Part shown: positions 1 to 64,000 of the stretch, piece by piece | How positions within the stretch are numbered: position 1 is the stretch's first letter | How the letters are laid out: each line of letters begins with the position of its first letter | Assembly (NCBI GenBank): GCA_963727825.1 | Contig: CAVSHO010000012.1 | Coordinates: forward strand, 12,061 to 76,060 | DNA from: Ignavibacteriota bacterium | Lineage (GTDB): Bacteria > Bacteroidota > Ignavibacteria > UBA10030 | Length of the DNA stretch: 64,000 bases | Direction of reading: 5' to 3' | Translations under genes and position numbers: made by a program | Notes under the pieces: generated by a model | Told to the model about the DNA's origin: nothing | The model's database searches: none | What the model saw: the letters and a program-made list of their open reading frames with translations, nothing else

Positions 1-485
1 CAATTTTTAGTTCGGGAGAACATCTCCCTCACAACTTTGGCACAAAAGTAATACTCATCCAAGTGAATAGCAAGGTGCGGACTACACTTCTCGTTGCACA
101 GAAGTTATAATCTAAGTTGGGAGGGAGTTATACTCCCGACTGTATTGTAATTTTTAGTTCGGGAGAACATCTCCCTCACAACTTTGGGTGGCTCGTGTAA
201 TTGTGTCGGTCTTCTGCCCGTTGAACCTTGATTTTGTGATCATGCTCCTACTTCCAATCCCTTCCCTGGTATACAGAGTTGATGCACATCCGGTACAAAA
301 GTAATGCCTAAGTTGGGAGGGAGTTATACTCCCGACTGTATTGTAATTTTTAGTTCGGGAGAACATCTCCCTCACAACTTTGGTACAAAAGTAATACTCA
401 TCCAAGTGAATAGCAAGGTGCGGACTACACACAGCAAAGCCCGATTTCGTGACCAGAATATCGGGCTTTTATCGTTACTGATTAT
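1..485. repeat. REPIN/BIME-like mosaic array, left cluster: 76-bp palindromic unit at 1-40 (partial), 112-187 and 308-383 with reused linker segments
   Basis: Unit CTAAGTTGGGAGGGAGTTATACTCCCGACTGTATTGTAATTTTTAGTTCGGGAGAACATCTCCCTCACAACTTTGG has two inverted arms. Linkers recur (41-87 ~ 384-430 ~ 5698-5745; 188-307 ~ 5259-5378). Confidence 0.9.
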
Positions 486-613
486 GTACATGCAAATCAG
501 GTCTTGTTTATATACAGAGTTACCTTCAAAAGGGCCGAAAGCCTGATTTCCCTTTTTCTTTCAAGATTGCTTCCTCTTTCATTACACTGTTCTATTTCAA
601 GTTTCTTCTGTAA

Positions 614-733
614 CTGTCAGGACGCCCGCCCAACCCGCCACAAAGCATGGCGGGTAAACAAGACGGCAGGTAAGTAAATCCTGACAGCACACGGAATTTA
701 TTCCTTTCACCGTCAGGACGTAAGTCCTGACGG
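614..733. repeat. Two copies of a GTCAGGACG..TCCTGAC palindrome; the first (614-687) carries nested hairpin insertions at 625-670 and 634-658
   Basis: The empty copy CCGTCAGGACGTAAGTCCTGACGG at 710-733 can be compared directly with the interrupted copy at 614-687. Confidence 0.75.
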
Positions 734-742
734 CACAACCTT

Positions 743-3700
743 CTACTTCTTATCCAGCACTTCCCTTACCATTTTCAGAACTTGTGTGAAATCGTACGGT
801 TTGTACAGAAAATGTTGTACACTTACTTTCAGCAATTCCGATTTCATATTTGGGTCAATATACCCTGATGCCAAAATAATACGCTGATTCGGATTGATTT
901 TTTTGATCTTGTTGCACACTTCCAATCCGGATATATTAGGCAATCCGAGATCGGTAAGTACAAGAGCGATATCGTTTTTTCTTTCTTGATAGATTTTCAG
1001 CGCCGTAAATCCATCTCCGACAGAAAGAACTTTGTACCCCTTATCAATGAGCACCGTCTGAAGAGGCATCATTAGCATCTCTTCATCCTCTATAACCAAC
1101 AATGTCTCTGTTCCGCCCGGGATTTCTTCCATTGTTACTTCTTTTTTCACACTGACTGGCAATACGACTTGGGACGTAGGCAGATACAAGCGGAAGGTTG
1201 TTCCCCCTGCCTTGCCGGCAGGCAGGTTGCCGAGCTCACTGTCTACATCAATAAAACCTTTGTGAGATTGTATCACTCCGAACACTACTGACAATCCCAA
1301 ACCCGTTCCTTTTCCTATTCCCTTTGTTGTGAAAAATGGCTCGAAGATACGCTTACGTGTCTCTTCGGTCATTCCTTCGCCTGTGTCACTAACTTCGATG
1401 CAAACATAACTGCTTGCATCAGCGGTGGGATGCTGAGAACGCAGACTTACAACAGATACCATCCGCGTATTGATGGTGAGAACACCGCCCTTCGGCATTG
1501 CATCTCTTGCATTGATACAAAGATTCATCAATACTTGATGCAACTGCGAACGATCTGCATTGATGTATGAAATCGATTTATCGAAATTCTGTGAACAGGT
1601 TATAAACTTGGGGAATGTCTCCATAACCATAGTAACAGTTTCCATGACAATATCATTTACATTCAATGCACCGAATGCAGTTTCCGATTTTCTTGCAAAC
1701 AATAATATTTGCTGGACAAGTGTTTTGCCACGATCCACAGCTTTCGTGATGGTTTTCGTAGCAAGATCCAATTTCTTTGGATCGTCCTTAAACCTCTTGA
1801 TGCTTGTGTTGTATCCCAATATAATTCCAAGAATATTGTTAAAATCATGCGCTATCCCTCCGGCAAGCGTTCCTAATCCTTCCAGCTTTTGCATTTGTCG
1901 CAGTCCCTCTTCCATTTGCTTCTGCTCGGTGATGTCTTCCACCGTTCCATCGTAATACAAAGTTTTGCCTTGAGAATCGCGAATCGCTCGAGCGCTTTCT
2001 AGCACAAAGATTGCCGTGCCATCCTGACAAATCCATTTTGATTCATGACCAATTACCTCACCGTCTCTTTCGATCTTTTCAAGAAACTCTTTGCGTTGAT
2101 AGGATGATTCAAAACCATCTTTTTTAAGATTTCTTTCAGCAAGTTTTTCAAAAGATGAATAGCCGAGCATTTTTACTAATGCCAGATTTGCCAATAATAT
2201 GTTACCCTCGGGGGCCGTTCTATAAAGACCGATTGTGGCATTCTCATAAAGTGAACGAAAACGTAACTCACTTTCTCGTAACTCTTGCTCTACCCGATTG
2301 CGTTCTGTGATATCCTGTCCAAGAGCAATAGTGGAGATTATTGTTTTACCATCTGCAGTATATATATTTGCCGTATTCCATAATACAATGCGATTACTTC
2401 CATTCTTGCAACGAATAGGTATTTCGAAAGATATAAGGTTTTCTCCATCCGATGTTCTTGAAATAAGAGTTGATATTTCTTTTTGCTTTTCATCAGGAAA
2501 AAGCATTTCCGGATGTTTGCCAATGACATCGTACATTGTATAACCAGTCAACCGTTCAAATGCCAGATTGAACCTCGTGATCCTAATGGTATTATCCCAA
2601 ACCATAATAGGTGCATTCGTAAAACTAAACAGATTTTCAAGATAGTCACGAGTTTCACGTAATTCTTCCTCCGCCCGTTTGCGCTCGGTGATGTCGCGCA
2701 TACTGCCTACAATCTTCAACGGTGTGCTGTTGGCATCGAATTGTATCTTTGCAGAAATGGAACTCGGCACTTGTGAACCATCGCGGTTCTTTAGCATAAC
2801 CTCATAATCTGAAACACTGCCTTGTCCTTGTAATAATGCGAGGAAAGCTTCTCGCCCGCCGGCAATAGAATAGAAATCGTACATCGACTTCCCTATGAGA
2901 TCATCGCTATGATATTGTTCTTTCGAAATGATCTCGATGGAAGGGCTTACTTCGAGTATCGTTCCATCCAAAGCAGCCTCATAATACACATCCTGCACGT
3001 TCTCAAAAATGCCACGATATCTTTCTTCACTCTTGGACAGTGCTTCCTCTGCCCGCTTACGCTTGGTGATGTCCATTATATATCCAATAACTTTCACAAC
3101 ATTGCCGTTTTCCAGTATAGGTATTCCGATAGTCTGCACCCACAATTTTTCACCACGCGCATTAATAAACCTCGCTTCCAAGTCATAAGGTTCGCCATTA
3201 GTTATTGCTTTATTGAATGCATCAGAAACTAAAGACCTGTCATTCGGGTAATAAAAATTAGCTCCTTCTTCTGTCGAAGACAATTTGTCTTTCGCTATAC
3301 CATAGATATTGAAAATCTCATCTGAAAAATTTGCTTTGTGCGCTTGAACATCATATTCCCAACCACCGACTTTCGCAATTTTTTGAGTTTCATTTAATAA
3401 TTTTTCACTTTTTTTCAGTGTTTCTTCTGCCCGCTTGCGCTCGGTGATGTCAGTGGCAATACCCACGAGCGCGATATTTTGTCCTTGCTCATCTCGAACA
3501 AAGGATGTCGAAAGCGAAATCGGGAAGTCGCGGCCATCCTTCGTCCGATTCATCAGTTCGCCACTCCATCCTCCAGTTAATGTCGCAGCGAGAATATCAC
3601 GAGTAGTTTCGGGAGGATTGTTTAGTGACCGCACTACATTGATGTTCTTTCCCAGAATTTCGTGCTCACTATAACCATACGTTTTCAAAAATGCGTTGTT

Positions 3701-4577
3701 GACAAAGAGGACAATATTATTCAAGTCCGTGATACTCACGCACTCTGCGATGCTTTTCAGTGTATGAGCAAGGAGGACGACCTGTTTCTCAACCTGCTTG
3801 CGCTCGGTGATGTCGTGAACAATTGAATGCAGCACATTCTTGTTTCCGATTGAAATATTGCTGCTGAATACTTCAACGTCCCGTATCGAACCATCTTTCC
3901 GCCTGTGTTTGAATTCGAATTGAACTCTTTTTTGAGACTTTACTTTCTGCATTTCCTTATTAACTTCTTCGGGTGGGAGAACATTGATCTGATAGATTTT
4001 CATCCTTTTCAATTCTTCACAGTTCCAACCATAATAGACTGCCGCGGAATTATTGGCATCAATAATCTCTCCAGATTCCGGATCGATCAGTAATTTCACT
4101 GCGGCATGATCTTCGAATATTTTACGGAACTTTTCTTCGCTTTCGTGCAGTGCTTCTTCAGACTGCTGTCGTGATTTCTTTTCCTTTGATTCATCAAGCG
4201 CGCGTTTAATTGCTAAAGGAAGCCTAATTAATCGATCCTTTAAGACATAATCGATAGCTCCCTGCTTGATAAGTTCGATGGCAGTTTCTTCGCCGATTGA
4301 TCCGGAAACGCATATAAAGGGAACCTCCGGGCAGATATTCTTTGCTAATTTCAATGCTCCGTGCGCATCAAATCCGGGTAATTTGAAATCACTTAAAATG
4401 AGATCATATGTATGATTGTGAAGTAAAGATGTAAATTCCTTTTTCTTCTCAGGTACAATCCATACTGAGATCGTATCCTGCATCTAAAAGTAGTTCACGT
4501 ATGATCTCGATGTCTCGAGGCGAGTCTTCAAGATATAAGACTTTCAAAGCTATCTTATCTATGGTCTTCTTTTTCAT
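743..4577 (-). CDS. Hybrid sensor histidine kinase (REC-multiple PAS-HisKA-HATPase-REC) with an apparent frameshift near 4453
   Basis: ORF 743-4483 has DITERK PAS ends, [11 protein letters not shown]-box, GTGLGL G-box and a C-terminal REC. The N-terminal [25 protein letters not shown] starts at ATG 4577 in another frame. Confidence 0.92.
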
Positions 4578-4581
4578 TTGA

Positions 4582-4663
4582 TTAGATCCTCTCTGGCGGT
4601 AATTCATTAATGACCGCCAAAAACACTCCGACTTGTTTTTTTCACTTCAATAAAATCTTGAAA
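4582..4663 (-). pseudogene. C-terminal remnant of a single-domain response regulator (Rcp1-like)
   Basis: The minus strand reads FQDFIEV..KQVGVFLAVINELPPERI* across a frameshift, directly upstream of the kinase. No N-terminal part is present. Confidence 0.55.
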
Positions 4664-4983
4664 TAACATGCGATACAAGGCATACTATTGATATGAAAGT
4701 TAGCGAGTATTCTTTGCCGATGCGGGGAACAGTTGGATAACAATCTAATTATGTTTTTATACGTGTCCATATCCCTTACCTCCAATCCCTATAATTGGCG
4801 TATGAGTTATAACACTGCTGGTGTTAAACTAACAAACCACTGAGTGAAAAGCAAGATGCGGCTGCGCACTAAGTTGGGAGGGAGTTATACTCCCGACTGT
4901 ATTGCAATTTTTAGTTCGGGCTCCTTTTACATTTTATTGATGCGGGAAATAACCCTAAGTTGGGAGGGAGTTTTACTCCCGAC

Positions 4984-5206
4984 CCAATTCAGAACATTCA
5001 ACAGTAATAACCGAGTGATCATCTTAAAGATAATTCCTCGCACTTGTTCCGTTGTACAGGATTTTCGTGCAAGTAATCTAACTTCTGTTAAAAGAAATCT
5101 TTTGCATCATTTGCGATGGAATGGTAACAAACACGCTCCGCCATTCAACAATAGTGGTCGTAATAAAATAGAGATTAACGCCGGGGGTAATTTTCCAGTG
5201 TCTCAT
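4984..5206 (-). pseudogene. Internally deleted REP-associated tyrosine transposase (RAYT/TnpA-Y1) remnant
   Basis: From ATG 5206 it reads MRHWKITPGVNLYFITTTIVEWRSVFVT. Shifted frames then give FF*QKLDYLHENPV (catalytic Tyr motif) and SARNYL*DDHSVITVE. The central HUH region is missing. Confidence 0.75.
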
Positions 5207-5749
5207 ATTTTATTATTGCAATTTTTAGTTCGGGAGAACATCTCCCTCACAACTTTGGGTGGCTCGTGTAATTGTGTCGGTCTTCTGCCCGTGGAACCTT
5301 GATTTTGTGATCATGCTCCTACCTCCAACCCTTTCCCTGGTTTACAGAGATGATGCACATCCGGTACAAAAGTAATGCCTAAGTTGGGAGGGAGTTATAC
5401 TCCCGACTGTATTGCAATTTTTAGTTCGGGAGAACATCTCCCTCACAACTTTGAAATTCTTCGGAATGATTTGGTGCGAAATGGTGTCGGATATATGTAT
5501 GCTGAAACTTGCTTTTGTGTCCATACTCTTACCTCCAATCCCTATAATTGGTGTATGAGTTATAACACTGCTGGTGTTAAACTAACAAACCACTAAGCGA
5601 AAAGCAAGATGCGGCTGCGCACTAAGTTGGGAGGGAGTTATACTCCCGACTGTATTGCAATTTTTAGTTCGGGAGAACATCTCCCTCACAACTTTGGTAC
5701 AAAAGTAATACTCATCCAAGTGAATAGCAAGGTGTGAGCTGCACACAGC

Positions 5750-5784
5750 AAAGCCCGATTCCGTAGTTACAGAACCGGGCTTTT
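5750..5784. terminator. Intrinsic terminator-like hairpin downstream of sod, with a related copy at 436-470
   Basis: AAAGCCCGATTC...GAACCGGGCTTTT stem with A/T tails. Confidence 0.55.
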
Positions 5785-5818
5785 ATTGTTACTGATGACT
5801 CGTAACTTTTAACTGCTT

Positions 5819-6457
5819 TTACTTCCCAAGAACTAACTTCTTATAACGCTCGTTTATCCTTCCCCAATGCAGATTTGCGATGAAGTTATCTATAAATTTT
5901 GCTCGCGCGGGACCATCTTTGTGATAATATGCATGCTCGAAGACATCCAAAGGAATTAACGGCACTGCGCCCCAAATTGCGCCGTATTGATGTTCATCGA
6001 CGAGTGCATTTAATAAACGACCGGAGTAAAGACGATCGTACAGAAGCAATCCCCAACCGCCAAGCTTTGCCGATATTGCGGTCGCTTTAAAATCTGCTTT
6101 CCACGCGTCGAATGAACCAAAATCCTTTTCGATAGCCGCTTTGATTTCCAGACCCTTCGATGGATCGCCATCACCACCAAGAACATCCCAATAAATTTCA
6201 TGCAGAAGTGCACCGGAATGATTCCAACTGAAACGCCGTTTCAATTCTCCGATAACGCTGTAGTTGCCGTTTGCGGCAGAACGATCGGCCGTTTCTAGAG
6301 CTTTTTCAATATTGTTCAGTGCAGTTACGTATCCCTTTTGATGTGTATTATAATGCCAATCGGTTGTCTCCGGACTCATAACATTGGCGAGTAAATTTTT
6401 CGCTTCTTCATCTGAGTACGGGCGCTTGTTGAACTTCCATTCGTATGCCATAGCCAT
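5819..6457 (-). CDS. sod: Fe/Mn superoxide dismutase family protein
   Basis: HYNTHQKGYV, LHEIYW and DVFEHAYY metal-ligand motifs. Confidence 0.88.
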   Translation of the reverse strand: MAMAYEWKFNKRPYSDEEAKNLLANVMSPETTDWHYNTHQKGYVTALNNIEKALETADRSAANGNYSVIGELKRRFSWNHSGALLHEIYWDVLGGDGDPSKGLEIKAAIEKDFGSFDAWKADFKATAISAKLGGWGLLLYDRLYSGRLLNALVDEHQYGAIWGAVPLIPLDVFEHAYYHKDGPARAKFIDNFIANLHWGRINERYKKLVLGK

Positions 6458-6539
6458 TTCCTTTATATGAATGTTTGATCTTTAAGTTTCAATTCAAAGT
6501 TTATAACAAATGTATGGTGTGAAAGAGTTCCCGTAGTAA

Positions 6540-6932
6540 TTACATCATATTTAGCATCAACTTTGCTTCTTCCGACATCATATTCGGATTCCAGATAGGA
6601 TCGAAAACCAGCTCTACCAACACATTACTCACGCCGCGAATTTGCTGAACGCGCCGTTTCACATCCGCCGCAATCATTGGTCCCATGCCGCATCCCGGTG
6701 CTGTTAATGTCATTCTGATATAAACATTTGCATTGCCCGGAAATTCTTCTTCAATTTTTACTTCGTACACCAAACCAAGATCAACAATATTTACCGGTAT
6801 CTCTGGATCGTAGCATTGTTTTAAAGCATCCCACACGTGCTCTTCCGGAACCATTTGCATTGGTTCGACAGTTATGCCGCCTGTTGCCGATTCAACTTGT
6901 ATCGGCGATTCATTCTTATCTTTTGCACTCAT
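6540..6932 (-). CDS. sufT: DUF59 / SufT Fe-S cluster assembly protein
   Basis: DPEIPVNIVDLGLVY and MTLTAPGCGMG motifs; suf operon context. Confidence 0.9.
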   Translation of the reverse strand: MSAKDKNESPIQVESATGGITVEPMQMVPEEHVWDALKQCYDPEIPVNIVDLGLVYEVKIEEEFPGNANVYIRMTLTAPGCGMGPMIAADVKRRVQQIRGVSNVLVELVFDPIWNPNMMSEEAKLMLNMM

Positions 6933-6944
6933 CGTAATACCCGG

Positions 6945-7340
6945 CTAATGATCACCACAGCCGCAAGATTTTTCCTCGCTGGAATCATCCCCGCAGTTAC
7001 AAGATTTTGACTGATTGGGATTATTAAATTTGAAACCTTTCCCATTCGGGCCATCGACATATTCCAGTGTCGTTCCGTATAAACCTTCCAGATTTTCCAC
7101 ATCAACATAGATTGGAATACCTTCGCTTTGAAAAACTTTATCTGTTGCTTGGACGTTATTATCAAACGCAAGTACATACGATGGGCCACAGCACCCTCTG
7201 CCTTGTATTCCAATTCTCAATCCGTGCGTATCTGGAATTTGATTTTCCCGGCGAATGTTCCGAATCTGTTCTGCCGCTTCCGGCGTCATGGTGATCTCTT
7301 GCGCTGAGACCTCTGTTTCCTGTGTACTCATAACCATCAT
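6945..7340 (-). CDS. sufA: A-type Fe-S carrier (HesB/IscA/SufA)
   Basis: GCCG and GFKFNNPN..SCNCG motifs. Confidence 0.88.
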   Translation of the reverse strand: MMVMSTQETEVSAQEITMTPEAAEQIRNIRRENQIPDTHGLRIGIQGRGCCGPSYVLAFDNNVQATDKVFQSEGIPIYVDVENLEGLYGTTLEYVDGPNGKGFKFNNPNQSKSCNCGDDSSEEKSCGCGDH

Positions 7341-7369
7341 CCTCTTTTATTTATATTTTTGTTTAACAT

Positions 7370-7814
7370 TTATTCTGTCGATACAGTTTCCTTTTTTTCT
7401 TCCAATGCATTCTTCATTGTGTGCCAGGGGAGAATTGCACATTTGACCCGTGCCGGAAACTCGCTTACGCCGGCAAACGCCGCAAGTTTTCCAAGTTCTT
7501 CTGCACAATTCTCGTTTTTATTTTCACCACGCACAAGATGATGAAATTTCTCAAATAACACTTCAGCTTCTGCGTGCGTTTTCCCTTTTAGCACTGTGCT
7601 CATTACAGATGCAGATGCTTTTGAAATCGCACAGCCGGATCCTTGAAAAGAAATTTCCTTAATGATTCCGTTATCTAACTTAAGAAAGATTGTGTAGTGA
7701 TCGCCACAAAGCGGATTGTACCCATCTACTGAGCAGCTCGCATCTTCCATTTTTTTGAAGTTGCGCGGATTCCGGTTGTGATCAAGAATAATTTCCTGAT
7801 ATAATGCTTTTAAA

Positions 7815-7822
<8 letters not shown>
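7370..7822 (-). CDS. sufU: SufU / NifU-like Fe-S scaffold
   Basis: LYQEIILDH, NPLCGD, GCAISKAS and RVKCAILPW motifs. Confidence 0.93.
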
Positions 7823-9083
<1,261 letters not shown>

Positions 9084-9088
9084 TAGCT

Positions 9089-10414
9089 TTAAGTGTGGTT
9101 ATTATTTAATCGATCGTGAATTATCCGTTCTACCTGTAAACGCAACGATTCAATCGTTATCCGGTTAATCACATCGCTTGCAAACGCAGAAGTGAGGATG
9201 TCGCGTGCAGCATCAAGACCGATACCGCGCGAACGTAAATAGAATATTTGTTCATCATCCAATTGTCCTATTGTAGCGCCATGCGTGCACTTCACATCGT
9301 CTGCAAATATTTCCAACTGCGGTTTCGTGTTGATCGTCGCTTCATCCGATAACAGTAGAGTTTTATTTGTCTGTTTCGCGTCGGTCTTCTGAGCATCTTT
9401 TCTGACGTATACTTTCCCGTTAAAAACACCTTTAGACCCACCGTCTAAAATCGACTTATACAATTCATGACTGCTACAGTGCGGTTTTGCATGATCAATA
9501 ACCGTATGATTATCAATTAGCTGAGTGCTTCCGCCAAGCGACAATCCATTCAGTATACACTCAGCGCCTTCAGCATTGCAACGAACAATCAAGTTATTCC
9601 GAACTATTGAACCGCCAATAGAAATAACATTCGACACATAATGACTTGCTGCATTCATTTGCAAATGCGTCGTTCCAATATGGTAGGCGCTAATGCCTTC
9701 TATTTGGACCTTGTCATGCTCGACAATGGAATTATCACCAAGCACTATTTCTGTAACTGTGTTCGTCAAATATGTATTTTTAGCAAGGCCAACATAAGTC
9801 TCTACAATTTTAAATTGGCTGTCTATCCCTGCAACGATAATATTTCTAGGTTGAGCGGTAAAAACTTGCTCACGATCGGTTGCAACAAAAAGAAGTTGAA
9901 TCGGATTTTCTAGAACAATTCCTCGCGGCACCAAAATAAAAGCACCATCCCACAAAAAAGCTGTATTGAGCGTGGTGAAAGCATTCTCCTCTCCCATTAC
10001 CATATTATTGATGTATGATCGAATTGTTTCCGGATGTTCTCTCGACATTTCTGTTAAACTTCCGGCTGTTATACTTATTGGATCCGAATTAATATTTGAC
10101 AATTCCATTGAAAACATTCCATCAATGAACACCAACTGCAACGCATCATCCAGCGTGTACTGTTGAATGTCTTTTTTCCTCACTCCATTCAACTCGTAAC
10201 TAAGAATTGGCTGAAATTCTGTCTTGGTGATCGGCATAATGTTTGTGAAGCGCCACTCCTCCTGCCGTGTTGTCGGAAAACCGATTTCAACGAACCGGCG
10301 CATCGCATCGCGGCGAATCGCATGTACCGGCGTTGACTTTGCACCATTCAAACTTTGCTCAAACGCCTCAAATTTTGACTGATACCACTTAATATTTTGA
10401 CTGATCGCCTGCAT
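9089..10414 (-). CDS. sufD: Fe-S assembly protein SufD
   Basis: EEWRFT, KPQLEIFADDVKCTHGAT and FYLRSRGI. Confidence 0.95.
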   Translation of the reverse strand: MQAISQNIKWYQSKFEAFEQSLNGAKSTPVHAIRRDAMRRFVEIGFPTTRQEEWRFTNIMPITKTEFQPILSYELNGVRKKDIQQYTLDDALQLVFIDGMFSMELSNINSDPISITAGSLTEMSREHPETIRSYINNMVMGEENAFTTLNTAFLWDGAFILVPRGIVLENPIQLLFVATDREQVFTAQPRNIIVAGIDSQFKIVETYVGLAKNTYLTNTVTEIVLGDNSIVEHDKVQIEGISAYHIGTTHLQMNAASHYVSNVISIGGSIVRNNLIVRCNAEGAECILNGLSLGGSTQLIDNHTVIDHAKPHCSSHELYKSILDGGSKGVFNGKVYVRKDAQKTDAKQTNKTLLLSDEATINTKPQLEIFADDVKCTHGATIGQLDDEQIFYLRSRGIGLDAARDILTSAFASDVINRITIESLRLQVERIIHDRLNNNHT

Positions 10415-10425
10415 TTTTTTTTAGT

Positions 10426-11199
10426 TTAAATCGTTTGTCCGGCTTCTTCATGTACCCAATCGTATCCACGGGCTTCAAGTTCCAGTGCAAGTTCTTTACC
10501 CCCTGATTTGACTAACCTTCCATCCTTCATTACATGCACAAAATCTGGAATAATATAATTGAGCAGTCGCTGATAATGTGTCACAATAATTGTAGCGTTT
10601 TCCTTTGAGCGGAGTTTATTCACGCCTTCCGAAACAATTCTGAGTGCATCAATGTCAAGGCCGGAATCTGTTTCATCTAAAATCGAAAGAACCGGTTCCA
10701 GCACGGCCATGTGAAATATTTCGTTACGTTTCTTCTCGCCACCGGAAAATCCTTCATTCACAGGGCGATTCAAAAAACTTTCGTCCATCTCTACTACTTT
10801 TACTTTTTGTTTGATAAGTGCAAGAAAATCAATTGCATCAAGTTGCTCTAATCCTTTGTGCTTACGAATTGCATTGAGTGCTTCTTTTAAAAAATAGGAG
10901 TTATTCACGCCGGGAATTTCGACAGGATATTGAAATGCAAGAAACAATCCTTCGCGTGCACGTTCTTCCGGAATCATTTCAAACAGGTTAAGTCCTTTAT
11001 ATAAAACTTGACCTTCAGTTACAATATATTCTTCACGTCCGGCAAGCACTCCGGCAAGCGTACTCTTTCCTGATCCGTTCGGCCCCATTATTGCATGAAC
11101 TTCTCCGGTATTCACGGTTAAATTGATCCCGCGTAAGATTTCGTTTCCATTCACACTAGCATGCAGATTTGTAATTTCAAGCAGACTCATTTTTTTCAT
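10426..11199 (-). CDS. sufC: Fe-S assembly ATPase SufC
   Basis: [19 protein letters not shown] and [11 protein letters not shown]. Confidence 0.96.
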
Positions 11200-11243
11200 C
11201 TTTCATTGATCACTCTTCACCGACTACTATTCATTATTTACTG

Positions 11244-12690
11244 TTATCCAACGCTTCCTTCCAAACTTACACCAAGCAATTTCTGCGCTTCAACTGCAAA
11301 CTCCATCGGTAATTCGCGGAATACTTCTTTGCAAAAACCATTGACAATCAGATTCACGGCATCCTCTGCAGAAAGTCCGCGCTGTTTACAATAGAATATT
11401 TGATCATCGCCAATTTTTGATGTTGTTGCTTCGTGCTCAGCTTTAGCGGAAGTATTTCTCACTTCGATATATGGAAACGTATGCGCGCCGCATTTGTCGC
11501 CTAACAACAGCGAGTCGCACTGGGAATAGTTACGCGCGTTCATTGCGGCTTTTTTCATCTCAACTAATCCGCGATAGGAATTCTGTCCGTGTCCTGCTGA
11601 AATTCCTTTCGAAACAATTGTGCTCTTCGTATTCTTCCCAATGTGAATCATCTTCGTACCGGTATCCGCTTGCTGGTAATTATTTACAACCGCGACAGAA
11701 TAGAATTCACCAACCGAATTGTCTCCTATCAGAAGCACACTCGGATATTTCCATGTAATCGCAGAGCCAGTTTCTACCTGTGTCCATGAAATTTTAGAAT
11801 TCACTCCTGCACATTTACCGCGCTTCGTTACAAAATTGTATATTCCTCCATCGTCCCTCCTTGTCGCCGGGGTACCAGTTCTGCACTGTCGAATATTTTA
11901 TCTTTGCATTATCTAACGCAACCAATTCTACCACTGCCGCGTGCAATTGATTTTTATCCCGCATTGGCGCAGTGCATCCTTCCAAATAGCTCACCTGCGC
12001 GCCTTCTTCCGCTACGATGAGCGTTCGCTCAAACTGCCCAGTTGCAACGGCATTAATACGGAAGTAAGTAGATAACTCCATCGGACAGCGAATGCCTTTG
12101 GGGATGAAGCAAAACGATCCATCACTGAACACTGCCGAATTCAGTGCAGCAAAATAATTATCATTCGCCGGCACGACAGAACCAAGATACTTTTTTACTA
12201 AATCAGGATGTTCACGAACTGCATCTGAAAACGAACCGAATATAATTCCGAGCTCTTTCAGTTTTTCTTTAAATGTTGTCGCTACAGAAACGCTATCGAA
12301 TACAGCATCAACAGCGACACCGGCGAGCCATTCTTGTTCACGAAGCGGAATACCAAGTTTATCATACGTCTTCAGCAATTCCGGATCAACTTGCGATAAA
12401 TCTTTGAGCAATGGCTTTTGTTTCGGTGCTGAATAATAGACAATCGCCTGATAGTCAATTGGCGGGTACTTTATATTCTGCCAGTGGGGTTCTTCCATTG
12501 TTTGCCAATGTCGGAATGCTTTCAACCGCCATTCAAGCAACCAAACCGGCTCCTGCTTTTTTGTAGAAATTAAACGGATGATGTCTTCATTTAAACCGGG
12601 AGGTGCTGAATCAGCTTCGATGTCAGTCACAAATCCATACTTGTATTCTTGTGCTGCAAATTCTTCTATAGTATTTGTTTCATTGTTCAT
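11244..12690 (-). CDS. sufB: Fe-S assembly protein SufB, split by an apparent extra base near 11850
   Basis: The N-part ([24 protein letters not shown]) and C-part ([24 protein letters not shown]) join as [17 protein letters not shown] when one base is removed. Confidence 0.93.
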
Positions 12691-12712
12691 AAATTTCTCA
12701 GTCTGCAGGTCG

Positions 12713-13117
12713 TTACACAATCTGCTCCAATGTTGTGTTTTCAAGAAGCAAATTTAGATTGTGCTGCATTTTCCCAAGCGGTTTGCGAATCGTGCAGGCG
12801 TTAAAGATAGAACAATTCTCTCCATCTTTCGCGTAACATTCAGCAATCGTTGGCTTTTCTTCTTCAATTACACTTATTATTTGTGAGACCCGTAATTCAT
12901 TCGGTTTCTTCGCAAGCGAATACCCGCCGTGCATTCCTTGAGTTGAAATAACAACTCCGGCTTTAGTCAGTTTCTGTAAAATCTTCGCGAGCAGCTCATA
13001 CGAAATATCGAACTCCACTGCAATTTCTTTCGCAGTAAATACATGTCCTTTTGGGTTCATCGCCATATGCCGAAGAGCGATCAAACCATATTCCACTTTT
13101 TTTGAGAGTTGAAGCAT
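12713..13117 (-). CDS. Rrf2-family transcriptional regulator (IscR/SufR-like) heading the suf operon
   Basis: [10 protein letters not shown] and [10 protein letters not shown] motifs plus three C-terminal Cys. Confidence 0.9.
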
Positions 13118-13119
13118 AA

Positions 13120-13180
13120 ATACGACTATTCCAGTCTTATATTACACTAAAAAATAAGAGTCCTTTTAATGACTCTTATT
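13120..13180. promoter_or_regulatory. Candidate Rrf2 operator: ATACGACTATTCCAGTCTTAT (13120-13140) plus a second inverted repeat at 13153-13180
   Basis: A GACT-N5-AGTC dyad like IscR type-1 sites abuts the regulator start codon. AATAAGAGTC-N8-GACTCTTATT lies next to it. Confidence 0.55.
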
Positions 13181-13277
13181 AATTAAATATCTTTTTCTTT
13201 TTCTATTTAATCAAGAACTAATAAAAATCTCTTCTATGACCTTTGAAGAGCAGACATTTATTTTTATCTTATCAGTT

Positions 13278-14213
13278 ATGGAAGCAATTCAAACACTTGA
13301 TCTTACAAAGCATTATCATTCCCGCGCATTCAATAGGAATAACATCCCTGCTCTCGAAAAAGTTTCCATTTCTGTTGAGCAAGGTGAAATATTTGGATTG
13401 CTTGGCCCAAACGGAGCCGGAAAAACCACATTCGTCAAGTGCATTCTTTCTATAGTACACCCGACATCAGGTACGGCAACTGTCCTTGGTTGCTCTTTGG
13501 GACAGAGAATATTGAAAGAGAGTTGCGGATATTTACCAGAAAATCACCGCTATCCTGGATTTCTAACAGCGGAAAATACATTGATTTTTTTCGGAAGATT
13601 GAACGGCTTGCCGGAATCGACTTTGAAAGAGAAAGCACATTCACTTCTCGATACAGTTGGATTGAAGGATTGGACAAAGGTCAAGACGAAAAAGTTTTCA
13701 AAAGGAATGCTGCAGAGGCTTGGTCTCGCACAAGCGCTAATTAACGACCCGAAAATATTGTTTTTGGATGAACCGACCGATGGTGTAGATCCTATTGGAC
13801 GGAAAGAAATTCGCGACCTACTTTTGAGTTTGAAAGCTCAAGGCACAACTGTTTTCCTAAACTCACACCTTCTTTCTGAAGTAGAAATGATCTGCGATCG
13901 TGTAGCGATTCTAAACAAAGGAAAAGTAGTTCGTCAAGGAACAATTGCTGAACTAACAGCACAAAAACTAATATATGTCATTCAGTTATCTTCTCCTCTC
14001 ACCGGAGAAATTCGGGCCCGATTACAACAGACAATCTTTCCCATCGAGTATAAAGACGCAAATCTAATTGTGTCATTGCATGATAAGCCCGAGCTTAATA
14101 CGATCATTGATATCCTCCGTGCAGGCGGAATTGGAATTGAAAGTATGAATCAGCAAAAGACGTCACTAGAGGATTACTTTATGCAGATTATGAAAGGAGA
14201 AAACGGACAGTGA
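13278..14213 (+). CDS. ABC-2 type transporter ATP-binding protein
   Basis: GPNGAGKTT, FSKGMLQR and LDEPT. Confidence 0.93.
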   Translation: MEAIQTLDLTKHYHSRAFNRNNIPALEKVSISVEQGEIFGLLGPNGAGKTTFVKCILSIVHPTSGTATVLGCSLGQRILKESCGYLPENHRYPGFLTAENTLIFFGRLNGLPESTLKEKAHSLLDTVGLKDWTKVKTKKFSKGMLQRLGLAQALINDPKILFLDEPTDGVDPIGRKEIRDLLLSLKAQGTTVFLNSHLLSEVEMICDRVAILNKGKVVRQGTIAELTAQKLIYVIQLSSPLTGEIRARLQQTIFPIEYKDANLIVSLHDKPELNTIIDILRAGGIGIESMNQQKTSLEDYFMQIMKGENGQ

Positions 14214-15049
14214 GGTTCTGGGGGATGTTTCGGTTTACAGTTGAAGAAGCAATGCGCAAAGGAACACTCATTTTCTATTTTACCGTCGCAACAATTATAT
14301 TACTGCTTTTAGCACTCGGCATTAGTCATCCGATGAACGATCGGGATATGGTTACTCTCTTTAGTATGCCGCTTGCTCGCTTATCTCAACAGGGATTAAA
14401 TGTTGTCGAATTTCTACTTATTCAATTGCATTCATTATCTATTTTTTGGATTATGATTTTCGGTATGTTCGGCGTTGCAGGACTAATTCCATCTATGCTT
14501 GAGAAAGGGACCGTCGATCTCTTTCTCAGTAAACCCCTTACGCGTACCGAATTACTTATGGCACGCGCGCTTGGCGCTGTTTCTGGTATTGCCATTAATC
14601 TTATCTATTTCTTTGTCGGCGTTTGGTTTATTTTTGGGTTGAAAGTGGGAGTATGGCACTGGGGATTTCTTTCATCTACTATTTATGTGGTCTATGCATT
14701 TGTATGTTTCTTTTCGGTAGTTACCATTGTCGGATTAATAACCCGGAGTGCCGGCTTTTCAATCATGCTGTCTTTTATTTTCACTCTCATTTCGTGGGGA
14801 CTTGAAGTAAGAGAAAACGGATTATATAGACTCTGGGATAATGTCGTTTATCACCGCTTGCTCGACGCACTTTATTATCTAACTCCACAAATGAATGCCA
14901 TGCTTGAAAATTCTACTCGTGTAATCGGCAAACTTCCTTATATTCCCAATGCACCTGATTTTACTTTTATGCCTTTCATATATTCGTTCTTCTCGACTTG
15001 CCTTCTCTATTTTCTTTCAATCTGGTATTTTTCCCGGCAGGATTATTAA
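14210..15049 (+). CDS. ABC-2 type transporter permease
   Basis: Multi-TM protein with EKGTVDLFLSKPLTR motif, overlapping the ATPase stop. Confidence 0.88.
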   Translation: MRFWGMFRFTVEEAMRKGTLIFYFTVATIILLLLALGISHPMNDRDMVTLFSMPLARLSQQGLNVVEFLLIQLHSLSIFWIMIFGMFGVAGLIPSMLEKGTVDLFLSKPLTRTELLMARALGAVSGIAINLIYFFVGVWFIFGLKVGVWHWGFLSSTIYVVYAFVCFFSVVTIVGLITRSAGFSIMLSFIFTLISWGLEVRENGLYRLWDNVVYHRLLDALYYLTPQMNAMLENSTRVIGKLPYIPNAPDFTFMPFIYSFFSTCLLYFLSIWYFSRQDY

Positions 15050-15125
15050 TCGCTCAACTTATTATTTTTTGGTCTACTTTATTTGAATGTGGCACGAATT
15101 CTATCTATTTTTCTCAAATTAGAAG

Positions 15126-16029
15126 ATGAGAGATATTCATCAGACTTTATTATCAAATATATTATTGGCTTCAAGGAACCTATACTTTAAGAATTTTAGA
15201 AGATTTTTTTCATTTATTCTTCAAGATTAGTCCGTATCTGTTAATAAGCATTGTTTTAAATGTATTAGCTATCCGATATTTTCGCGGCAAAAAAATTCAA
15301 TTCTCATCAAGAAACGAATATGTCGCTATCATTTCTGCTGCTATTGTCGGTTTGATTTCTCCTTTGCCCACGTACGCTGCAATCCCTATAGGGTTATCAT
15401 TAATGACATCCGGAGTTCCTTTTAGTGCAGTTATAGCATTTATTCTTTCTTCGCCTTTGATGAATCCGACTATATTTTTTCTCACAGCAACACAGATCAG
15501 TATGGAAATGGCGATTGCAAGAACCGTTACTGCTTTTATACTTGCTATTATTGGCGGATTACTTACAATCAAATTATTCAAACCTATCTATGATACAGAT
15601 ACACCATCGCCTTTTTTAAAGAAATCATCTAACAAATCACTATGGTCAGATATCTACGGTAACACAAAGTATATAGCGAAATATTTTTCTATTGCGATTT
15701 TTCTAAGCGCCGCTGTAAAGGCATTAGTTCCGCCTGAAATGATTACCCGCTTACTTTCAGGCAATGCTAAAATGAGTACATTAATCGCAATAGGCATGGG
15801 AGTTCCTTTCTATACCTGCGGCGGTTCCGCTATTCCATTTATTGAAACATTGATGGATTTGGGTATGAGTAAAGGCGCTACCCTGGCATTTTTCATTTCT
15901 GGACCAGCAACGAAACTGGAAACCTTGTATGCATATAAATCTTTACTGGGAACAAAAGTATTAATTTTTTACTTATCACTTACTTTTGTATACTCATACA
16001 TAGTTGGATTGTTGTATTCTTTTTTTTAA
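15126..16029 (+). CDS. Predicted permease (DUF318/ArsP-like), probably frameshifted near 15200
   Basis: AFILSSPLMNP, GVPFYTCGGSAIP and AFFISGPAT motifs. The frame of ORF 15352-16029 stays open upstream to about 15200, and an ATG at 15126 is in another frame. Confidence 0.7.
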
Positions 16030-16037
16030 AGGGAATA

Positions 16038-18179
16038 ATGACATCAATGAGAAAAATTGAGAATAAATCGCGGAAAATTTTTATTGCGCTTATTGCTTTA
16101 TCAATTTGGTTTTACTGGGATTTATCCCAAGCTCACAGTGCAATAACAACCATCTATAAATCGTTCTTTCTGGATTCAGAAATGAAAGCATCCTCCTCTT
16201 CATCTTCAACTGCTACGGTTGCGATTGTTCGCTCGAATGATCCTGTATTAGGAGCAGATACTTGTGGAGTAACATCTGAGAGCATAACATATCCGACGAT
16301 ATATAAAATGGTAAAACATGCTGTGGAACTTGTTTGCGGACCGACAGGATTGCGCACGATTATTAAGAGCGGAGATACAGTACTTATAAAACCGAATATC
16401 GTGCAGTGGGATTCCAGCGGAAGCGGCGGTGTGACAGATGTTCGTGTCGTGAAATCATTGGTGTATCTGATTGATTCCATCGATCACGGCCATATTAAAA
16501 TTATTGTTGGAGAAGGATCGCCAAGACCCTATACAACATTTGAAAAAATAGCTGCTCCAACGACAACACCTTGGGTTCAATTATTTGATGTACCCGGATA
16601 TCAACAATTAAAAACAGATGCGCAGAAATCTGGAATCGATTTTCGTATTTCTAATCTTAATGGAAATGATGATACAAATCCATGGCCGGAATTGGATACT
16701 GTGTCTGTACCGGGAGGGGGACAAGCACAACCACAAGGCGGCAAATATTTTGTTCATCGAGATGTGACACACGCAAGCGTATACATCGCTGTACCGGTGA
16801 TGAAAATTCATAAAGATGTACGTTATACAGGCGCTGTGAAAGATCAAATCGGATTAGCAGCAAGCTCACGTTATGGCTTTAGTAAAACGGCCGGTGTATC
16901 GCAAGATGGATATATTCATAAATTACTTCACACAAGTCAGATGGCAACAAATTGCCATAACTGGCAGGACAAAGAGATTGTGGATCTGGCTACAATAGCT
17001 AGGATTAAATTTGTCGTGATGGACGCTATTACCTGTTTGGATTCAACAAAAACCCCGAAATATGGTGGTAATTCCTCCACTCCAAACATTCCTAATATTA
17101 ATATTTCTAATCGCATAAAGATGAACACAATAATGGCGGGTTATGATCCCGTTGCAGTCGATAATGTTTGCTGCCGTGTTATGGAGATCAATCCAGACGA
17201 TATACGTTATCTCACTTTGGCAGAATGTGTGGGTTTGGGTACGAATAATTCGGACAACATTACAGTTGTCGGAGCAACGATCGACCAAACGAAGAGACAT
17301 TTCAGATATGTTCAGCCGTTTAGCACAACGAACACTTCTTCCTATGGGCAAAGCAATAGAACATGGTTGTTGAGTAATTATTATCTAACAAGCGGAATCA
17401 GCAATCCAATGGATAATCAATTTATTTCTAACGAAGCGACTTTAACGCCGTTAGCTGGGGCCAATGGTTGGAGTCAGCCGATTTATTTCATAGACGATCA
17501 AATATTACTAGGAGATTATTATCAATCTCTAGATTCAATAAGAAATAGCCAAGCAGGCGTAGGTTATGCATTCACATATTTTACCGTTCCTACAGCTCAG
17601 CAAGCCGAACTTTGGGTTGGCTCAGATGAATCTATAAAAATATATCTTAATGGCTCAATTGTTTATAATTACTCCGGTACACGATCTTTTACTGGAGATC
17701 AATTTTTTAATGATGATACCTGTATTATCAATCTTCAACAAGGCACCAACAAATTACTCGTCAAATCATATCAAAGCATTGGGAAATATTCATTCAGTCT
17801 TAATATCTGTGAAATCCAACCAAATCCTTTATATAAAGGCAATAGAGTAATGGGATTGAAGTTCACAACTACCGGGAATGCAACTGGCGTAAACGAGAAA
17901 AATGCTTCTACTATTTCATCATTCGAGTTAAAAAATAATTATCCCAATCCATTTAATCCGGCAACGATGATCACATTTTCTGTAGGGACGTATAGCTATA
18001 CGTCCCTACGGGTGTACGATATGTTAGGGCGGGAAGTGGCAACAATATTCTCAGGAAAATTGGCGGCAGGAAGTTACACAAAACAATGGAATGCCAGCGG
18101 AATGCCAAGCGGAGTGTACTTCTATAAGCTTACGGCGGGTAATTTCTCACAAGTAAAAAAAATGGTGCTAATGAAATAA
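16038..18179 (+). CDS. Secreted DUF362-domain protein with a C-terminal T9SS-type sorting domain
   Basis: Signal-like N-terminus; GDTVLIKPN, VPVMKIH and DPVAVD (DUF362); C-terminal NYPNPFNP..VYDMLGREV..SGVYFYKL..KKMVLMK. Confidence 0.8.
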   Translation: MTSMRKIENKSRKIFIALIALSIWFYWDLSQAHSAITTIYKSFFLDSEMKASSSSSSTATVAIVRSNDPVLGADTCGVTSESITYPTIYKMVKHAVELVCGPTGLRTIIKSGDTVLIKPNIVQWDSSGSGGVTDVRVVKSLVYLIDSIDHGHIKIIVGEGSPRPYTTFEKIAAPTTTPWVQLFDVPGYQQLKTDAQKSGIDFRISNLNGNDDTNPWPELDTVSVPGGGQAQPQGGKYFVHRDVTHASVYIAVPVMKIHKDVRYTGAVKDQIGLAASSRYGFSKTAGVSQDGYIHKLLHTSQMATNCHNWQDKEIVDLATIARIKFVVMDAITCLDSTKTPKYGGNSSTPNIPNINISNRIKMNTIMAGYDPVAVDNVCCRVMEINPDDIRYLTLAECVGLGTNNSDNITVVGATIDQTKRHFRYVQPFSTTNTSSYGQSNRTWLLSNYYLTSGISNPMDNQFISNEATLTPLAGANGWSQPIYFIDDQILLGDYYQSLDSIRNSQAGVGYAFTYFTVPTAQQAELWVGSDESIKIYLNGSIVYNYSGTRSFTGDQFFNDDTCIINLQQGTNKLLVKSYQSIGKYSFSLNICEIQPNPLYKGNRVMGLKFTTTGNATGVNEKNASTISSFELKNNYPNPFNPATMITFSVGTYSYTSLRVYDMLGREVATIFSGKLAAGSYTKQWNASGMPSGVYFYKLTAGNFSQVKKMVLMK
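17982..18009. repeat. Perfect 28-bp GTAG-ended palindrome inside the CDS
   Basis: GTAGGGACGTATAGCTATACGTCCCTAC equals its own reverse complement. Confidence 0.85.
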
Positions 18180-18289
18180 TTTCAAATGTAATAAAATTAT
18201 GACCGAGATTTTTCTAAGCGTGCTCAATCCACTAGTAGGTTTGAATATCATACGATTTCTGCCTACCTTTTTCCATCATTGAGGGTATT

Positions 18290-19409
18290 ATGAGAATTGG
18301 TATTACGTGTTATCCCACATACGGCGGCAGCGGCGTTGTCGCGACCGAACTTGGAAAAGCACTTGCCAGCCGCGGACATTCAATTCATTTCATCAGCTAT
18401 GCAATGCCAATGCGTTTGAGTGGATTTCAGGATAATATTGTCTATCACGAAGTGGAGATGGCAAATTACCCGTTCTTCGACTTTCCTCTTTACACGCTTG
18501 CTCTAAGCCAGTAAAATGGTTGAAGTGGCACGATATGAGAAATTGGATCTGCTGCATTGCCACTATGCGATTCCCCATGCCACAAGCGCATATTTGGCAA
18601 AACAGATCATGGGCGATCATATCAAAATCGTCACTACGTTGCATGGAACTGATATTACTCTCGTGGGATTAGAGCCGAGCTTCTTGCCGATCATGAAATT
18701 CAGCATTGAGCAGAGTGATGGTGTAACGGCTGTCTCCCGTTTTCTCAAAGAAAAGACCCTGACGAATTATGGGATCGATAAAGAGATCGAAGTCATTCCG
18801 AATTTCATCGATACAGCAAAATACAAACGACTGCAATCGGATACATTATGTTTGAAGTGTGGAACAGAAGGTGAAAAAGTGTTAATGCATACTTCAAACT
18901 TCCGTCCAGTGAAACGCGTGATGGATGTTATTCGAATTTTTAACGAAGTACAGAAAAAAGTACCAAGCAATCTTATATTGATTGGCGATGGCCCAGACCG
19001 TTCACAATGTGAAATGTTGTGCCGTGAATTTGGAATTCAGGAGAAAGTGCGTTTTCTCGGGAAACAAGTAGAGTTAGTGCCAATTCTTTCTACTGCTGAT
19101 CTTTTCTTAATGCCAAGTCAATCGGAAAGTTTTGGACTTTCCGCACTTGAAGCGATGGCATGCGAAGTACCGGTCATTTCCTCAAGTGTTGGCGGATTGC
19201 CCGAACTTCAAGTGCATGGCCAGACAGGATTTATTGCTGAGTTTGGCGACATTGACCGAATGGCTCGCTATGCAATTGATCTACTGACAAATTCATCTAA
19301 ACATAAACTATTTGCAGAAGCGGCACGCAAACGCGCAATCGAATTTGAATCTTCAAAAATTATCAGCCAGTATGAAAAGTACTACGAACAAGTTCTCGCA
19401 GTACAGTAA
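18290..19409 (+). CDS. bshA: N-acetyl-alpha-D-glucosaminyl L-malate synthase BshA, frameshifted near 18507
   Basis: MRIGITCYPTYGGSGVVATELG, HCHYAIPHA, TTLHGTDIT and ESFGLSALEAM. The two ORFs join when one A is removed. Confidence 0.92.
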
Positions 19410-19418
19410 ATTCAGTGG

Positions 19419-19451
19419 ACCTCTCCGACCCCTTTTAGGGATCGGAGAGGT
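19419..19451. terminator. Hairpin between the convergent bshA and pcrA genes
   Basis: ACCTCTCCGACCCC-TTTTA-GGGGATCGGAGAGGT stem. Confidence 0.6.
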
Positions 19452-19470
19452 AATCTTTTAAAAATCAGTT

Positions 19471-21696
19471 TTATGCAGGGCGAAGCCGCGCATACTTTAC
19501 AATCAAAGTTTTCGTTCCACAATTTTCAAATTGCACAATAGCTTTTTGCGCATCTCCTTTTCCAATGACAGTCGTTACGCGTCCACAACCAAATATTTCG
19601 TGCATTACAATTGCACCGCGTTTAACCTCAAATTTTTCTTGTGATTCCGATTCATAGTCCGGCATGGCATCACTGAAAAATACCGCTTCTTCACTCTTCT
19701 TCTGATGTGCCGCAAATGTGCGTTTATCAAATGCAAAGGATGATTCAGCCGTTCGCTGATGCTGGGCTTTCATACCGACACGCTCGATATTTTTCGTCCC
19801 TAATTCGGAAAGAAATCGAGATTCGCTTGGATAAGTGACATCACCAAATCGATATCGAAGGGCCGTATAAGTGATGTATAACTTTTGTTCTGCTCTTGTA
19901 ATCCCGACATAAAACAATCGCCGCTCTTCTTCTAAATCTGAAGATTCAATGGTGCTTGAATAAAACGGTAGAAGCCCTTCCTCCAATCCCGCGATCATCA
20001 CGACAGGAAATTCTAACCCTTTTGATGCATGCAGTGTCATCAAAGTAACAGCATTGTGCTCGCCTTCCCACGTGTCGATATCGGAAACGAGCGCTACTTC
20101 TTCAAGAAAAGATTCGAGCGTGCCGTCCGGTCTGTCGCTGCTGAATTCAGAAATTGCCGAGAGCAACTCTTGCACATTTTCCCACCGTCCCATCGATTCA
20201 GTCGTGCGTTCTTCTTTAAAGATTGATAGAATTCCTAATTCATCTACAAGAGAACGTGCCCATTCGCTCAACGTCATTTGCGGGCGTAGCGCCTGATACT
20301 TATCAATAATCGCTCTGAATTGTGACAAGCTATTCTTTGCCCGTTCCGTCAATTCTGTTACTGCATCAAGCCGTTTTAATGAATCAAACAGGGAAAGCGA
20401 ATGCTGCGACGCATATCTCTGCAAATGCTCGATTGTCACATCGCCTATTCCGCGTGCCGGATAATTAATGACACGCAATAGACTTATCTCATCAGTAGTA
20501 TTCGCAAGCAGACGCAAGTATGCAAGCACATCCTTAATTTCTTTGCGTTCGTAGAAGCGCGTCCCGCCGACAATTTCATATGGAATCGCATTTTTTCGAA
20601 AGGCTTCTTCCAATGCGCGCGATTGAGCGTTTGTTCGATACAGCACTGCAAAATCTTTCAGATCAAGTTTGCGCTTGTGACTTTCCTTCTGGATGGCACG
20701 GACAACCTGACTTCCCTCTTCACGGTCATCGGTACACTGTATAACCGTTACCGGTTCACCCGCCGGATTAGCAGTCCACAAATTTTTCTTTAACTGTTCT
20801 TTGTTGAAGTGAATTAGTTCATCTGCAACAGATATAATAGATTTTGTGGAGCGATAATTTTGTTCTAATCTAAAAAGCTGACAGTTAGGATAATCTTTTT
20901 GAAAATCCAAAATGTTGCGGATATCTGCGCCGCGGAAGGAATAAATGCTTTGGGCATCATCCCCAACCACTGCAATATTCTTAAACATATTGCCGAGCAA
21001 CCGGACAACTTGATATTGTGCGCGATTCGTATCTTGAAATTCATCTACTAAAATAAACTTGAAGCGATACTGATATTTTTCCAGTACTTCTTTCTTCTTT
21101 TCGAACAGCTCGATTGGTTTTACCAGAAGATCGTCAAAATCCATTGCGTTGCTGCGCTGAAGTGTTTTCTGATATTCTGAATACACCAGCGCTGCCTTTT
21201 CATCAAAAAGTTCATGCACTGTCTCTGTAAACTTACTTGGCGAGAGATATTGATTCTTCGCAATACTGATGCGAGAGCGAATTGCTAGAGGATTGAATTG
21301 CTGAGTCGGTAGATTCAATTTCTCCATTGCTTTTTTTATGGTACTGAGCGAATCATCAGAGTCGTAGATTGTGAACGACGGTGTGAACTTTAGATGAATG
21401 CATTCTTTACGGAGAATCCGTGCGAACATTGAATGAAATGTCCCCATCCAAAGACTGCCCGCATCGCTGCCCGCCAGTTTGATGATGCGTTTCTTCATCT
21501 CATTCGCCGCCTTATTAGTAAAGGTAAGCGCAAGAATTTGATGAGCTGGCACACCGCATTCCATCAGGTAAGCAATGCGGTATGTTAGAACGCGTGTTTT
21601 ACCGCTGCCTGCGCCGGCAATGATCATCACCGGGCCATTTGCAGCTTTAACAGCTTCTATTTGAACAGGATTAAGATCGTTGAGAAATTTCATCAC
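19471..21696 (-). CDS. pcrA: UvrD/PcrA ATP-dependent DNA helicase
   Basis: AGAGSGKT, VDEFQDTN, LEQNYRST, LHASKGLEF and EERRLFYVGITRA. Confidence 0.95.
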   Translation of the reverse strand: MMKFLNDLNPVQIEAVKAANGPVMIIAGAGSGKTRVLTYRIAYLMECGVPAHQILALTFTNKAANEMKKRIIKLAGSDAGSLWMGTFHSMFARILRKECIHLKFTPSFTIYDSDDSLSTIKKAMEKLNLPTQQFNPLAIRSRISIAKNQYLSPSKFTETVHELFDEKAALVYSEYQKTLQRSNAMDFDDLLVKPIELFEKKKEVLEKYQYRFKFILVDEFQDTNRAQYQVVRLLGNMFKNIAVVGDDAQSIYSFRGADIRNILDFQKDYPNCQLFRLEQNYRSTKSIISVADELIHFNKEQLKKNLWTANPAGEPVTVIQCTDDREEGSQVVRAIQKESHKRKLDLKDFAVLYRTNAQSRALEEAFRKNAIPYEIVGGTRFYERKEIKDVLAYLRLLANTTDEISLLRVINYPARGIGDVTIEHLQRYASQHSLSLFDSLKRLDAVTELTERAKNSLSQFRAIIDKYQALRPQMTLSEWARSLVDELGILSIFKEERTTESMGRWENVQELLSAISEFSSDRPDGTLESFLEEVALVSDIDTWEGEHNAVTLMTLHASKGLEFPVVMIAGLEEGLLPFYSSTIESSDLEEERRLFYVGITRAEQKLYITYTALRYRFGDVTYPSESRFLSELGTKNIERVGMKAQHQRTAESSFAFDKRTFAAHQKKSEEAVFFSDAMPDYESESQEKFEVKRGAIVMHEIFGCGRVTTVIGKGDAQKAIVQFENCGTKTLIVKYARLRPA

Positions 21697-21889
21697 ATAA
21701 TTAGTTTAATGAGATGAAATGGTAAGGAATATTTGCTCGGAGGGCAATTAGAAAAAAATGTTTTACAATAAAAAGAAAGAAGCATTGAAGAGACAGCTGA
21801 TAAAAAGCAATAAGTCATTAATCACGAAACCACAAGATCACTATATCAACCAATTTCAAATTCCTAATCACTAATTCAAAATTTAATAA

Positions 21890-22399
21890 TCACACCGGCA
21901 ATGCACCTTCGAGCCGCAGGAGAAATTCTTTTGTTTTCAATCCAGCCGCATAACCTACAAGTTTTGAATTCGATCCAATGACGCGATGACACGGTATAAC
22001 AATTGGAAGTGGATTAGCGCCGTTTGCCCTGCCCACTGCTTGAAATCCACGCTGAACACCGACACGCTCTGCAAGCTCCTTGTATGAAATCATTTTCCCA
22101 TATCGAATTCGTTTCAACTCTGACCAAACATGGCGTTGAAATTCAGTTCCTACCGGATCGAGCCGGCTGTGAAACTTTACAAGCCGCCGATCAAAATAGC
22201 GATTCAACTCATCTATAATCTGGCGATTCTTGGTTGATGTCTCGACGAGCTCGGCACCATCGAACTTCTTTTGCAACCATCCAAGAAAATCCTTTTTCGT
22301 CTGAGCTGGAATGCTAATTTTACACACACCTGATTTTGTTGAAGCAATGTGAATGATTCCAATTTTTGAATTGAATGACGAATAGTAGATTTTTTCCAT
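21890..22399 (-). CDS. ogt: Methylated-DNA-protein-cysteine methyltransferase
   Basis: PCHRV active-site motif. Confidence 0.93.
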   Translation of the reverse strand: MEKIYYSSFNSKIGIIHIASTKSGVCKISIPAQTKKDFLGWLQKKFDGAELVETSTKNRQIIDELNRYFDRRLVKFHSRLDPVGTEFQRHVWSELKRIRYGKMISYKELAERVGVQRGFQAVGRANGANPLPIVIPCHRVIGSNSKLVGYAAGLKTKEFLLRLEGALPV

Positions 22400-22606
22400 G
22401 TTCTCTCACAGTTTTATATACTCTGGTTCCCCTTCTAATCAAATTTCACCTTCATTCTTCCGAAAGCGAAACTGACTCGTTATTGAATTGTATTTCGAGA
22501 AATGATGCTGCACTAAAGCCGGAAAAAGTATAACTAAAAGGTATATGAAAGGCAAGCGCTCTCTGTCTTCTTTCGATTTCTTCTTGAGAATAATCCTTGA
22601 CATAAC

Positions 22607-25600
22607 TTAGAAAAACGCTCTCGCTTCCATCCTCGCAAGATGTACCGGCAGCCCTCCACCTTCCTTGCGTCCATTGTAATTGAGCGACAATTGCAGGTTC
22701 GAAGTGATGCGGTAATCGAATGTCAACTGCCACAGATAACTTTGTCCCACTGCTTTTCCAGCAGTGAATTCATAAGGCAAAGTTGCGCTTGGATCGGTAA
22801 TATTTGCCAGTGATACCTCGTCCCGTTTGAATTCTACATGTAATTGTCCAACACCAGGGAATGACTGAACAATCCTGATTCCTTCTTCATTAATGTCCGC
22901 TGTTGCATTTTTACCGCCAAAATAATTTATTATTTCTGTTACACTAAAATTAAAGCCGATTTCCCAATTCATTGTTGGCCGATAAGAAAAATCGGAAAGC
23001 AGCGCATTGGAAACTAGATCTCGTTCCTCAGAGGATTGTGTGGATGCTGTCATTCGGTCAATTTTGTACACAAAGTCTGTCTGGTTGCCAATCTCTTGCA
23101 CAAGTTGTGATCGAATACGTATCGATCGTTCTTCCTGAAAAGTTCTTTCAGTTGACGAGACGAGCTGTGATAATCCATATCGCTCGTTATAACGAAACCG
23201 AAATGATAAATTGGAGTTATTCTCAAATAGGAACGCATCTTGCGTGATTTGTTGTGAACCAGCGAGCGTCGTTTGGTCATTTAAAAAATGTGAGAAATCG
23301 AGCAAGTATATTTGTTTTGTATCAGTATCTTCGCTTCTTTCATCCACCCGTAAATATGTTTCAGTTGAAATTGCTCTTAGAACTTTGCTTAGCCATGTAG
23401 ATGCAGCTGTAGCCATACGTGCAGGTTGAAGACGCAAACGCACACTCGCATTTAGATTTGCAACCGGATAAAGCTGGTCACTTGGAATATAGACAACAAT
23501 ATAATCGCCATCGTAAGTTGTGAGCTCAAAATCATTTTCATCAACGATTCCATTGCCATTCACATCACCGATGTACTTATAATTGCCGGTTCCCTTAGCA
23601 ACTTTAATAAATATACGTTCCAAGCGCGCAGATCGTTGATTGGAGAATTCATAATAGAGATCAGCTTCCACAGCACGTTGAAGAGGAGTATATCGTGTTT
23701 CAGAGCGAACTAGTACAGCATCAGAGTTCAAATTTCCACGTAATTTGAATTCATCTGTAAACTCCACATTACGAACACTCAACGTTAACGAGCTAGTTAA
23801 AGATTGCCAGTCTTTCAACTGCCAACTGTATAGCTGCGTAACAGATCGTAACGCACGGCTCAATGTTCCATTGGCAGCACTGTCTTCCGTTCGTATTTGA
23901 TATTCGGCAGAGGCGATCATTCTCCAGAATTCGGCAGTGACAAGGCGCGGTGCAATTTCCAAATAGCGAAAACTGCCCTGGTGCAGCGAATCTTGTCCTG
24001 TGGTTGAATCAATGCGTTCTTCTGTTTCAATACGAAGACTGGGATGCCACTTGGCAATTTCATATTCTAATGTCCCACGTTGGCGGATCCATTGCGATTC
24101 ATCTTGTAAAAGTTTGTTGGATGTATTGATAATCTCGACCTGATACTGAGCTTTTGGCAAACTCGAATCTGCAATTCCTAGATTGATTTGCGTTCTAGTG
24201 GAATGAACTTCACCAGGACGATTCAGCACACCATAAGATACTGCACTATTCAGGCTCCGTATTGGAAGATATGCCAGAGAGAATTCCTGAATTTCTTCGT
24301 TGGCAACTGCCGCTTCGCTGAGATTCCATTTCCTATTGAACTCTACTTCATTTACACGATCCAGCGGAACGAAGCGTCGATCTACAAACCGATCGGAAAT
24401 GCGCGCATCTACTTCGCCTAAATTCTTACCATCTATAAATAGTTGTTTCGGATTGTAGCGAGCGGCAAATGTGAATGCATTGCCTTGAAGACTACTTGAA
24501 TCCTGGTTGGCAAATCTGTTTTGATTAAAATTGCTCATTGCATATTCACCTGAAACAGAAAAATCAGACGTAAGAGATACTTGTCCATTCACGTCAAAAA
24601 CTTGATGAAGCTGCGGCATAGGCAAAAATTGAAGGGGAAGATAATTTCCCTGGCCAATCCCCACAAACTGAAATTGTCCGGCAGCAATACGTATGTATCC
24701 GGCAGATGTATCGGGCACAAGATCCACAGGTGAAAAACTTACCGAATAGAATGCAAGCGAATCTCCCGGTGCATAGATAAGTATAGGATAATGCTTGCCA
24801 CTAATAAGTGTATCCTTCAAAATATATTGACCTTTAACGCTGTCCACTCTTGATATTCCAGAGACAGATGCCTTCATACGATCTGCACCGCTTTGACGAA
24901 GTATAGCGCGAGTTGTATCGTTCAGCGTAACATCGACTGGTGAATCCGGATCATCCGCCTCCTGTACAAAAGATGCGTTCAATTTTAACCTGTCACTGAA
25001 CGCTTTTCCGCTTACGGTGGTTGCAATAAGATTGCGAACAAATTGTTGATCAGAGTATTCAAAATCGATTACAATTCGCGATGCATTAGTAATTAATCGA
25101 CGGCTGGAAAACGTCACCTCTCCGCTGGCATAATCGATAGTATAATCATTCACATCTCCACGTGTCATCAATGCGCCGTCTAAATAGACTCGCTCACTTC
25201 CCGCAATTACGAGCAAATGATTTTCACCGTTTGCTCCCGTAAGAAGGTATGGGCCTTGTACACTTTCCATTCCTTGAAATTGATTAGTGTTGTACTTGCC
25301 GCGTGCTGTAGCTCCGGTAATAGATACCGAGCCATCAATATCAGAACTTGCAATATGATTAAATGAAGCGATACCCTCTGCACCCTGCAATTTTCGATTT
25401 AACTGGCCAAACTCGCCTCCTTCTTTCTGATCAATATGCAAATTGAAATCTCCGAGTGTAGCGGAATATTGCGGATGTTTTATTTCAACATAAACTTTAT
25501 CAACTTCGCGAAGCGTTTGAGTTGTCCCCTCTGGTTGAATCGGCGAGTTCTCGTCTGTAAGCGCTGCCGTTACGTCAATATCTTGAGCAAGTTTACCTGC

Positions 25601-26143
25601 AAGTTGCATACGAAAGCCGGAACTCAACGAAAGATCTTGATTAGAACCGACAGAAAAACCGCGGACAATTGATCCGCTTTTTTGCAAACCAGGACCGAAT
25701 AAATCTTCCGATAGTAAGCTGCGCGATTGCTGCGAGATAAATGTTTTATTGCCTTCTACAGAATCATGCCGTATCTCTAATTGTCGAAGTGCATATTCAC
25801 GTTTGAAACTGAGCGGAAGTGTCCTATATGTTACAAACATTTTGTGTGTAATTGTATCAGAGACTATTCGAGCAAGTTGAGCTGAAGAAAACGATATTTG
25901 ACCGTAGCGATAATCTATCCGGTAATCTTGCAAGCGTTTTATATGCGACGTTGAGTCGATAATAATGCGCTCGCTTCCTTCAACAATAAATTCCTTTTGA
26001 AGTCGATAGACTGTATCAAGTTTCGTAAGCGTGATAGTAACGGAGTGAAGACCAAAAGAATTTATTGTTCCGGAAGATTGAGCGGAAAGACGGGCTGAGT
26101 GAAATAACAAGACAAGAACAGCGATAGAAAGTAAATACTTCAT
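22607..26143 (-). CDS. Large secreted or outer-membrane protein of unknown function
   Basis: Signal peptide MKYLLSIAVLVLLFHSARLSA, DYTIDYASGEVTF, beta-rich C-terminus ending in F. Confidence 0.75.
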   Translation of the reverse strand: MKYLLSIAVLVLLFHSARLSAQSSGTINSFGLHSVTITLTKLDTVYRLQKEFIVEGSERIIIDSTSHIKRLQDYRIDYRYGQISFSSAQLARIVSDTITHKMFVTYRTLPLSFKREYALRQLEIRHDSVEGNKTFISQQSRSLLSEDLFGPGLQKSGSIVRGFSVGSNQDLSLSSGFRMQLAGKLAQDIDVTAALTDENSPIQPEGTTQTLREVDKVYVEIKHPQYSATLGDFNLHIDQKEGGEFGQLNRKLQGAEGIASFNHIASSDIDGSVSITGATARGKYNTNQFQGMESVQGPYLLTGANGENHLLVIAGSERVYLDGALMTRGDVNDYTIDYASGEVTFSSRRLITNASRIVIDFEYSDQQFVRNLIATTVSGKAFSDRLKLNASFVQEADDPDSPVDVTLNDTTRAILRQSGADRMKASVSGISRVDSVKGQYILKDTLISGKHYPILIYAPGDSLAFYSVSFSPVDLVPDTSAGYIRIAAGQFQFVGIGQGNYLPLQFLPMPQLHQVFDVNGQVSLTSDFSVSGEYAMSNFNQNRFANQDSSSLQGNAFTFAARYNPKQLFIDGKNLGEVDARISDRFVDRRFVPLDRVNEVEFNRKWNLSEAAVANEEIQEFSLAYLPIRSLNSAVSYGVLNRPGEVHSTRTQINLGIADSSLPKAQYQVEIINTSNKLLQDESQWIRQRGTLEYEIAKWHPSLRIETEERIDSTTGQDSLHQGSFRYLEIAPRLVTAEFWRMIASAEYQIRTEDSAANGTLSRALRSVTQLYSWQLKDWQSLTSSLTLSVRNVEFTDEFKLRGNLNSDAVLVRSETRYTPLQRAVEADLYYEFSNQRSARLERIFIKVAKGTGNYKYIGDVNGNGIVDENDFELTTYDGDYIVVYIPSDQLYPVANLNASVRLRLQPARMATAASTWLSKVLRAISTETYLRVDERSEDTDTKQIYLLDFSHFLNDQTTLAGSQQITQDAFLFENNSNLSFRFRYNERYGLSQLVSSTERTFQEERSIRIRSQLVQEIGNQTDFVYKIDRMTASTQSSEERDLVSNALLSDFSYRPTMNWEIGFNFSVTEIINYFGGKNATADINEEGIRIVQSFPGVGQLHVEFKRDEVSLANITDPSATLPYEFTAGKAVGQSYLWQLTFDYRITSNLQLSLNYNGRKEGGGLPVHLARMEARAFF

Positions 26144-26355
26144 TGAGTACGTTGAGGACATTCCTTCAAAATAGATTTGTTTCAATACCTCATAATTTCC
26201 TCCTAAACGCACACCATATCGTCTTATTATAGATGAGCACTAATATGTTTATTTAAAGATAACGAAGAGAGTTAACTGTTACAACTGTTTTGTATAAAGA
26301 GATGAATAATGAGAAATCCTTCCCGATACTTTTAAATAGATACCGAAGAATCGTT

Positions 26356-27618
26356 TCAGAACTTTTTCACTTCAACATACTTCAAATCCCCAGTCCGAAA
26401 ATACACCCAGGTGACGATCAACAGCGTCATCATCCCGCCGAAAACGGCTGAAGGAACAGTTCCCATTAATTTTGCGGCAAGTCCAGATTCAAAGCCGCCA
26501 AGCTCATTAGATGATGCAAGGAACATCTCATTCACCGCCTGGGCCCTGCCGCGCATTTCATCGGGAGTCATCACTTGCAAGATTGTTGCTCGAATAACGA
26601 CACTTACGCTATCGAAAGCGCCGCTGAAAAATAGCATGGCAACCGAAAGTCCCATCCATGGTGAAATAGCAAATATTAGAATGCAGATGCCGAATCCCGT
26701 TACTGACAGAAGCAAATTCTTCCAGGCATGCTGCATCGGTGAGAACCGGGTCAAAAGAAGCAGTGTAACGACGGCGCCAAGCGAAGGTGCAGCCCGTAAA
26801 ATGCCCAACCCCTCCGCCCCGACATGCAAGATGTCTTCTGCATAGATAGGAAGAATCGCCATAACTCCGCCGAACATCACAGAAAATAAATCAAGCGATA
26901 TAGAATACAGAATAATTTTTGTTTTAAAAACGAAGCGTATTCCTTGCTTAATACTGGTTATAATTTCATCTTGATTATTTACTTCCTGAATAGGTTTATC
27001 TCCGATCTTCATAAAAAGGAAAAATGATGTAACCACCATCAAAACAGCAACCAGTAATGTATTAGCAAATCCACTCCATGCATAGAGAAATCCGGATATC
27101 ATGGGGCCGGCAATAGCGCCAACCTGCCAAGCAGAGCTGCCCCATGCAGAAGCGTTTTCATATAAAGGTATAGGAACAAGAATGGCTCGAAGAGATTTTG
27201 ACGTCGGAGAGAGAAATGCCCGGCATAAGCCAATAATAAAAATTGTTAAGTAGATTATAATAAGAAAAGACGCTTGTGAAATATTGTCTTGCTGACGAGC
27301 AATAATTTGCAGTATTAGCGAACTAAGTGCAATGCTCCCAACGCTCCACAGCAGAATTTTACGCTTACTATACTTATCTGCAATATGGCCGCCGAAAAGA
27401 GAAAAAGAAATAAACGGGATCGCCTCAACAAGTCCTATCAGTCCCAATGACAATGGATTGTGCGTAACGCGATATAGTTCGTACCCAATAGCAACTTCTT
27501 GCGCAAGAAGCGCCAGTGTAATAAAAAAAGATCCTATAACGAGATTGCGAAATTCCGGATAGCGCAAAGCTGCAAAGGGATCATTTTCTTGAGATAAGAT
27601 TTTCGATTTATTCAACAT
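26356..27618 (-). CDS. MFS transporter
   Basis: About 12 TM segments; GHIADKYSKRKI loop motif. Confidence 0.88.
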   Translation of the reverse strand: MLNKSKILSQENDPFAALRYPEFRNLVIGSFFITLALLAQEVAIGYELYRVTHNPLSLGLIGLVEAIPFISFSLFGGHIADKYSKRKILLWSVGSIALSSLILQIIARQQDNISQASFLIIIYLTIFIIGLCRAFLSPTSKSLRAILVPIPLYENASAWGSSAWQVGAIAGPMISGFLYAWSGFANTLLVAVLMVVTSFFLFMKIGDKPIQEVNNQDEIITSIKQGIRFVFKTKIILYSISLDLFSVMFGGVMAILPIYAEDILHVGAEGLGILRAAPSLGAVVTLLLLTRFSPMQHAWKNLLLSVTGFGICILIFAISPWMGLSVAMLFFSGAFDSVSVVIRATILQVMTPDEMRGRAQAVNEMFLASSNELGGFESGLAAKLMGTVPSAVFGGMMTLLIVTWVYFRTGDLKYVEVKKF

Positions 27619-27853
27619 TTACTAGCAAATGCCCAAAGTGTTTTTCCATAATGCTATCTTTTACATTGACTTCCTCCCCTTTTAGGGGAGGACTTCTCCA
27701 CTCCTTTGAGGAGAGGGAAATATTTCTCTATTTACTAAAAAGATCTAGAGAAGTTATAATTAATAAAATAAGTAAGCTCGACTGTATTTCCAAGAGACAC
27801 ATTATTTTTTCGTAATAATATGCTTTTAGTGATTCTATTTTCAGACATAATAA

Positions 27854-27891
27854 AAAAGAAGCCCGTAAGCGTAATACTCACGGGCTTCTTT
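27854..27891 (-). terminator. Intrinsic terminator after the tRNA-Leu / GIY-YIG / tRNA-copy unit
   Basis: AAAGAAGCCCGT..ACGGGCTTCTTT stem, with a T-run on the minus strand. Confidence 0.7.
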
Positions 27892-27892
27892 G

Positions 27893-27995
27893 TGCCGAAG
27901 GGGGGACTCGAACCCCCACTCGATTTGAGTCGAACCTCGTAGAACGAGGCAAGCTGTATTTTGAGTCCAGTTTATCCCGACAAAGTCGGGACGCG
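27893..27995 (-). pseudogene. Partial 3' copy of tRNA-Leu interrupted by two hairpin insertions (27935-27953, 27971-27991)
   Basis: Matches the 3' portion of the tRNA at 28243 onward except for one substitution and the inserts CCTCGTAGAACGAGGCAAG and TTTATCCCGACAAAGTCGGGA. Confidence 0.88.
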
Positions 27996-28238
27996 CCTTT
28001 TCGTCAGTAACGAGTTCAATTCATAATGACCCGGTCCACTTTTAAGAAATTTCTCTCTTTTTCTTGCTTGCTGTCGATTAGGACATTCTTCTGTAAGAAG
28101 TAGTTGGAACGGTCGTCTATTTTTTGTCGATGGTACTTTTCCCTGATTGTGACGTATTAACCGCTTCTCTACATCTTCCGTCATTCCGATGTAAAGATTA
28201 TTATCTTTTAGAGATTTTAATACGTACACAAAAAACAT
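27972..28238 (-). CDS. Small stand-alone GIY-YIG nuclease
   Basis: VYVLKS..LYIGMT..RLIRHNQG..TKNRRPF..AR.REKFLKSG, 88 aa. Confidence 0.9.
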   Translation of the reverse strand: MFFVYVLKSLKDNNLYIGMTEDVEKRLIRHNQGKVPSTKNRRPFQLLLTEECPNRQQARKREKFLKSGPGHYELNSLLTKRRVPTLSG

Positions 28239-28242
28239 TCAG

Positions 28243-28328
28243 TGCCGAAGGGGGGACTCGAACCCCCACTCGATTTGAGTCGAACTGGATTTTGAGTCCA
28301 GCGCGTCTACCAGTTCCGCCACTTCGGC
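28243..28328 (-). tRNA. tRNA-Leu(CAA)
   Basis: GCCGAAGTGGCGGAACTGGTAGACGCGCTGGACT-CAA-AATCCAG..GGTTCGAGTCCCCCCTTCGGCA with a long variable arm. Confidence 0.95.
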
Positions 28329-28341
28329 GCTTCGTTTATTA

Positions 28342-28370
28342 AATATATCAAGGAATGACCTGCGAAACAA
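28342..28370 (-). promoter_or_regulatory. Candidate sigma70 promoter for tRNA-Leu
   Basis: TTGTTT-17 bp-TATATT on the minus strand just upstream of the tRNA. Confidence 0.45.
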
Positions 28371-28564
28371 GTTTTTTTCTTCAACAACTCTCAGAGTGTT
28401 TGAAAATTTCAAACTCACTACTTCGATACTAACTCGTCTGCTCTACATTCTAGCGGGACGAATTATATTCAAAAGAACAGTTGCCAAATGGAACTGTACG
28501 GCATCCTGCAATTTATTACTTTGAGCGGTAGAATACTTTGGAAGTCTTATGTAACGCATTAAAC

Positions 28565-29443
28565 TTAATTTCCCACACCCTCGCTGATAAACTTGCGAAC
28601 GGAAATCATACTTCCCAGCAATCCAAGGAGGCAGCCAATGCCTATGATAATGCCGTAGTAATAAGGCTGAACGCGGACAAATTCTGATAGCGAGACGGTC
28701 AACCACTGTTCTAAATATTTAAATAGCGTATAAATAATTCCAGCGGCGATTGCTCCTCCCAGCAGGCCCTGAAGAAATCCTTCCAGTAAAAATGGCGTAC
28801 GAATAAAGCTTCGCGTTGCACCAATAAGTTTCATTGTCTGTATAATTTTACGCTTTGCATAAATGGCAAGACGGATAGTGTTAGCTACTAAAATGACAGA
28901 TGAAATAGTGATAAAGATTCCAACACCAAGCGTAATCCAAAGAAACAACATCGCCCGCTGATCCAGCATTTCCAACAATTGTTTCCGGTAGATTACATCA
29001 TCCACGCCTTTGATGGATTTTACCTGACTGGAAATTACTTCAGCATGTTTTGCCGTCTTATAGCCGTCTTTTAAGAATATTTTGAGAGACGCCGGCAGCG
29101 GGTTGAAATTCAAAACTTTATAAATATCTTCGCCGAACTCTTCATTAAATATTTTCGCTGCTTCTTCTTTTGAAACGTAGCGAACCTCGCGCACGCCTTC
29201 CAGCATTTCTACTTGTCCTTTAACCTCGGTTACCTGATCGTTGGTGATTTGGTCGTTCAAAAACGCCTCCATTTCTACCTTTTCACGCAGCGATTTGACA
29301 AAACCATTTACATTCAAAAATAGAATTGTAAAAAAACTCAGCAGCAATAACGATACGCAAATAGTAAAAATTGCGGCAAACATCGACAGTTTGGCTCGCT
29401 TGAAACCTGAAAATCCCTCTTTTAAAACATATCCTAGTTGCAT
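28565..29443 (-). CDS. ftsX: Cell division permease FtsX
   Basis: NPLPASL, NTIRLAIYAKR, MKLIGATRSFIRTPFLLEG. Confidence 0.92.
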   Translation of the reverse strand: MQLGYVLKEGFSGFKRAKLSMFAAIFTICVSLLLLSFFTILFLNVNGFVKSLREKVEMEAFLNDQITNDQVTEVKGQVEMLEGVREVRYVSKEEAAKIFNEEFGEDIYKVLNFNPLPASLKIFLKDGYKTAKHAEVISSQVKSIKGVDDVIYRKQLLEMLDQRAMLFLWITLGVGIFITISSVILVANTIRLAIYAKRKIIQTMKLIGATRSFIRTPFLLEGFLQGLLGGAIAAGIIYTLFKYLEQWLTVSLSEFVRVQPYYYGIIIGIGCLLGLLGSMISVRKFISEGVGN

Positions 29444-29450
29444 ATTACTC

Positions 29451-30291
29451 TCACTTGCTATGGCGTGAAATAGCGGAATCGTCAAACGGCTGGTAACTCC
29501 CCAGCACGCGCACAAAAGAACAAACTTCTTCTAAATGATTTAATGCCTGACTCAGTGGATCTCGTTTAGGTATCCCTTCCACATCCAAATAGAAGAGATA
29601 TTCCCACGGTTTGCCGATTATCGGACGTGATTCAATTTTCAGTAAATTAATATCCCGCAATGCAAATACAGCAAGCGCTTTGAAGAGTGCGCCGGGAATA
29701 TCTTTTGCTGCAAATACGATTGAAGTCTTGACTTTGCCGAGCGGTTGAACCTGTTTTCGCGAGAGTGCAATGAAGCGTGTGAAATTGCGATGGTCACTCT
29801 CAACGTTTCGTTCCAGAATATGCAGTCCGTACGCACGCGCTGCTTGTTCGCTGGCGATAGCCGCTGCATCATTGCGTTTTCGTTCCTGGATAAACCGAGC
29901 AGCCGCTGCCGTATCATGCACGGCTTCCACTTTTACATCTTTTTAGTGTGCTGAGAAAGTTCTCGCACTGGCCAATCGCTTGCAATTGCGAGTAGATCGT
30001 GCGAATGCTATTCCGTTTTGCTTCGGGCAAAGCCATCAAATGCAGTTCGATGCGGAGTTTTACTTCACCGATTATAAAAAGCTTATGCTTCAGAAGAAGA
30101 TCGTACACCTGATGGATACTGCCGAATAGCGAATTCTCAATCGGCACAATGCCAAAGCTTGCGGGATGATGTTCGGCATCTGAAAAGACATCGGAAAAAG
30201 CAGGCAATGGTTTTAATATAGCATGGGCCCCAAAGAATTTTCGCGCTGCTTGTTCACTAAACGCACCTGGTTCACCCTGATAAGCGATCAT
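29451..30291 (-). CDS. pheA: Prephenate dehydratase, frameshifted in a homopolymer near 29940
   Basis: IAYQGEPGAFSE, VPIENS, NFTRF and LKIESRP spread over two overlapping ORFs. Confidence 0.9.
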
Positions 30292-30309
30292 AAGTAATTT
30301 CCCATTAAG

Positions 30310-30819
30310 TTAAAAATTTGATTCATCATCCCATCGGACAATCTTCCATGGATCCTGTGCTTGATTGCGTACCAATGTAAGATTAACATATCCGTCCACA
30401 TAAACAATATCACTCGGATTGAACGTAACCGTCAAATTAAACCCCCGCTTAATCATTTCTTGTGTATTGGTAGAATCAACGGAAGACGATGCTATATCAT
30501 TCCATAAAATATCCAATCGCTGAGCATTCTGGAATAGTCCGTATGTTGTCCGCATCTCCTCATCTCTTCCCCAAGTTACATCGACACCCATATCATAATC
30601 GTGATAAACAAATGTAAAGTTCCCGTCAAGAAGTTGTCCATAAATTGATGTATCGCGAACAGTGTAAGCATATTTGAAGTTTTGAAATATACCGTCGGCC
30701 GTTTTTTGGTCGCTCAGGAGCGATGATGTTTCTCCAGAAGAATCATCCAACCCAGGTGCGAATGGATTACAGGCAGCCAGTACCAAGATGAATGGTATGG
30801 AAATAAAGATGAATTTCAT
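30310..30819 (-). CDS. Lipoprotein of unknown function
   Basis: Lipobox LAAC; C-terminal WKIVRWDD. Confidence 0.75.
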   Translation of the reverse strand: MKFIFISIPFILVLAACNPFAPGLDDSSGETSSLLSDQKTADGIFQNFKYAYTVRDTSIYGQLLDGNFTFVYHDYDMGVDVTWGRDEEMRTTYGLFQNAQRLDILWNDIASSSVDSTNTQEMIKRGFNLTVTFNPSDIVYVDGYVNLTLVRNQAQDPWKIVRWDDESNF

Positions 30820-30822
30820 TAG

Positions 30823-31406
30823 TCACCATTGTGAATAAGCAATCCCCTTTAAGTCGCTCCATGTTGAGTCGGATACATTTACAGCAACATCCACCCACTG
30901 ATTGATATACCATAATCCCGATACTTGCGTAAGTGTATATTGCACTTGTCCGTTAGAATTTTTTAACCGACGCCTGCTTCCACTGGAAGAGTCAAATGAT
31001 AAGCAGTTTCCACCTGACTTATATTATTGTTATATGTCGGCGTATAAGGATCAAACACTAAAACCACTCTAGAATTATTTGAGAAGTGATTAATAATTTT
31101 TTCGAAGCATTGCTGTTCTTGCGCTTTATTCCAAGCCGTCCAATCAATACCGCCGTATTTGTTTTTAGCGTCAGTTGATGGGATAAAACTAAAAGAAGCA
31201 TCCGAAAATGATTTAGCATAGTTGACAGAATTTCCGTCCTGGAACGCGTTCACCATATTCTGCAATACTATTGATACATCTGTCGGAGGAACGTAATTTG
31301 AACTCTGTTGCGACGGCTCCTCCGGTGTTCTAGTCTTAAACAAATCACAGGATATCAAACTGAAACACAACATTATATTTATAGCCATAACAAAACTGCG
31401 CAGCAT
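30823..31406 (-). CDS. Lipoprotein, probable paralogue of its neighbour, frameshifted near 30950-30965
   Basis: Lipobox LISC; the C-terminus GQVQYTL..WYINQWVD..TWSDLKG continues in another frame to TGA at 30823. Confidence 0.65.
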
Positions 31407-31416
31407 CAAAGTTCCT

Positions 31417-32016
31417 TTATACAACGATGCGGCCTTCAAACGCTCTGGAAAGAGTCGCTTCGTCTGCAAATTCAAGATCAGAGCCGACCGGTAAACCACG
31501 TGCAATACGTGTTACCTTTATTCCCAGCGGTTTTAACAACCGGGAAAGATAGAGTGTTGTTGTTTCTCCTTCCACATTTGGGTTAAGCGCCAAGATAATT
31601 TCTTCGATTGTTGAAGTAGAAATACGCTGCAACAATTCCTTAATCTTCAACTCGTCGGGACCAATGCCGTCTAACGGTGAAAGTGCTCCCCCTAAGACAT
31701 GGTACAAACCTTTAAACTCGTTCGTCTTTTCAATAGCAAGGACATCGTGCGGCTCTTCGACAACACAGATTGAAGACCGTTCGCGTTTAGTATTAGAACA
31801 AATTGCACATGGATCGGTTTCAGTGATATTTGAGCAGATAGTACAATACCGTACTTTATCTTTCACATTAACCAATGCTTTTGCCATCGTAACGACTTCA
31901 TCGCGCGACATTTTCAAAACATAGAGGGCAAGACGCTGCGCAGTCTTCCTTCCTATACCCGGAAGTTGTGCAAATTGTTCAGCGAGTTGTTCAATTGATT
32001 CAGCAGTATAAAACAT
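31417..32016 (-). CDS. recR: Recombination mediator RecR
   Basis: [14 protein letters not shown]4 zinc finger, TOPRIM EGETT and IARGLPVG. Confidence 0.97.
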
Positions 32017-32074
32017 TATCAGATCTCATAGGTGCAAGGATTATCAAGAATTAAAATTTTAAGAGTTTTTATGA

Positions 32075-32419
32075 TTAAAAACCGGGAAGCTTCATACCGG
32101 GAATATTGGGTATCATTCCGCCGGTCGCTTTTTGCATTTCTTCCGCTGCCATTGCAGTTGATCGCTCCAATGCTTGATTTACAGCCGCTAGAACTAAATC
32201 CTCCAGCATCTCTTTCTCATCCGGATTTATTACTTCTTTCTCAATTTCAATTTTGATGATATGCTGTTTGCCATTGGCATTTACCCTCACCATACCTCCA
32301 CCGGCTTCGGCTGCAACAGTTTTGCTTTCAAGTTCCGCCTGAACTTGATCCATCTTCTCCTGCATTTTCTGCACTTGCTTCATCATTTGCTGCATATTCG
32401 GCATGCCGCCTTTGAACAT
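32075..32419 (-). CDS. ybaB: YbaB/EbfC nucleoid-associated protein
   Basis: AGGGMVRV and [12 protein letters not shown]; adjacent to recR. Confidence 0.95.
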
Positions 32420-32516
32420 TTTTTTGTCTCCTATATTTTTATTCTTAAATAATTTTCTGCGTCAATATACCCCGAAATGGAAGGAAAGTCAACGCACGAA
32501 ATTTTAAACGCCTATA

Positions 32517-32546
32517 TTGACTTTCGGAAAAAAATGGAGATATATT
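32517..32546 (+). promoter_or_regulatory. Candidate sigma70 promoter upstream of the tRNA-Asn tandem locus
   Basis: TTGACT-18 bp-TATATT. Confidence 0.5.
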
Positions 32547-32590
32547 AAGGTAAAGCTCATCAGTATTGATGAGTTTTTTAAATGATGTGA

Positions 32591-32836
32591 TTCCGCGATA
32601 GCTCAATGGTAGAGCATGCGGTCCGATCATCGCACAAGCGATGATCGAGATCTCGTCCCGATAAAATCGGGACGGACTGTTAACCAGACTTTGAAATAGG
32701 GAATTATTTTTCATTCCGCGATAGCTCAATGGTAGAGCATGCGGTCCGATCATCGCACAAGCGATGATCGAGATCTCGTCCCGATAAAATCGGGACGGAC
32801 TGTTAACCAGACTTTGAAATAGGGAATTATTTTTCA
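32591..32836 (+). repeat. Two 123-bp tandem units, each a 5' half of tRNA-Asn with a 55-bp multi-hairpin insert
   Basis: TTCCGCGATAGCTCAATGGTAGAGCATGCGG starts at 32591, 32714 and 32837 (period 123). The insert at 32622-32676 is absent from the real tRNA. Confidence 0.92.
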
Positions 32837-32837
32837 T

Positions 32838-32912
32838 TCCGCGATAGCTCAATGGTAGAGCATGCGGCTGTTAACCGCAGGGTTGTAGGTTCGAGTCCTA
32901 CTCGCGGAGCCA
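32838..32912 (+). tRNA. tRNA-Asn(GTT)
   Basis: TCCGCGATAGCTCAATGGTAGAGCATGCGGCT-GTT-AACCGCAGGGTTGTAGGTTCGAGTCCTACTCGCGGAGCCA. Confidence 0.96.
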
Positions 32913-32974
32913 ATTCATTTTGCCGTACCGCAGACGGGATTTGTTGTTTATAAGAGACTAACTCAAAACTACCT

Positions 32975-33240
32975 TTGTTTTATTTATATATACTCATCTG
33001 AATTTAATGGAATGTTTTAAGTTGGTATTAGTCCGAAAATCTTAGAACAGCGGCTTGAATTTACCATCTTTCAATAGGTAATGGATTCACAGCACGATAT
33101 CGTCCCTGGAAATTAGTATACACGAAAGGATATCCAACGCGACAGCTGGCTCGAGTGCTGAAAAGAAAATCAAAACAAGGAAAAGCAGATCGATGATTTA
33201 ACATTTCATCTAATGATGTTTGGGATTATTCGGATTATTA
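32975..33240 (+). pseudogene. Decayed GIY-YIG nuclease gene
   Basis: Fragments ENLEQRLEF, GNGFTARYRPWKLVYTKGYPTRQLA and AEKKIKTRKSRSMI, broken by stops and frameshifts. Confidence 0.75.
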
Positions 33241-33260
33241 ACCATTCCGTCGATTTCTGA

Positions 33261-33343
33261 CTGTAGGGTTGTAGGTTCTCCCGCTCCATCATAATGGAAC
33301 GGGACTATTAACCCCGACGTTTTATGTCGGGGCTCTCGGAGCA
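33261..33343 (+). pseudogene. Degenerate 3' copy of tRNA-Asn with two hairpin insertions
   Basis: AGGGTTGTAGGTTC [TCCCGCTCCATCATAATGGAACGGGA] CTATTAA [CCCCGACGTTTTATGTCGGGG] CTCTCGGAGCA. Confidence 0.7.
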
Positions 33344-33353
33344 CTTATAAATG

Positions 33354-33385
33354 AAAGGTCGAAATAGATTTTCGACCTTTTTTTC
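33354..33385 (+). terminator. Intrinsic terminator
   Basis: AAAGGTCGAAA-TAGAT-TTTCGACCTTT followed by a T-run. Confidence 0.75.
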
Positions 33386-33422
33386 TTACACCCATCTCAG
33401 AAAGAAAAATATTTTCTTATTT

Positions 33423-34619
33423 CTATAATCTTCGAATTCTAAACACAACTGCCAAATAAAAAGCGGTAATAATAGTTCCGATTGCTGACACACTAAACGT
33501 CACCGCTGGCGAAAACGCATACCACAACCATCCGGCTAAACTGCTCGCCAGTAAAGTGCAAATGCTTTGCATTCCAGTGTAGAATCCGATGGCAGTCGCC
33601 ACATCATTTTTAGAGACAATATTAGAAATCCATGCTTTAGAAATTCCTTCAGTGCTCGCAGCATACATTCCGTAGAGAAAAAACAATGCAAGTAATACAG
33701 GCATAGATGCAGCAAAAATGATCCCGCCATAAACAATCGCAAATAAAACCAATCCTGCGAAGAATATCAATTTTAATCCAATTTTGTCTCCCAACGCTCC
33801 CAGCGGATACGACATCAACGCATAGACAAGATTATAGAAAATATAGATTCCAATCACCTGTTGATCTGTCGCCCTTTGGTGCCGCATCATCAAAAGAAGC
33901 AGCACATCCGAACTATTCATCAATGCAAAAAAGAGAAGACCAACCACAAGTAGACGAAATTCGCGGGGAGCAATTTTCCAATATTTTAAGAAAGAGAAAA
34001 ATCCGGATCTAGCATTATATGCAGACATTTTTTCAATATGTACATTTCTATCTTCCTTTATAAGAAAGGTTATCGCAATAGCAATTATCCCCGGGATAAA
34101 AGCAATCAGAAATAATGTTCTATACTGCGCCGGGTAAAATATAAGAAAAATTAAAGCCGCCAATGGACCAAGTGCGGCTCCGATCGTGTCGAATGCCCGA
34201 TGGAAACCGAATACTCTTCCCTTAAACTCTGGAGTTGTTTCAGCGGAGAGCATTGCATCGCGTGCACCAGTGCGAATCCCTTTTCCTAACCTGTCTAGCG
34301 TACGTGCACCGAATATCCAAAGTGGAAACGTAAATACTGCCATCATCGGTTTGGAAATTGCACTTAGGGAATATCCCATTTGAACAAATATCTTTCGTTT
34401 ACCAATGTTATCTGAAAGATTTCCAAAATATCCTTTACTCAAACCGGCGGTAGCTTCTGCAATTCCTTCTAACAAACCAATAAGCGCAACAGAAAACCCG
34501 ATATTCGTGAGATACATTGGCATAATCGGATAAAGCATCTCGCTTGCTACATCAGTAAAAAGACTCACGATAGATAGAACTAGGATTGTACGTGTGATAA
34601 TTCTCATTGTTCTCCTCAC
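33423..34619 (-). CDS. MFS transporter
   Basis: SDNIGKRK, DRLGKGIRTGARDA and GFHRAFDTIGA. Confidence 0.9.
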   Translation of the reverse strand: MRRTMRIITRTILVLSIVSLFTDVASEMLYPIMPMYLTNIGFSVALIGLLEGIAEATAGLSKGYFGNLSDNIGKRKIFVQMGYSLSAISKPMMAVFTFPLWIFGARTLDRLGKGIRTGARDAMLSAETTPEFKGRVFGFHRAFDTIGAALGPLAALIFLIFYPAQYRTLFLIAFIPGIIAIAITFLIKEDRNVHIEKMSAYNARSGFFSFLKYWKIAPREFRLLVVGLLFFALMNSSDVLLLLMMRHQRATDQQVIGIYIFYNLVYALMSYPLGALGDKIGLKLIFFAGLVLFAIVYGGIIFAASMPVLLALFFLYGMYAASTEGISKAWISNIVSKNDVATAIGFYTGMQSICTLLASSLAGWLWYAFSPAVTFSVSAIGTIITAFYLAVVFRIRRL

Positions 34620-34767
34620 GCTCTTTCTGATGATAATATACTAAGTGATTTTTATGAGCGCAATTATCTGCTTTTTTAACAGAACATTTCAGTGGATTCA
34701 CAGAAAAAGTTTCTTATATTTTTCGGAAATAAATTTTCAACTTTTTGGTGTTGAGAGTAGGAGCAGT

Positions 34768-36087
34768 ATGGACTTCATATCAATCCTCCGAGGTCTCTTT
34801 GGCCTCATAGTTATTACAGCCCTCGCCTATATTTTTTCCGACAATAAGAAAAAAATTAATTGGAAATTGGTCACCAGCGGCATCATAATGCAATTTGCCT
34901 TTGCATTTATCGTCGTGAAAACCGATATCGGCCGGGAGATTTTCAGTTATTGCAGTAAATTCTTCGTATGGCTCTTCAGTTTTGCAAGTGACGGGGCACA
35001 ATTCGTTTTCGGTGGATTGGCGAAAAACGTGGGCACTGATGGAAGCCTTGGCTCTTTCTTTGCCTTTCAGGTTCTTCCAACTATTATTTTCTTTGTATGT
35101 TTTATGAGCATCCTCTACTATCTCGGCATTATGCAGCGTATCGTTCAAGGCATTGCGTGGATAATGCTGCGTTTGTTGGGAACAAGTGGGGCAGAATCTC
35201 TTGATGTCGCGGCAAATACATTCATCGGTCAAACAGAAGCTCCGGTCGTTATCCGGCCTTACCTTGCTACACTGACCAATTCCGAACTCTTCACTATTAT
35301 GACAAGCGGTATGGCACACATCGCTGGTGGGGTACTTGCCGCATATATGCAGATGCTCGGCTTGGCATATGCGAAAGCTAATGGCTTGCCAATTGACGCA
35401 TCGCAGGTATATTTTGCCGGTCATCTCCTCGCAGCAAGCATTATGGCAGCCCCTGCAACTATGGTGGTTGCAAAAATGTTAATGCCGGAGACCAGTGAGC
35501 CCCTCACGATGGGAACCGTGCGCGTCAAGATCGAACGGACTCATTCCAACATTATCGAAGCGGCTGCAGGCGGCGCAGGCGATGGCGTGCGCCTTGCAAT
35601 TAATGTTGCCGGAATGCTTATCGCATTCATTGCGATAATTGCGTTGATAAATGCATTATTGGGTTACGTCGGTGATATTTCTGGATTAAATGCCGTCTGC
35701 CAAACACAGTTCCATCAAAAATTATCGCTCGAACTTCTTTTCGGACTTATTTTCCAGTTCATTGCATTCACTATCGGTGTCCCCTGGCACGACTCACTCA
35801 ATGTTGGCAGTTTGATGGGAATTAAATTGGTGGTCAATGAATTTGTCGCTTATTTGCGAATGGCCGATATGATCTCAGCAGGTATGCTTTCGCCAAAAGC
35901 GATTGTGATTTCTACTTACGCTCTTTGCGGGTTCGCGAATTTTTCATCTATTGCTATTCAAATTGGCGGTTTAAGTCCGCTTGCTGAAAATCGTCGCAGC
36001 GATATCGCAAAATTAGGATTGAAAGCGGTACTCGGCGGTACAATCGCAACATGGATGACGGCATCGATAGCCGGGCTTCTTTGCTAA
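34768..36087 (+). CDS. nupC: Concentrative nucleoside transporter (NupC/CNT family)
   Basis: FAFQVLPTIIFF, GQTEAP, KLVVNEFVAY and ALCGFANFSSIAIQIGG. Confidence 0.93.
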   Translation: MDFISILRGLFGLIVITALAYIFSDNKKKINWKLVTSGIIMQFAFAFIVVKTDIGREIFSYCSKFFVWLFSFASDGAQFVFGGLAKNVGTDGSLGSFFAFQVLPTIIFFVCFMSILYYLGIMQRIVQGIAWIMLRLLGTSGAESLDVAANTFIGQTEAPVVIRPYLATLTNSELFTIMTSGMAHIAGGVLAAYMQMLGLAYAKANGLPIDASQVYFAGHLLAASIMAAPATMVVAKMLMPETSEPLTMGTVRVKIERTHSNIIEAAAGGAGDGVRLAINVAGMLIAFIAIIALINALLGYVGDISGLNAVCQTQFHQKLSLELLFGLIFQFIAFTIGVPWHDSLNVGSLMGIKLVVNEFVAYLRMADMISAGMLSPKAIVISTYALCGFANFSSIAIQIGGLSPLAENRRSDIAKLGLKAVLGGTIATWMTASIAGLLC

Positions 36088-36149
36088 TTGATGTTACGCA
36101 CTAATAATTTTTTATTAAAGGATTTATAGTTCTTTATATGATTGTCCAC

Positions 36150-36478
36150 CTCCCTATCCCGACCCGATTTTGCATCGTGTGGGGATTTCCCCTCCCCGCC
36201 TGCTGCGGGCAGGCTCAAACGAGGAGGAGCGTATTAAAGTAATTCCACGAAGTGAAATTACAATAAATGCGCAGATTTTTCTTTAAAGGGGTGGTTTACT
36301 TTGTTTTATTATATTCCATGTTTATCAGCATAAAAGATGGCTTTGCGTAACATTAGTTGCTAGAGACCTCTGAAAAACATTATTTGTCATTTCGATCGCA
36401 GGGAGAAATCTTTCTTTTTATTAAGATTTCTCAGTCTCCCGATCGACGTTGTCGTTCGGGATTCTTCGAAATGACAAT
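36150..36478. repeat. Intergenic cluster of REP-like palindromes, including a TGTCATTTCGA..TCGAAATGACA doublet with inserted hairpins
   Basis: CCCGCCTGCTGCGGGCAGG near 36195-36213; doublet about 36385-36477 containing TCCCGATCGACGTTGTCGTTCGGGA. Confidence 0.6.
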
Positions 36479-36537
36479 CCCGAATATTGCAGAAGTTTCT
36501 GCAAATTAATTTTCATGGTCTAAATCAAGGATCGTTC

Positions 36538-38142
36538 ATGAACGACACTCAGAAGAATTACAAATGGTTTGTTCTCGAAGACTGGAATGGGTTCTTCGGA
36601 CTCATATTCGACAATTTGACTGTCCTTTCCTTCCTTGCAGGTATTCTTATTTTCGTTTTTAAATATCCGGCAGATGTTGTATATACGAGAATGTTTCCCG
36701 GAACTGCATTCGGTGTATTGTTCGGCGATCTTATCTATACTTGGATGGCGTTCCGGTTAGCGAAGAAAACCGGTAATACAAAAGTAACCGCAATGCCGCT
36801 CGGTCTCGATACACCATCAACAATTGGGATTGCGCTCGTGGTACTTGGTCCCGCCTTTATCGGCTTGAAGGCAGAAGGAATTTCTGAGCGTGACGCGGCT
36901 ATGATGACCTGGTATATCGGTATGGCAACCATGGTGTTTATGGGTATCATCAAATTTGTATTCTCTTTTTTAGGTCGATGGGTGCAGAAGATTGTTCCGC
37001 AAGCAGGATTGCTTGGTTCCCTCGCGGGTATCGGGCTTGCGTTGATCGGAATGACTCCCTTGATCGACATTTTCGGCATGCCGCTTGTTGGACTTATTGC
37101 GCTTGGAATGATTTTTTACACATTGATTGCTGGAATTAAATTGCCGTTTAAAATTCCGGGAGTATTCGCATCGGTTGCAGTCGGAACTGTACTCTATTAT
37201 CTCCTCGGTCCCTCCGGAATTGTTGGTGGAACATACGCCGGGCCTCCTCCTGCTGAACTCCATTTTGGCCTACCCTTACCTACGTTAGATTTTATTAAAG
37301 GACTTGCTCCTGCACTCAAGTATCTTCCCATTGCTATTCCCTTCGGTATATTAACAGTCGTCGGCGGAATCAACGTAACGGAAAGTGCACGGGTTGCTGG
37401 TGACGATTACAGTACACGGAATATCCTTCTAACAGAAGCAATTGCTACTCTCATTGCTGGAATTTGCGGCGGTGTCGCTCAGTCAACGCCTTATATCGGA
37501 CAACCAGCTTACAAACATATGGGTTCACGGGCGGGATATACTTTTCTCACCGGTGTTTTTATTGGATTGGGCGGAATTTTTGGATATATATCGTTTATTG
37601 TTGAACTTATCCCGCGTGCTGTATTAGCGCCGATTCTCATCTTCGTTGCATTTGATATTATCGCGCAATCATTTCAAGCGTGCCCGGCACGGCATGCACC
37701 GGCGATCGCCTTTGCATTCTTCCCGACAATCGCGCGTTTGTTGGCAATCAAATTAGGAAATACAGACGCAGTGCTTCCGGAAACCTTCAATAAACTAATG
37801 GCAGTCCCGGGAAAAGCATTACCTGAATTGCTTATCATCGTTGCGCTTGGCAATGGATTCATCGTCACGGGAATGTTATGGGGCGCATTCCTCGCCGAAC
37901 TCATCGATCGTCGGTTGCGGGCATCGGCGGCATACTTGATCGCCCTGGCAGCGTTAACGTTTTTCGGAATAATCCATTCTGCATTACCTGATGGAATGAT
38001 GTATTTGCCATGGAATCTTGATGGATTAGCCAGACAGGTTCCATATCAATTCACAGTGGCGTATTTAGCATTGGCGGCTTTCTTCTTTGCTATGTCTTTT
38101 ACAAAGGAAAGCAGAGAACCGATCACTGGAATAGGACACTAA
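36538..38142 (+). CDS. Nucleobase permease-like membrane protein (NCS2/AzgA-related)
   Basis: Many TM segments; TAMPLGLDTPS, ESARVAGDDY and YIGQPAYK; next to nupC. Confidence 0.75.
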   Translation: MNDTQKNYKWFVLEDWNGFFGLIFDNLTVLSFLAGILIFVFKYPADVVYTRMFPGTAFGVLFGDLIYTWMAFRLAKKTGNTKVTAMPLGLDTPSTIGIALVVLGPAFIGLKAEGISERDAAMMTWYIGMATMVFMGIIKFVFSFLGRWVQKIVPQAGLLGSLAGIGLALIGMTPLIDIFGMPLVGLIALGMIFYTLIAGIKLPFKIPGVFASVAVGTVLYYLLGPSGIVGGTYAGPPPAELHFGLPLPTLDFIKGLAPALKYLPIAIPFGILTVVGGINVTESARVAGDDYSTRNILLTEAIATLIAGICGGVAQSTPYIGQPAYKHMGSRAGYTFLTGVFIGLGGIFGYISFIVELIPRAVLAPILIFVAFDIIAQSFQACPARHAPAIAFAFFPTIARLLAIKLGNTDAVLPETFNKLMAVPGKALPELLIIVALGNGFIVTGMLWGAFLAELIDRRLRASAAYLIALAALTFFGIIHSALPDGMMYLPWNLDGLARQVPYQFTVAYLALAAFFFAMSFTKESREPITGIGH

Positions 38143-38152
38143 AGGATTTTTT

Positions 38153-38917
38153 ATGTTTCGTTCTGCGTTCGTTTGGATTACAACATGCATACTTATTCTC
38201 CTTTGGCTTTTCTTATTAGCAATAAGTCGATTGTTTGATCATGATCCGGTGCACTATCGGACTGGCTTTCTATTCCGAAAAATCGGGAATGCACTAACCT
38301 GGATCAATCCTGCATGGCGGCTTCACATTACCGGTGAAATTATTTCCAATCCGCGACTGCCGTACGTCGTTGTCTGTAATCATCAATCGATGGCTGATAT
38401 TCCATTGATCAGCAACTTGCCATGGGAAATGAAATGGATGGCGAAAACAGAAATATTCAAACTACCAATCCTCGGCTGGATGCTGCGGCTTGCAGGCGAT
38501 ATTAGTGTTGATCGAAAAAATCCACGCAGCGGCGCTCAAGCGCTCATCAAGGCACAGCATATTCTTGAACAAAAATGTTCCGTTATGATTTTTCCGGAAG
38601 GAACGCGCACTCTTGATGGACGAGTGCGGCAATTCACAGACGGAGCATTTCATCTTGCTATCAAAGCTAAAGTCCCTATACTTCCTCTCGTCATTGAAGG
38701 TTCGCGCGATTGCATCCCGAAGAACAGTTGGAAATTCGGCAAGCCATCGGATATCTTTCTGAAAGTGCTGCCGCCAATCGAAACATCTTCATTGACAATA
38801 CAGGACGTTCCTTTGCTTCGTGACAATGTCCGTACAGCAATTATGAAACAAATTGCAGAATGGCGCTCGGTTCCGATTGAAGCAGTGGATGGGATGATGC
38901 CACTTTCGACAAAATAG
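38153..38917 (+). CDS. plsC: 1-acyl-sn-glycerol-3-phosphate acyltransferase
   Basis: NHQSMAD and FPEGTR motifs. Confidence 0.9.
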   Translation: MFRSAFVWITTCILILLWLFLLAISRLFDHDPVHYRTGFLFRKIGNALTWINPAWRLHITGEIISNPRLPYVVVCNHQSMADIPLISNLPWEMKWMAKTEIFKLPILGWMLRLAGDISVDRKNPRSGAQALIKAQHILEQKCSVMIFPEGTRTLDGRVRQFTDGAFHLAIKAKVPILPLVIEGSRDCIPKNSWKFGKPSDIFLKVLPPIETSSLTIQDVPLLRDNVRTAIMKQIAEWRSVPIEAVDGMMPLSTK

Positions 38918-39119
38918 GAAACAGCAATTTTAAAAGTCGAGAGGAAAAACGAGAAGTCAAATCTCAGATTGCTTCATCGTTAAATCTACCAAAGGGTGTG
39001 AGCATTGCAATCAGGCGGGTTAAAGCATAAAGGCAATATTTTAAGGAAGGACAATCGAGAGATTGCCCTTCTTCATTTTATACAGGAATACAAAAATAGA
39101 CATAGTATTATATACTCAC

Positions 39120-40010
39120 CTACTTGGTAATATCCAAAAGCTCCTTAGGGACATGAAAACCTAATTCTTTCGCTCTTTTGAAATTTGAATGCGCTTCGCT
39201 CTTTTTGTTAAGTCGCGCGTATGCGAGCCCCCTGTCATAGTAGGCGAGTGCAAAGTCCGGGTTCAAAACGATTGCCTTGGTGAAGTCAGCAATGGCTCCT
39301 TGATAGTCCTTAAGCGTATACCTTGTCAAGCCCCTGCCATTGTAGGCTTCTGAATCATTCGGGTTCAAACCGATTGCCTTGGAGAAGTCAGCAATGGCTC
39401 CTTGATAGTCTTGAAGCATATACTTTGCTTTCCCCCTGCCGTTGTAGGAAATTTGTGCATCCTCAGGGTTCAAACCGATTGCCTTGGAGAAGTCGGAAAT
39501 GGCTTCCTGATAGTCTTGAAGTGTATGCTTTGCGTATCCCCTGTAATAATAGACATCTGCATAATCTGGTTTCAGCTTGATTGCCTCATTGTAGTCGGTA
39601 ATAGCTCCCTGACAATCTTCAAGATTAAACTTTGCGAACCCCCTGTAATAATAGGCATCTACAAAGTCCGGTTTCAGCTTGATTATTTCATTGAAGTCAA
39701 CAATTGCGCCTTGATGGTCTTCTAGATTCCGCTTTGCAATCCCTCTGAATAGATAGGCTTCCGCAAAATCCGGTTTCAGTTTGATTGCCTCGTTGAAGTC
39801 AGCAATAGCTTCTTGCCATTCGTTAAGTTCACTCTTTGCGTTTCCTCTGTGTAGGAAGGCTTCTGCATAATCTGGTTTCAGTTTGATTGCCTCATTGATG
39901 TCAGCAATGGCTCCCCGATAGTCTTGATGTATACACTTTTCGAGCCCCCTAAGATAGTAGGCTTTAGCATCATCCAGTTCCATACCGATTGACTTTTTGA
40001 ACAGACTCAT
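39120..40010 (-). CDS. Tetratricopeptide repeat protein (about 8 TPRs)
   Basis: 34-aa repeats AY..RG..K..L.DYQGAIADF..AI.L.PD. Confidence 0.93.
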   Translation of the reverse strand: MSLFKKSIGMELDDAKAYYLRGLEKCIHQDYRGAIADINEAIKLKPDYAEAFLHRGNAKSELNEWQEAIADFNEAIKLKPDFAEAYLFRGIAKRNLEDHQGAIVDFNEIIKLKPDFVDAYYYRGFAKFNLEDCQGAITDYNEAIKLKPDYADVYYYRGYAKHTLQDYQEAISDFSKAIGLNPEDAQISYNGRGKAKYMLQDYQGAIADFSKAIGLNPNDSEAYNGRGLTRYTLKDYQGAIADFTKAIVLNPDFALAYYDRGLAYARLNKKSEAHSNFKRAKELGFHVPKELLDITK

Positions 40011-40260
40011 CTTATGCTCCTCGTACGTTTATACAATTATATTTAATAATATAACAACAAAATATGCTCTTTGACAATGACCTTCCATTTATTTAAGTTT
40101 AAATGACATTCACCTATACCAGAGAGGTTTAGTATATTTTGAAAGTTATCCACTTGATACTCAGTTCGTTCACAGCAAAACAGAATGTTTTGGAAAAATA
40201 TAGATAGCTACATTTATAGATGGGTATGGAAAGGTTATTAAATTATAAAAGGAGTTTTTC

Positions 40261-40848
40261 TTGCTCTCTTGGGAATTCCAACAATTTTATAATAATTGGC
40301 TTCATAAAGCTGATTCATACAATACTGATGATTTAACAGACTGTTTTGATAAGTTTTTTACCCTATTCGTTCTGTACAATCGTCTTTATGCCGAAACCAC
40401 GTTTGAACTTGCTCGTGTCGGCAAGATTAATTTAAGTAATCACAAATATTTCCCTGATTCAAAAGCGGCAACTTGTTATATAAAACAATTTCTTGGCGCA
40501 AATGCCATACTTGATTGTATAAATTCAAATCCATCTTCTCATTGCGCCTTATCAAATATTATTTCTCTTATTGAAGCAGAAAGATTTCACATACTTTTGC
40601 ATCTAATTACTGGTGAAGGACAACGAAAAAAGGACATTGAACTTCTTGAATCACTTCGTTCAACAAATCCAGATTTAAAAGCAGGCGCCATTTTACAATT
40701 AATATATTCAATAAGATGTAATTTATTTCATGGACACAAATCATTTGAAGGAGTGCAAAAAGAGATTGTTGTTCCTGTTTTAGTTATCCTTCATAATATT
40801 GTTGTATGTCTCTATAATAAACTTAACGCCGCCCTAACCCACGGCTGA
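40261..40848 (+). CDS. Hypothetical protein with a HEPN-type Rx4H motif; probable former integron cassette
   Basis: IRCNLFHGHK motif, low GC, GGAG ribosome-binding site; the stop codon lies inside an attC half-site. Confidence 0.65.
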   Translation: MLSWEFQQFYNNWLHKADSYNTDDLTDCFDKFFTLFVLYNRLYAETTFELARVGKINLSNHKYFPDSKAATCYIKQFLGANAILDCINSNPSSHCALSNIISLIEAERFHILLHLITGEGQRKKDIELLESLRSTNPDLKAGAILQLIYSIRCNLFHGHKSFEGVQKEIVVPVLVILHNIVVCLYNKLNAALTHG

Positions 40849-40856
40849 AGCTGACG
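40831..40856 (+). mobile_element. Truncated attC (R''-L'' half)
   Basis: GCCCTAACCCACGGCTGAAGCTGACG resembles GCCTAACCCGCGGCTCAAGCTGACCG of the array attC (reverse complement of 61776-61801). Confidence 0.7.
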
Positions 40857-41103
40857 AAATGAGGTTGGTTTTTTTGTTCCATTATATCGTTATTCTTTAT
40901 TTTGCCTTCACCATTTTGATTTGATTTCTTAAGCTGGTGATGATGTCTTGCTGAACACGGCATCTATCCATCAAGTGCCGTATCTGATTTTCTTTCGATT
41001 CTATCTCGGCATCTAATCTTATTTCCTCACCATTTTTTTTCTGAATGTATGATGCGTCAAAAAAAAGAGCTGAATCCATTAAAGGAATCAACTCTTTTCG
41101 ATT

Positions 41104-41181
41104 TGTGGGCCCTGCTGGGCTCTCCGCCAAAGGCGGATGCGCCTTCCACCAAAAAATGGCGGACAAGCTGGCGCAGAACCA
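41104..41181 (-). pseudogene. 3'-end copy of tRNA-Ile2 with nested hairpin insertions
   Basis: TGTGGGCCCTGCTGGGCTC [TCCGCCAAAGGCGGATGCGCCT [TCCACCAAAAAATGGCGGACAAG] CTGGCGCA] GAACCA. Confidence 0.8.
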
Positions 41182-41195
41182 CGGCTTATTTTTTG

Positions 41196-41269
41196 TGGGC
41201 CCTGCTGGGCTCGAACCAGCGACCCGCAGATTATGAGTCTGCTGCTCTAACCAACTGAGCTAAGGGCCC
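41196..41269 (-). tRNA. tRNA with CAT anticodon, most likely tRNA-Ile2 (lysidine)
   Basis: GGGCCCTTAGCTCAGTTGGTTAGAGCAGCAGACT-CAT-AATCTGCGGGTCGCTGGTTCGAGCCCAGCAGGGCCCA. The acceptor stem is Ile2-like and not initiator-like. Confidence 0.92.
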
Positions 41270-41314
41270 AATGTTAACTTAAATTAAAATCTCTTATCTA
41301 TTTTTGAAGATCTA

Positions 41315-41595
41315 CGACCCGCAGATTATGAGTCTGCTGCTCCCCGCCCGACTGCACGATGCAATCGTGCGGGCAGGTAACCAACTGTTTACCCGCCGTG
41401 CCTTACCTTTTGGCGGGAGCTAAGGGCCCGAATGTTAACTCAAAATTAACAATCTCTTATCAATTTTTGAAGATTTAGGACCCGCAGATTATGAGTCTAG
41501 ATGCTCCCCGCCCGACTGCACGGAATGCATACTCGTGCTGGGCAGTTCCCAACTGATTTACCCGTCCGTGCCTTATTTTATGCCGCGAGAGCTCG
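41315..41595 (-). repeat. Two tandem (about 163 bp) 5'-portion copies of tRNA-Ile2, each with two hairpin insertions
   Basis: GACCCGCAGATTATGAGTCT at 41221, 41316 and 41479. Inserts at 41343-41377 and 41388-41417. Spacer 41270-41314 repeats at 41431-41477. Confidence 0.85.
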
Positions 41596-41676
41596 ACGAA
41601 GCTCGTGACGGGAATCTAACTATTAGATAAATTGCACATGTAAAAATAACCCACTCTTGACGATTTCTCGTGCGCA

Positions 41677-44183
41677 TCATAGATTACTTTTTACACATCC
41701 GCACAAACGTAAAGAAAGCGAATGATATTTTCCTTCAGCAATTGAATCTGCCGGATTAATACGAACCAATCGTTTATACATTTCCGCCGCTGATGAATAT
41801 CGTTGTTTGCTCTCATAGAGAGCGCCCTGCAAAGAAAGCGCCTGTTGATTGTTAGGATCTAATTGCAAGAGACGATACAATTCCTCGATAGCATCCTCTT
41901 GAAGTCCCATCGCTAAATAAATCCGGGCAATAGAAAACTGGAATGTATGGCGCTGTGCTGCGTTGGATGCTTCGCGATAGGGAATCGCATGAGTGCAACA
42001 ATGCAGCAAGTCCCCTTACGTATGGATTTGATGAATCAATTGCCTGTGCAATATGTACACTTTCGCTAGCAGCAAGAGTATCTCCTAATTGAAGGGAGAA
42101 TAGTACACGAAAGATGTGTGAAAGCAGCAGATTTGGATTCATTCGCAGCGACTGTTGCAGCATAGATATTGCCTGTTTACGGAATCCTAATTGCCAATAT
42201 TTGCTTGCAACGCCAACAAATCGTTCCGCTTGTTCCAAAGGTACTGTGGTATCCTTTGCTTGTTGCAATAGTGCGATGATCTCCATATGAAAGGAAGACA
42301 GCTGGACAAACGCTCCGGCTTGCGGCATCAATCGAACTTTTTCGAACTGCATCGATGCAGAATCAAGCTCCATAGCAAACTCTTTTGCAACGGCTAGATG
42401 AAACATTCCTTCCGTATACGCGCGATGGTTCACAGTAAGTCTCTGTATAATATTTTCTGCTTCTCGTGGATTATCTTCCAGAATACAGAGCGCTTTGTGC
42501 CATGACATACTTGTTTCCGAATCCGGTGGACTATTTTTTTTGTCCTCAAATACTTTCTGCTTTTGTTGCATAACTTCATAGATTTCAATATTTGCAAAAC
42601 GATGAACCTTTTTAAAGGCAAACAGTCTTGACCGAATCATTAGACTTTCATATTCATTTAACCCTAAAAAAGAAACAGCTCCGACAATATAATGCACTGG
42701 ATAATCTCTAAGAAGACGATCAAAAGCGTCTGGGCTTAATTGCGGCTCTGCATCAATAATCTTCCGCCCATTGAGCCAGAATGTTAATTCTTTCCATCTG
42801 CTTACGACCACGGTTGAAGAATCTGAGTGCTGGACAATCCATTCACCAGCAAGGGGAAACGGTTTTGTTAACAGCCATGGATATTCTGAATCGTTTCTGA
42901 TTTGCTCATAGAACTGCTCCGGTGATTGCCTATAGTGCCGGCTATTTCTTATGTAATTCATCATCCATATTCCATTTGGAATAAGCATAATTATGATTAC
43001 GGCTGCACTCAACACATTCCTCATCCGTATATTTTTCTCGACAATCCAAATGGATACATTCTTCATACCAGCCGCACAGAAATATATCATCACAAAGAGA
43101 AACGGAAAAAGAAACCGGCCGTCATTGATCGGATATAAAAGAATAAGACCGCTGTAACAAACGAGAAATATGAATAGAAACGTAACAGTTTTAGAATTTC
43201 TCATTTGATACTTCACGCCAACTACGCACAGTATTATCGTCGCAATAACAAGCGCCCATTGAAGAATCGGATATACTGACAAAACAAATGGAACTAACGG
43301 ATCATAGGCGGAAAGAAACGATACTGCATGCTGCGGATATGCGGGAATAAAAATTAAATTACCTATTAATCGCACATACACAGAAATATTATCCTGTAAA
43401 CGAGCAATAAATTCCGCTATTAGCGATTCTTTACCGGTTGTATACAAATGCATGAAAAAGAAGTTTGTATTGCGCAAAGAAGGGTTTTCAATGTTTGCAA
43501 CGATTATTTCATTACGGATATACCACAATAAATACACAGAAACAGTTGATAAAAAAATGAGCAATGCATAACGATAGTTCTTTTTCCAGAGAAGAAATAA
43601 AACCGCTCCGATCATAAGTGTAAAGCCGACTTCACGTAAAAATACTCCGCAAATAATGACAATAATAAATCCTATCTTCAGCGCAAGAGAAGAATTTTCT
43701 TTTTCAAGAAATTTTTCCGCAAAGAAACCATAGAGGACAAGACAAAAAGCAAATGGCACATCAGAAAGAATTTGCGTTGAATAAATCAGCATGTATGAAT
43801 TCAGTGCAAGAAATAGTGAACCGAGAAGTGCGTAGCGATCTCCAATCGTTTTTCTCAGCCACAGATAGAAAAGCAGCAAAACAAAACACCCGATAAGAAG
43901 AGTCGTCACTTTTGCCGCATACACACTTTGTGGAAAGAAAAAAGCTCCCGGAACAAGTAAAAATGGGATACATCGGGGCATGGACAACATAACAAATCGG
44001 TTCCGGTGCCGATAAGTCTTGTAGCCCTTCGCCATGAGCCAGAGAATTGGCCCACACTAAATAGCGCGCGCTATCCGGTGTATAAATAATCATATTGGAA
44101 AGAGAACAGATACCAAGAAGGAAAAAGAGTCCACATAAAATAGTTATACCAAGATATCTGCGTAATAATAAATTTTGGCTCAT
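41677..44183 (-). CDS. Membrane glycosyltransferase-like (GT-C/PMT-type) protein with C-terminal TPRs and two apparent frameshifts
   Basis: YTPDSARYLVWANSLAHG, ILSDVPF and DGRFLFP across overlapping ORFs 43761-44183, 41852-44035 and 41677-42009. Confidence 0.7.
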
Positions 44184-44216
44184 CTTTTTGCCCTTATGAA
44201 GTCATTCACTTGATGT

Positions 44217-45383
44217 CTACTTACCGAAGACTAATTTTATTTGCACAACTTCCGGACGACTTCCTGTACGCATTGGCGGTCCCCATGTTCCGACACCGCA
44301 AGAAACATAAATATGCGTATTGCCTTTCTGCTTGTAACCCCAACCGACTTCGTACACTGCGTCAGTAATATAATTAAACGGCCACAATTGCCCGTTGTGG
44401 GTATGACCGGATAATTGCAGATCAACACCTTGTTCAACCGATTCATTCAAATGCATCGGCTGATGATCCATCAAAATAACAGGAAGATTCTTATTAACAG
44501 TCTTCATCAATTCGCTCAAGGGTTTGCGTTTCCCCATACCGAATTGGCTGATGCTGATATCCTCGCGCCCTACAAGTGTAAAAGCATCTGCAATTTGTGC
44601 GACGCTATCTCTCAGCATCACTACGCCATGCTCTGTCAAATATTTACACGCCGCCTCGACCCCGCCGATATATTCATGGTTTCCGGTGATTCCATAGATG
44701 CCGTACTTTGATTTAATTTGCCGTAAAGTTTCGCCAAGATTTTGTCGTATCACAGGGGCGATATCTTCATCAACCAGATCACCGGCGAATAGGACAATAT
44801 CCGGATTCAATGAATTAATCTTCTCCACGATACGCATAAAATGACTATTACAAACGATGGTGCCGAGGTGAACATCAGAGACCATTGCAATGTTCAATTC
44901 CTTTAACGGAGATTCTTTATGAATCGTCAACTCCAATGTTTTAATTTGCGGCGACATTTGATTTAAACGTGCACCAATAATGGTCAACAGCACAATACCC
45001 ACTACAGCTGATGCAATGATTTGTTTGGCGTACTGATAATTCTGAGTGATAATAGCCGGAAAGAACGGCACAAAATAGTTTGCAAGTCTTAGAATATCGA
45101 TCACTAAAAGAATAATAACAAAATACGCCATTGCTCCGAGCCAGAATGAACCAATCCACACAAGTCCATCAGTAAGCCACGAGATCGAAATACGTTCTAA
45201 TAGCCGCGCGATAAAGTATGAAAGCGCAAGAGACCAAAACACTACGGTGAACCATTGCCTCAACGATGAAGCAGATGGTATTGCCTGCAAACCACGGAGA
45301 TAGATATACGTGTTGATTAGTCCATAAAGGACAATAACGATGGAAAAGAAAATAATAAATGCATGCGTGCGAGTCATATTCAT
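44217..45383 (-). CDS. Membrane-anchored metallophosphoesterase (YkuE-like)
   Basis: SDVHLG, GDLVD, GNHE and SGHTHNGQ. Confidence 0.92.
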   Translation of the reverse strand: MNMTRTHAFIIFFSIVIVLYGLINTYIYLRGLQAIPSASSLRQWFTVVFWSLALSYFIARLLERISISWLTDGLVWIGSFWLGAMAYFVIILLVIDILRLANYFVPFFPAIITQNYQYAKQIIASAVVGIVLLTIIGARLNQMSPQIKTLELTIHKESPLKELNIAMVSDVHLGTIVCNSHFMRIVEKINSLNPDIVLFAGDLVDEDIAPVIRQNLGETLRQIKSKYGIYGITGNHEYIGGVEAACKYLTEHGVVMLRDSVAQIADAFTLVGREDISISQFGMGKRKPLSELMKTVNKNLPVILMDHQPMHLNESVEQGVDLQLSGHTHNGQLWPFNYITDAVYEVGWGYKQKGNTHIYVSCGVGTWGPPMRTGSRPEVVQIKLVFGK

Positions 45384-45529
45384 TCCTAAATATTAGCATG
45401 TAGAATAGAACAATAGAATTGAAAATTCAAGCGATATTATTCCTCTATACTCATTTACAGTTTGATTCTTGATTCTATAATTCATAGAATATAGAAGATG
45501 AGATAAGAGTATCGGAAAGGAAAACGGAC

Positions 45530-45964
45530 GTGGAAGCATTTATGAAGACAGCTATTGAAGAAGCCAGACTTAGTTTGCAAGAAGGCGGTATTCCCATTGG
45601 TTCTGTACTAGTACGTGATGACAAGATAATCGGGCGTGGGCATAACCGCCGTATTCAGAATGGCGATCCGCTCGCTCATGCAGAAATCGAATGCATCCGG
45701 AATGCCGGACGCATAGGTTCGTATTCCAATACAATTCTCCTCTCGACTCTCATGCCATGCTATCTTTGTTCCGGTGCAATTGTGCAGTTCGGGATAGAAA
45801 AAATAATAGTCGGTGAATCTCGGACATTCAAGGGAGATATAGAATTTCTTAAAGACCACTGGGTTACAGTGGAAGATTGGGATATGGACGAATGTTTTGA
45901 ATTAATGGAAGGGTTTATTAAAAAGAATCCAACTCTCTGGAATGAAGATATCGGGAAACTATAA
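45530..45964 (+). CDS. Cytosine/nucleoside deaminase (Zn-dependent, CDA fold)
   Basis: HAE and PCYLC motifs; WNEDIG C-terminus. Confidence 0.88.
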   Translation: MEAFMKTAIEEARLSLQEGGIPIGSVLVRDDKIIGRGHNRRIQNGDPLAHAEIECIRNAGRIGSYSNTILLSTLMPCYLCSGAIVQFGIEKIIVGESRTFKGDIEFLKDHWVTVEDWDMDECFELMEGFIKKNPTLWNEDIGKL

Positions 45965-45980
45965 CAGCGAGCATTTAACA

Positions 45981-46478
45981 ATGAGCAACGAGCTAAAAAC
46001 GACAAACGATGAACGGCAACAATTTATGCGTGAAGCAATTCGGCTTTCGATTGAGAATGTTCGATCAGGTAAAGGAGGGCCTTTCGCTGCTGTAGTGGTC
46101 AAAGACGGAACAATCATCGCGCGAGGCACGAACATCGTCACCTCTGCTATCGATCCAACAGCACATGCCGAAGTTATTGCAATCCGCGAGGCGTGTAAAA
46201 CGCTTGGTAAATTTCAGTTGAATGGATGCGAAATCTATACTTCCTGCGAACCCTGCCCAATGTGTCTTGGAGCTATTTATTGGGCTCGACTGGAACGGGT
46301 TTTCTACGGCAATACGAAACAAGATGCAGCAGAAATAGGATTTGACGATTCGTTTATCTACGAGGAACTTCCTAAAAAGATCAGCAACCGGAGTATCCCA
46401 ATGGTGCAGGTAATGCATGAAGAAGCACTTGCTGCCTTTAATGAGTGGAAAGAAAAACCGGATAAGATTGAGTATTGA
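45981..46478 (+). CDS. guaD: Guanine deaminase (CDA fold, B. subtilis type)
   Basis: GGPFAAVVV, DPTAHAEV, SCEPCPMCLGAIYWA and GFDDSFIY. Confidence 0.88.
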   Translation: MSNELKTTNDERQQFMREAIRLSIENVRSGKGGPFAAVVVKDGTIIARGTNIVTSAIDPTAHAEVIAIREACKTLGKFQLNGCEIYTSCEPCPMCLGAIYWARLERVFYGNTKQDAAEIGFDDSFIYEELPKKISNRSIPMVQVMHEEALAAFNEWKEKPDKIEY

Positions 46479-46544
46479 TATTTCTCCGCTAATATTTCAG
46501 CGTACAAGTTAGAAGTGTATTTACCTAATAAATTCTCTTTTCAC

Positions 46545-49500
46545 TTATGCTTTTTGATCTAATATTTGCCGAATTATCCGTAATACGTCATTCGGCTCAT
46601 ACGGTTTCTGAATAAAACCCTTAGCTCCATCTTTCAAGAGTTCCGATTTTATATCCGGTTCAAAATATCCACTGGCAAATATTACTTTCACGCTTGGATT
46701 AACCTCTTTAAGTTTTTTAAATTCATCTGATCCTGTCAGCACCGGAAGCCCCAAGTCAGTAATGACAAGTGCAATCTCTTGCATATGAGATTGATATATA
46801 TTAACTGCTTCAAGGCCATCACGCGCGCATAGCACATTGTACCCTTTGGATTCGAGTAAGAAATTCACCATTTGAATAAGCATCTCTTCATCTTCAACGA
46901 ACAGAATTGTCTCTGTACCGCCGACTTCGAATGATTCGATTGAATGTTGAGAATCGATCGCTTGTCTATTGGAAGCTATGACAGGAAAAAAGACCTGAAA
47001 GGTCGTACCGCGACCCGGTTCACTCTTTAAATCTATAAAGCCATGGTGTGCTTGTATAACACCATAGACAACGGACAAACCGAGCCCTGTTCCTTTTCCC
47101 TTTTCCTTGGTTGTGAAGAACGGATCAAATACCCTAGCGCATGTTGCCTTGTCCATTCCTTTACCCGTATCGGTTACAGTCAAACATACGTATGCTTCCT
47201 CATTTGCAGAGGGGAACTGCTGAGTAATCTGTTCTCTTGTATGTTTCCCTGCCGCGATAGAGATTGATCCGCCATCCGGCATGGCATCCCTTGCATTAAC
47301 GCAAAGATTCAATAATGCTTGATGGATTTGTGTACGATCTGCAAAGATAAGCGGAAGACTATCTGCAATGTTCTCTGAGAATATGATAGTCTTAGGAAAG
47401 GTTTGATCCAACATTGAAAGAAGTTCGTGTATCAATTCAGAAATATTCGTCGGTTCAAATACGATATCAGTTTTCCGCGCAAACGTGAGAATCTGGCGAA
47501 CAAGTGCAGCTCCTCGTTGTACCGCCTGATTGATGGCGGTAATACTTGTCGCAAATTTATCCGGACTCAACTGACTCTTATTGAGAAGAGAAGAGTAAGC
47601 CAAGATGATGCCGAGTATATTGTTAAAGTCGTGTGCAATACCGCCGGCAAGCGTACCAATGCTCTGTATTTTCTGTGTTTGAAGAAGCTGGCTCTGCAGC
47701 TTTTTTTGTTCAGAAATGTCGCGCACAACAATCTGCATAGCGCGTTTTTCCTTGTAGATAATCGGCAATGCGGCAACTTCTACCTCGATAACAGATCCAT
47801 CCACCCGCATGAATTTTTGTTCTGTTAATGGAAGCGCATATTCTTCCTTCACCACTGCAATGATTTGCTGATGAATAGAGTCTCGATAATCCGGATGAAT
47901 GATATCCAAGAATGGTTTACCGACTAATTCCGATGCGCTATTTGCGCCAAGGAGCGTAATGGCAGCAGGATTAACATACACGATTTTCCCTTCGCTATGC
48001 ACCGCAATGGCATCCGGAGAAAATTCCACAAGGCGCCTATAGCGTTCTTCGCTTTCTTTCAGTTCAATTTCTGCTTTTTTGCGTTCGGTAATGTCTTTGG
48101 AAATACCAAAAGTGCCAATAATCTCTCCTTCTCTATCCCGCAAAGGCATCTTCGTGGTAGTTACCCACGTCTCGCTTCCATCAGGCCACGTTTCCTTCTC
48201 TTCGAATCCTATCAATGGTTTGCCTATTTTTATAATCTTCTGTTCATCTTTAAAGGCCAGTTGAGCATGTTGTTCAGTGAAAAAGTCGAAATCCGTTTTA
48301 CCCATAGCCTCTGCTGGGTCGCTTAATCCAAATCTCGCAGCAAGAGACTTATTCATTCTTATAAAACGGCTCTCTTTGTCTTTGAAATAAATATAGTCGG
48401 GAACATTGTCCATCAATATATTCATCAGAAATTGTTCTTTTGCCAGCGTCTCTTCCGCTCGCTTGCGCTCAGTGATATCAGTATTGAAGCCATGCCATAT
48501 TATACTACCATCATTTAGCTTCTCCGGCATTGATTGCCCATACATCCATCTGATTGGACCATCGGGTATCTGTACCCTATATTCGCATTGAAAAAGAGTT
48601 AGATGTTCAGCTGACCTTTTTATGGAATTGATTACATTACTTAAATCCTCGGGTAATATAACCTTCGCTATAGGAGAAAAATCATCGCGCACATCTTGCG
48701 GTGAACATCCAAAAACATCTCGGATACCTTCACTGGTTAATGGCACACAAAAGGTTCCATCGGGCTTTTGCATAAATTGATAAATCATTCCTGGTACTTG
48801 AGCAGCGAGTTTTTCAAATTGAATATCGCGTGCCCGCAGTGCTTCTTCAGCCTTCTTGCGCTCAGTGATGTCGCGCGCGACACCTACCATTGCAATAGGA
48901 GCACCAGAATTGTTTTTGACAACGGAAGTCCATAATTCAACTGTGAACTCAGTGCCGTTCTTACGCCTATTACGAATTTCTCCATGCCAGCCATTTTTCA
49001 TTGTTCCTGATTGAATAGCATCACTCTCTTTAGAAGATACAATTGACGACCGAACAATTGAAATATTTTTCCCAAGCAACTCAGCTTCAGAATATCCATA
49101 AGTTGTAATGAAAGAATCATTAACAAATAGAATATTGTTTTCAAGATCAGTGATAGAAATGCAGTCCTTTATCGATTTAACTGCTTGTGCCAATAGTTGA
49201 CTTTCTTCCTCTACTTTTTTATGTTTTCGCCACAATTGAGCTTCCGCAAGTTCACGCTTCACAAGCGGAACAAACGGAAAAGTTTGTCTTTCATCAGATA
49301 GTCGCTGTGCACCAGCTTTCATAAGTTCCGCTGCAGTTTCTTCTCCAATGCTACCGGATACAACTATGAAAGGAATGTCAAGCTTGGTCTTTTGCAGGAT
49401 TGCAAGAGCAGCAGGTGCATTAAACCCGGGCAATTTATAATCTGAAATGACAATATCCCACGTTTGCTTTTCCAGCGCCGCTTCCATGTCTTTTGCAGTT

Positions 49501-49631
49501 TCAACTCGTTCGTAGTGAATTGAATATTCCGATTTCTCCAATTGTCTTAGAACAAGTTCAGCATCGATTTTTGAGTCCTCAACAATTAGAACCCGCAGCA
49601 ATATTTTCATATCAACTTTTCGCTTCTTCAT
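46545..49631 (-). CDS. Hybrid sensor histidine kinase (REC-4xPAS-HisKA-HATPase-REC)
   Basis: [16 protein letters not shown] and both REC domains. A short off-frame stretch near 49270-49305 suggests compensating frameshifts. Confidence 0.93.
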   Translation of the reverse strand: MKKRKVDMKILLRVLIVEDSKIDAELVLRQLEKSEYSIHYERVETAKDMEAALEKQTWDIVISDYKLPGFNAPAALAILQKTKLDIPFIVVSGSIGEETAAELMKAGAQRLSDERQTFPFVPLVKRELAEAQLWRKHKKVEEESQLLAQAVKSIKDCISITDLENNILFVNDSFITTYGYSEAELLGKNISIVRSSIVSSKESDAIQSGTMKNGWHGEIRNRRKNGTEFTVELWTSVVKNNSGAPIAMVGVARDITERKKAEEALRARDIQFEKLAAQVPGMIYQFMQKPDGTFCVPLTSEGIRDVFGCSPQDVRDDFSPIAKVILPEDLSNVINSIKRSAEHLTLFQCEYRVQIPDGPIRWMYGQSMPEKLNDGSIIWHGFNTDITERKRAEETLAKEQFLMNILMDNVPDYIYFKDKESRFIRMNKSLAARFGLSDPAEAMGKTDFDFFTEQHAQLAFKDEQKIIKIGKPLIGFEEKETWPDGSETWVTTTKMPLRDREGEIIGTFGISKDITERKKAEIELKESEERYRRLVEFSPDAIAVHSEGKIVYVNPAAITLLGANSASELVGKPFLDIIHPDYRDSIHQQIIAVVKEEYALPLTEQKFMRVDGSVIEVEVAALPIIYKEKRAMQIVVRDISEQKKLQSQLLQTQKIQSIGTLAGGIAHDFNNILGIILAYSSLLNKSQLSPDKFATSITAINQAVQRGAALVRQILTFARKTDIVFEPTNISELIHELLSMLDQTFPKTIIFSENIADSLPLIFADRTQIHQALLNLCVNARDAMPDGGSISIAAGKHTREQITQQFPSANEEAYVCLTVTDTGKGMDKATCARVFDPFFTTKEKGKGTGLGLSVVYGVIQAHHGFIDLKSEPGRGTTFQVFFPVIASNRQAIDSQHSIESFEVGGTETILFVEDEEMLIQMVNFLLESKGYNVLCARDGLEAVNIYQSHMQEIALVITDLGLPVLTGSDEFKKLKEVNPSVKVIFASGYFEPDIKSELLKDGAKGFIQKPYEPNDVLRIIRQILDQKA

Positions 49632-49728
49632 ATAATTTTAGATCTAAAGGATTCCCTTACCATAGTTATTTATTCAAAAATTGTAACTGCTAACGCAAAT
49701 TTAATTAAATAAAATAAACATCCTTGCA

Positions 49729-49840
49729 GTCCCGCATAGCGGGACGAGGTATTTTGTCACTCCCGCGTACGCGGGAGTCTAACGTTCTGGATTCCTCCCG
49801 ACTTTGTCGGGACGGGAATGACGCCGCAAGCGGCGGGGTA
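49729..49840. repeat. REP-like doublet TGTCACTCCCGCG..CGGGAATGAC with an inserted TCCCGACTTTGTCGGGA hairpin and flanking hairpins
   Basis: Direct inspection. The insert is the reverse complement of the hairpin at 27975-27991. Confidence 0.7.
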
Positions 49841-49962
49841 TTAAATCCGAAAAAGAATTAAATTATTTTTTCTCCTTCCCCAAAAGGGAAGGTGACTAAT
49901 CAGATAAAATAGTTCTGACAATTATCATAAATTATGACGACAAATAAATAATATGCATAATA

Positions 49963-51363
49963 TCATTGTTTTTTCTCTTTTTTTTCTGTTTTAGTAGGAT
50001 TATAGTCAGGATACAATTTGGGAATGCAGTCGGGGCATACGCCATGAGTGAAGGTTGCATCTGTATGAGTTTGGATATATCTCTCAACTTGCTGCCAGTA
50101 GCCTTCATCGTCTCTTATCTTCTTGCACACTGAGCATATTGGAAGCAAACCGCCTAACGTCTTGACTTGGGAGAGCGCCTCCTGAAGTTTAACCAATAGT
50201 TTTTGTTTGTCTTCTTCTAACCATTTTTGATTTGTTATGTTGCGCGCAATACCCATAACAGAAGTAATCTGACCTATATCATTACGCAGCGGTACCAACC
50301 AAGTACCCAGCCAGATTAATTGATCCATAAATGTCATTTTGCTTTCAACATACTTAGACATTCCTGTTTCAAAAACATTTTGCATGTCGCGCTGATGTTC
50401 GCGCGGCATTTCTGGCGGCAACAATAGCATCCATTTTTTTCCAATAATCTCTTCCGGCCGTTTGTGTAATAGTGCAACAGCAGATGTATTAACATATTCC
50501 ACAATATCGTCACGATTGATAATAAAGATCATATCTTGTGCCGCTTCTGCCAATGTTCGATATCGCTCTTCGCTTGCACGCAATGCCTTCTCTGCCTGTT
50601 TGCGCTCTGTGATATCGCGTGCTATGACCTGAACTGCACTCATTCCTTCGAATGTAATTGGAACGGACGCGACTTCCACATCAACGACTGTTCCATCCGA
50701 ACGTAAGAATTTTTCCTCTGTTAAAGGTTGTGCGTTACCGTTTTCCACCGCTCCAATAATCCGTTTACGCACAGACTCTCTATAATCCGGATGAACGACA
50801 TCGAGGACTGGTTTGCCAATTAGTTCCGACTTGTTGTGTGCACGGAAAAGCTTGATTGCGGCGGGATTAACATATACAATTCTTCCATTAGCATGCACTG
50901 CAACGGTATCAGGGGAAACCTCGACAAGACGCCGATATCGCTCTTCGCTTTCACTCAATGCTTTTTCTGTTTTTTGATGCTCTCGTCGCACTTGTGCTTC
51001 TGCAATTTCACGTTTTACAACTGAAACCAAGCGTTTAAGTTTGTCTTTCAAGAGATAGTCGCTCGCCCCGGATTTCATAAGTTCCACTGCAGTTTCTTCG
51101 CCGATTGCACCAGAAACGACGATAAATGGAATATCCAGACCAGTCTTTTGTAAAAGCGTCAGAGCGGCAAATGCATTAAACTGTGGTAATTTGAAATCTG
51201 CAATTATAATGTCCCATCTGAGCATTTCTAATGCAGCTTTCATTTCATCGGCGGTTTCGATTCGCTCGTGATGGATTGTATAGCCTGCCTTCGTTAAATG
51301 TTGCAGAACCCAATCGGCATCTATTTTAGAGTCTTCAATAATTAAGACATGCAATGTGCTCAT
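49963..51363 (-). CDS. REC-PAS-PAS signalling protein with a C-terminal Cys-rich tail
   Basis: N-terminal REC, two PAS domains and LLPICSVCKKIRDDEGYW..THGVCPDC. Confidence 0.88.
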   Translation of the reverse strand: MSTLHVLIIEDSKIDADWVLQHLTKAGYTIHHERIETADEMKAALEMLRWDIIIADFKLPQFNAFAALTLLQKTGLDIPFIVVSGAIGEETAVELMKSGASDYLLKDKLKRLVSVVKREIAEAQVRREHQKTEKALSESEERYRRLVEVSPDTVAVHANGRIVYVNPAAIKLFRAHNKSELIGKPVLDVVHPDYRESVRKRIIGAVENGNAQPLTEEKFLRSDGTVVDVEVASVPITFEGMSAVQVIARDITERKQAEKALRASEERYRTLAEAAQDMIFIINRDDIVEYVNTSAVALLHKRPEEIIGKKWMLLLPPEMPREHQRDMQNVFETGMSKYVESKMTFMDQLIWLGTWLVPLRNDIGQITSVMGIARNITNQKWLEEDKQKLLVKLQEALSQVKTLGGLLPICSVCKKIRDDEGYWQQVERYIQTHTDATFTHGVCPDCIPKLYPDYNPTKTEKKEKKQ

Positions 51364-51391
51364 AATATCCCCACTATTGTTTTCTTGACCA

Positions 51392-52393
51392 TCAAAGATA
51401 TGCTACTCTATTTCTGCCGTTGCGTTGAGCATCATAAAGTGTTTCTTTGACGGTAATCAACAATTCCTTTTCCGAAAAAGCATTTTTCGGAAAAGCCGCT
51501 GCTCCAATGCTAACCGTTGTGCGAATTCCCTGCTGTGTAAATTCTGTCTCCTCAATCGCCTTACGCAGCTCTTCAGCGAATGTGATTCCGGCTTCCAGCG
51601 AAGCATTCTCGCGTAGAACAATTATCTCGTCAAATCCATAACGACTTGCAGCATCCATCGGTCGCAGGCGCGCTTTGACAAGGTTTGCTATTTCTCTAAG
51701 CATTTTCTTCGATGCTTCATAACCGTACGTTCCACCAATTTGCTTATAGTTATCGATATCTAAAATGAAAAGACATATACTTTCATGGCTTTCTTCGGCG
51801 CGCGAGATACTCGTACTAAGACGTTCAAGAAAAGGTGCGTACTTTTCTAATTCCGTTTCATGATCAATTTTATCTAATCGGAGGTTTTTTTCATATAGAT
51901 ATGATTTATTCAATGCAATGCTTGTTAGATCGGCGAAACTCTGGAGTATTCGCAGATCTTGTTCTGAGAATGCATTCGATTCATGAGAATCAGCATAGAG
52001 ATAACCGAGCGTCCGGAGTTCAGCAGAGATTTGTAAACACACGGCAGAACGGAACGGATATTCCAGCTGCACCTCGTCGGCGAGCTGCGATTCTCGTTCT
52101 CCATCTGTAATTAATATTGGTTTTCCAGTCGAAAGCATTTTGGCAATTGCACCCGTGCCCAGCGAACGCCGAAATTCTTTTACATAGCGATGAGATAAAT
52201 TATGATTTGTGGACACTTGCAGGTATTCTGTTGCAGGATTAATGATAATCACTGCACAAGTTTGGCAGCCGTAGATTCGAACAATTCTATCAACGATAAG
52301 TGAAAGCACGCGTTCCGGTTCGTGCGTAGAATTGAGGATACTCAGAACTTCAGAGAAAAAGTGCAGACATTCTTCAGGTTTCAAGTGAGCCAT
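51392..52393 (-). CDS. GAF-GGDEF protein with a degenerate active site (GFDEI)
   Basis: GAF domain, LDIDNYK, RYGFDEI, TVSIG and GRNRV. Confidence 0.85.
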   Translation of the reverse strand: MAHLKPEECLHFFSEVLSILNSTHEPERVLSLIVDRIVRIYGCQTCAVIIINPATEYLQVSTNHNLSHRYVKEFRRSLGTGAIAKMLSTGKPILITDGERESQLADEVQLEYPFRSAVCLQISAELRTLGYLYADSHESNAFSEQDLRILQSFADLTSIALNKSYLYEKNLRLDKIDHETELEKYAPFLERLSTSISRAEESHESICLFILDIDNYKQIGGTYGYEASKKMLREIANLVKARLRPMDAASRYGFDEIIVLRENASLEAGITFAEELRKAIEETEFTQQGIRTTVSIGAAAFPKNAFSEKELLITVKETLYDAQRNGRNRVAYL

Positions 52394-52497
52394 AAGCCAC
52401 CTCCTTTCGGGATGTGATTGAGAAACACTTGATAATAAATATTTAGCCGTCGAAAGATATCTATAATATAGTAATTATATTCTTATCACCTTCCGGT

Positions 52498-53971
52498 TTA
52501 TTTGTCCTTTCCATCTAATTCTTGTTTTTGTCTCTTTTCTTTTTGATCTTTTCCCTGCTTCATCAATATCTCAATTTCCCCAATTGTTCGGGGCGCGGCT
52601 TCCGAAAGAATTTTGCATCCGTTCTCGGTAACAAGTATATCATCTTCAATTCTGATCCCAATGCCCCAATACTTTTTATTACAGTTACTGCTATCAGGAA
52701 TATATAATCCGGGTTCGATTGTAAAAACCATCCCCGGCAATAGCCTTTCTGTCGAACCAACGTCATGCACATCCAATCCTACGAAATGACTGACACCGTG
52801 CGGGCAATATTTTTTCACATCATTTTTATCTTGAATGATGCCAAGCTTTATTAATCCTTCACCGAGAACCTCCATCGCCTTTTTTCCAGACACATTCATC
52901 GGCGTATTTGATTTTACTTCTTTAATTGCTGAATTCTGTGCGTTCAAAACAAGTTCATAAATTTCCTTTTGTGCAGGAGAATATGTTCCATTCACGGGAA
53001 TTGTGCGCGTTACATCAGCTGAGTAACCATGGTATTCCGCGCCAATATCCATCACTACCAACTCTCCACTGTTCATTTGCCGACGATTTGCATCGTAATG
53101 AAAGTTCAATGCATTAGGCCCTGAACCGATTATAGATGGGAAGCCGTAATATTCACATCCACTCCGCGTGTAGCAATATTCGACGGCAGCTTGAAGCTCG
53201 TATTCGTACATACCAGGCTCACAGCTTTTCATTGCTTCAATACATCCAGACACCGTAGCATCTATAGCCTTCTGCATCAGGTACTAATTCATCATTGGAT
53301 TTCACGGCGCGCAAATCACTCACTAACGATCCTGAATTTCTTATCGTAAGGTTCGGATATTTTTCTTCTAACCCTTTTCTTACCTCGCGTACAGACACAA
53401 ATTTTGTATTTGAAATTGGGTCAAAAAGAATATCTGGTAATGATGGCGTGTAGTAGAGAATATTTATTGATTTAAGAATTTGCGGTAGAAGCTCTTTCAA
53501 TTTTTCGGTCGTTAATACAGCGCTTTTTGTTCCTTCGGCACCGAAACCAAGAACTTGGTTTGCTCCCTCCAAGCCAAGATTAGGACCAATCCAGCTTTTT
53601 GTATATTCATTGACAAAAAGGATTTCCTTCACTATTGTGATACTATCTATTCGTATTCCATCCGATGCAAGAATAAGCGTGCTGTTCGTTTCATTACAAC
53701 CAGTCAGATACAGAAAATTATCATTCTGTCTAAATTTGTAATCAGTATCTCCATTCCGATTGTCGGGAACATTTGCACAGAAAACAGCAACAGAGCCGGA
53801 ATCCATCCTTGCAATTACTGCTGCACGGCGCTGTTGATACTCTTGCGGCTTTATACCGTCCGTATCATAAATGCCGTATTTCGCAAAAGGCGAGTTGACA
53901 ATAATTTGACTTAATGCGAATGAAACATCTAGGAAAAAAAGGAGAATGAGGGTAGAATAAATATTTTTCAT
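52498..53971 (-). CDS. pepP: Xaa-Pro aminopeptidase with signal peptide, frameshifted near 53281
   Basis: FRQNDNFLYLTG (AMP_N domain), DVTRT, HFVGLDVHD, TIEPG and GIRIEDD over two ORFs. Confidence 0.88.
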
Positions 53972-54071
53972 ACCTTCTCACCATTAAAAGAAATGAAGAA
54001 TTCGAATAATTCTCCGGCGTCAACGAAAACAACAATTAACGCCGACGCCGTAGAAAAAAAATGCACGCAAA

Positions 54072-54929
54072 TTACTTTACCAGCACAGTTTTTACCATTG
54101 CATTTATGGACATTGTTGAAGCGCCGGTTTGCGATCCTGTAGCAGTCGTCGTCATTTCGGTTTCGCTCGATTGTTCCGAGGAAATGAATTCACGTTCTTC
54201 AGGCGCAAAATACGCCGTGCCTTTGATCTTTACTGTTCCATCAATTGTTACATCGGCTCCATTCTGGTTACCGCTTCCTTCGATCGTGCTCGTTCCAGCG
54301 ATTGCAATCTTCCAGCAATTGAAATCATTTTTCTTTTCTGTCCCGACAATATTAAATACAATATTCGGTTTCACTATCATTTTCATCCCGCTTCGGAATA
54401 TTGTATCAGGCTGATCTTTCTTCCATGAACCGTTCAAATCCAATTCTTTCTCCGGGAACTCAAGCAAGATCTCTTTAAATAGATCCGATGGTGTTACATT
54501 CGCCATCATCTGTTCACGTGAAGGAGGAATAGTATCAATAGGCTCAACCGAAAGAGTCTTTCCTCTATCCGTCATAACAACTTTGATTCGTTTGCCAATA
54601 TATTCCTGCATAGCTATCGTACTGTCGTTGAACCCCATCATCGGCATATTTAATTTGATGTTAAACCTTTCGAACTTTGCAGTCAATGCTATAACGCCAT
54701 CACTCGTATTTATAAGCGAGATTGAGTAATCGAGATCGGTGCCGGATGCCATTGAGAACTCCTGTCCCATCGACTGACCGGATATCTTATTCTCAACAAC
54801 GGTTGAATATTTTAATGCTTTCCCCTTTTCAAAATTGTAGCGTAGCTTTTGGCCTGCAATACTGATTTGAATACATAGCAGAAAAGAGAAAATCGCAATA
54901 GTAAATACAAGAATTGTTCGCAAACGCAT
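54072..54929 (-). CDS. Secreted hypothetical protein
   Basis: Signal peptide then KLRYNFEKG; beta-rich. Confidence 0.7.
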   Translation of the reverse strand: MRLRTILVFTIAIFSFLLCIQISIAGQKLRYNFEKGKALKYSTVVENKISGQSMGQEFSMASGTDLDYSISLINTSDGVIALTAKFERFNIKLNMPMMGFNDSTIAMQEYIGKRIKVVMTDRGKTLSVEPIDTIPPSREQMMANVTPSDLFKEILLEFPEKELDLNGSWKKDQPDTIFRSGMKMIVKPNIVFNIVGTEKKNDFNCWKIAIAGTSTIEGSGNQNGADVTIDGTVKIKGTAYFAPEEREFISSEQSSETEMTTTATGSQTGASTMSINAMVKTVLVK

Positions 54930-55148
54930 AAATATTCTCCTTTTTTAGAATTGTGAATAAGAACAATAATCACAGGCGAAGCCTTCATGAATTAGGATAA
55001 GCTAATATGTTGCCGACCGAACACCAACTCCTGAAGCATGGTAGGAATAATTTAAACCGTCTGCAAGTGTGGAAACAAGAATGGAATGTTTTCAATTGTC
55101 TCTTTTTCTTCTTACTTTTATGCCGTAAAAATTATCGAGGGTTGAATT

Positions 55149-56864
55149 ATGTTTTCACAATACGGCGGTAAAACAGACCAACAACACTTCACATTGCAAT
55201 ATATCATTGATGAAAGCTGCAAAAAAAACTCATCTAATATAGCACTTTCTTATACCGATGAAGAGCCAATAAGTTATTCTGAAATGAAACGGCAGATTGA
55301 TCATCTTTCCGGTTTTTTAAAGAATCAAGGCGTGACGCATGGTGACCGTGTAGCAATCTTAGGCGAGAATAGCCCACAATGGGGTATTGCATATTTTGCT
55401 ATTACGACTATGGGCGCAATTGTAGTACCAATTTTGCCTGATTTTAATACTTCAGAGATTCATCATATATTAGGACACTCCGGTAGTAAAGTCATTTTCA
55501 TATCTGAGCGTTACTATTATAAAATTGAAGATTTAGAATTTACTGAATTCAACAGCGTCATTTTATTAAACGACTTTTCCATTATTAATCCGGAAATATC
55601 AAAAGCAACACTTCGTCAGCTGATAACAGAAGGAAGCAAAGAGCTACGCAAAATCAGGAACCTTGTTTTAAGTTTGGCGGGATTCATTCCAAAAGAAATC
55701 AAAGAAGATGACATCGCTTCTATTATATATACATCGGGAACCACGGGACATTCGAAGGGCGTAATGCTAACTCATAAGAATATTGTCTGGAATGCATCTG
55801 CGTCATCAAAGATACCGGATTTTAAGTCGAGCGACCGCATGCTGTCCATTCTTCCTTTAGCTCACGTTTATGAATGCACACTTGGTTTAGTGCTTCCAAT
55901 TATTTGTGGAGCTTCTGTCTATTATGTAAAGAAACCTCCCACAACCGCTGTTCTGCTTCCAGCATTGGAAACGGTGAAACCGACAGCCATGTTAACTGTC
56001 CCATTGATAATTGAAAAAATGTACAAGATGCGTATTTTACCTGAAATCAAAAAGCAATTTTTTGTTAGGCTCATTTATAAGTTTCCCATGGTACGCAAAC
56101 GTATCCACAAAATTGCAGGTAACAAACTGAAGGCAACATTTGGCGGTGCAATGAGATTTTTTGGAATCGGTGGTTCCGCTCTCGCTCCAGAAGTGGAACG
56201 TTTCCTTCGTGAAGCAGAATTTCCGTATGCTATTGGTTATGGGCTGACAGAAACATCGCCGCTTATTGCAGGGGCAAATGCAGAAAGGACACGATATAGA
56301 TCCACGGGTCCTATTGTTCCCGGACTGGAAGTGCGAATCGAAAACCAGGATTCAAAAACCGGCATAGGAGAAATTGTTGTGCGTGGCCCAAGCATTATGA
56401 AGGGGTACTATCGCGATCCTGGCCTGACAACAGAAGTGTTATCACAAGAAGGCTGGTTCCATACAGGCGATCTTGGAAGCTTCGATAAGAATGGTTATCT
56501 ATATATCAATGGCCGTTTAAAAAACGTCATTATCGGACCAAACGGCGAGAATATTTATCCTGAGGTTATCGAATCTGTCATCAACCGATTAGATATCATT
56601 CTCGAATCTCTTGTCTATCAAGATGAAGGGCAACTCGTAGCCCGCGTATATCTCGATTACGAAAAACTTGATGTTGAATTCTCTAATCTAGGTTTGACTG
56701 AATCACAAGCGCGTGAGCGTATTAGGCAGATTTGTGAAGATATTAGGAAACAAGTGAACGAACAAGTCTCGTCGTTTTCACGCCTCGCTCGCGTCATCGA
56801 ACAATCAGAACCATTTGAAAAGACTCCCACTCAAAAGATCAAGCGATATCTCTACGCCAATTGA
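55149..56864 (+). CDS. Long-chain fatty acid-CoA ligase (AMP-binding)
   Basis: YTSGTTGHSKG, GYGLTET and HTGDLG. Confidence 0.92.
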   Translation: MFSQYGGKTDQQHFTLQYIIDESCKKNSSNIALSYTDEEPISYSEMKRQIDHLSGFLKNQGVTHGDRVAILGENSPQWGIAYFAITTMGAIVVPILPDFNTSEIHHILGHSGSKVIFISERYYYKIEDLEFTEFNSVILLNDFSIINPEISKATLRQLITEGSKELRKIRNLVLSLAGFIPKEIKEDDIASIIYTSGTTGHSKGVMLTHKNIVWNASASSKIPDFKSSDRMLSILPLAHVYECTLGLVLPIICGASVYYVKKPPTTAVLLPALETVKPTAMLTVPLIIEKMYKMRILPEIKKQFFVRLIYKFPMVRKRIHKIAGNKLKATFGGAMRFFGIGGSALAPEVERFLREAEFPYAIGYGLTETSPLIAGANAERTRYRSTGPIVPGLEVRIENQDSKTGIGEIVVRGPSIMKGYYRDPGLTTEVLSQEGWFHTGDLGSFDKNGYLYINGRLKNVIIGPNGENIYPEVIESVINRLDIILESLVYQDEGQLVARVYLDYEKLDVEFSNLGLTESQARERIRQICEDIRKQVNEQVSSFSRLARVIEQSEPFEKTPTQKIKRYLYAN

Positions 56865-57002
56865 ATAAGACATTCTATCCTATATAGCATAGTTAATTGC
56901 TTCCTAATTTGAAGAAAAATATCATTTCTGCATTTGGAATAATTATGTCAAGAAAATATTTTTAGGCTTAAAAACAACATGAAATTATTTTTCAAAAAAA
57001 AC

Positions 57003-57031
57003 TTGACAATTAAGCACTTGAGATATATCTT
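57003..57031 (+). promoter_or_regulatory. Near-consensus sigma70 promoter
   Basis: TTGACA-17 bp-TATCTT. Confidence 0.65.
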
Positions 57032-57036
57032 ATGAC

Positions 57037-57110
57037 GTGCAGTCTCCCCGACTGCACATAGTTAGCCTCCCTATACCCCGGCGTCTGGTAGTGCGTCGGG
57101 GTATTTTTTT
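57037..57110 (+). ncRNA. Candidate small RNA of about 75 nt
   Basis: Starts just after the promoter. 5' hairpin GTGCAGTC-TCCCC-GACTGCAC, C-rich linker, terminator ATACCCCGGCG..CGTCGGGGTAT plus T-run; no ORF. Confidence 0.55.
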
Positions 57111-57274
57111 TGCCGTTCATTAGACTAACTTTCTAATTAAAATATTGCCCGTGCTTGCCCTGCTTGCGTAGGGCACTACGGCAGGTAGGTATGTATTTTG
57201 CAGTGAGCCGCCCCGTCTTCTTTTTGGCGGACTCATTCTATCTGCTTGAGCGCCTGTTTAGTCGAGGAGGTTGT

Positions 57275-58081
57275 TTATCTTTTCTGCTGATTATATTCGT
57301 TCACATACTTTGCAATTTCCACCATTGGAGCAATCCATATCTGTCCTTCGTTTTCTTTGAGGAAATGTAATAATTTGCTATGTGCTTCCAACGAAACATT
57401 TATTGAATGCTCACCGCCAACTCCATGAAAAAGAAATACAATAAGAGAGTTAGTATCCATTGCTTTCTTTACCAATGCTATAAGCGCATCGCCAGATTCG
57501 CCGTTTATCATATAGGATCCGATATCATATAAATCAATTTCATTGATTCTTTTCATTTTTCCTTCTATACCCCTTGCTGCAATAAACTTACTCTTTACTT
57601 TCGATACATAAGAAGAATCGCCTGCGAGAGTATCTCCGCATGGATATGCAAATGTTCTCATCGTTTTTCCATCGATAGCATTCAGTAAAACATTGGCCAT
57701 CTCAATTTCGTCGTTCATTCGTTGTATGGAATATGTATGGAGATCATAATCTGGCTGAACCCATTTTCTATCCGGTCTATTCCCTTCGCAAGGATGAAAT
57801 AATGTGTGATTTCCAAGTTCATTACCTTTTGCCGCCACCGTTCTCCATTCGGCTGACCGGTCGCGAAACCCCTGGAAAAACCCTGATATATAAAATGTAG
57901 CCTTAAGTCCCAGAGAATCTAAAATCGGAATTACATTGTCTAAATCTACATTCAAAGCATCGTCATATGTGAGACAAACTGCACATTTCTTATTATGCCA
58001 TACGTTATTTTCTTGAGCTTGTACAAAAGTTGCCGAAAGGATAATAATAAAACAAAGCAATATTAATATTTGTTTTATCAT
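57275..58081 (-). CDS. Secreted polysaccharide deacetylase (CE4)
   Basis: LTYDD, ELGNHTLFHP, FAYPCG and FLFHGV. Confidence 0.88.
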   Translation of the reverse strand: MIKQILILLCFIIILSATFVQAQENNVWHNKKCAVCLTYDDALNVDLDNVIPILDSLGLKATFYISGFFQGFRDRSAEWRTVAAKGNELGNHTLFHPCEGNRPDRKWVQPDYDLHTYSIQRMNDEIEMANVLLNAIDGKTMRTFAYPCGDTLAGDSSYVSKVKSKFIAARGIEGKMKRINEIDLYDIGSYMINGESGDALIALVKKAMDTNSLIVFLFHGVGGEHSINVSLEAHSKLLHFLKENEGQIWIAPMVEIAKYVNEYNQQKR

Positions 58082-58359
58082 AGTATAGTCAATCCATAAT
58101 TTCGTTTTCAAGTGAAAGGATTCCTTAGTTTATGATTTTACTTTTTCTGAGAAACTCTCTTATCGGTTGGATATGTACGATCAAATGCTGCGGGACTGTA
58201 GCGTTCATAATTTAATAATAGTACTAAATAAACCGAGTTTCAAGTAGATTACTTTTAATTTACATCTAGATCGCTGCAAGCCATTAATTTTACGGTGGGT
58301 TCAATGATAAATAAAGCATCTATATATGAAATGTTAATGATAAATCTGTACGATGATAT

Positions 58360-58968
58360 TCATACTCCCTTTGATCCCTTAATACCAAGGGTCAACCAAA
58401 TAAAACGTGTAAAGGTACGATGCTGGACAATAACCGACAATCCTGCCTCATTGAAACATTGACTTGTCTCTACGGGGCTCTTTACTTTGGAATGTCGAAT
58501 GAGCTTCGCAAGCCACAGGGGCTTGGATATGTCAGTCAAACAGAAGCAGCCTCCTAAGCGAAGAACTCGATTTATCTCTCGAAGAGCTGCAGGTTGGTCA
58601 CTCCAATGATGAAATGAAATGCTGCTTAATACGATATCGACGGAGGAATCAGCTAATGGCAGCGACTCTGCCGCTCCTAAATAAACCGTGGCAAATGGTA
58701 ATCGACCACGGGCTAGTTCGACCATACCCTCTGCTGGGTCAATACCAAGCAGTTGCGCCGATGGGTAAAGCGCACGTGCTTTGTGCAACAACTGCCCCGT
58801 TCCACATCCAATATCAAGGACGGTCTTTGGCTCAGCGATTTCATTGGTAACCACATCGAGCATTTCTGTGTGCACCCGATCGGCATATCGTTGAATCCAT
58901 GAGTCGTCATAAGTGCGAGACCAGCGGTTGAAATGCTCAATATCCTTTTTGCTGTTGGTGGCATTCAT
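58360..58968 (-). CDS. Class I SAM-dependent methyltransferase
   Basis: VLDIGCGTG, AESLP and SFHHW. Confidence 0.9.
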   Translation of the reverse strand: MNATNSKKDIEHFNRWSRTYDDSWIQRYADRVHTEMLDVVTNEIAEPKTVLDIGCGTGQLLHKARALYPSAQLLGIDPAEGMVELARGRLPFATVYLGAAESLPLADSSVDIVLSSISFHHWSDQPAALREINRVLRLGGCFCLTDISKPLWLAKLIRHSKVKSPVETSQCFNEAGLSVIVQHRTFTRFIWLTLGIKGSKGV

Positions 58969-59022
58969 AAGTCGAAAACTTTCATTGTAATATAATTAGA
59001 GGTTTAATTGTCATCTGCTGTG

Positions 59023-59040
59023 GCCTAACGGATAGGCGCT
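59023..59040 (-). mobile_element. Possible attC R' remnant upstream of the methyltransferase
   Basis: GCCTAACGGATAGGCGCT versus ACCTAACGGATTGGCGCT at 62248-62265. Confidence 0.55.
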
Positions 59041-59089
59041 CCGCCAACTAGCCCACTACGCATTCTGGCCGGAAAGACTGCGGACAAGT

Positions 59090-59326
59090 AAGTCCCGATT
59101 TTATCTTTGATCAAATCGAGAATCCCGTACAGCGGGACTTAACGTACCGGAGCCTGCCCCGCGTTCTTTCGCAGGGCTCATCCGGTCAACTTGTCACGAA
59201 GTGATGGAGACTGTGTAAAAAGTCTTTATTGTCACTCTGAGCGTAGCGAAGAGTCTCGTTTTCAATTCAGATTCTTCACTTCGTTCAGAATGACGAGACC
59301 CTTTTTCTGGTTTTGACACAAACTCG
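59090..59326. repeat. Cluster of hairpins and a TGTCACTCTGAGCG..TTCAGAATGAC REP-like doublet
   Basis: TCCCGTACAGCGGGA, CCTGCCCCGCGTTCTTTCGCAGGG and a doublet at about 59230-59294. Confidence 0.55.
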
Positions 59327-59411
59327 ATGCCTTCGGCAAGGGAGCTACTGATTAGGCAGTTGCAATCGATAAAATGAATGCAATTATGACCTGCACGTCG
59401 AATATACCGGT

Positions 59412-60836
59412 TTATTTTTTACTGAATGAATTGCCTTTATATTCAGGAGTGTCGGTCATAGTGCAGGTAGCTTTGTCTCCGTTTACATCAAGGAGCATAA
59501 GTTTTGGATCCTTAGCAGAATAAGGAGTCCAGACATCCTTCTCTTGACCATTCGGATTTCCGAACTTGGCAAAATTTGTCCAGTAATCTACAATTTTGTT
59601 GCTCAACGCTTTGTCGCCTTCAGTGAAAGGGCGCCAGCTGTGTGAATATGAATGAAACACATACCACAAATCAGAAGAGTGGAAAGCTCCGCTTGAATCA
59701 CCCGGTAATTGGCGTGCAAATAAATATGCAAAAGCAGGCTTGCTGCTTTTTTCTGCACGCAGGGCACAGAAATCTCTAACTGCTTTTGTCATATCCATTA
59801 AATCGTTCGCAGTGTATCCAAAGATATAAGGGATATCCGCAATTTTGCCGGCGGTCGCTTCATCACTGAAGGTACCTTCCAGCATATAATTGTCGACAAC
59901 CGGACCCCAGAAAATTCGGTTTTTAGTGGCAGCCGTGTAGTCTTTTGACATTTGCAGAAGTTCATCGAAAGAAAGTGCACGCATTTCTTTCAATGTAGTT
60001 TTCTTAAAATAGTCCATCATATTCTTGTTCGCTAACTGGGCAGTGTCGAACGAACTACTACCCATTCTAAAGTTGCCCAAGCCGCCGCCGCTCATACTTA
60101 TTGCATGGCTGATCAGGTTCTTGGACAGCGGTGAAGCACACAATGACTGAACACTTCCTGCACCTGCGCTCTGACCAAATATAGTTATGTTGTCTGGATC
60201 TCCGCCGAACTGTTGGATGTTATTATGAATCCATTTTAGTGCTGCAACCTGGTCTAATAAACCATAATTGCCCGAAACACCATGAGGACTCTCAGCCGAT
60301 AAAAGCGGGTGTGAGAAAAAGCCCATAACGCCAAGACGGTATGTTACCGTAACTAAAATGACACCTCGTGTAGCCCATTCCTCGCCACCATCCATTTCGG
60401 GTTCAAAGGCAAAACCTTCACGATAACCGCCACCGTGTATCCACATGGCAACAGGGAGTTTCTTATTCGTTTGGCCTGCAGCGGGAGTCCAAATATTCAG
60501 ATAGAGACAGTCCTCGCCGAATGGAACAGAGCCGCTGGCTCGCCATTCCTTGCCGTAAAAACTCTTCGGATCCCATGTTACTTGCTCGGCAGCAGCACCG
60601 TATTTATCTGCTGCTTTTACACCTTCCCAGGATACTACAGGCTGTGGCTCCTTCCATCGCAAGTCATCAACCGGAGGCGCTGCAAAAGGGATGCCCTTAT
60701 ACGCAATAATACCCTTCGTTGGAGTCTGTACTCCAATTACCTTACCACCATCAATGGTCAATACAGGATTAAAATCTTTGCTTAGGACAAATCCCGATAA
60801 CATGCATATCAAAAGAAACAATAATAATTTTTTCAT
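59412..60836 (-). CDS. Type-B carboxylesterase, secreted
   Basis: GIPFAAPP, EDCLYLN, HGGG and GQSAG nucleophile. Confidence 0.93.
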   Translation of the reverse strand: MKKLLLFLLICMLSGFVLSKDFNPVLTIDGGKVIGVQTPTKGIIAYKGIPFAAPPVDDLRWKEPQPVVSWEGVKAADKYGAAAEQVTWDPKSFYGKEWRASGSVPFGEDCLYLNIWTPAAGQTNKKLPVAMWIHGGGYREGFAFEPEMDGGEEWATRGVILVTVTYRLGVMGFFSHPLLSAESPHGVSGNYGLLDQVAALKWIHNNIQQFGGDPDNITIFGQSAGAGSVQSLCASPLSKNLISHAISMSGGGLGNFRMGSSSFDTAQLANKNMMDYFKKTTLKEMRALSFDELLQMSKDYTAATKNRIFWGPVVDNYMLEGTFSDEATAGKIADIPYIFGYTANDLMDMTKAVRDFCALRAEKSSKPAFAYLFARQLPGDSSGAFHSSDLWYVFHSYSHSWRPFTEGDKALSNKIVDYWTNFAKFGNPNGQEKDVWTPYSAKDPKLMLLDVNGDKATCTMTDTPEYKGNSFSKK

Positions 60837-60957
60837 AAGATACCCAATTTTTGATTAATGGAATAACAACGTTAATTACAAAGTAAATATAATTAAAAAG
60901 TTCTATCGAATCTAAAAAAATTATAAAGCTACGGACTAATCACAAAAGGCTGAAAAA

Positions 60958-61002
60958 CGTCAGCTTGTCCGAAGGACTCCTTTGGAGAGCCGCTGGTTAG
61001 GG
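60958..61002 (-). mobile_element. Terminal attC, truncated and interrupted by a 20-bp hairpin
   Basis: GTCAGCTTG [TCCGAAGGACTCCTTTGGAG] AGCCGCTGGTTAGGG. Confidence 0.75.
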
Positions 61003-61008
61003 CGCATT

Positions 61009-61620
61009 TTATTCTTTGACTTTTTCTTGCGATGAAATAAATTTTCCTTCAAATCCTGCTGATTCAATGGAGTGAATAGGTTGCTCCAGAATTAATCGCA
61101 AGGTCAAATCAGCTTCACTGATATTAATGTCATTATATCCAAGCTGCTCAATGACTCGCTTTGATAATTTTTTGATAATTTTATTACGAAGCTCAAGGCG
61201 TTCCGCTTCTAATTCGGCAACTCTTGTATTAGCCCTCATCGCGCGTTTTTCATAGCGATTTCGATAACATAGGTCTTTCAATAACTCGCGCAACTCTGCC
61301 ATAACTTTACCTACTCCGATAAAATCAGCAAATCCTGGAGATGAAATTTGAATTCTCTTCAATATAAGTCCGGAAGAATCCTCTACGGAACAAACAGAAT
61401 TAAATATATCTCTTCTTTGAAAAGGTGTGGGACGATTACTCTTAAATAGACCAATTAAAACATCCTTTTCTTCTGGTTGACATAAATTGATAAAATCATA
61501 TATGAATGCAATAGATTCCATGAATTCGGAGAACAAATGAATATTCCATTCACCGTCAAGTTGCAGTCTCAACAATTTGATTTCGACTTCTTCGTCAACT
61601 AAAAGATCGTTTATATCCAT
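61009..61620 (-). CDS. Hypothetical cassette protein
   Basis: 203-aa ORF filling the space between two attC sites. Confidence 0.75.
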   Translation of the reverse strand: MDINDLLVDEEVEIKLLRLQLDGEWNIHLFSEFMESIAFIYDFINLCQPEEKDVLIGLFKSNRPTPFQRRDIFNSVCSVEDSSGLILKRIQISSPGFADFIGVGKVMAELRELLKDLCYRNRYEKRAMRANTRVAELEAERLELRNKIIKKLSKRVIEQLGYNDINISEADLTLRLILEQPIHSIESAGFEGKFISSQEKVKE

Positions 61621-61642
61621 ATTTGTATTTTCTTAAAATGCG

Positions 61643-61801
61643 CCCTAACGGACTGCGGCTAAGCTGCCGCGTGACCAAATTTCAAAACACACTAAACGAA
61701 ACGAGTTCATTATGAAAAAGAAATTATTAAGAACCGAAACCTCTACTCGCCATGCTTAACGCATCAACGCTCATTCGGTCAGCTTGAGCCGCGGGTTAGG
61801 C
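61643..61801 (-). mobile_element. attC site (159 bp)
   Basis: R boxes CCCTAAC / GTTAGGC. Arms GCGGCT-AAGCTG-CCG and CGG-T-CAGCTT-G-AGCCGC leave an extrahelical T and G. Confidence 0.88.
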
Positions 61802-61814
61802 GGCAGTTATAAAT

Positions 61815-62222
61815 TTATTTAATTCCTTTCGCAGAAAGGCTCGCCATATATTTCCTGTCAACTCCAAGAACATGATTAGTATACCATTCTGTTAAATACG
61901 TTAGCATATCACGTTGTATTTCCACTCCTTTCAATGATACTTCTTGAGATAATGCAAACACCTTTTTTATGAAATCAAGATGTAAACCAACATGCCACAA
62001 CAATTCAGGATACTCAGCTTCCTTCATAAATCGTTCTTCAGTTGCAAAATGGTTGTAGGCGTAGTTGATAAGAGAATCAAGAATAACCGATGTAGCTTTC
62101 CATTCATTCTCTTTCTCAATAGAGACGATGAGTTGATTTATAATGTCAAGCAAACCGCGATGTTGAAGATCGATTTCTTTTACACCAACAGAAAATCGTT
62201 CTGTCCAAGGTATTGGCTTCAT
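61815..62222 (-). CDS. Bacteriohemerythrin (cassette-borne)
   Basis: W..FSVG..EID.QH, HFATEE, H..LH and W..NHVL..D. Confidence 0.92.
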   Translation of the reverse strand: MKPIPWTERFSVGVKEIDLQHRGLLDIINQLIVSIEKENEWKATSVILDSLINYAYNHFATEERFMKEAEYPELLWHVGLHLDFIKKVFALSQEVSLKGVEIQRDMLTYLTEWYTNHVLGVDRKYMASLSAKGIK

Positions 62223-62247
62223 AGCATATCTCCTTTATTGACTGCCG

Positions 62248-62406
62248 ACCTAACGGATTGGCGCTAAGCTGCGGCGTGACCAACTTTCAATTTGCACAAA
62301 ACGAACTGAGTTCACGCTGATAAATAAATTATTAAGCATCTAAAACTTTAAACGCAATGTAAATTGCTCCCACGCTCATTCCGTCGGCTTGAGCGCCTGG
62401 TTAGGC
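62248..62406 (-). mobile_element. attC site (159 bp)
   Basis: ACCTAAC..GGCGCTAAGCTGCGG / CCGTCGGCTTGAGCGCC..GTTAGGC. Confidence 0.88.
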
Positions 62407-62426
62407 GTTACGGCATATTTATTATT

Positions 62427-63029
62427 CTATGGAATCACAAAATTTGCATATTCTGTAAAATTACTTTGAATGTCTTTGGCATCGGTTTTAAAATCTTTGA
62501 GAGCTTTTTTCGTCGCGTCATAAATATCTTCGAGTTGTTTTTTGTTAGGTGCTACTGGAAGTTCAGGTTTGTTTTCTGACCAATGAGCAAGAGCTAGATC
62601 ACATGATTTAACATAACTCTCTTTATCTTTTCCTGCTCCATCAATGATTTGATATACACCAATAACAGCGGCAATAATAGCACCCGCAGCACCAACGCCA
62701 ACCTTTGTATCTGTCGGAACATAAGCGCTTACCAAAGTTGCAGTAATTGCTCCAGTCGCTGTAGCTATGGCTCCGTAGATAACTAGGCGATCCTTTGATT
62801 GCCCTAACCCCTTTCTGTAGCGTTGTGTGGAAATATTAATATTATCTCTCAACTTATCGCCATCATTTGTAAGCTTTTGAATTGCTAAATTATAATCTTC
62901 GATGGATGGGGGCTTTGAACCCGTCATTAACGCTGCTTTATCAATTTGTTCTTGTTGTAGGATTGTCGTTGGTGTGCAACCCCATACAAAGAGAGAAAGA
63001 ATTATGAATAAGATTTTGTTTAATCGCAT
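62427..63029 (-). CDS. Cassette lipoprotein with two Gly/Ala-rich hydrophobic helices
   Basis: Lipobox VWGC, GAGGA ribosome-binding site, hydrophobic segments at about aa 80-130. Confidence 0.75.
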   Translation of the reverse strand: MRLNKILFIILSLFVWGCTPTTILQQEQIDKAALMTGSKPPSIEDYNLAIQKLTNDGDKLRDNINISTQRYRKGLGQSKDRLVIYGAIATATGAITATLVSAYVPTDTKVGVGAAGAIIAAVIGVYQIIDGAGKDKESYVKSCDLALAHWSENKPELPVAPNKKQLEDIYDATKKALKDFKTDAKDIQSNFTEYANFVIP

Positions 63030-63088
63030 AACATGTCCTCCTTTATAATGGTTAAAAATTTGTCATGATTAAGAATATTATACGTAAC

Positions 63089-63283
63089 ACCTAACGGACG
63101 GGTGCTAAGCTGCCGCACTGATAACTTTCAAAATATACCAAACGAAACGAGTTCATGCTCCTAACCAAATTGATAAATATCAAAGTTATAGGTACTAAAA
63201 ATTGAATAGTGAAAACGATAACCCACCACCAGCAATGCTTAACGTACCACGCTAAATCGGTCAGCTTGAGCACCTTGTTATGC
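63089..63283 (-). mobile_element. attC site (195 bp)
   Basis: ACCTAAC..GGTGCTAAGCTGCCG / CGGTCAGCTTGAGCACC..GTTATGC. Confidence 0.88.
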
Positions 63284-63528
63284 CAAACAACTTTCAATGT
63301 ACTACTAATGGTTAAAACACAACGACCGATATTCTCAATATTCACTCAACGAAATAGATTGTTGCGCGTGTGGTGCGCTTATTAAATTCCCGTCCCCTAC
63401 TTTCCAAGAACGATAGTACTTATGAAAACGTAACTCTACTTTTTCCATCAACGTCGATTGGTGGAAGTAAAATCTCAAAATATTTTGGTACTTGCAATGA
63501 AAACAATCTTACGCGCACCGCACGCGCG
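63284..63528 (-). other. ORF-less gene cassette
   Basis: Bounded by matching GTTATGCC / GGCATAAC; no self-contained ORF; internal 18-bp inverted repeat. Confidence 0.7.
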
Positions 63529-63722
63529 GCATAACGGACGGGTGCTAAGCTGCGGCGTTGAAAAGCTGCAATATGCACCAAACGAAATAAGTTCACGCTA
63601 ATAACCATATTTAATTTACTCAACCAACGAGGGACGAAAAGTTAATTATAAAAACAATAACCCACCACCAGCAATGCTTAACGTACTTAGCTGCAACCGT
63701 CAGCTTGAGCACCTGGTTAGGT
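63529..63722 (-). mobile_element. attC site (194 bp)
   Basis: GCATAAC..GGTGCTAAGCTGCGG / CCGTCAGCTTGAGCACC..GTTAGGT. Confidence 0.88.
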
Positions 63723-64000
63723 TATTATTAATTTGTTGCACAAATATTCTTGATAGACGAAATTCGATTCCAATAGCACAACTTTAATTTTGCTGACCAC
63801 AGGCAGCGCATTAACAAGATTCTTTTTGGTAATTAACCTGTACTGCTTTTGAACTCTCGTATTATTTAATACTTCTTGACAGCCAGCCTTAATAGAAAGA
63901 AACCATAATTGAAATTCGTACGATACAAATAAAAACTTAAAGCCAGTAGAACGCGATACCAAACCAAATAAGAAACGCTAATCGCTAGCGCGCTGCCTGT

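Follow-up and report, generated by a model that had tools for sequence, protein, structure and literature searches.

Head-tagged mini-hairpins inserted exactly into other folded DNA in an Ignavibacteriota genome

The genome of this Ignavibacteriota bacterium carries dozens of GC-rich hairpins of 18–35 nt, each of which lies behind a 4-nt head and has been inserted exactly into other folded DNA. The head belongs to the insert, the elements group into sequence families whose loops are conserved across species, and both recent and old copies are present. Inserts favor sites that are themselves hairpins: loops of REPs flanking RAYT (REP-associated Y1 transposase) genes, two hot spots in the attC sites of chromosomal integrons, and the tRNA fragments that accompany GIY-YIG cassettes; some also lie within protein-coding genes. 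Among known elements the REP, likewise a tag joined to a palindrome, comes closest.

The heads are restricted in sequence. At 40 loci of the form YCCGCC-N3-18-GGCGGR found genome-wide, a head is present on exactly one side in 24 (TTTA in 13, CTTG in eight, and CCTG in three), while genomic 4-mer frequencies predict about 1.1 over the 80 locus sides; CATG, seen as a head twice, is also enriched. Head positions 1 and 4 co-vary, since the same 40 loci include no TTTG and no CTTA. The first-pass annotation had described the tag as YYTR. This description stands for the three heads named above but not for the class as a whole, which lies near expectation among hairpin-adjacent 4-mers of the genome (279 observed versus 255 expected). 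Stems are perfect or near-perfect and span 5–10 bp, and about 49 tagged elements in five stem classes were counted in the genome, some of which chance may account for. In a census of all hairpins the head signal is hidden because background swamps it, and it emerges only with stricter stems or a defined stem class. Thus, beside all stems of at least 5 bp (8,035 hairpin ends versus 5,553 in a shuffled genome) the top heads were GGTC and AGTC, which belong to REP types flanking RAYT genes, and a looser pattern search for any tag followed by a 5-bp stem returned 599 matches, mostly noise, and was discarded.

Does the head arrive with the hairpin? In an unbiased test that joins 12-nt flanks on either side of a candidate insert, which also yields tandem duplications and chance joins and was filtered by distance and stem length, the head lies within the inserted segment in seven of eight events of at most 40 nt with a perfect stem of at least 6 bp. 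The same is true of the inserts in a histidine kinase (HK) gene, at C9:141200, and in a HemN-like gene. This test superseded a self-BLAST search, which, owing to the scarcity of long repeats in the assembly, turned up no more than 21 indel loci. The base before the head is A in 11 and G in seven of the 24 tagged YCCGCC loci, so that the earlier observation that the CTTG- and TTTA-tagged elements follow a G, three times as CAG, applies to the tRNA-fragment cases of the window and not in general. Likewise, no conserved target tetranucleotide adjoins the inserts among the flank-test events and the 24 tagged loci, where the neighboring bases vary. Intrinsic terminators were considered and rejected: host sequence instead of a T run lies 3′ of the 24 tagged loci, and only C9:141200 (tttt) comes close.

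The window, by which we mean the whole 64,000-nt stretch analyzed, contains the eight hairpins on which the first-pass annotation was based. All eight are present and fold as single-stranded DNA; in seven the fold leaves the 4-nt head unpaired, with z-scores from −2.1 to −7.7. The proposed clean insertion without target duplication was confirmed for the seven that have a reference; at the eighth, 57154–57175 (+), half of the supposed tag is paired in the fold and no empty reference was found. Nesting of elements inside one another is frequent, as had been noted. For example, a TTTA-tagged 25-nt element with the stem CCCGCC/GGCGGG (634–658, −) sits in the loop of a CCTG-tagged element with a damaged 5′ arm (625–670, −; parsed by eye), which in turn lies within a host hairpin (616–685) whose uninterrupted copy is found at 710–733. 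REP arrays composed of GGGAGA..TCTCCC and GGGAGT..ACTCCC hairpins occupy 14–371 and 4880–5685; outside the window, REPs of these types are found on the flanks of RAYT genes. A CCTG-tagged 21-nt element (1206–1226, −) adds seven codons in frame to the HATPase_c part of a PAS/histidine-kinase ORF (743–4483; 1,246 aa), and a CCTG-tagged 19-nt element with the stem CCCGC/GCGGG (36195–36213, −) lies within a G-rich dispersed repeat for which three genomic references lack the element.

The remaining insertions of the window lie in tRNA fragments and an attC site. In a displaced tRNA-Leu 3′ fragment, a CTTG-tagged 19-nt element (27935–27953, −) directly follows the anticodon stem and a TTTA-tagged 21-nt element (27971–27991, +) lies on the opposite side of that stem, with boundaries set against the intact tRNA-Leu at 28242–28328. 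Similarly, a tRNA-Met 5′ fragment carries a CCTG-tagged 35-nt element with an outer and an inner stem in its D-arm region (41343–41377, −) and a TTTA-tagged element of a conserved 30-nt subfamily in its D-loop (41388–41417, +), both delimited by comparison with the intact tRNA-Met at 41195–41269; a decayed duplicate of both inserts lies downstream at about 41500–41590. A two-hairpin composite (41123–41175) occupies the T-loop position, between GGGCTC and GAACC, of a tRNA-Met 3′ fragment and carries a nested CTTG-tagged 23-nt element with one G-T stem pair (41145–41167, −), uninterrupted relatives of the composite being found elsewhere in the genome. In a 5′ fragment of tRNA-Asn, a 55-nt composite of three hairpins (32622–32676, +) sits in the anticodon loop, and a further copy of it is found at about 32745–32799. 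Finally, an untagged 20-nt hairpin of the TCCGAAGG family (60968–60987, +) lies just past a CTTG that belongs to the host attC site.

The suggested bias toward hairpin targets holds across the genome: six of the 24 tagged loci lie between perfect host stems of at least 5 bp, as do 4.8% of 20,000 random positions. Loops of the RAYT-flanking REP type host TTTA elements elsewhere in the genome, and the insert abuts the 3′ arm of the host in four of four TTTA cases with perfect host stems, as it does, by eye, in the TTTA case with imperfect host pairing at C11:397152.

A search pattern for the element families matched 2–30 times in each of the 16 genus genomes examined (controls 0–1), G000 giving 19 matches against one in its control. 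Beyond the genus matches were sparser, 10 of 15 genomes from other genera of the order having any. Orthologous empty sites were found for two inserts, both of which are recent gains. The HK insert corresponds to a 21-nt gap in the genes of relatives in five of five among the alignments listed (L002, L003, L005, L007, and L008), and the G001 and G010 host copies of the repeat at C9:141200 are empty at exactly the insertion point. Three runs from one study were found, as assembled contigs, which are unable to show that an insert is absent. One X1 contig covers 1081–1259 without difference, and the HK insert is therefore present there; an X2 contig, 95% alike, fits only as far as position 1205, immediately ahead of the insert, and its last 10 letters do not align, which hints at an empty-site relative. 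For the element at C7:138603, in a frame of 3,391 codons, no usable homologue was found in five relatives. A T9SS sorting domain was also detected, which points to the Bacteroidota/Ignavibacteriota group, and a scan of genome contigs with the GIY-YIG protein yielded only distant relatives, spread over many phyla.

How do the elements reach new sites? We tentatively propose, as a real possibility, that they are non-autonomous, REP-like, and mobilized in single-stranded form by an HUH-type enzyme; passage through a single strand and the class of enzyme are the inferred parts. An HUH/Y1-type enzyme acting in trans would recognize the head and hairpin, the architecture that Y1 enzymes are described as reading in REPs (PMC3733652, PMC6006769), and would cut exactly at both element ends. 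The excised strand would then be pasted into DNA that is transiently single-stranded and folded, such as REP loops, attC sites, tRNA genes or their fragments, and small palindromes inside genes. The lack of target duplication would follow from this single-strand cut-and-paste. Besides the exact insertions, head association, families, recent gains, and hairpin bias set out above, the proposal draws on the orientation of the attC-borne G015 copies, which is constant relative to attC polarity in 19 of 19, and on the nine Y1_Tnp matches of the genome; among five Y1 ORFs scanned, one of IS200 type and one RAYT pass NCBIfam cut-offs. Moreover, a TnpA gene resembling subclass 1.2 has TTTA elements about 320 nt away or less in G000, and in G014 such a gene has them on both sides. 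Once inserted, elements would be inherited vertically and carried along with attC cassettes, REPs, and GIY-YIG cassettes, sometimes with selection on the stem.

Several observations stand against HUH/Y1 movement. Some element-rich genomes are nearly without Y1 genes. G015 (one contig, 99% complete) has 23 elements, seven of them identical 30-mers, and a single Y1_Tnp match (E 7.9e-4), and G013 has 27 elements and a single match (E 2.3e-4), while G023 and G024 have six to seven Y1 matches and 0–1 elements. The co-occurrence with RAYT or GIY-YIG genes that had been suggested did not materialize: across the 16 genomes of the genus, rho with element count is 0.21 for Y1_Tnp, a value that pools RAYT subclasses, and −0.23 for GIY-YIG. 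Nor does RAYT hold up as a local candidate, since none of the nine Y1_Tnp matches in the genome is on contig C12 and the window has only REP arrays of RAYT type. Around the nine Y1 loci, the flanking REPs are of other kinds (the AACCTTGTCAAGGTT, GGGAG..CTCCC, and GTAG/CGTC types); at none of them do the mini-hairpins serve as the gene's own REPs, and they are present only as inserts within those REPs. In addition, copy number is modest, host multiplication and not independent movement could account for many of the copies, no excision or circle product was seen, and the conserved target tetranucleotide of IS200/IS605 is lacking.

Could the elements instead be selected structural modules, not transposons, that owe their spread chiefly to gene conversion between homologous hosts, with rare illegitimate events? 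Proposed roles, of use to the host or to the carrier element, include RNA 3′-end or stability signals, stop-codon donors, disruptors of tRNA-like folds, and barriers to direct-repeat recombination. We consider this unlikely, although several copies are old, with stems maintained through compensatory changes. The tRNA-Leu fragment with both inserts is identical in G010 and is also found in G006, where a compensatory pair (CCTCG/CGAGG to CCCCG/CGGGG) is seen in a region about 78–80% identical; these hairpins are thus shared by two other species, as expected had they been ancestral, yet compared with the tRNA they remain insertions. At the HemN-like site, the stem is kept in G008 with a T-A closing pair and in G012 with a T-A inner pair. 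The TAAA end of the 27971–27991 element supplies a stop codon, the TAA of the GIY-YIG ORF at 27975–28238 (−) being the complement of the TTTA head, and REP ends that provide stop codons, as well as REPs within ORFs, have been reported (PMC3733652). Of the 23 copies in G015, 19 occupy one or the other of two constant positions within attC sites that are homologous to one another. Against selected modules, the same 30-nt element occupies three unrelated hosts (the tRNA-Met fragment, loops of RAYT-flanking REPs, and the G015 attC sites), and non-homologous hosts in general include ORFs; moreover, the third copy of the tRNA-Met fragment has decayed stems, the HemN-like gene stems of G010 and G001 are broken, and the first arrival at a new site is beyond gene conversion.

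A more specific form of single-strand movement seems to us quite unlikely: that the elements, at 18–30 nt, rank with the smallest known mobile DNAs, add a third class of head to GTAG and CGTC, are specialized for invading folded single-stranded DNA (attC sites and tRNA-derived structures included), and are moved by an orphan TnpA of subclass 1.2 (DH[IV]H ... YIxNQxEHH). This subclass is described as almost confined to Cyanobacteria and Bacteroidetes and as having no recognizable ends (Quentin et al. 2018, PMC6006769). If this reading were true, the elements would alter attC structure and so tune cassette recombination.

We give little credence to the idea that the elements are by-products of tRNA-targeting GIY-YIG cassettes, whose nuclease would cut structured DNA into which repair captures hairpin oligonucleotides, or which would bring the hairpins with them. 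Eleven small GIY-YIG ORFs lie in or beside tRNA genes of the genome together with duplicated tRNA fragments, many of which carry hairpin inserts, and the two tRNA-Leu inserts of the window accompany the cassette in three species. However, the inserts at the recurrent T-loop position, between GGTTC and GA, mostly lack a TTTA, CTTG, or CCTG head; no GIY-YIG gene lies beside the HK, HemN-like, REP-loop, or attC inserts; and counts are discordant, as the negative rho reflects (25 GIY-YIG matches and six elements in G002, three and 24 in G014).

Highly improbable is the insertion of micro-cassettes, or the use of secondary sites, by an integron integrase (IntI) acting on folded single strands. G000 does have an IntI (447.9 bits against a cut-off of 265) adjoining a cassette array, and the two attC hot spots carry at least four different hairpins. 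But inspection by eye showed neither of the core sites, RYYYAAC and GTTRRRY, in the elements, although both are present in the host attC sites at about 57.2, 60.96, and 62.37 kb of the window and on C11. Furthermore, attC-poor genomes can be element-rich (attC cores and elements: 2 and 28 in G012, 5 and 24 in G014, 0 and 14 in G017) and attC-rich genomes element-poor (43 and 4 in G011, 43 and 6 in G002), rho within the genus being 0.007. Bacterial primases start at trinucleotides such as CTG and TTA; the last three bases of each head (CTG, TTG, or TTA) make a trinucleotide of this type and the head is single-stranded directly 5′ of the stem, but the notion that these are priming signals, like the phage G4 or plasmid ssi primase starts, selected for lagging-strand priming, is hardly credible and leaves the arrival of elements at new sites unexplained. 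Most G015 copies are located in cassette arrays, which obscures their orientation relative to replication.

REPs are among the commonest bacterial repeats and their route to new sites is still debated, and the mini-hairpins provide a compact natural system with exact pairs of empty and filled sites, three interchangeable heads with co-varying end bases, strict orientation, and element-rich genomes that have almost no Y1 transposase. Their targets are all DNA that folds when single-stranded. Whether tag plus hairpin needs a RAYT at all, and whether inserts affect attC function, the fate of tRNA fragments, and protein loops, thereby become testable. In the parts of the literature covered, we found no account of hairpins headed by TTTA, CTTG, or CCTG; nor did we find attC sites described as carrying hairpin inserts or tRNA genes of bacteria described as carrying GIY-YIG cassettes.

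Several known systems resemble the mini-hairpins. IS200/IS605 elements and their miniature derivatives, as described in PMC6006769, share the absence of target duplication, recognition of single-stranded hairpins, and a tetranucleotide cut beside the hairpin. They require two different ends with distinct subterminal hairpins, however, and their target is a fixed tetra- or pentanucleotide, 3′ of which they insert, whereas the mini-hairpins have one hairpin and no conserved target word. The Nostoc repeats SDR4–6, which Elhai and colleagues are said to have described in 2008, are reportedly 21–27 nt long, hairpin-forming, mobile, nested in other repeats, and without a known enzyme. According to PMC4390886, the insertion point of SDR5 is exact and falls within HIP1, after its third base and before its fourth. 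No fixed target like HIP1 is seen here, and the phylum differs. Cyanobacteria, where TnpA subclass 1.2 also occurs, are the phylum of the Nostoc SDRs, and the present genome is Bacteroidota-like. Rickettsia palindromic elements (RPEs) are about 100–150 bp long, several times the length of the mini-hairpins, and are not known to have a 4-nt head. They are nevertheless palindromic and lie in frame in probably functional genes, like inserts of the HK type (cited in PMC3733652).

Finally, the REPIN/RAYT system likewise comprises non-autonomous hairpins thought to be moved in trans by a Y1-HUH enzyme (Bertels and Rainey 2011, PMC3116915; Quentin et al. 2018, PMC6006769), and RAYT-like genes are present in this genome. 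In contrast, the RAYT genes here are flanked by their own, different REPs, inside which the mini-hairpins sit, and element abundance does not follow Y1 counts within the genus, as G015 and G013 exemplify. The GTAG and CGTC super-families of REPs, as described by Di Nocera et al. (2013, PMC3733652), are alike in size (20–40 bp), in their 4-nt head and palindrome, in stem families with compensatory variants, in insertion within other palindromes, and in occasional in-frame ORF copies and ends that supply stop codons; REPs are mostly extragenic and often follow ORFs, and 42 of the 49 tagged mini-hairpins likewise lie outside open frames of at least 150 codons. Unlike these REPs, the mini-hairpins have the heads TTTA, CTTG, and CCTG, with GTAG and CGTC absent among the 40 loci; they have no 3-nt tail, a lower copy number, and no transposase gene flanked by them; no inverted dimers were noticed; and the DNA into which they have inserted extends to attC sites of integrons and fragments of tRNA genes.

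What are the mini-hairpins, each a 4-nt head (TTTA, CTTG or CCTG) joined to a GC-rich hairpin for a total of 18-35 nt? We are confident, if short of certain, that they are inserted, repeated units. The eight sequences that the first-pass annotation had cited all lie where it had placed them, and all eight fold as single-stranded DNA, the head being unpaired in seven (z −2.1 to −7.7). The window (contig C12, 12061-76060) contains three tRNA genes. The tRNA-Leu gene (28242-28328) is adjoined by a copy of its own 3' part (27893-27997), which is set apart from the gene by two clean additions of 19 nt (27935-27953) and 21 nt (27971-27991), one on either side of the anticodon stem. The tRNA-Met gene (41195-41269) is adjoined by 5' fragments, which relative to the gene have gained 35 nt (41343-41377) and 30 nt (41388-41417), and by one 3' fragment whose T-loop is interrupted by a composite insert that itself holds a nested 23-nt element; 13 relatives lack this fragment array at their matched tRNA-Met loci. 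A further 21 nt (1206-1226) lie in frame inside a PAS/histidine-kinase ORF and are missing from the relatives' genes in all five alignments seen. The claim that such elements nest is borne out by the host hairpin at 616-685, which contains an element within an element and of which an uninterrupted copy lies at 710-733. No junction shows a target duplication, as had been claimed. Only for 57154-57175, proposed as a CTTG-tagged insert, was insertion not supported: it is a hairpin, half of the supposed tag pairs in the stem, and no empty reference was found.

The head had been described as YYTR. As a class, YYTR is not enriched at GC-rich hairpins with stems of at least 5 bp (279 observed vs 255 expected), where the signal is lost in background; at stems of at least 6 bp, TTTA, CTTG and CCTG are enriched 2.5-4.7-fold. 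Among 40 loci matching YCCGCC-N3-18-GGCGGR, 24 have a head on exactly one side (TTTA 13, CTTG 8, CCTG 3), none on both and 16 on neither, while chance would supply a head at about 1 of the 80 sides; because two of the tagged loci overlap, these are 23 distinct sites. The mixed heads TTTG and CTTA do not occur at the 40 loci, and a count by eye of 150 listed matches in relatives gave CAAG or TAAA in 138, CAAA in 10 and TAAG in 2. Since mixed forms are absent from these loci and rare in the relatives, the head's first base varies together with its last. An unbiased flank test, which joined the 12 nt on either side of each possible 10-70-nt segment and sought the join elsewhere in the genome, returned 58 grouped events. 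When an event was at most 40 nt long with a perfect stem of at least 6 bp, the head lay within the inserted segment in seven of eight cases, three of the seven being copies of one host plus insert.

The source genome (3.12 Mb, 14 contigs, 41% G+C) encodes a T9SS sorting domain, which suggests the Bacteroidota/Ignavibacteriota group, and was compared with 15 congeneric genomes (~70-90% identity in the genes compared) and 15 others of the same order. The pattern hairpin plus YAAR, with the reversed pattern as control, matched 19 times in the source genome (control 1). Every one of the 16 genomes of the genus has matches, 2-30 each (controls 0-1); genomes of other genera have 0-14, with at least one match in 10 of 15. 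Element loops are conserved across species; the types comprise one of 24-25 nt, one of 30 nt (represented at 41388-41417) and one of 29 nt that occurs in several families of the order. The source genome has about 49 tagged elements using five stem classes, some of which may be chance matches.

Orthologous empty sites show gains in the kinase and at position 141200 of contig C9. The kinase insert is recent. So is that on C9, where the source genome has 24 additional bases and two relatives, G001 and G010, carry the same ~140-nt host repeat, empty at the exact point; the host repeat itself is missing in G013 and G006. The two inserts in the tRNA-Leu fragment are old. The fragment with both inserts is also found in G010, where they are identical, and in G006, where one stem carries a compensatory pair, the same element's head reading TTTA for CTTG; nine other congeners have the intact tRNA only, and four gave no match to the search pattern. 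A HemN-like gene (orthologues L142-L157) contains an 18-nt element with a CTTG head at C9:209811-209828. This element is also present in six genomes of the other gene-tree clade (split support 94/99), whose seventh genome, G003, has a different 12-nt segment at the site, and is absent from all six genomes grouping with the source genome; the comparison excludes G013 and G004, whose loci do not cover the site. To explain such patchiness, the element would have to have been gained twice at one base, lost exactly several times, or carried over in a short patch of conversion. The stem is kept in G008 and G012 through compensatory T-A pairs and is broken in G010 and G001.

Where do the elements insert? 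The proposed bias to hairpin targets is supported: perfect host stems of at least 5 bp surround 6 of 24 tagged elements vs 4.8% of 20,000 random positions, imperfect stems were seen by eye around several more, and TTTA elements in loops adjoin the host's 3' arm. One class of host is REPs. Y1_Tnp has nine matches in the source genome, all of them on contigs other than the window's; of five ORFs scanned against NCBIfam, a RAYT and an IS200-type protein exceed the cut-offs, and three RAYT-like proteins narrowly miss them. The REPs that flank each RAYT-like gene are its own and are unlike the mini-hairpins; the mini-hairpins occur within those REPs or in the spacer between two paired REPs. In the window, REP arrays at 14-371 and 4880-5685 alternate GGGAGA..TCTCCC with GGGAGT..ACTCCC at a BIME-like spacing of ~150-200 nt, and the same REPs flank RAYT-like genes on contigs C7, C8 and C9.

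A second host is attC, a conserved motif of ~70 nt with RYYYAAC and GTTRRRY at its ends, which separates unrelated, co-oriented small genes on contig C11 and at the window's right end. Two insertion points in it carry at least four different hairpins; in G015 these points hold 19 of the 23 elements, without exception in one orientation. An integron integrase (C11:29893-30834) scores 447.9 bits (TIGR02249 cut-off 265) and, with arrays of such genes at C11:145-26101, makes up a chromosomal integron; the window's right end (~57.2-62.4 kb) has the look of a stretch of cassette array. Genomes of the genus have between 0 and 116 attC cores each.

Fragments of tRNA beside small GIY-YIG ORFs are another host class. 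These ORFs (81-157 aa) lie in or adjoin tRNA genes, each accompanied by a duplicate of part of the tRNA concerned (window 27893-28328; C9:166600-167350, C7:94100-94900, C10:75100-75500 and C8:159600-160000), and some are in tandem, with at least 13 copies in a row in G002 (C2:365-369 kb). The arrangement resembles a tRNA-targeting cassette by which the split gene is made whole again. Around tRNA-Asn (window 32590-32912 and 33040-33340), the intact gene is preceded by two tandem 5' fragments, in both of which the anticodon loop holds a three-hairpin composite of 55 nt; on C7, a tRNA-Ser fragment has a near-identical copy of this composite with compensatory changes. Downstream of tRNA-Asn there are, by eye only, an apparent GIY-YIG remnant and, interrupted past GGTTC, an apparent piece of a T-arm. 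Dense chains of other small hairpins at 49729-49830 and 36140-36215 (GTCCCGC..GCGGGAC, CTCCCGCG..CGCGGGAG and ATTCC..GGAAT with an inner TCCCGAC hairpin) are further hosts, as is the dispersed G-rich repeat GAGGAGGGGAAAT... found there; the 17-nt TCCCGAC hairpin occurs as an identical copy after three different 4-mers.

Seven of the 49 elements lie in open frames of at least 150 codons, and six of these seven have a length divisible by three, but the commonest element length, 24 nt, is itself a multiple of three. Three genes in the window are each split into two ORFs (SufB-like, 11244-12744; prephenate dehydratase, 29451-30291; Xaa-Pro aminopeptidase, 52498-53971); none has a hairpin at the junction, and frameshifts, pseudogenes or assembly errors may account for them. 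At 45530-46478, two neighbouring ORFs of 144 and 178 aa, both cytidine/tRNA-adenosine deaminase-like, overlap by ~20 nt.

Which enzyme could move the elements? Transfer as single strands through an HUH-type enzyme is a possibility to which we give somewhat less than even weight. RAYT and GIY-YIG had been named as candidates, and within the genus element counts follow neither Y1_Tnp (rho 0.21) nor GIY-YIG (rho −0.23), nor do they follow attC cores (rho 0.007); the coefficients over all 31 genomes (0.51, 0.45 and 0.71, respectively) arise from the contrast between genus and non-genus only. The single-contig, 99% complete genome G015 has 23 elements, including seven identical 30-mers, and one Y1 match (E 7.9e-4); most of its copies lie in attC sites and may have multiplied along with these. 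A lead is provided by a TnpA at C7:128204-128641, whose DHIH and YIRNQKEHH motifs are those of subclass 1.2, described by Quentin et al. (PMC6006769) as low-copy, without typical ends and largely confined to Cyanobacteria and Bacteroidetes. Upstream of this gene, at a distance of 265 nt, is a TTTA element, and in G014 a related gene is flanked by two identical TTTA elements. The subclass-1.2-like TnpA is a candidate mobiliser, but the element-rich genomes G004, G005, G013 and G015 have no high-scoring Y1 genes.

Overall, the observation made in the first-pass annotation stands, and its interpretation is supported in part. The small dispersed repeats that Elhai et al. described from Nostoc in 2008 are reportedly similar to the mini-hairpins in size and behaviour. 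One of this kind, SDR5, inserts exactly within HIP1, according to a paper citing that work (PMC4390886). GTAG and CGTC REPs, as described in PMC3733652, consist of a 4-nt head and a palindrome, insert into other palindromes, and have in-frame copies in genes and donate stop codons. The mini-hairpins resemble them, on that account, in architecture, palindrome targets, in-frame genic copies and stop-codon donation, and differ in their heads, in having no cognate RAYT, and in their attC and tRNA-fragment hosts. Given the shared architecture on the one hand, and the other heads and hosts and lack of a cognate RAYT on the other, we propose that the mini-hairpins are of the REP kind, yet stand outside the GTAG and CGTC families.

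Follow-up and report, generated by a model that had tools for sequence, protein, structure and literature searches.

A small GIY-YIG nuclease gene and GC-rich palindromes between working and hairpin-broken tRNA genes look like a selfish DNA cassette

What produces, beside an intact tRNA gene, partial copies of the same gene that are broken by small hairpins? This question is raised by a 64,000-nucleotide stretch of DNA from an Ignavibacteriota bacterium (the window). The initial annotation proposed that tRNA genes without insertion share one layout at three loci, Leu, Asn and CAT, and that seven partial copies with hairpins accompany them, and the analysis agrees with it on these points. ARAGORN and Rfam detect exactly three tRNA genes in the window, all uninterrupted: tRNA-Leu(CAA) (28242..28328, minus strand; Rfam RF00005, 62 bits), tRNA-Asn(GTT) (32838..32912, plus strand) and a tRNA with anticodon CAT (41195..41269, minus strand), which is typed as Met by ARAGORN and was taken for Ile2 in the annotation. 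When each tRNA is compared with the whole window by blastn-short, positions 44-87 of tRNA-Leu recur at 27892-27935 (44/44, E 2e-20) and positions 28-40 at 27958-27970. Positions 1-30 of tRNA-Asn recur twice, at 32592 and 32715 (E 4e-12), and positions 42-55 recur as an exact 14-mer at 33265-33278. For tRNA-CAT, positions 23-50, 30-49, 1-13 and 58-75 recur at 41315-41342, 41479-41498, 41417-41429 and 41105-41122, respectively. The window contains seven partial copies, each interrupted or directly preceded by short GC-rich stem-loops, and such copies flank all three tRNAs. One tRNA is always left intact, in accordance with the suggestion that duplication preserves a working copy.

At the Leu locus, an ORF of 88 codons (27972..28238, minus strand) follows the tRNA. 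Its 88-aa product matches PF01541 with 56.7 bits (cut-off 22.6; E 3e-15), which places it in the GIY-YIG superfamily. Y5, Y16, G18, R26, H30 and E62 are invariant in 28 homologues, as is characteristic of GIY-YIG nucleases, in which the conserved Tyr of both motifs, Arg and Glu are presumably the catalytic residues. The protein is similar to solved UPF0213 members in the PDB (BH0048, 1zg2, E 1e-7; 1ywl, E 1.5e-4), and its size and its catalytic domain alone are those of a stand-alone GIY-YIG protein of the UPF0213/prokaryotic Slx1-like group. It contains no second Pfam domain except an overlapping T5orf172 match and no separate DNA-binding module, and it scores 19 bits against the group-I-intron endonuclease model, below the cut-off of 56. 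The ATG is located 3 nt past the end of tRNA-Leu, so that there is no room for a promoter of its own. The end of the gene contains a perfect hairpin of the family designated P3, TCCCGAC-N3-GTCGGGA (27975..27991; perfect-hairpin scan), which encodes the C-terminal residues VPTLSG, overlaps the stop codon and is placed at tRNA position 26/27 of the Leu pseudo-copy; it is kept in related loci with a compensatory T-A to C-G change. The pseudo-copy of tRNA-Leu positions 28-87 (27892..27970, minus strand; blastn-short and reading) is interrupted by a 19-nt hairpin at 43/44 or 44/45 (about 27936-27954), and the same insert is present in the related loci L001-L003. The unit ends with an intrinsic-terminator-like hairpin and a T run (27855..27891, minus strand; terminator scan). 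Because its flanks and terminator are conserved, the Leu arrangement looks old and vertically inherited.

The annotation placed a GIY-YIG gene of about 90 codons at both the Leu and Asn loci. This is correct for Leu (88 codons, PF01541), but the corresponding region at Asn is a pseudogene riddled with stops (32975..33193, plus strand), to which a tblastn search with 44 homologues gives 11 matches (best E 6.6e-4). An open 90-codon gene after tRNA-Asn is rejected on account of these several in-frame stops. Two 123-bp units without a nuclease gene precede tRNA-Asn (32592..32837, plus strand; blastn-short and hairpin scan). They are identical to each other (123/123), and in each of them a 55-nt double hairpin separates tRNA-Asn positions 1-30 from positions 31-39, after which comes a 28-nt spacer. 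On the other side, the 3' part of tRNA-Asn, from about position 31 to 75, recurs as a degenerate pseudo-copy that contains hairpins (33232..33344, plus strand; exact 14-mer, the rest by eye). The hairpin scan detects one of these at 33312-33332, and a terminator-like hairpin comes next (33353..33381, plus strand; terminator scan). At the CAT locus, two tandem units of tRNA positions 1-50 without a nuclease gene (41270..41600, minus strand; blastn-short and reading) each contain a 45-nt spacer and hairpin inserts at two sites, 13/14 and 22/23; decay is more advanced in the upstream unit. The opposite side (41105..41194, minus strand; blastn-short and hairpin scan) is occupied by a hairpin-filled 72-nt spacer, with one scanned hairpin at 41123-41137, and then by the pseudo-copy of positions 58-75 (41105-41122). 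The proposal that a terminator-like hairpin follows the 3' copies thus stands for Leu (27891-27855) and Asn (33353-33381), but not for CAT, where the scan detects none and only an AT-rich, imperfectly paired stem with a T run behind it is seen by eye.

The same arrangement recurs in 79 loci from about 20 phyla, which represent the best 80 of 568 matches to the nuclease subfamily and are not a random sample; the counts in this paragraph refer to this set. A tRNA on the same strand lies within 500 bp of the nuclease gene in 54 of the 79 loci, or in 56 when tRNAs overlapping the match end are included, and the remaining 23 contain no ARAGORN tRNA within 500 bp. The chance expectation is about 5%, as estimated from the 36 tRNAs that about 0.8 Mb contains at distances above 1.5 kb. 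Where a tRNA is adjacent (56 loci), all such tRNAs share the strand of the nuclease gene in 55 cases. Partial copies accompany 50/88 adjacent tRNAs as compared with 6/36 distant ones, and a chained partial copy is found beyond the nuclease gene in 41/56 loci with an adjacent tRNA as compared with 2/251 control windows. This result supports the earlier idea of an integrase-free, nuclease-linked unit tied to tRNA genes. The order is either tRNA, gene, 3' pseudo-copy and native terminator (type A) or 5' pseudo-copy, gene and tRNA (type B). The gene and the tRNA are 0-30 nt apart, with the ATG 0-20 nt past the tRNA end, which again leaves no room for a separate promoter. The end-points of the duplications are scattered over positions 9-59 in type A and 15-77 in type B. 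Some loci are arrays, of four 316-bp units (L074), two 380-bp units (L017) or five 99-bp units without a nuclease gene (L027), and one is a 666-bp contig with 753x coverage that runs into a second unit (L049).

The nuclease gene has dN/dS values of 0.03-0.27 in 12/16 pairs that could be computed and, judged by these ratios, is under purifying selection. Across all seven aligned Leu loci, the long segment of each pseudo-copy agrees with the intact tRNA found in that genome, the only mismatch being a single base in L003, and one 16-nt segment between hairpins retains a shared private change; this suggests concerted evolution of the long segment and decay of the short fragments. Clades of the nuclease contain members from different phyla and follow the type of tRNA and the hairpin family, and near-identical proteins occur in different phyla, with binning errors possible. 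More distant relatives are mostly without an adjacent tRNA (15/24 tree rows outside the main clade). Gene callers in other genomes run on through the tRNA, so that the predicted proteins begin with translated tRNA-Leu as an N-terminal extension, and one hairpin-plus-pseudo-copy is annotated as tRNA-Gly.

These arrangements are best read as a selfish cassette resident in tRNA operons and both maintained and amplified by break-induced recombination between tRNA repeats, to which we assign a probability of roughly 0.55, the mechanism being inferred. On the best reading, the cassette consists of a minimal, stand-alone GIY-YIG gene for about 80-90 aa (UPF0213/prokaryotic Slx1-like), at least one short GC-rich palindrome from three conserved families and an incomplete second copy of the host tRNA gene. 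The tRNA promoter would transcribe the cassette, and tRNA end-processing would release a nearly leaderless mRNA. The nuclease, presumably selective for structure as Slx1 is or directed to the T-arm as phage SegB is, would break DNA in or beside tRNA genes or at its own palindromes. Recombinational repair between tRNA repeats could then copy the cassette into empty cognate tRNA genes, and the same repair could give rise to duplications that begin or end within the tRNA, to arrays by unequal exchange and to the change of type A into type B or the reverse. Selection would keep one tRNA intact. The palindromes would interrupt the repeat so often that no piece is long enough to recombine efficiently, which would stabilise the cassette, and they may also destroy the site of the nuclease in the spare copy. 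Several observations count against this reading. The scattered end-points rule out a single cut site, any target within the tRNA is still present in the intact copy next to the cassette, and the reading accounts neither for how an 88-aa protein without a DNA-binding domain would reach its target nor for the origin of the palindromes. An old, vertical Leu arrangement is also unlike a short-lived homing gene, whose persistence would not be expected.

No description of such a cassette was found in the literature searched, in which the closest analogue is SegB, a free-standing homing endonuclease in the tRNA cluster of phages T4/T6. SegB is reportedly much larger than 88 aa, with a DNA-binding part. 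According to the excerpts available of two SegB papers, it resembles the present system in that a GIY-YIG gene is lodged among tRNA genes and in that a unit of tRNA plus nuclease gene is amplified in tandem: the enzyme recognises a tRNA T-arm motif (PMC2330249) and drives recombination-dependent tandem amplification of the tRNA-plus-segB unit (PMC13096335). SegB is a phage protein, whereas the proteins described here are cellular, about 88 aa long and related to UPF0213 rather than Seg, and neither tRNA pseudo-copies broken by hairpins nor a conserved family of palindromes is mentioned in the same excerpts. The nuclease gene stands alone between host genes, like a free-standing homing gene, but lacks the separate DNA-binding module with a long recognition site of such endonucleases. 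The picture for its distribution is mixed: clades mix phyla (binning errors possible) and the Asn copy is a pseudogene, yet the Leu locus looks vertical.

The annotation also suggested that the spare copies collect hairpins. In this simple form the suggestion is not borne out by the hairpins themselves, whose sequences argue that they are not random debris. The window contains 20 perfect GC-rich hairpins as compared with 0-6 in 20 shuffles, and hairpins fall into three sequence families (P1, P2 and P3) common to different phyla. Near and far from the nuclease gene (78 kb vs 984 kb), there are 11 vs 2 copies of P1, 24 vs 6 of P2 and 21 vs 17 of P3, a 15- to 55-fold enrichment that is only 15-fold for P3. 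Near those tRNAs that are far from the gene, hairpins are still fairly dense (1.76 per kb as compared with 3.09 per kb), which counts against the cassette reading. One hairpin is identical (19/19) in genomes between which the synonymous sites of the nuclease gene have reached saturation, and compensatory changes maintain stem pairing in 6/17 hairpin pairs. All 32 pseudo-copy inserts of at least 8 nt have a predicted stem-loop; 21 are located in tRNA loops or arm junctions, and of the 11 scored as stem, seven represent the ambiguous Leu 43/44 = 44/45 site.

These properties raise the alternative that it is the palindromes that move, with the GIY-YIG protein as their cognate nuclease, in a partnership like that of REP and RAYT with a different nuclease fold; we consider it a serious but rather doubtful alternative. 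REP/REPIN sequences are short GC-rich palindromes that flank and co-vary with one small nuclease gene, RAYT, an HUH Y1 enzyme, with long co-inheritance. The palindromes described here likewise flank a single small nuclease gene and are enriched beside it, with some solo copies, and they co-vary with it, their families following the nuclease clades, and share its inheritance over long times; the differences are the GIY-YIG fold and the link to tRNA duplicates. Palindromes would insert into single-stranded loops, folding would make tRNA genes hot spots, only insertions in duplicated copies would survive, and the nuclease gene would merely reside where its elements accumulate. Nested insertions into hairpin loops (L003 and the CAT copy of the window) and independent, different hairpins at the same T-loop site in L003, L006 and L009 are consistent with this alternative, as are the presence of the same sequences in distant phyla and their concentration beside the gene. 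Solo copies also favour it. A 21-nt P1-family palindrome, CCTGCCTTGCCGGCAGGCAGG, lies in frame at 1206..1226 within a sensor-kinase gene (hairpin scan), where it corresponds to a 7-residue gap relative to a paralogous kinase and stretches the HATPase_c match to 128 residues; this site is outside the region of the original observation. Four perfect GC-rich hairpins of like character are clustered between genes (49729..49892; hairpin scan), and the 17-mer of the P3 hairpin at 27975 recurs among them. Rickettsia palindromic elements are similarly tolerated in frame in coding genes, but they are about 100-150 bp long and confined to one genus, and we know of no partner nuclease for them. Against mobile palindromes, no strand-transfer chemistry is known for hydrolytic GIY-YIG enzymes, the 17 P3 copies far from the gene weaken the association, and palindrome mobility alone leaves the tandem arrays and the position of the gene between intact and broken tRNA unexplained. 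By-eye reading reveals neither the fixed short target-site repeat flanking the hairpins that a MITE/TIR transposon would leave nor half-palindromes bounding the single-copy nuclease gene.

A bolder combination, which we put forward tentatively, is a two-part mobile system spread over many phyla, in which a minimal GIY-YIG nuclease of 80-90 aa would recognise its own 15-20-nt GC-rich palindromes and propagate them into single-stranded loops of folded DNA, for example the cloverleaves of tRNA genes, other hairpins and, now and then, coding genes. The gene would ride tRNA operons between the working tRNA and a palindrome-disabled duplicate, in parallel to REP/RAYT on a different fold, and the tRNA duplication would be its niche.

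It is unlikely that the protein instead benefits the host in tRNA metabolism (RNA or tRNA-gene copy number) and is kept in tRNA operons, with hairpins and tRNA-derived arms serving as 5'/3' UTR elements that stabilise or process the message. The same orientation and tight spacing, the strong purifying selection, the apparent age and vertical inheritance of the Leu arrangement, the compensatory changes and the linker bases that in L006 and L010 give a lengthened anticodon stem of 9 bp would be expected of such a factor. The Slx1-like/UPF0213 proteins YhbQ, BH0048 and EF2693 share the same minimal domain without an accessory domain, and a TrmH fusion of the prokaryotic Slx1-like domain is reported, in the available parts of PMC1564403, which report neither a tRNA-gene context nor a palindrome link for this group. 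However, lineages differ in the tRNA used, both polarities, multi-copy arrays, nuclease-less arrays and pseudogenes occur, near-identical proteins are found in different phyla, contigs break at the locus and a palindrome lies inside a coding gene, so that selfish DNA fits better than a housekeeping operon.

Duplication of a tRNA 3' end is the classic mark of integrase-mediated islands, and the 3' copies adjoin the native terminator, so that the partial copies might be att-type scars of departed islands or phages and the small nuclease gene left-over cargo. This explanation is largely refuted and very improbable. In agreement with the initial annotation, no integrase or transposase domain is found among the 19 ORFs scanned (18 in 26.3-44 kb and the sensor kinase at 743-4483). 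As in integrase islands and prophages, the tRNA is restored to a working form while a partial copy is left displaced beside the native flank, but a direct repeat of the tRNA 3' end bounds the insert in form only, the whole insert is only about 0.3-0.4 kb, the spare copies contain palindromes, 5' repeats are present, which, like type B, 3'-end integration cannot yield, and the same compact layout is found in 41 loci from the best 80 of 568 matches. An assembly or binning artefact of repeats is hardly credible, even though the window and many loci come from metagenome bins and many matches lie at contig ends, because each pseudo-copy matches the tRNA of its own genome and the layout is also present in cultured Zunongwangia, Mesonia, Aquimarina, Maribacter and Melioribacter.

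The nuclease gene and palindromes between a working tRNA and its hairpin-broken copy thus look like a selfish DNA cassette that has not been described. The cultured hosts make this idea directly testable, and since the pseudo-copies adjoin their intact originals, they provide a natural before-and-after record of the insertion sites of short palindromes. A nuclease of 88 aa that acts on a defined structured or palindromic target would, if real, be of enzymological interest. If confirmed, the cassette would explain why tRNA genes are recurrently duplicated, where pseudo-tRNAs come from and why contigs of metagenome assemblies break at tRNA loci, as well as annotation errors such as ORFs read through tRNA genes. 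It would be an additional class of bacterial selfish DNA, widespread and very compact, with hosts in Ignavibacteriota, Bacteroidota, many Patescibacteria, Omnitrophota, Planctomycetota and others.

The window contains three tRNA genes, on which ARAGORN and Rfam agree: tRNA-Leu (CAA anticodon, 28242-28328, minus strand), tRNA-Asn (GTT anticodon, 32838-32912, plus strand) and a tRNA with a CAT anticodon (41195-41269, minus strand). All three are uninterrupted. When each tRNA is compared with the whole window, seven partial self-copies (pseudo-copies) are found at these genes, and no comparable self-copy is found elsewhere in the window. Short GC-rich stem-loops interrupt or abut every one of them. 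The initial annotation had described intact tRNAs without insertion, seven partial copies with hairpins, and 5' copies in tandem at Asn and CAT, and all of this is recovered. The Leu pseudo-copy covers positions 28-40 and 44-87, in the 3' part of the gene, and has a terminator-like site just downstream. At Asn, a 5' part (positions 1-30) occurs twice, within two 123-bp units that are identical at 123/123 positions, and a decayed 3' part lies ahead of a second terminator-like site. The CAT gene is accompanied by two 5' units, spanning positions 1-50, and by an 18-nt 3' piece that follows a 72-nt stretch consisting nearly entirely of hairpins. The window contains 20 perfect GC-rich hairpins, as compared with 0-6 in 20 shuffled sequences.

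The nuclease gene is an ORF of 88 codons (27972-28238, minus strand), which starts three bases after tRNA-Leu and encodes a GIY-YIG domain only. It matches PF01541 (E = 3e-15) and also the UPF0213 structures 1zg2 and 1ywl. A GIY-YIG gene had been annotated at both Leu and Asn; this holds for Leu, but tRNA-Asn is followed only by the remains of such a gene, interrupted by several stops. Between 26.3 and 44 kb, 18 ORFs were scanned, and they are housekeeping genes, including those for FtsX, MFS transporters, RecR, YbaB, prephenate dehydratase, a nucleoside transporter and an acyltransferase. None of these 18 ORFs contains an integrase or transposase domain, in agreement with the original view that the arrangement is free of integrase. 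Prephenate dehydratase is spread over two overlapping ORFs (29451-30291, minus strand; PDT profile positions 1-115 and 122-180), and the split falls around an A-rich stretch near 29914-29930, which represents a frameshift or a sequencing error. A weak tblastn match at 52816-52893 (E = 0.017), inside a 259-aa ORF on the opposite strand, was dismissed as chance. Prediction of a nuclease homodimer (two copies, alignment A2) gives a score of 0.00, which bears neither way on binding.

A protein search gave 44 relatives. The N-terminal extensions of several of them are translated tRNA-Leu, and the tblastn match of one of them, P0005, spans the tRNA-Leu of the window, indicating that the same tRNA-gene junction is present in other genomes. 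A genome search with a narrow alignment gave 79 loci from the best 80 of 568 confirmed hits. These loci are from Ignavibacteriota, Bacteroidota, many Patescibacteria lineages, Omnitrophota, Planctomycetota, Elusimicrobiota, Fidelibacterota, Pseudomonadota and others, and include cultured isolates. Among these loci from the best 80 of 568 hits, a tRNA is located within 500 bp of the nuclease gene in 54 of 79, or in 56 of 79 when tRNAs overlapping the end of the match are added, against a chance expectation of about 5%, as estimated by us from 36 tRNAs more than 1.5 kb away. In 55 of the 56 loci, every tRNA counted as adjacent lies on the same strand as the gene. Partial copies are found for 50 of 88 adjacent tRNAs versus 6 of 36 distant ones in the same set of hits. 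Permissive chaining gave many noise blocks of 3-6 nt and was replaced by a stricter scheme with a control. With strict chaining, 41 of the 56 tRNA-adjacent loci (best 80 of 568 hits) have a partial copy beyond the gene, as seen from the tRNA, whereas only 2 of 251 control windows 2.5-6 kb away pass the same test. In phage and plasmid collections, tblastn matched 16 phage and 5 plasmid records, all of them distant relatives with 33-42% identity, and an adjacent tRNA is absent in both phage regions inspected. Thus, no transfer vehicle was found in these collections.

The loci are arranged in two polarities. In type A, the tRNA is followed by a gap of 0-20 nt, the gene, and a pseudo-copy that extends from position 9-59 to the 3' end. 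In type B, a pseudo-copy that extends from position 1 to position 15-77 is followed by the gene, a gap of 3-30 nt and the tRNA. Both types are present in one Leu-associated clade, where they share a Lys-Leu neighbourhood (L008, L009 and L013 versus L011 and L012). Tandem arrays are observed at tRNA-Arg in Zunongwangia atlantica (four 316-bp units) and in an Omnitrophota genome (two 380-bp units). A 666-bp Melioribacter contig (L049) with a coverage of 753x contains tRNA-Cys, the nuclease gene and a hairpin-bearing pseudo-Cys, after which another, identical unit begins. This contig probably represents a circle or a multi-copy array that has been collapsed. Gene-less arrays at L027 (five 99-bp units) and L035 are similar to the Asn and CAT 5' units of the window. 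Several tRNAs, among them Asn and CAT of the window and those at L013 (Lys), L031, L035, L038, L056 and L073 (Ala), are flanked by a 5' piece on the upstream side and a 3' piece on the downstream side. The two pieces sum to roughly one gene in three cases, with positions 1-39 and about 31-75 for Asn, 1-50 and 58-75 for CAT, and 1-77 and 72-88 for L031. The simplest reading is that split pieces arose by repeated duplications with one end-point within the tRNA gene. Alternatively, they may represent an older copy divided by an insert that restored the whole gene.

All 32 inserts of at least 8 nt in the pseudo-copies contain a predicted stem-loop (MFE of -3.5 to -46.6 kcal/mol, calculated without a shuffle control). 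Twenty-one of them are located in loops or arm junctions and 11 were scored in stems. Seven of these 11 are inserted at the Leu 43/44 site, for which a placement at the 44/45 junction is equally valid, leaving 4 clear stem inserts, as compared with an expectation of 42%. Many of the 32 inserts are inherited and therefore non-independent; by our count, they represent about 19 separate events, 16 of which are in loops or junctions. The same T-loop site is occupied by different hairpins in L003, L006 and L009, and nested hairpins, one within the loop of the other, are seen in L003 and the CAT copy of the window. As judged by eye, the hairpin is usually located 6-22 nt inside the gene-facing end of the pseudo-copy. 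In the pseudo-Leu copies of L006 (560-584) and L010 (393-417), the linker bases CAAG and CTTG, which remain next to the hairpins on either side, pair with each other and lengthen the anticodon stem to 9 bp; the window, L001 and L002 carry TAAA at this place and do not have the longer stem. At L001 10258-10347, ARAGORN reads a hairpin plus the pseudo-Leu copy as a 90-nt tRNA-Gly. The 3' arm of this hairpin (GTCGGGG) can pair, wobbles included, with the old acceptor 3' strand, which may reflect chance or a tRNA-like fold.

Within 150 bp of the gene there are 3.09 hairpins per kb, as compared with 0.23-0.26 per kb at distances of more than 1 kb; the surroundings of distant tRNAs, terminators included, have 1.76 per kb. 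Three families of short palindromes are distinguished, P1 (CCTGCCTGCCGGCAGGCAGG), P2 (CCCGCC-N3-4-GGCGGG) and P3 (CCCGAY-N2-5-RTCGGG). P1 occurs 11 times in the 78 kb that lie within 400 bp of the gene and 2 times in the 984 kb elsewhere; the corresponding numbers are 24 and 6 for P2 and 21 and 17 for P3. P1 is present with the same 20 bases in Flavobacteriia isolates, one genome each of Margulisiibacteriota and Gammaproteobacteria, Saccharimonadota and another Patescibacteria genome, and with one base changed in Scalindua; its site in these genomes is always a pseudo-copy of the local tRNA (Arg, His, Asn or Met). A perfect palindrome with a 12-bp stem at 17982-18009 of the window (GTAGGGACGTAT-AGCT-ATACGTCCCTAC) is unlike these families. 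A P-nucleotide-type origin, in which the arms are copied from the flanking tRNA, was rejected because the arms mismatch the flanks by eye, and a terminal-inverted-repeat parse was rejected because it fits inside tandem arrays only and fails at single copies.

The nuclease gene is under purifying selection, with dN/dS of 0.03-0.27 in 12 of 16 pairs and synonymous saturation in the remaining 4. The Leu pseudo-copies evolve in concert with the intact tRNA of their own genome, sharing its lineage-specific bases in the variable arm and T-arm, which points to ongoing gene conversion between them. A 16-nt piece between two hairpins has a private C-to-A change common to four genomes, and the pseudo-copy of L003, which is fragmented further, has gained one new mismatch. 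The 43/44 hairpin is identical at 19/19 positions between the window and L001-L003, despite divergence of the genes at about 70% of synonymous sites, and compensatory changes are observed at 6 of 17 hairpin base pairs. The hairpins are thus components of the unit that are under constraint, rather than debris. In a weakly resolved tree of 80 proteins from a short alignment, with rows counted by us from the labels, the main clade contains 56 rows (SH-aLRT 88), 48 of which have an adjacent tRNA, as compared with 9 of the 24 rows outside it. The sub-clades correspond to combinations of tRNA and hairpin family, with P2 at Cys, P3 at Leu-CAA and P1 at Arg and Met, and contain mixed phyla. Near-identical nucleases are assigned to different phyla in two pairs, L050/L076 (Moraniibacteriota and Bdellovibrionota) and L029/L047 (Chlorobiota and Myxococcota), representing either recent transfer or a binning error. 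In L044, L065 and L066, which belong to the portion of the tree that lacks tRNAs, the frame runs far past the GIY-YIG match, to about 200-275 codons, and these relatives may be fused to another domain.

Solo palindromes are present away from the nuclease gene. A 21-nt P1 variant at 1206-1226 forms an in-frame insert of 7 residues in the HATPase_c domain of a sensor kinase (1246 aa, 743-4483, minus strand), as judged against the paralogous kinase at 46545-49631. An intergenic hairpin cluster at 49729-49892 repeats a 17-mer from the end of the nuclease gene. This cluster and those at 633-733 and 27672-27692 are intergenic clusters of perfect GC-rich hairpins without a nearby tRNA or nuclease gene, and may be vestiges of older pseudo-tRNAs. 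In the chief rival explanation, mobility would belong to the palindromes, with the nuclease serving them, which is compatible with the main reading of a selfish cassette resident in tRNA operons. According to this main reading, the cassette would be transcribed from the tRNA promoter, its message would be freed by tRNA processing, and the nuclease would break DNA in or next to tRNA genes or at its palindromes. Recombinational repair between tRNA repeats would place copies of the cassette in cognate tRNA genes, and the same repair would create arrays and switch polarity. The palindromes would chop the repeats into pieces too short for recombination, and perhaps also remove the nuclease's own site.

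Eukaryotic Slx1 is structure-specific. Stand-alone prokaryotic GIY-YIG proteins have been described as grouping with Slx1 (PMC1564403). A precedent is found in phage: SegB, a GIY-YIG enzyme encoded in the tRNA cluster of T4, is described as recognising a tRNA T-arm motif (PMC2330249) and as driving UvsX/UvsY-dependent tandem amplification of a 718-bp unit of tRNA-Tyr and segB (PMC13096335). No description of the arrangement or of its 16- to 20-nt palindromes was found in full-text searches of a part of the PMC literature. These loci are classed here with free-standing endonuclease cassettes, and there is a real chance that they represent a new kind of nuclease-palindrome system.
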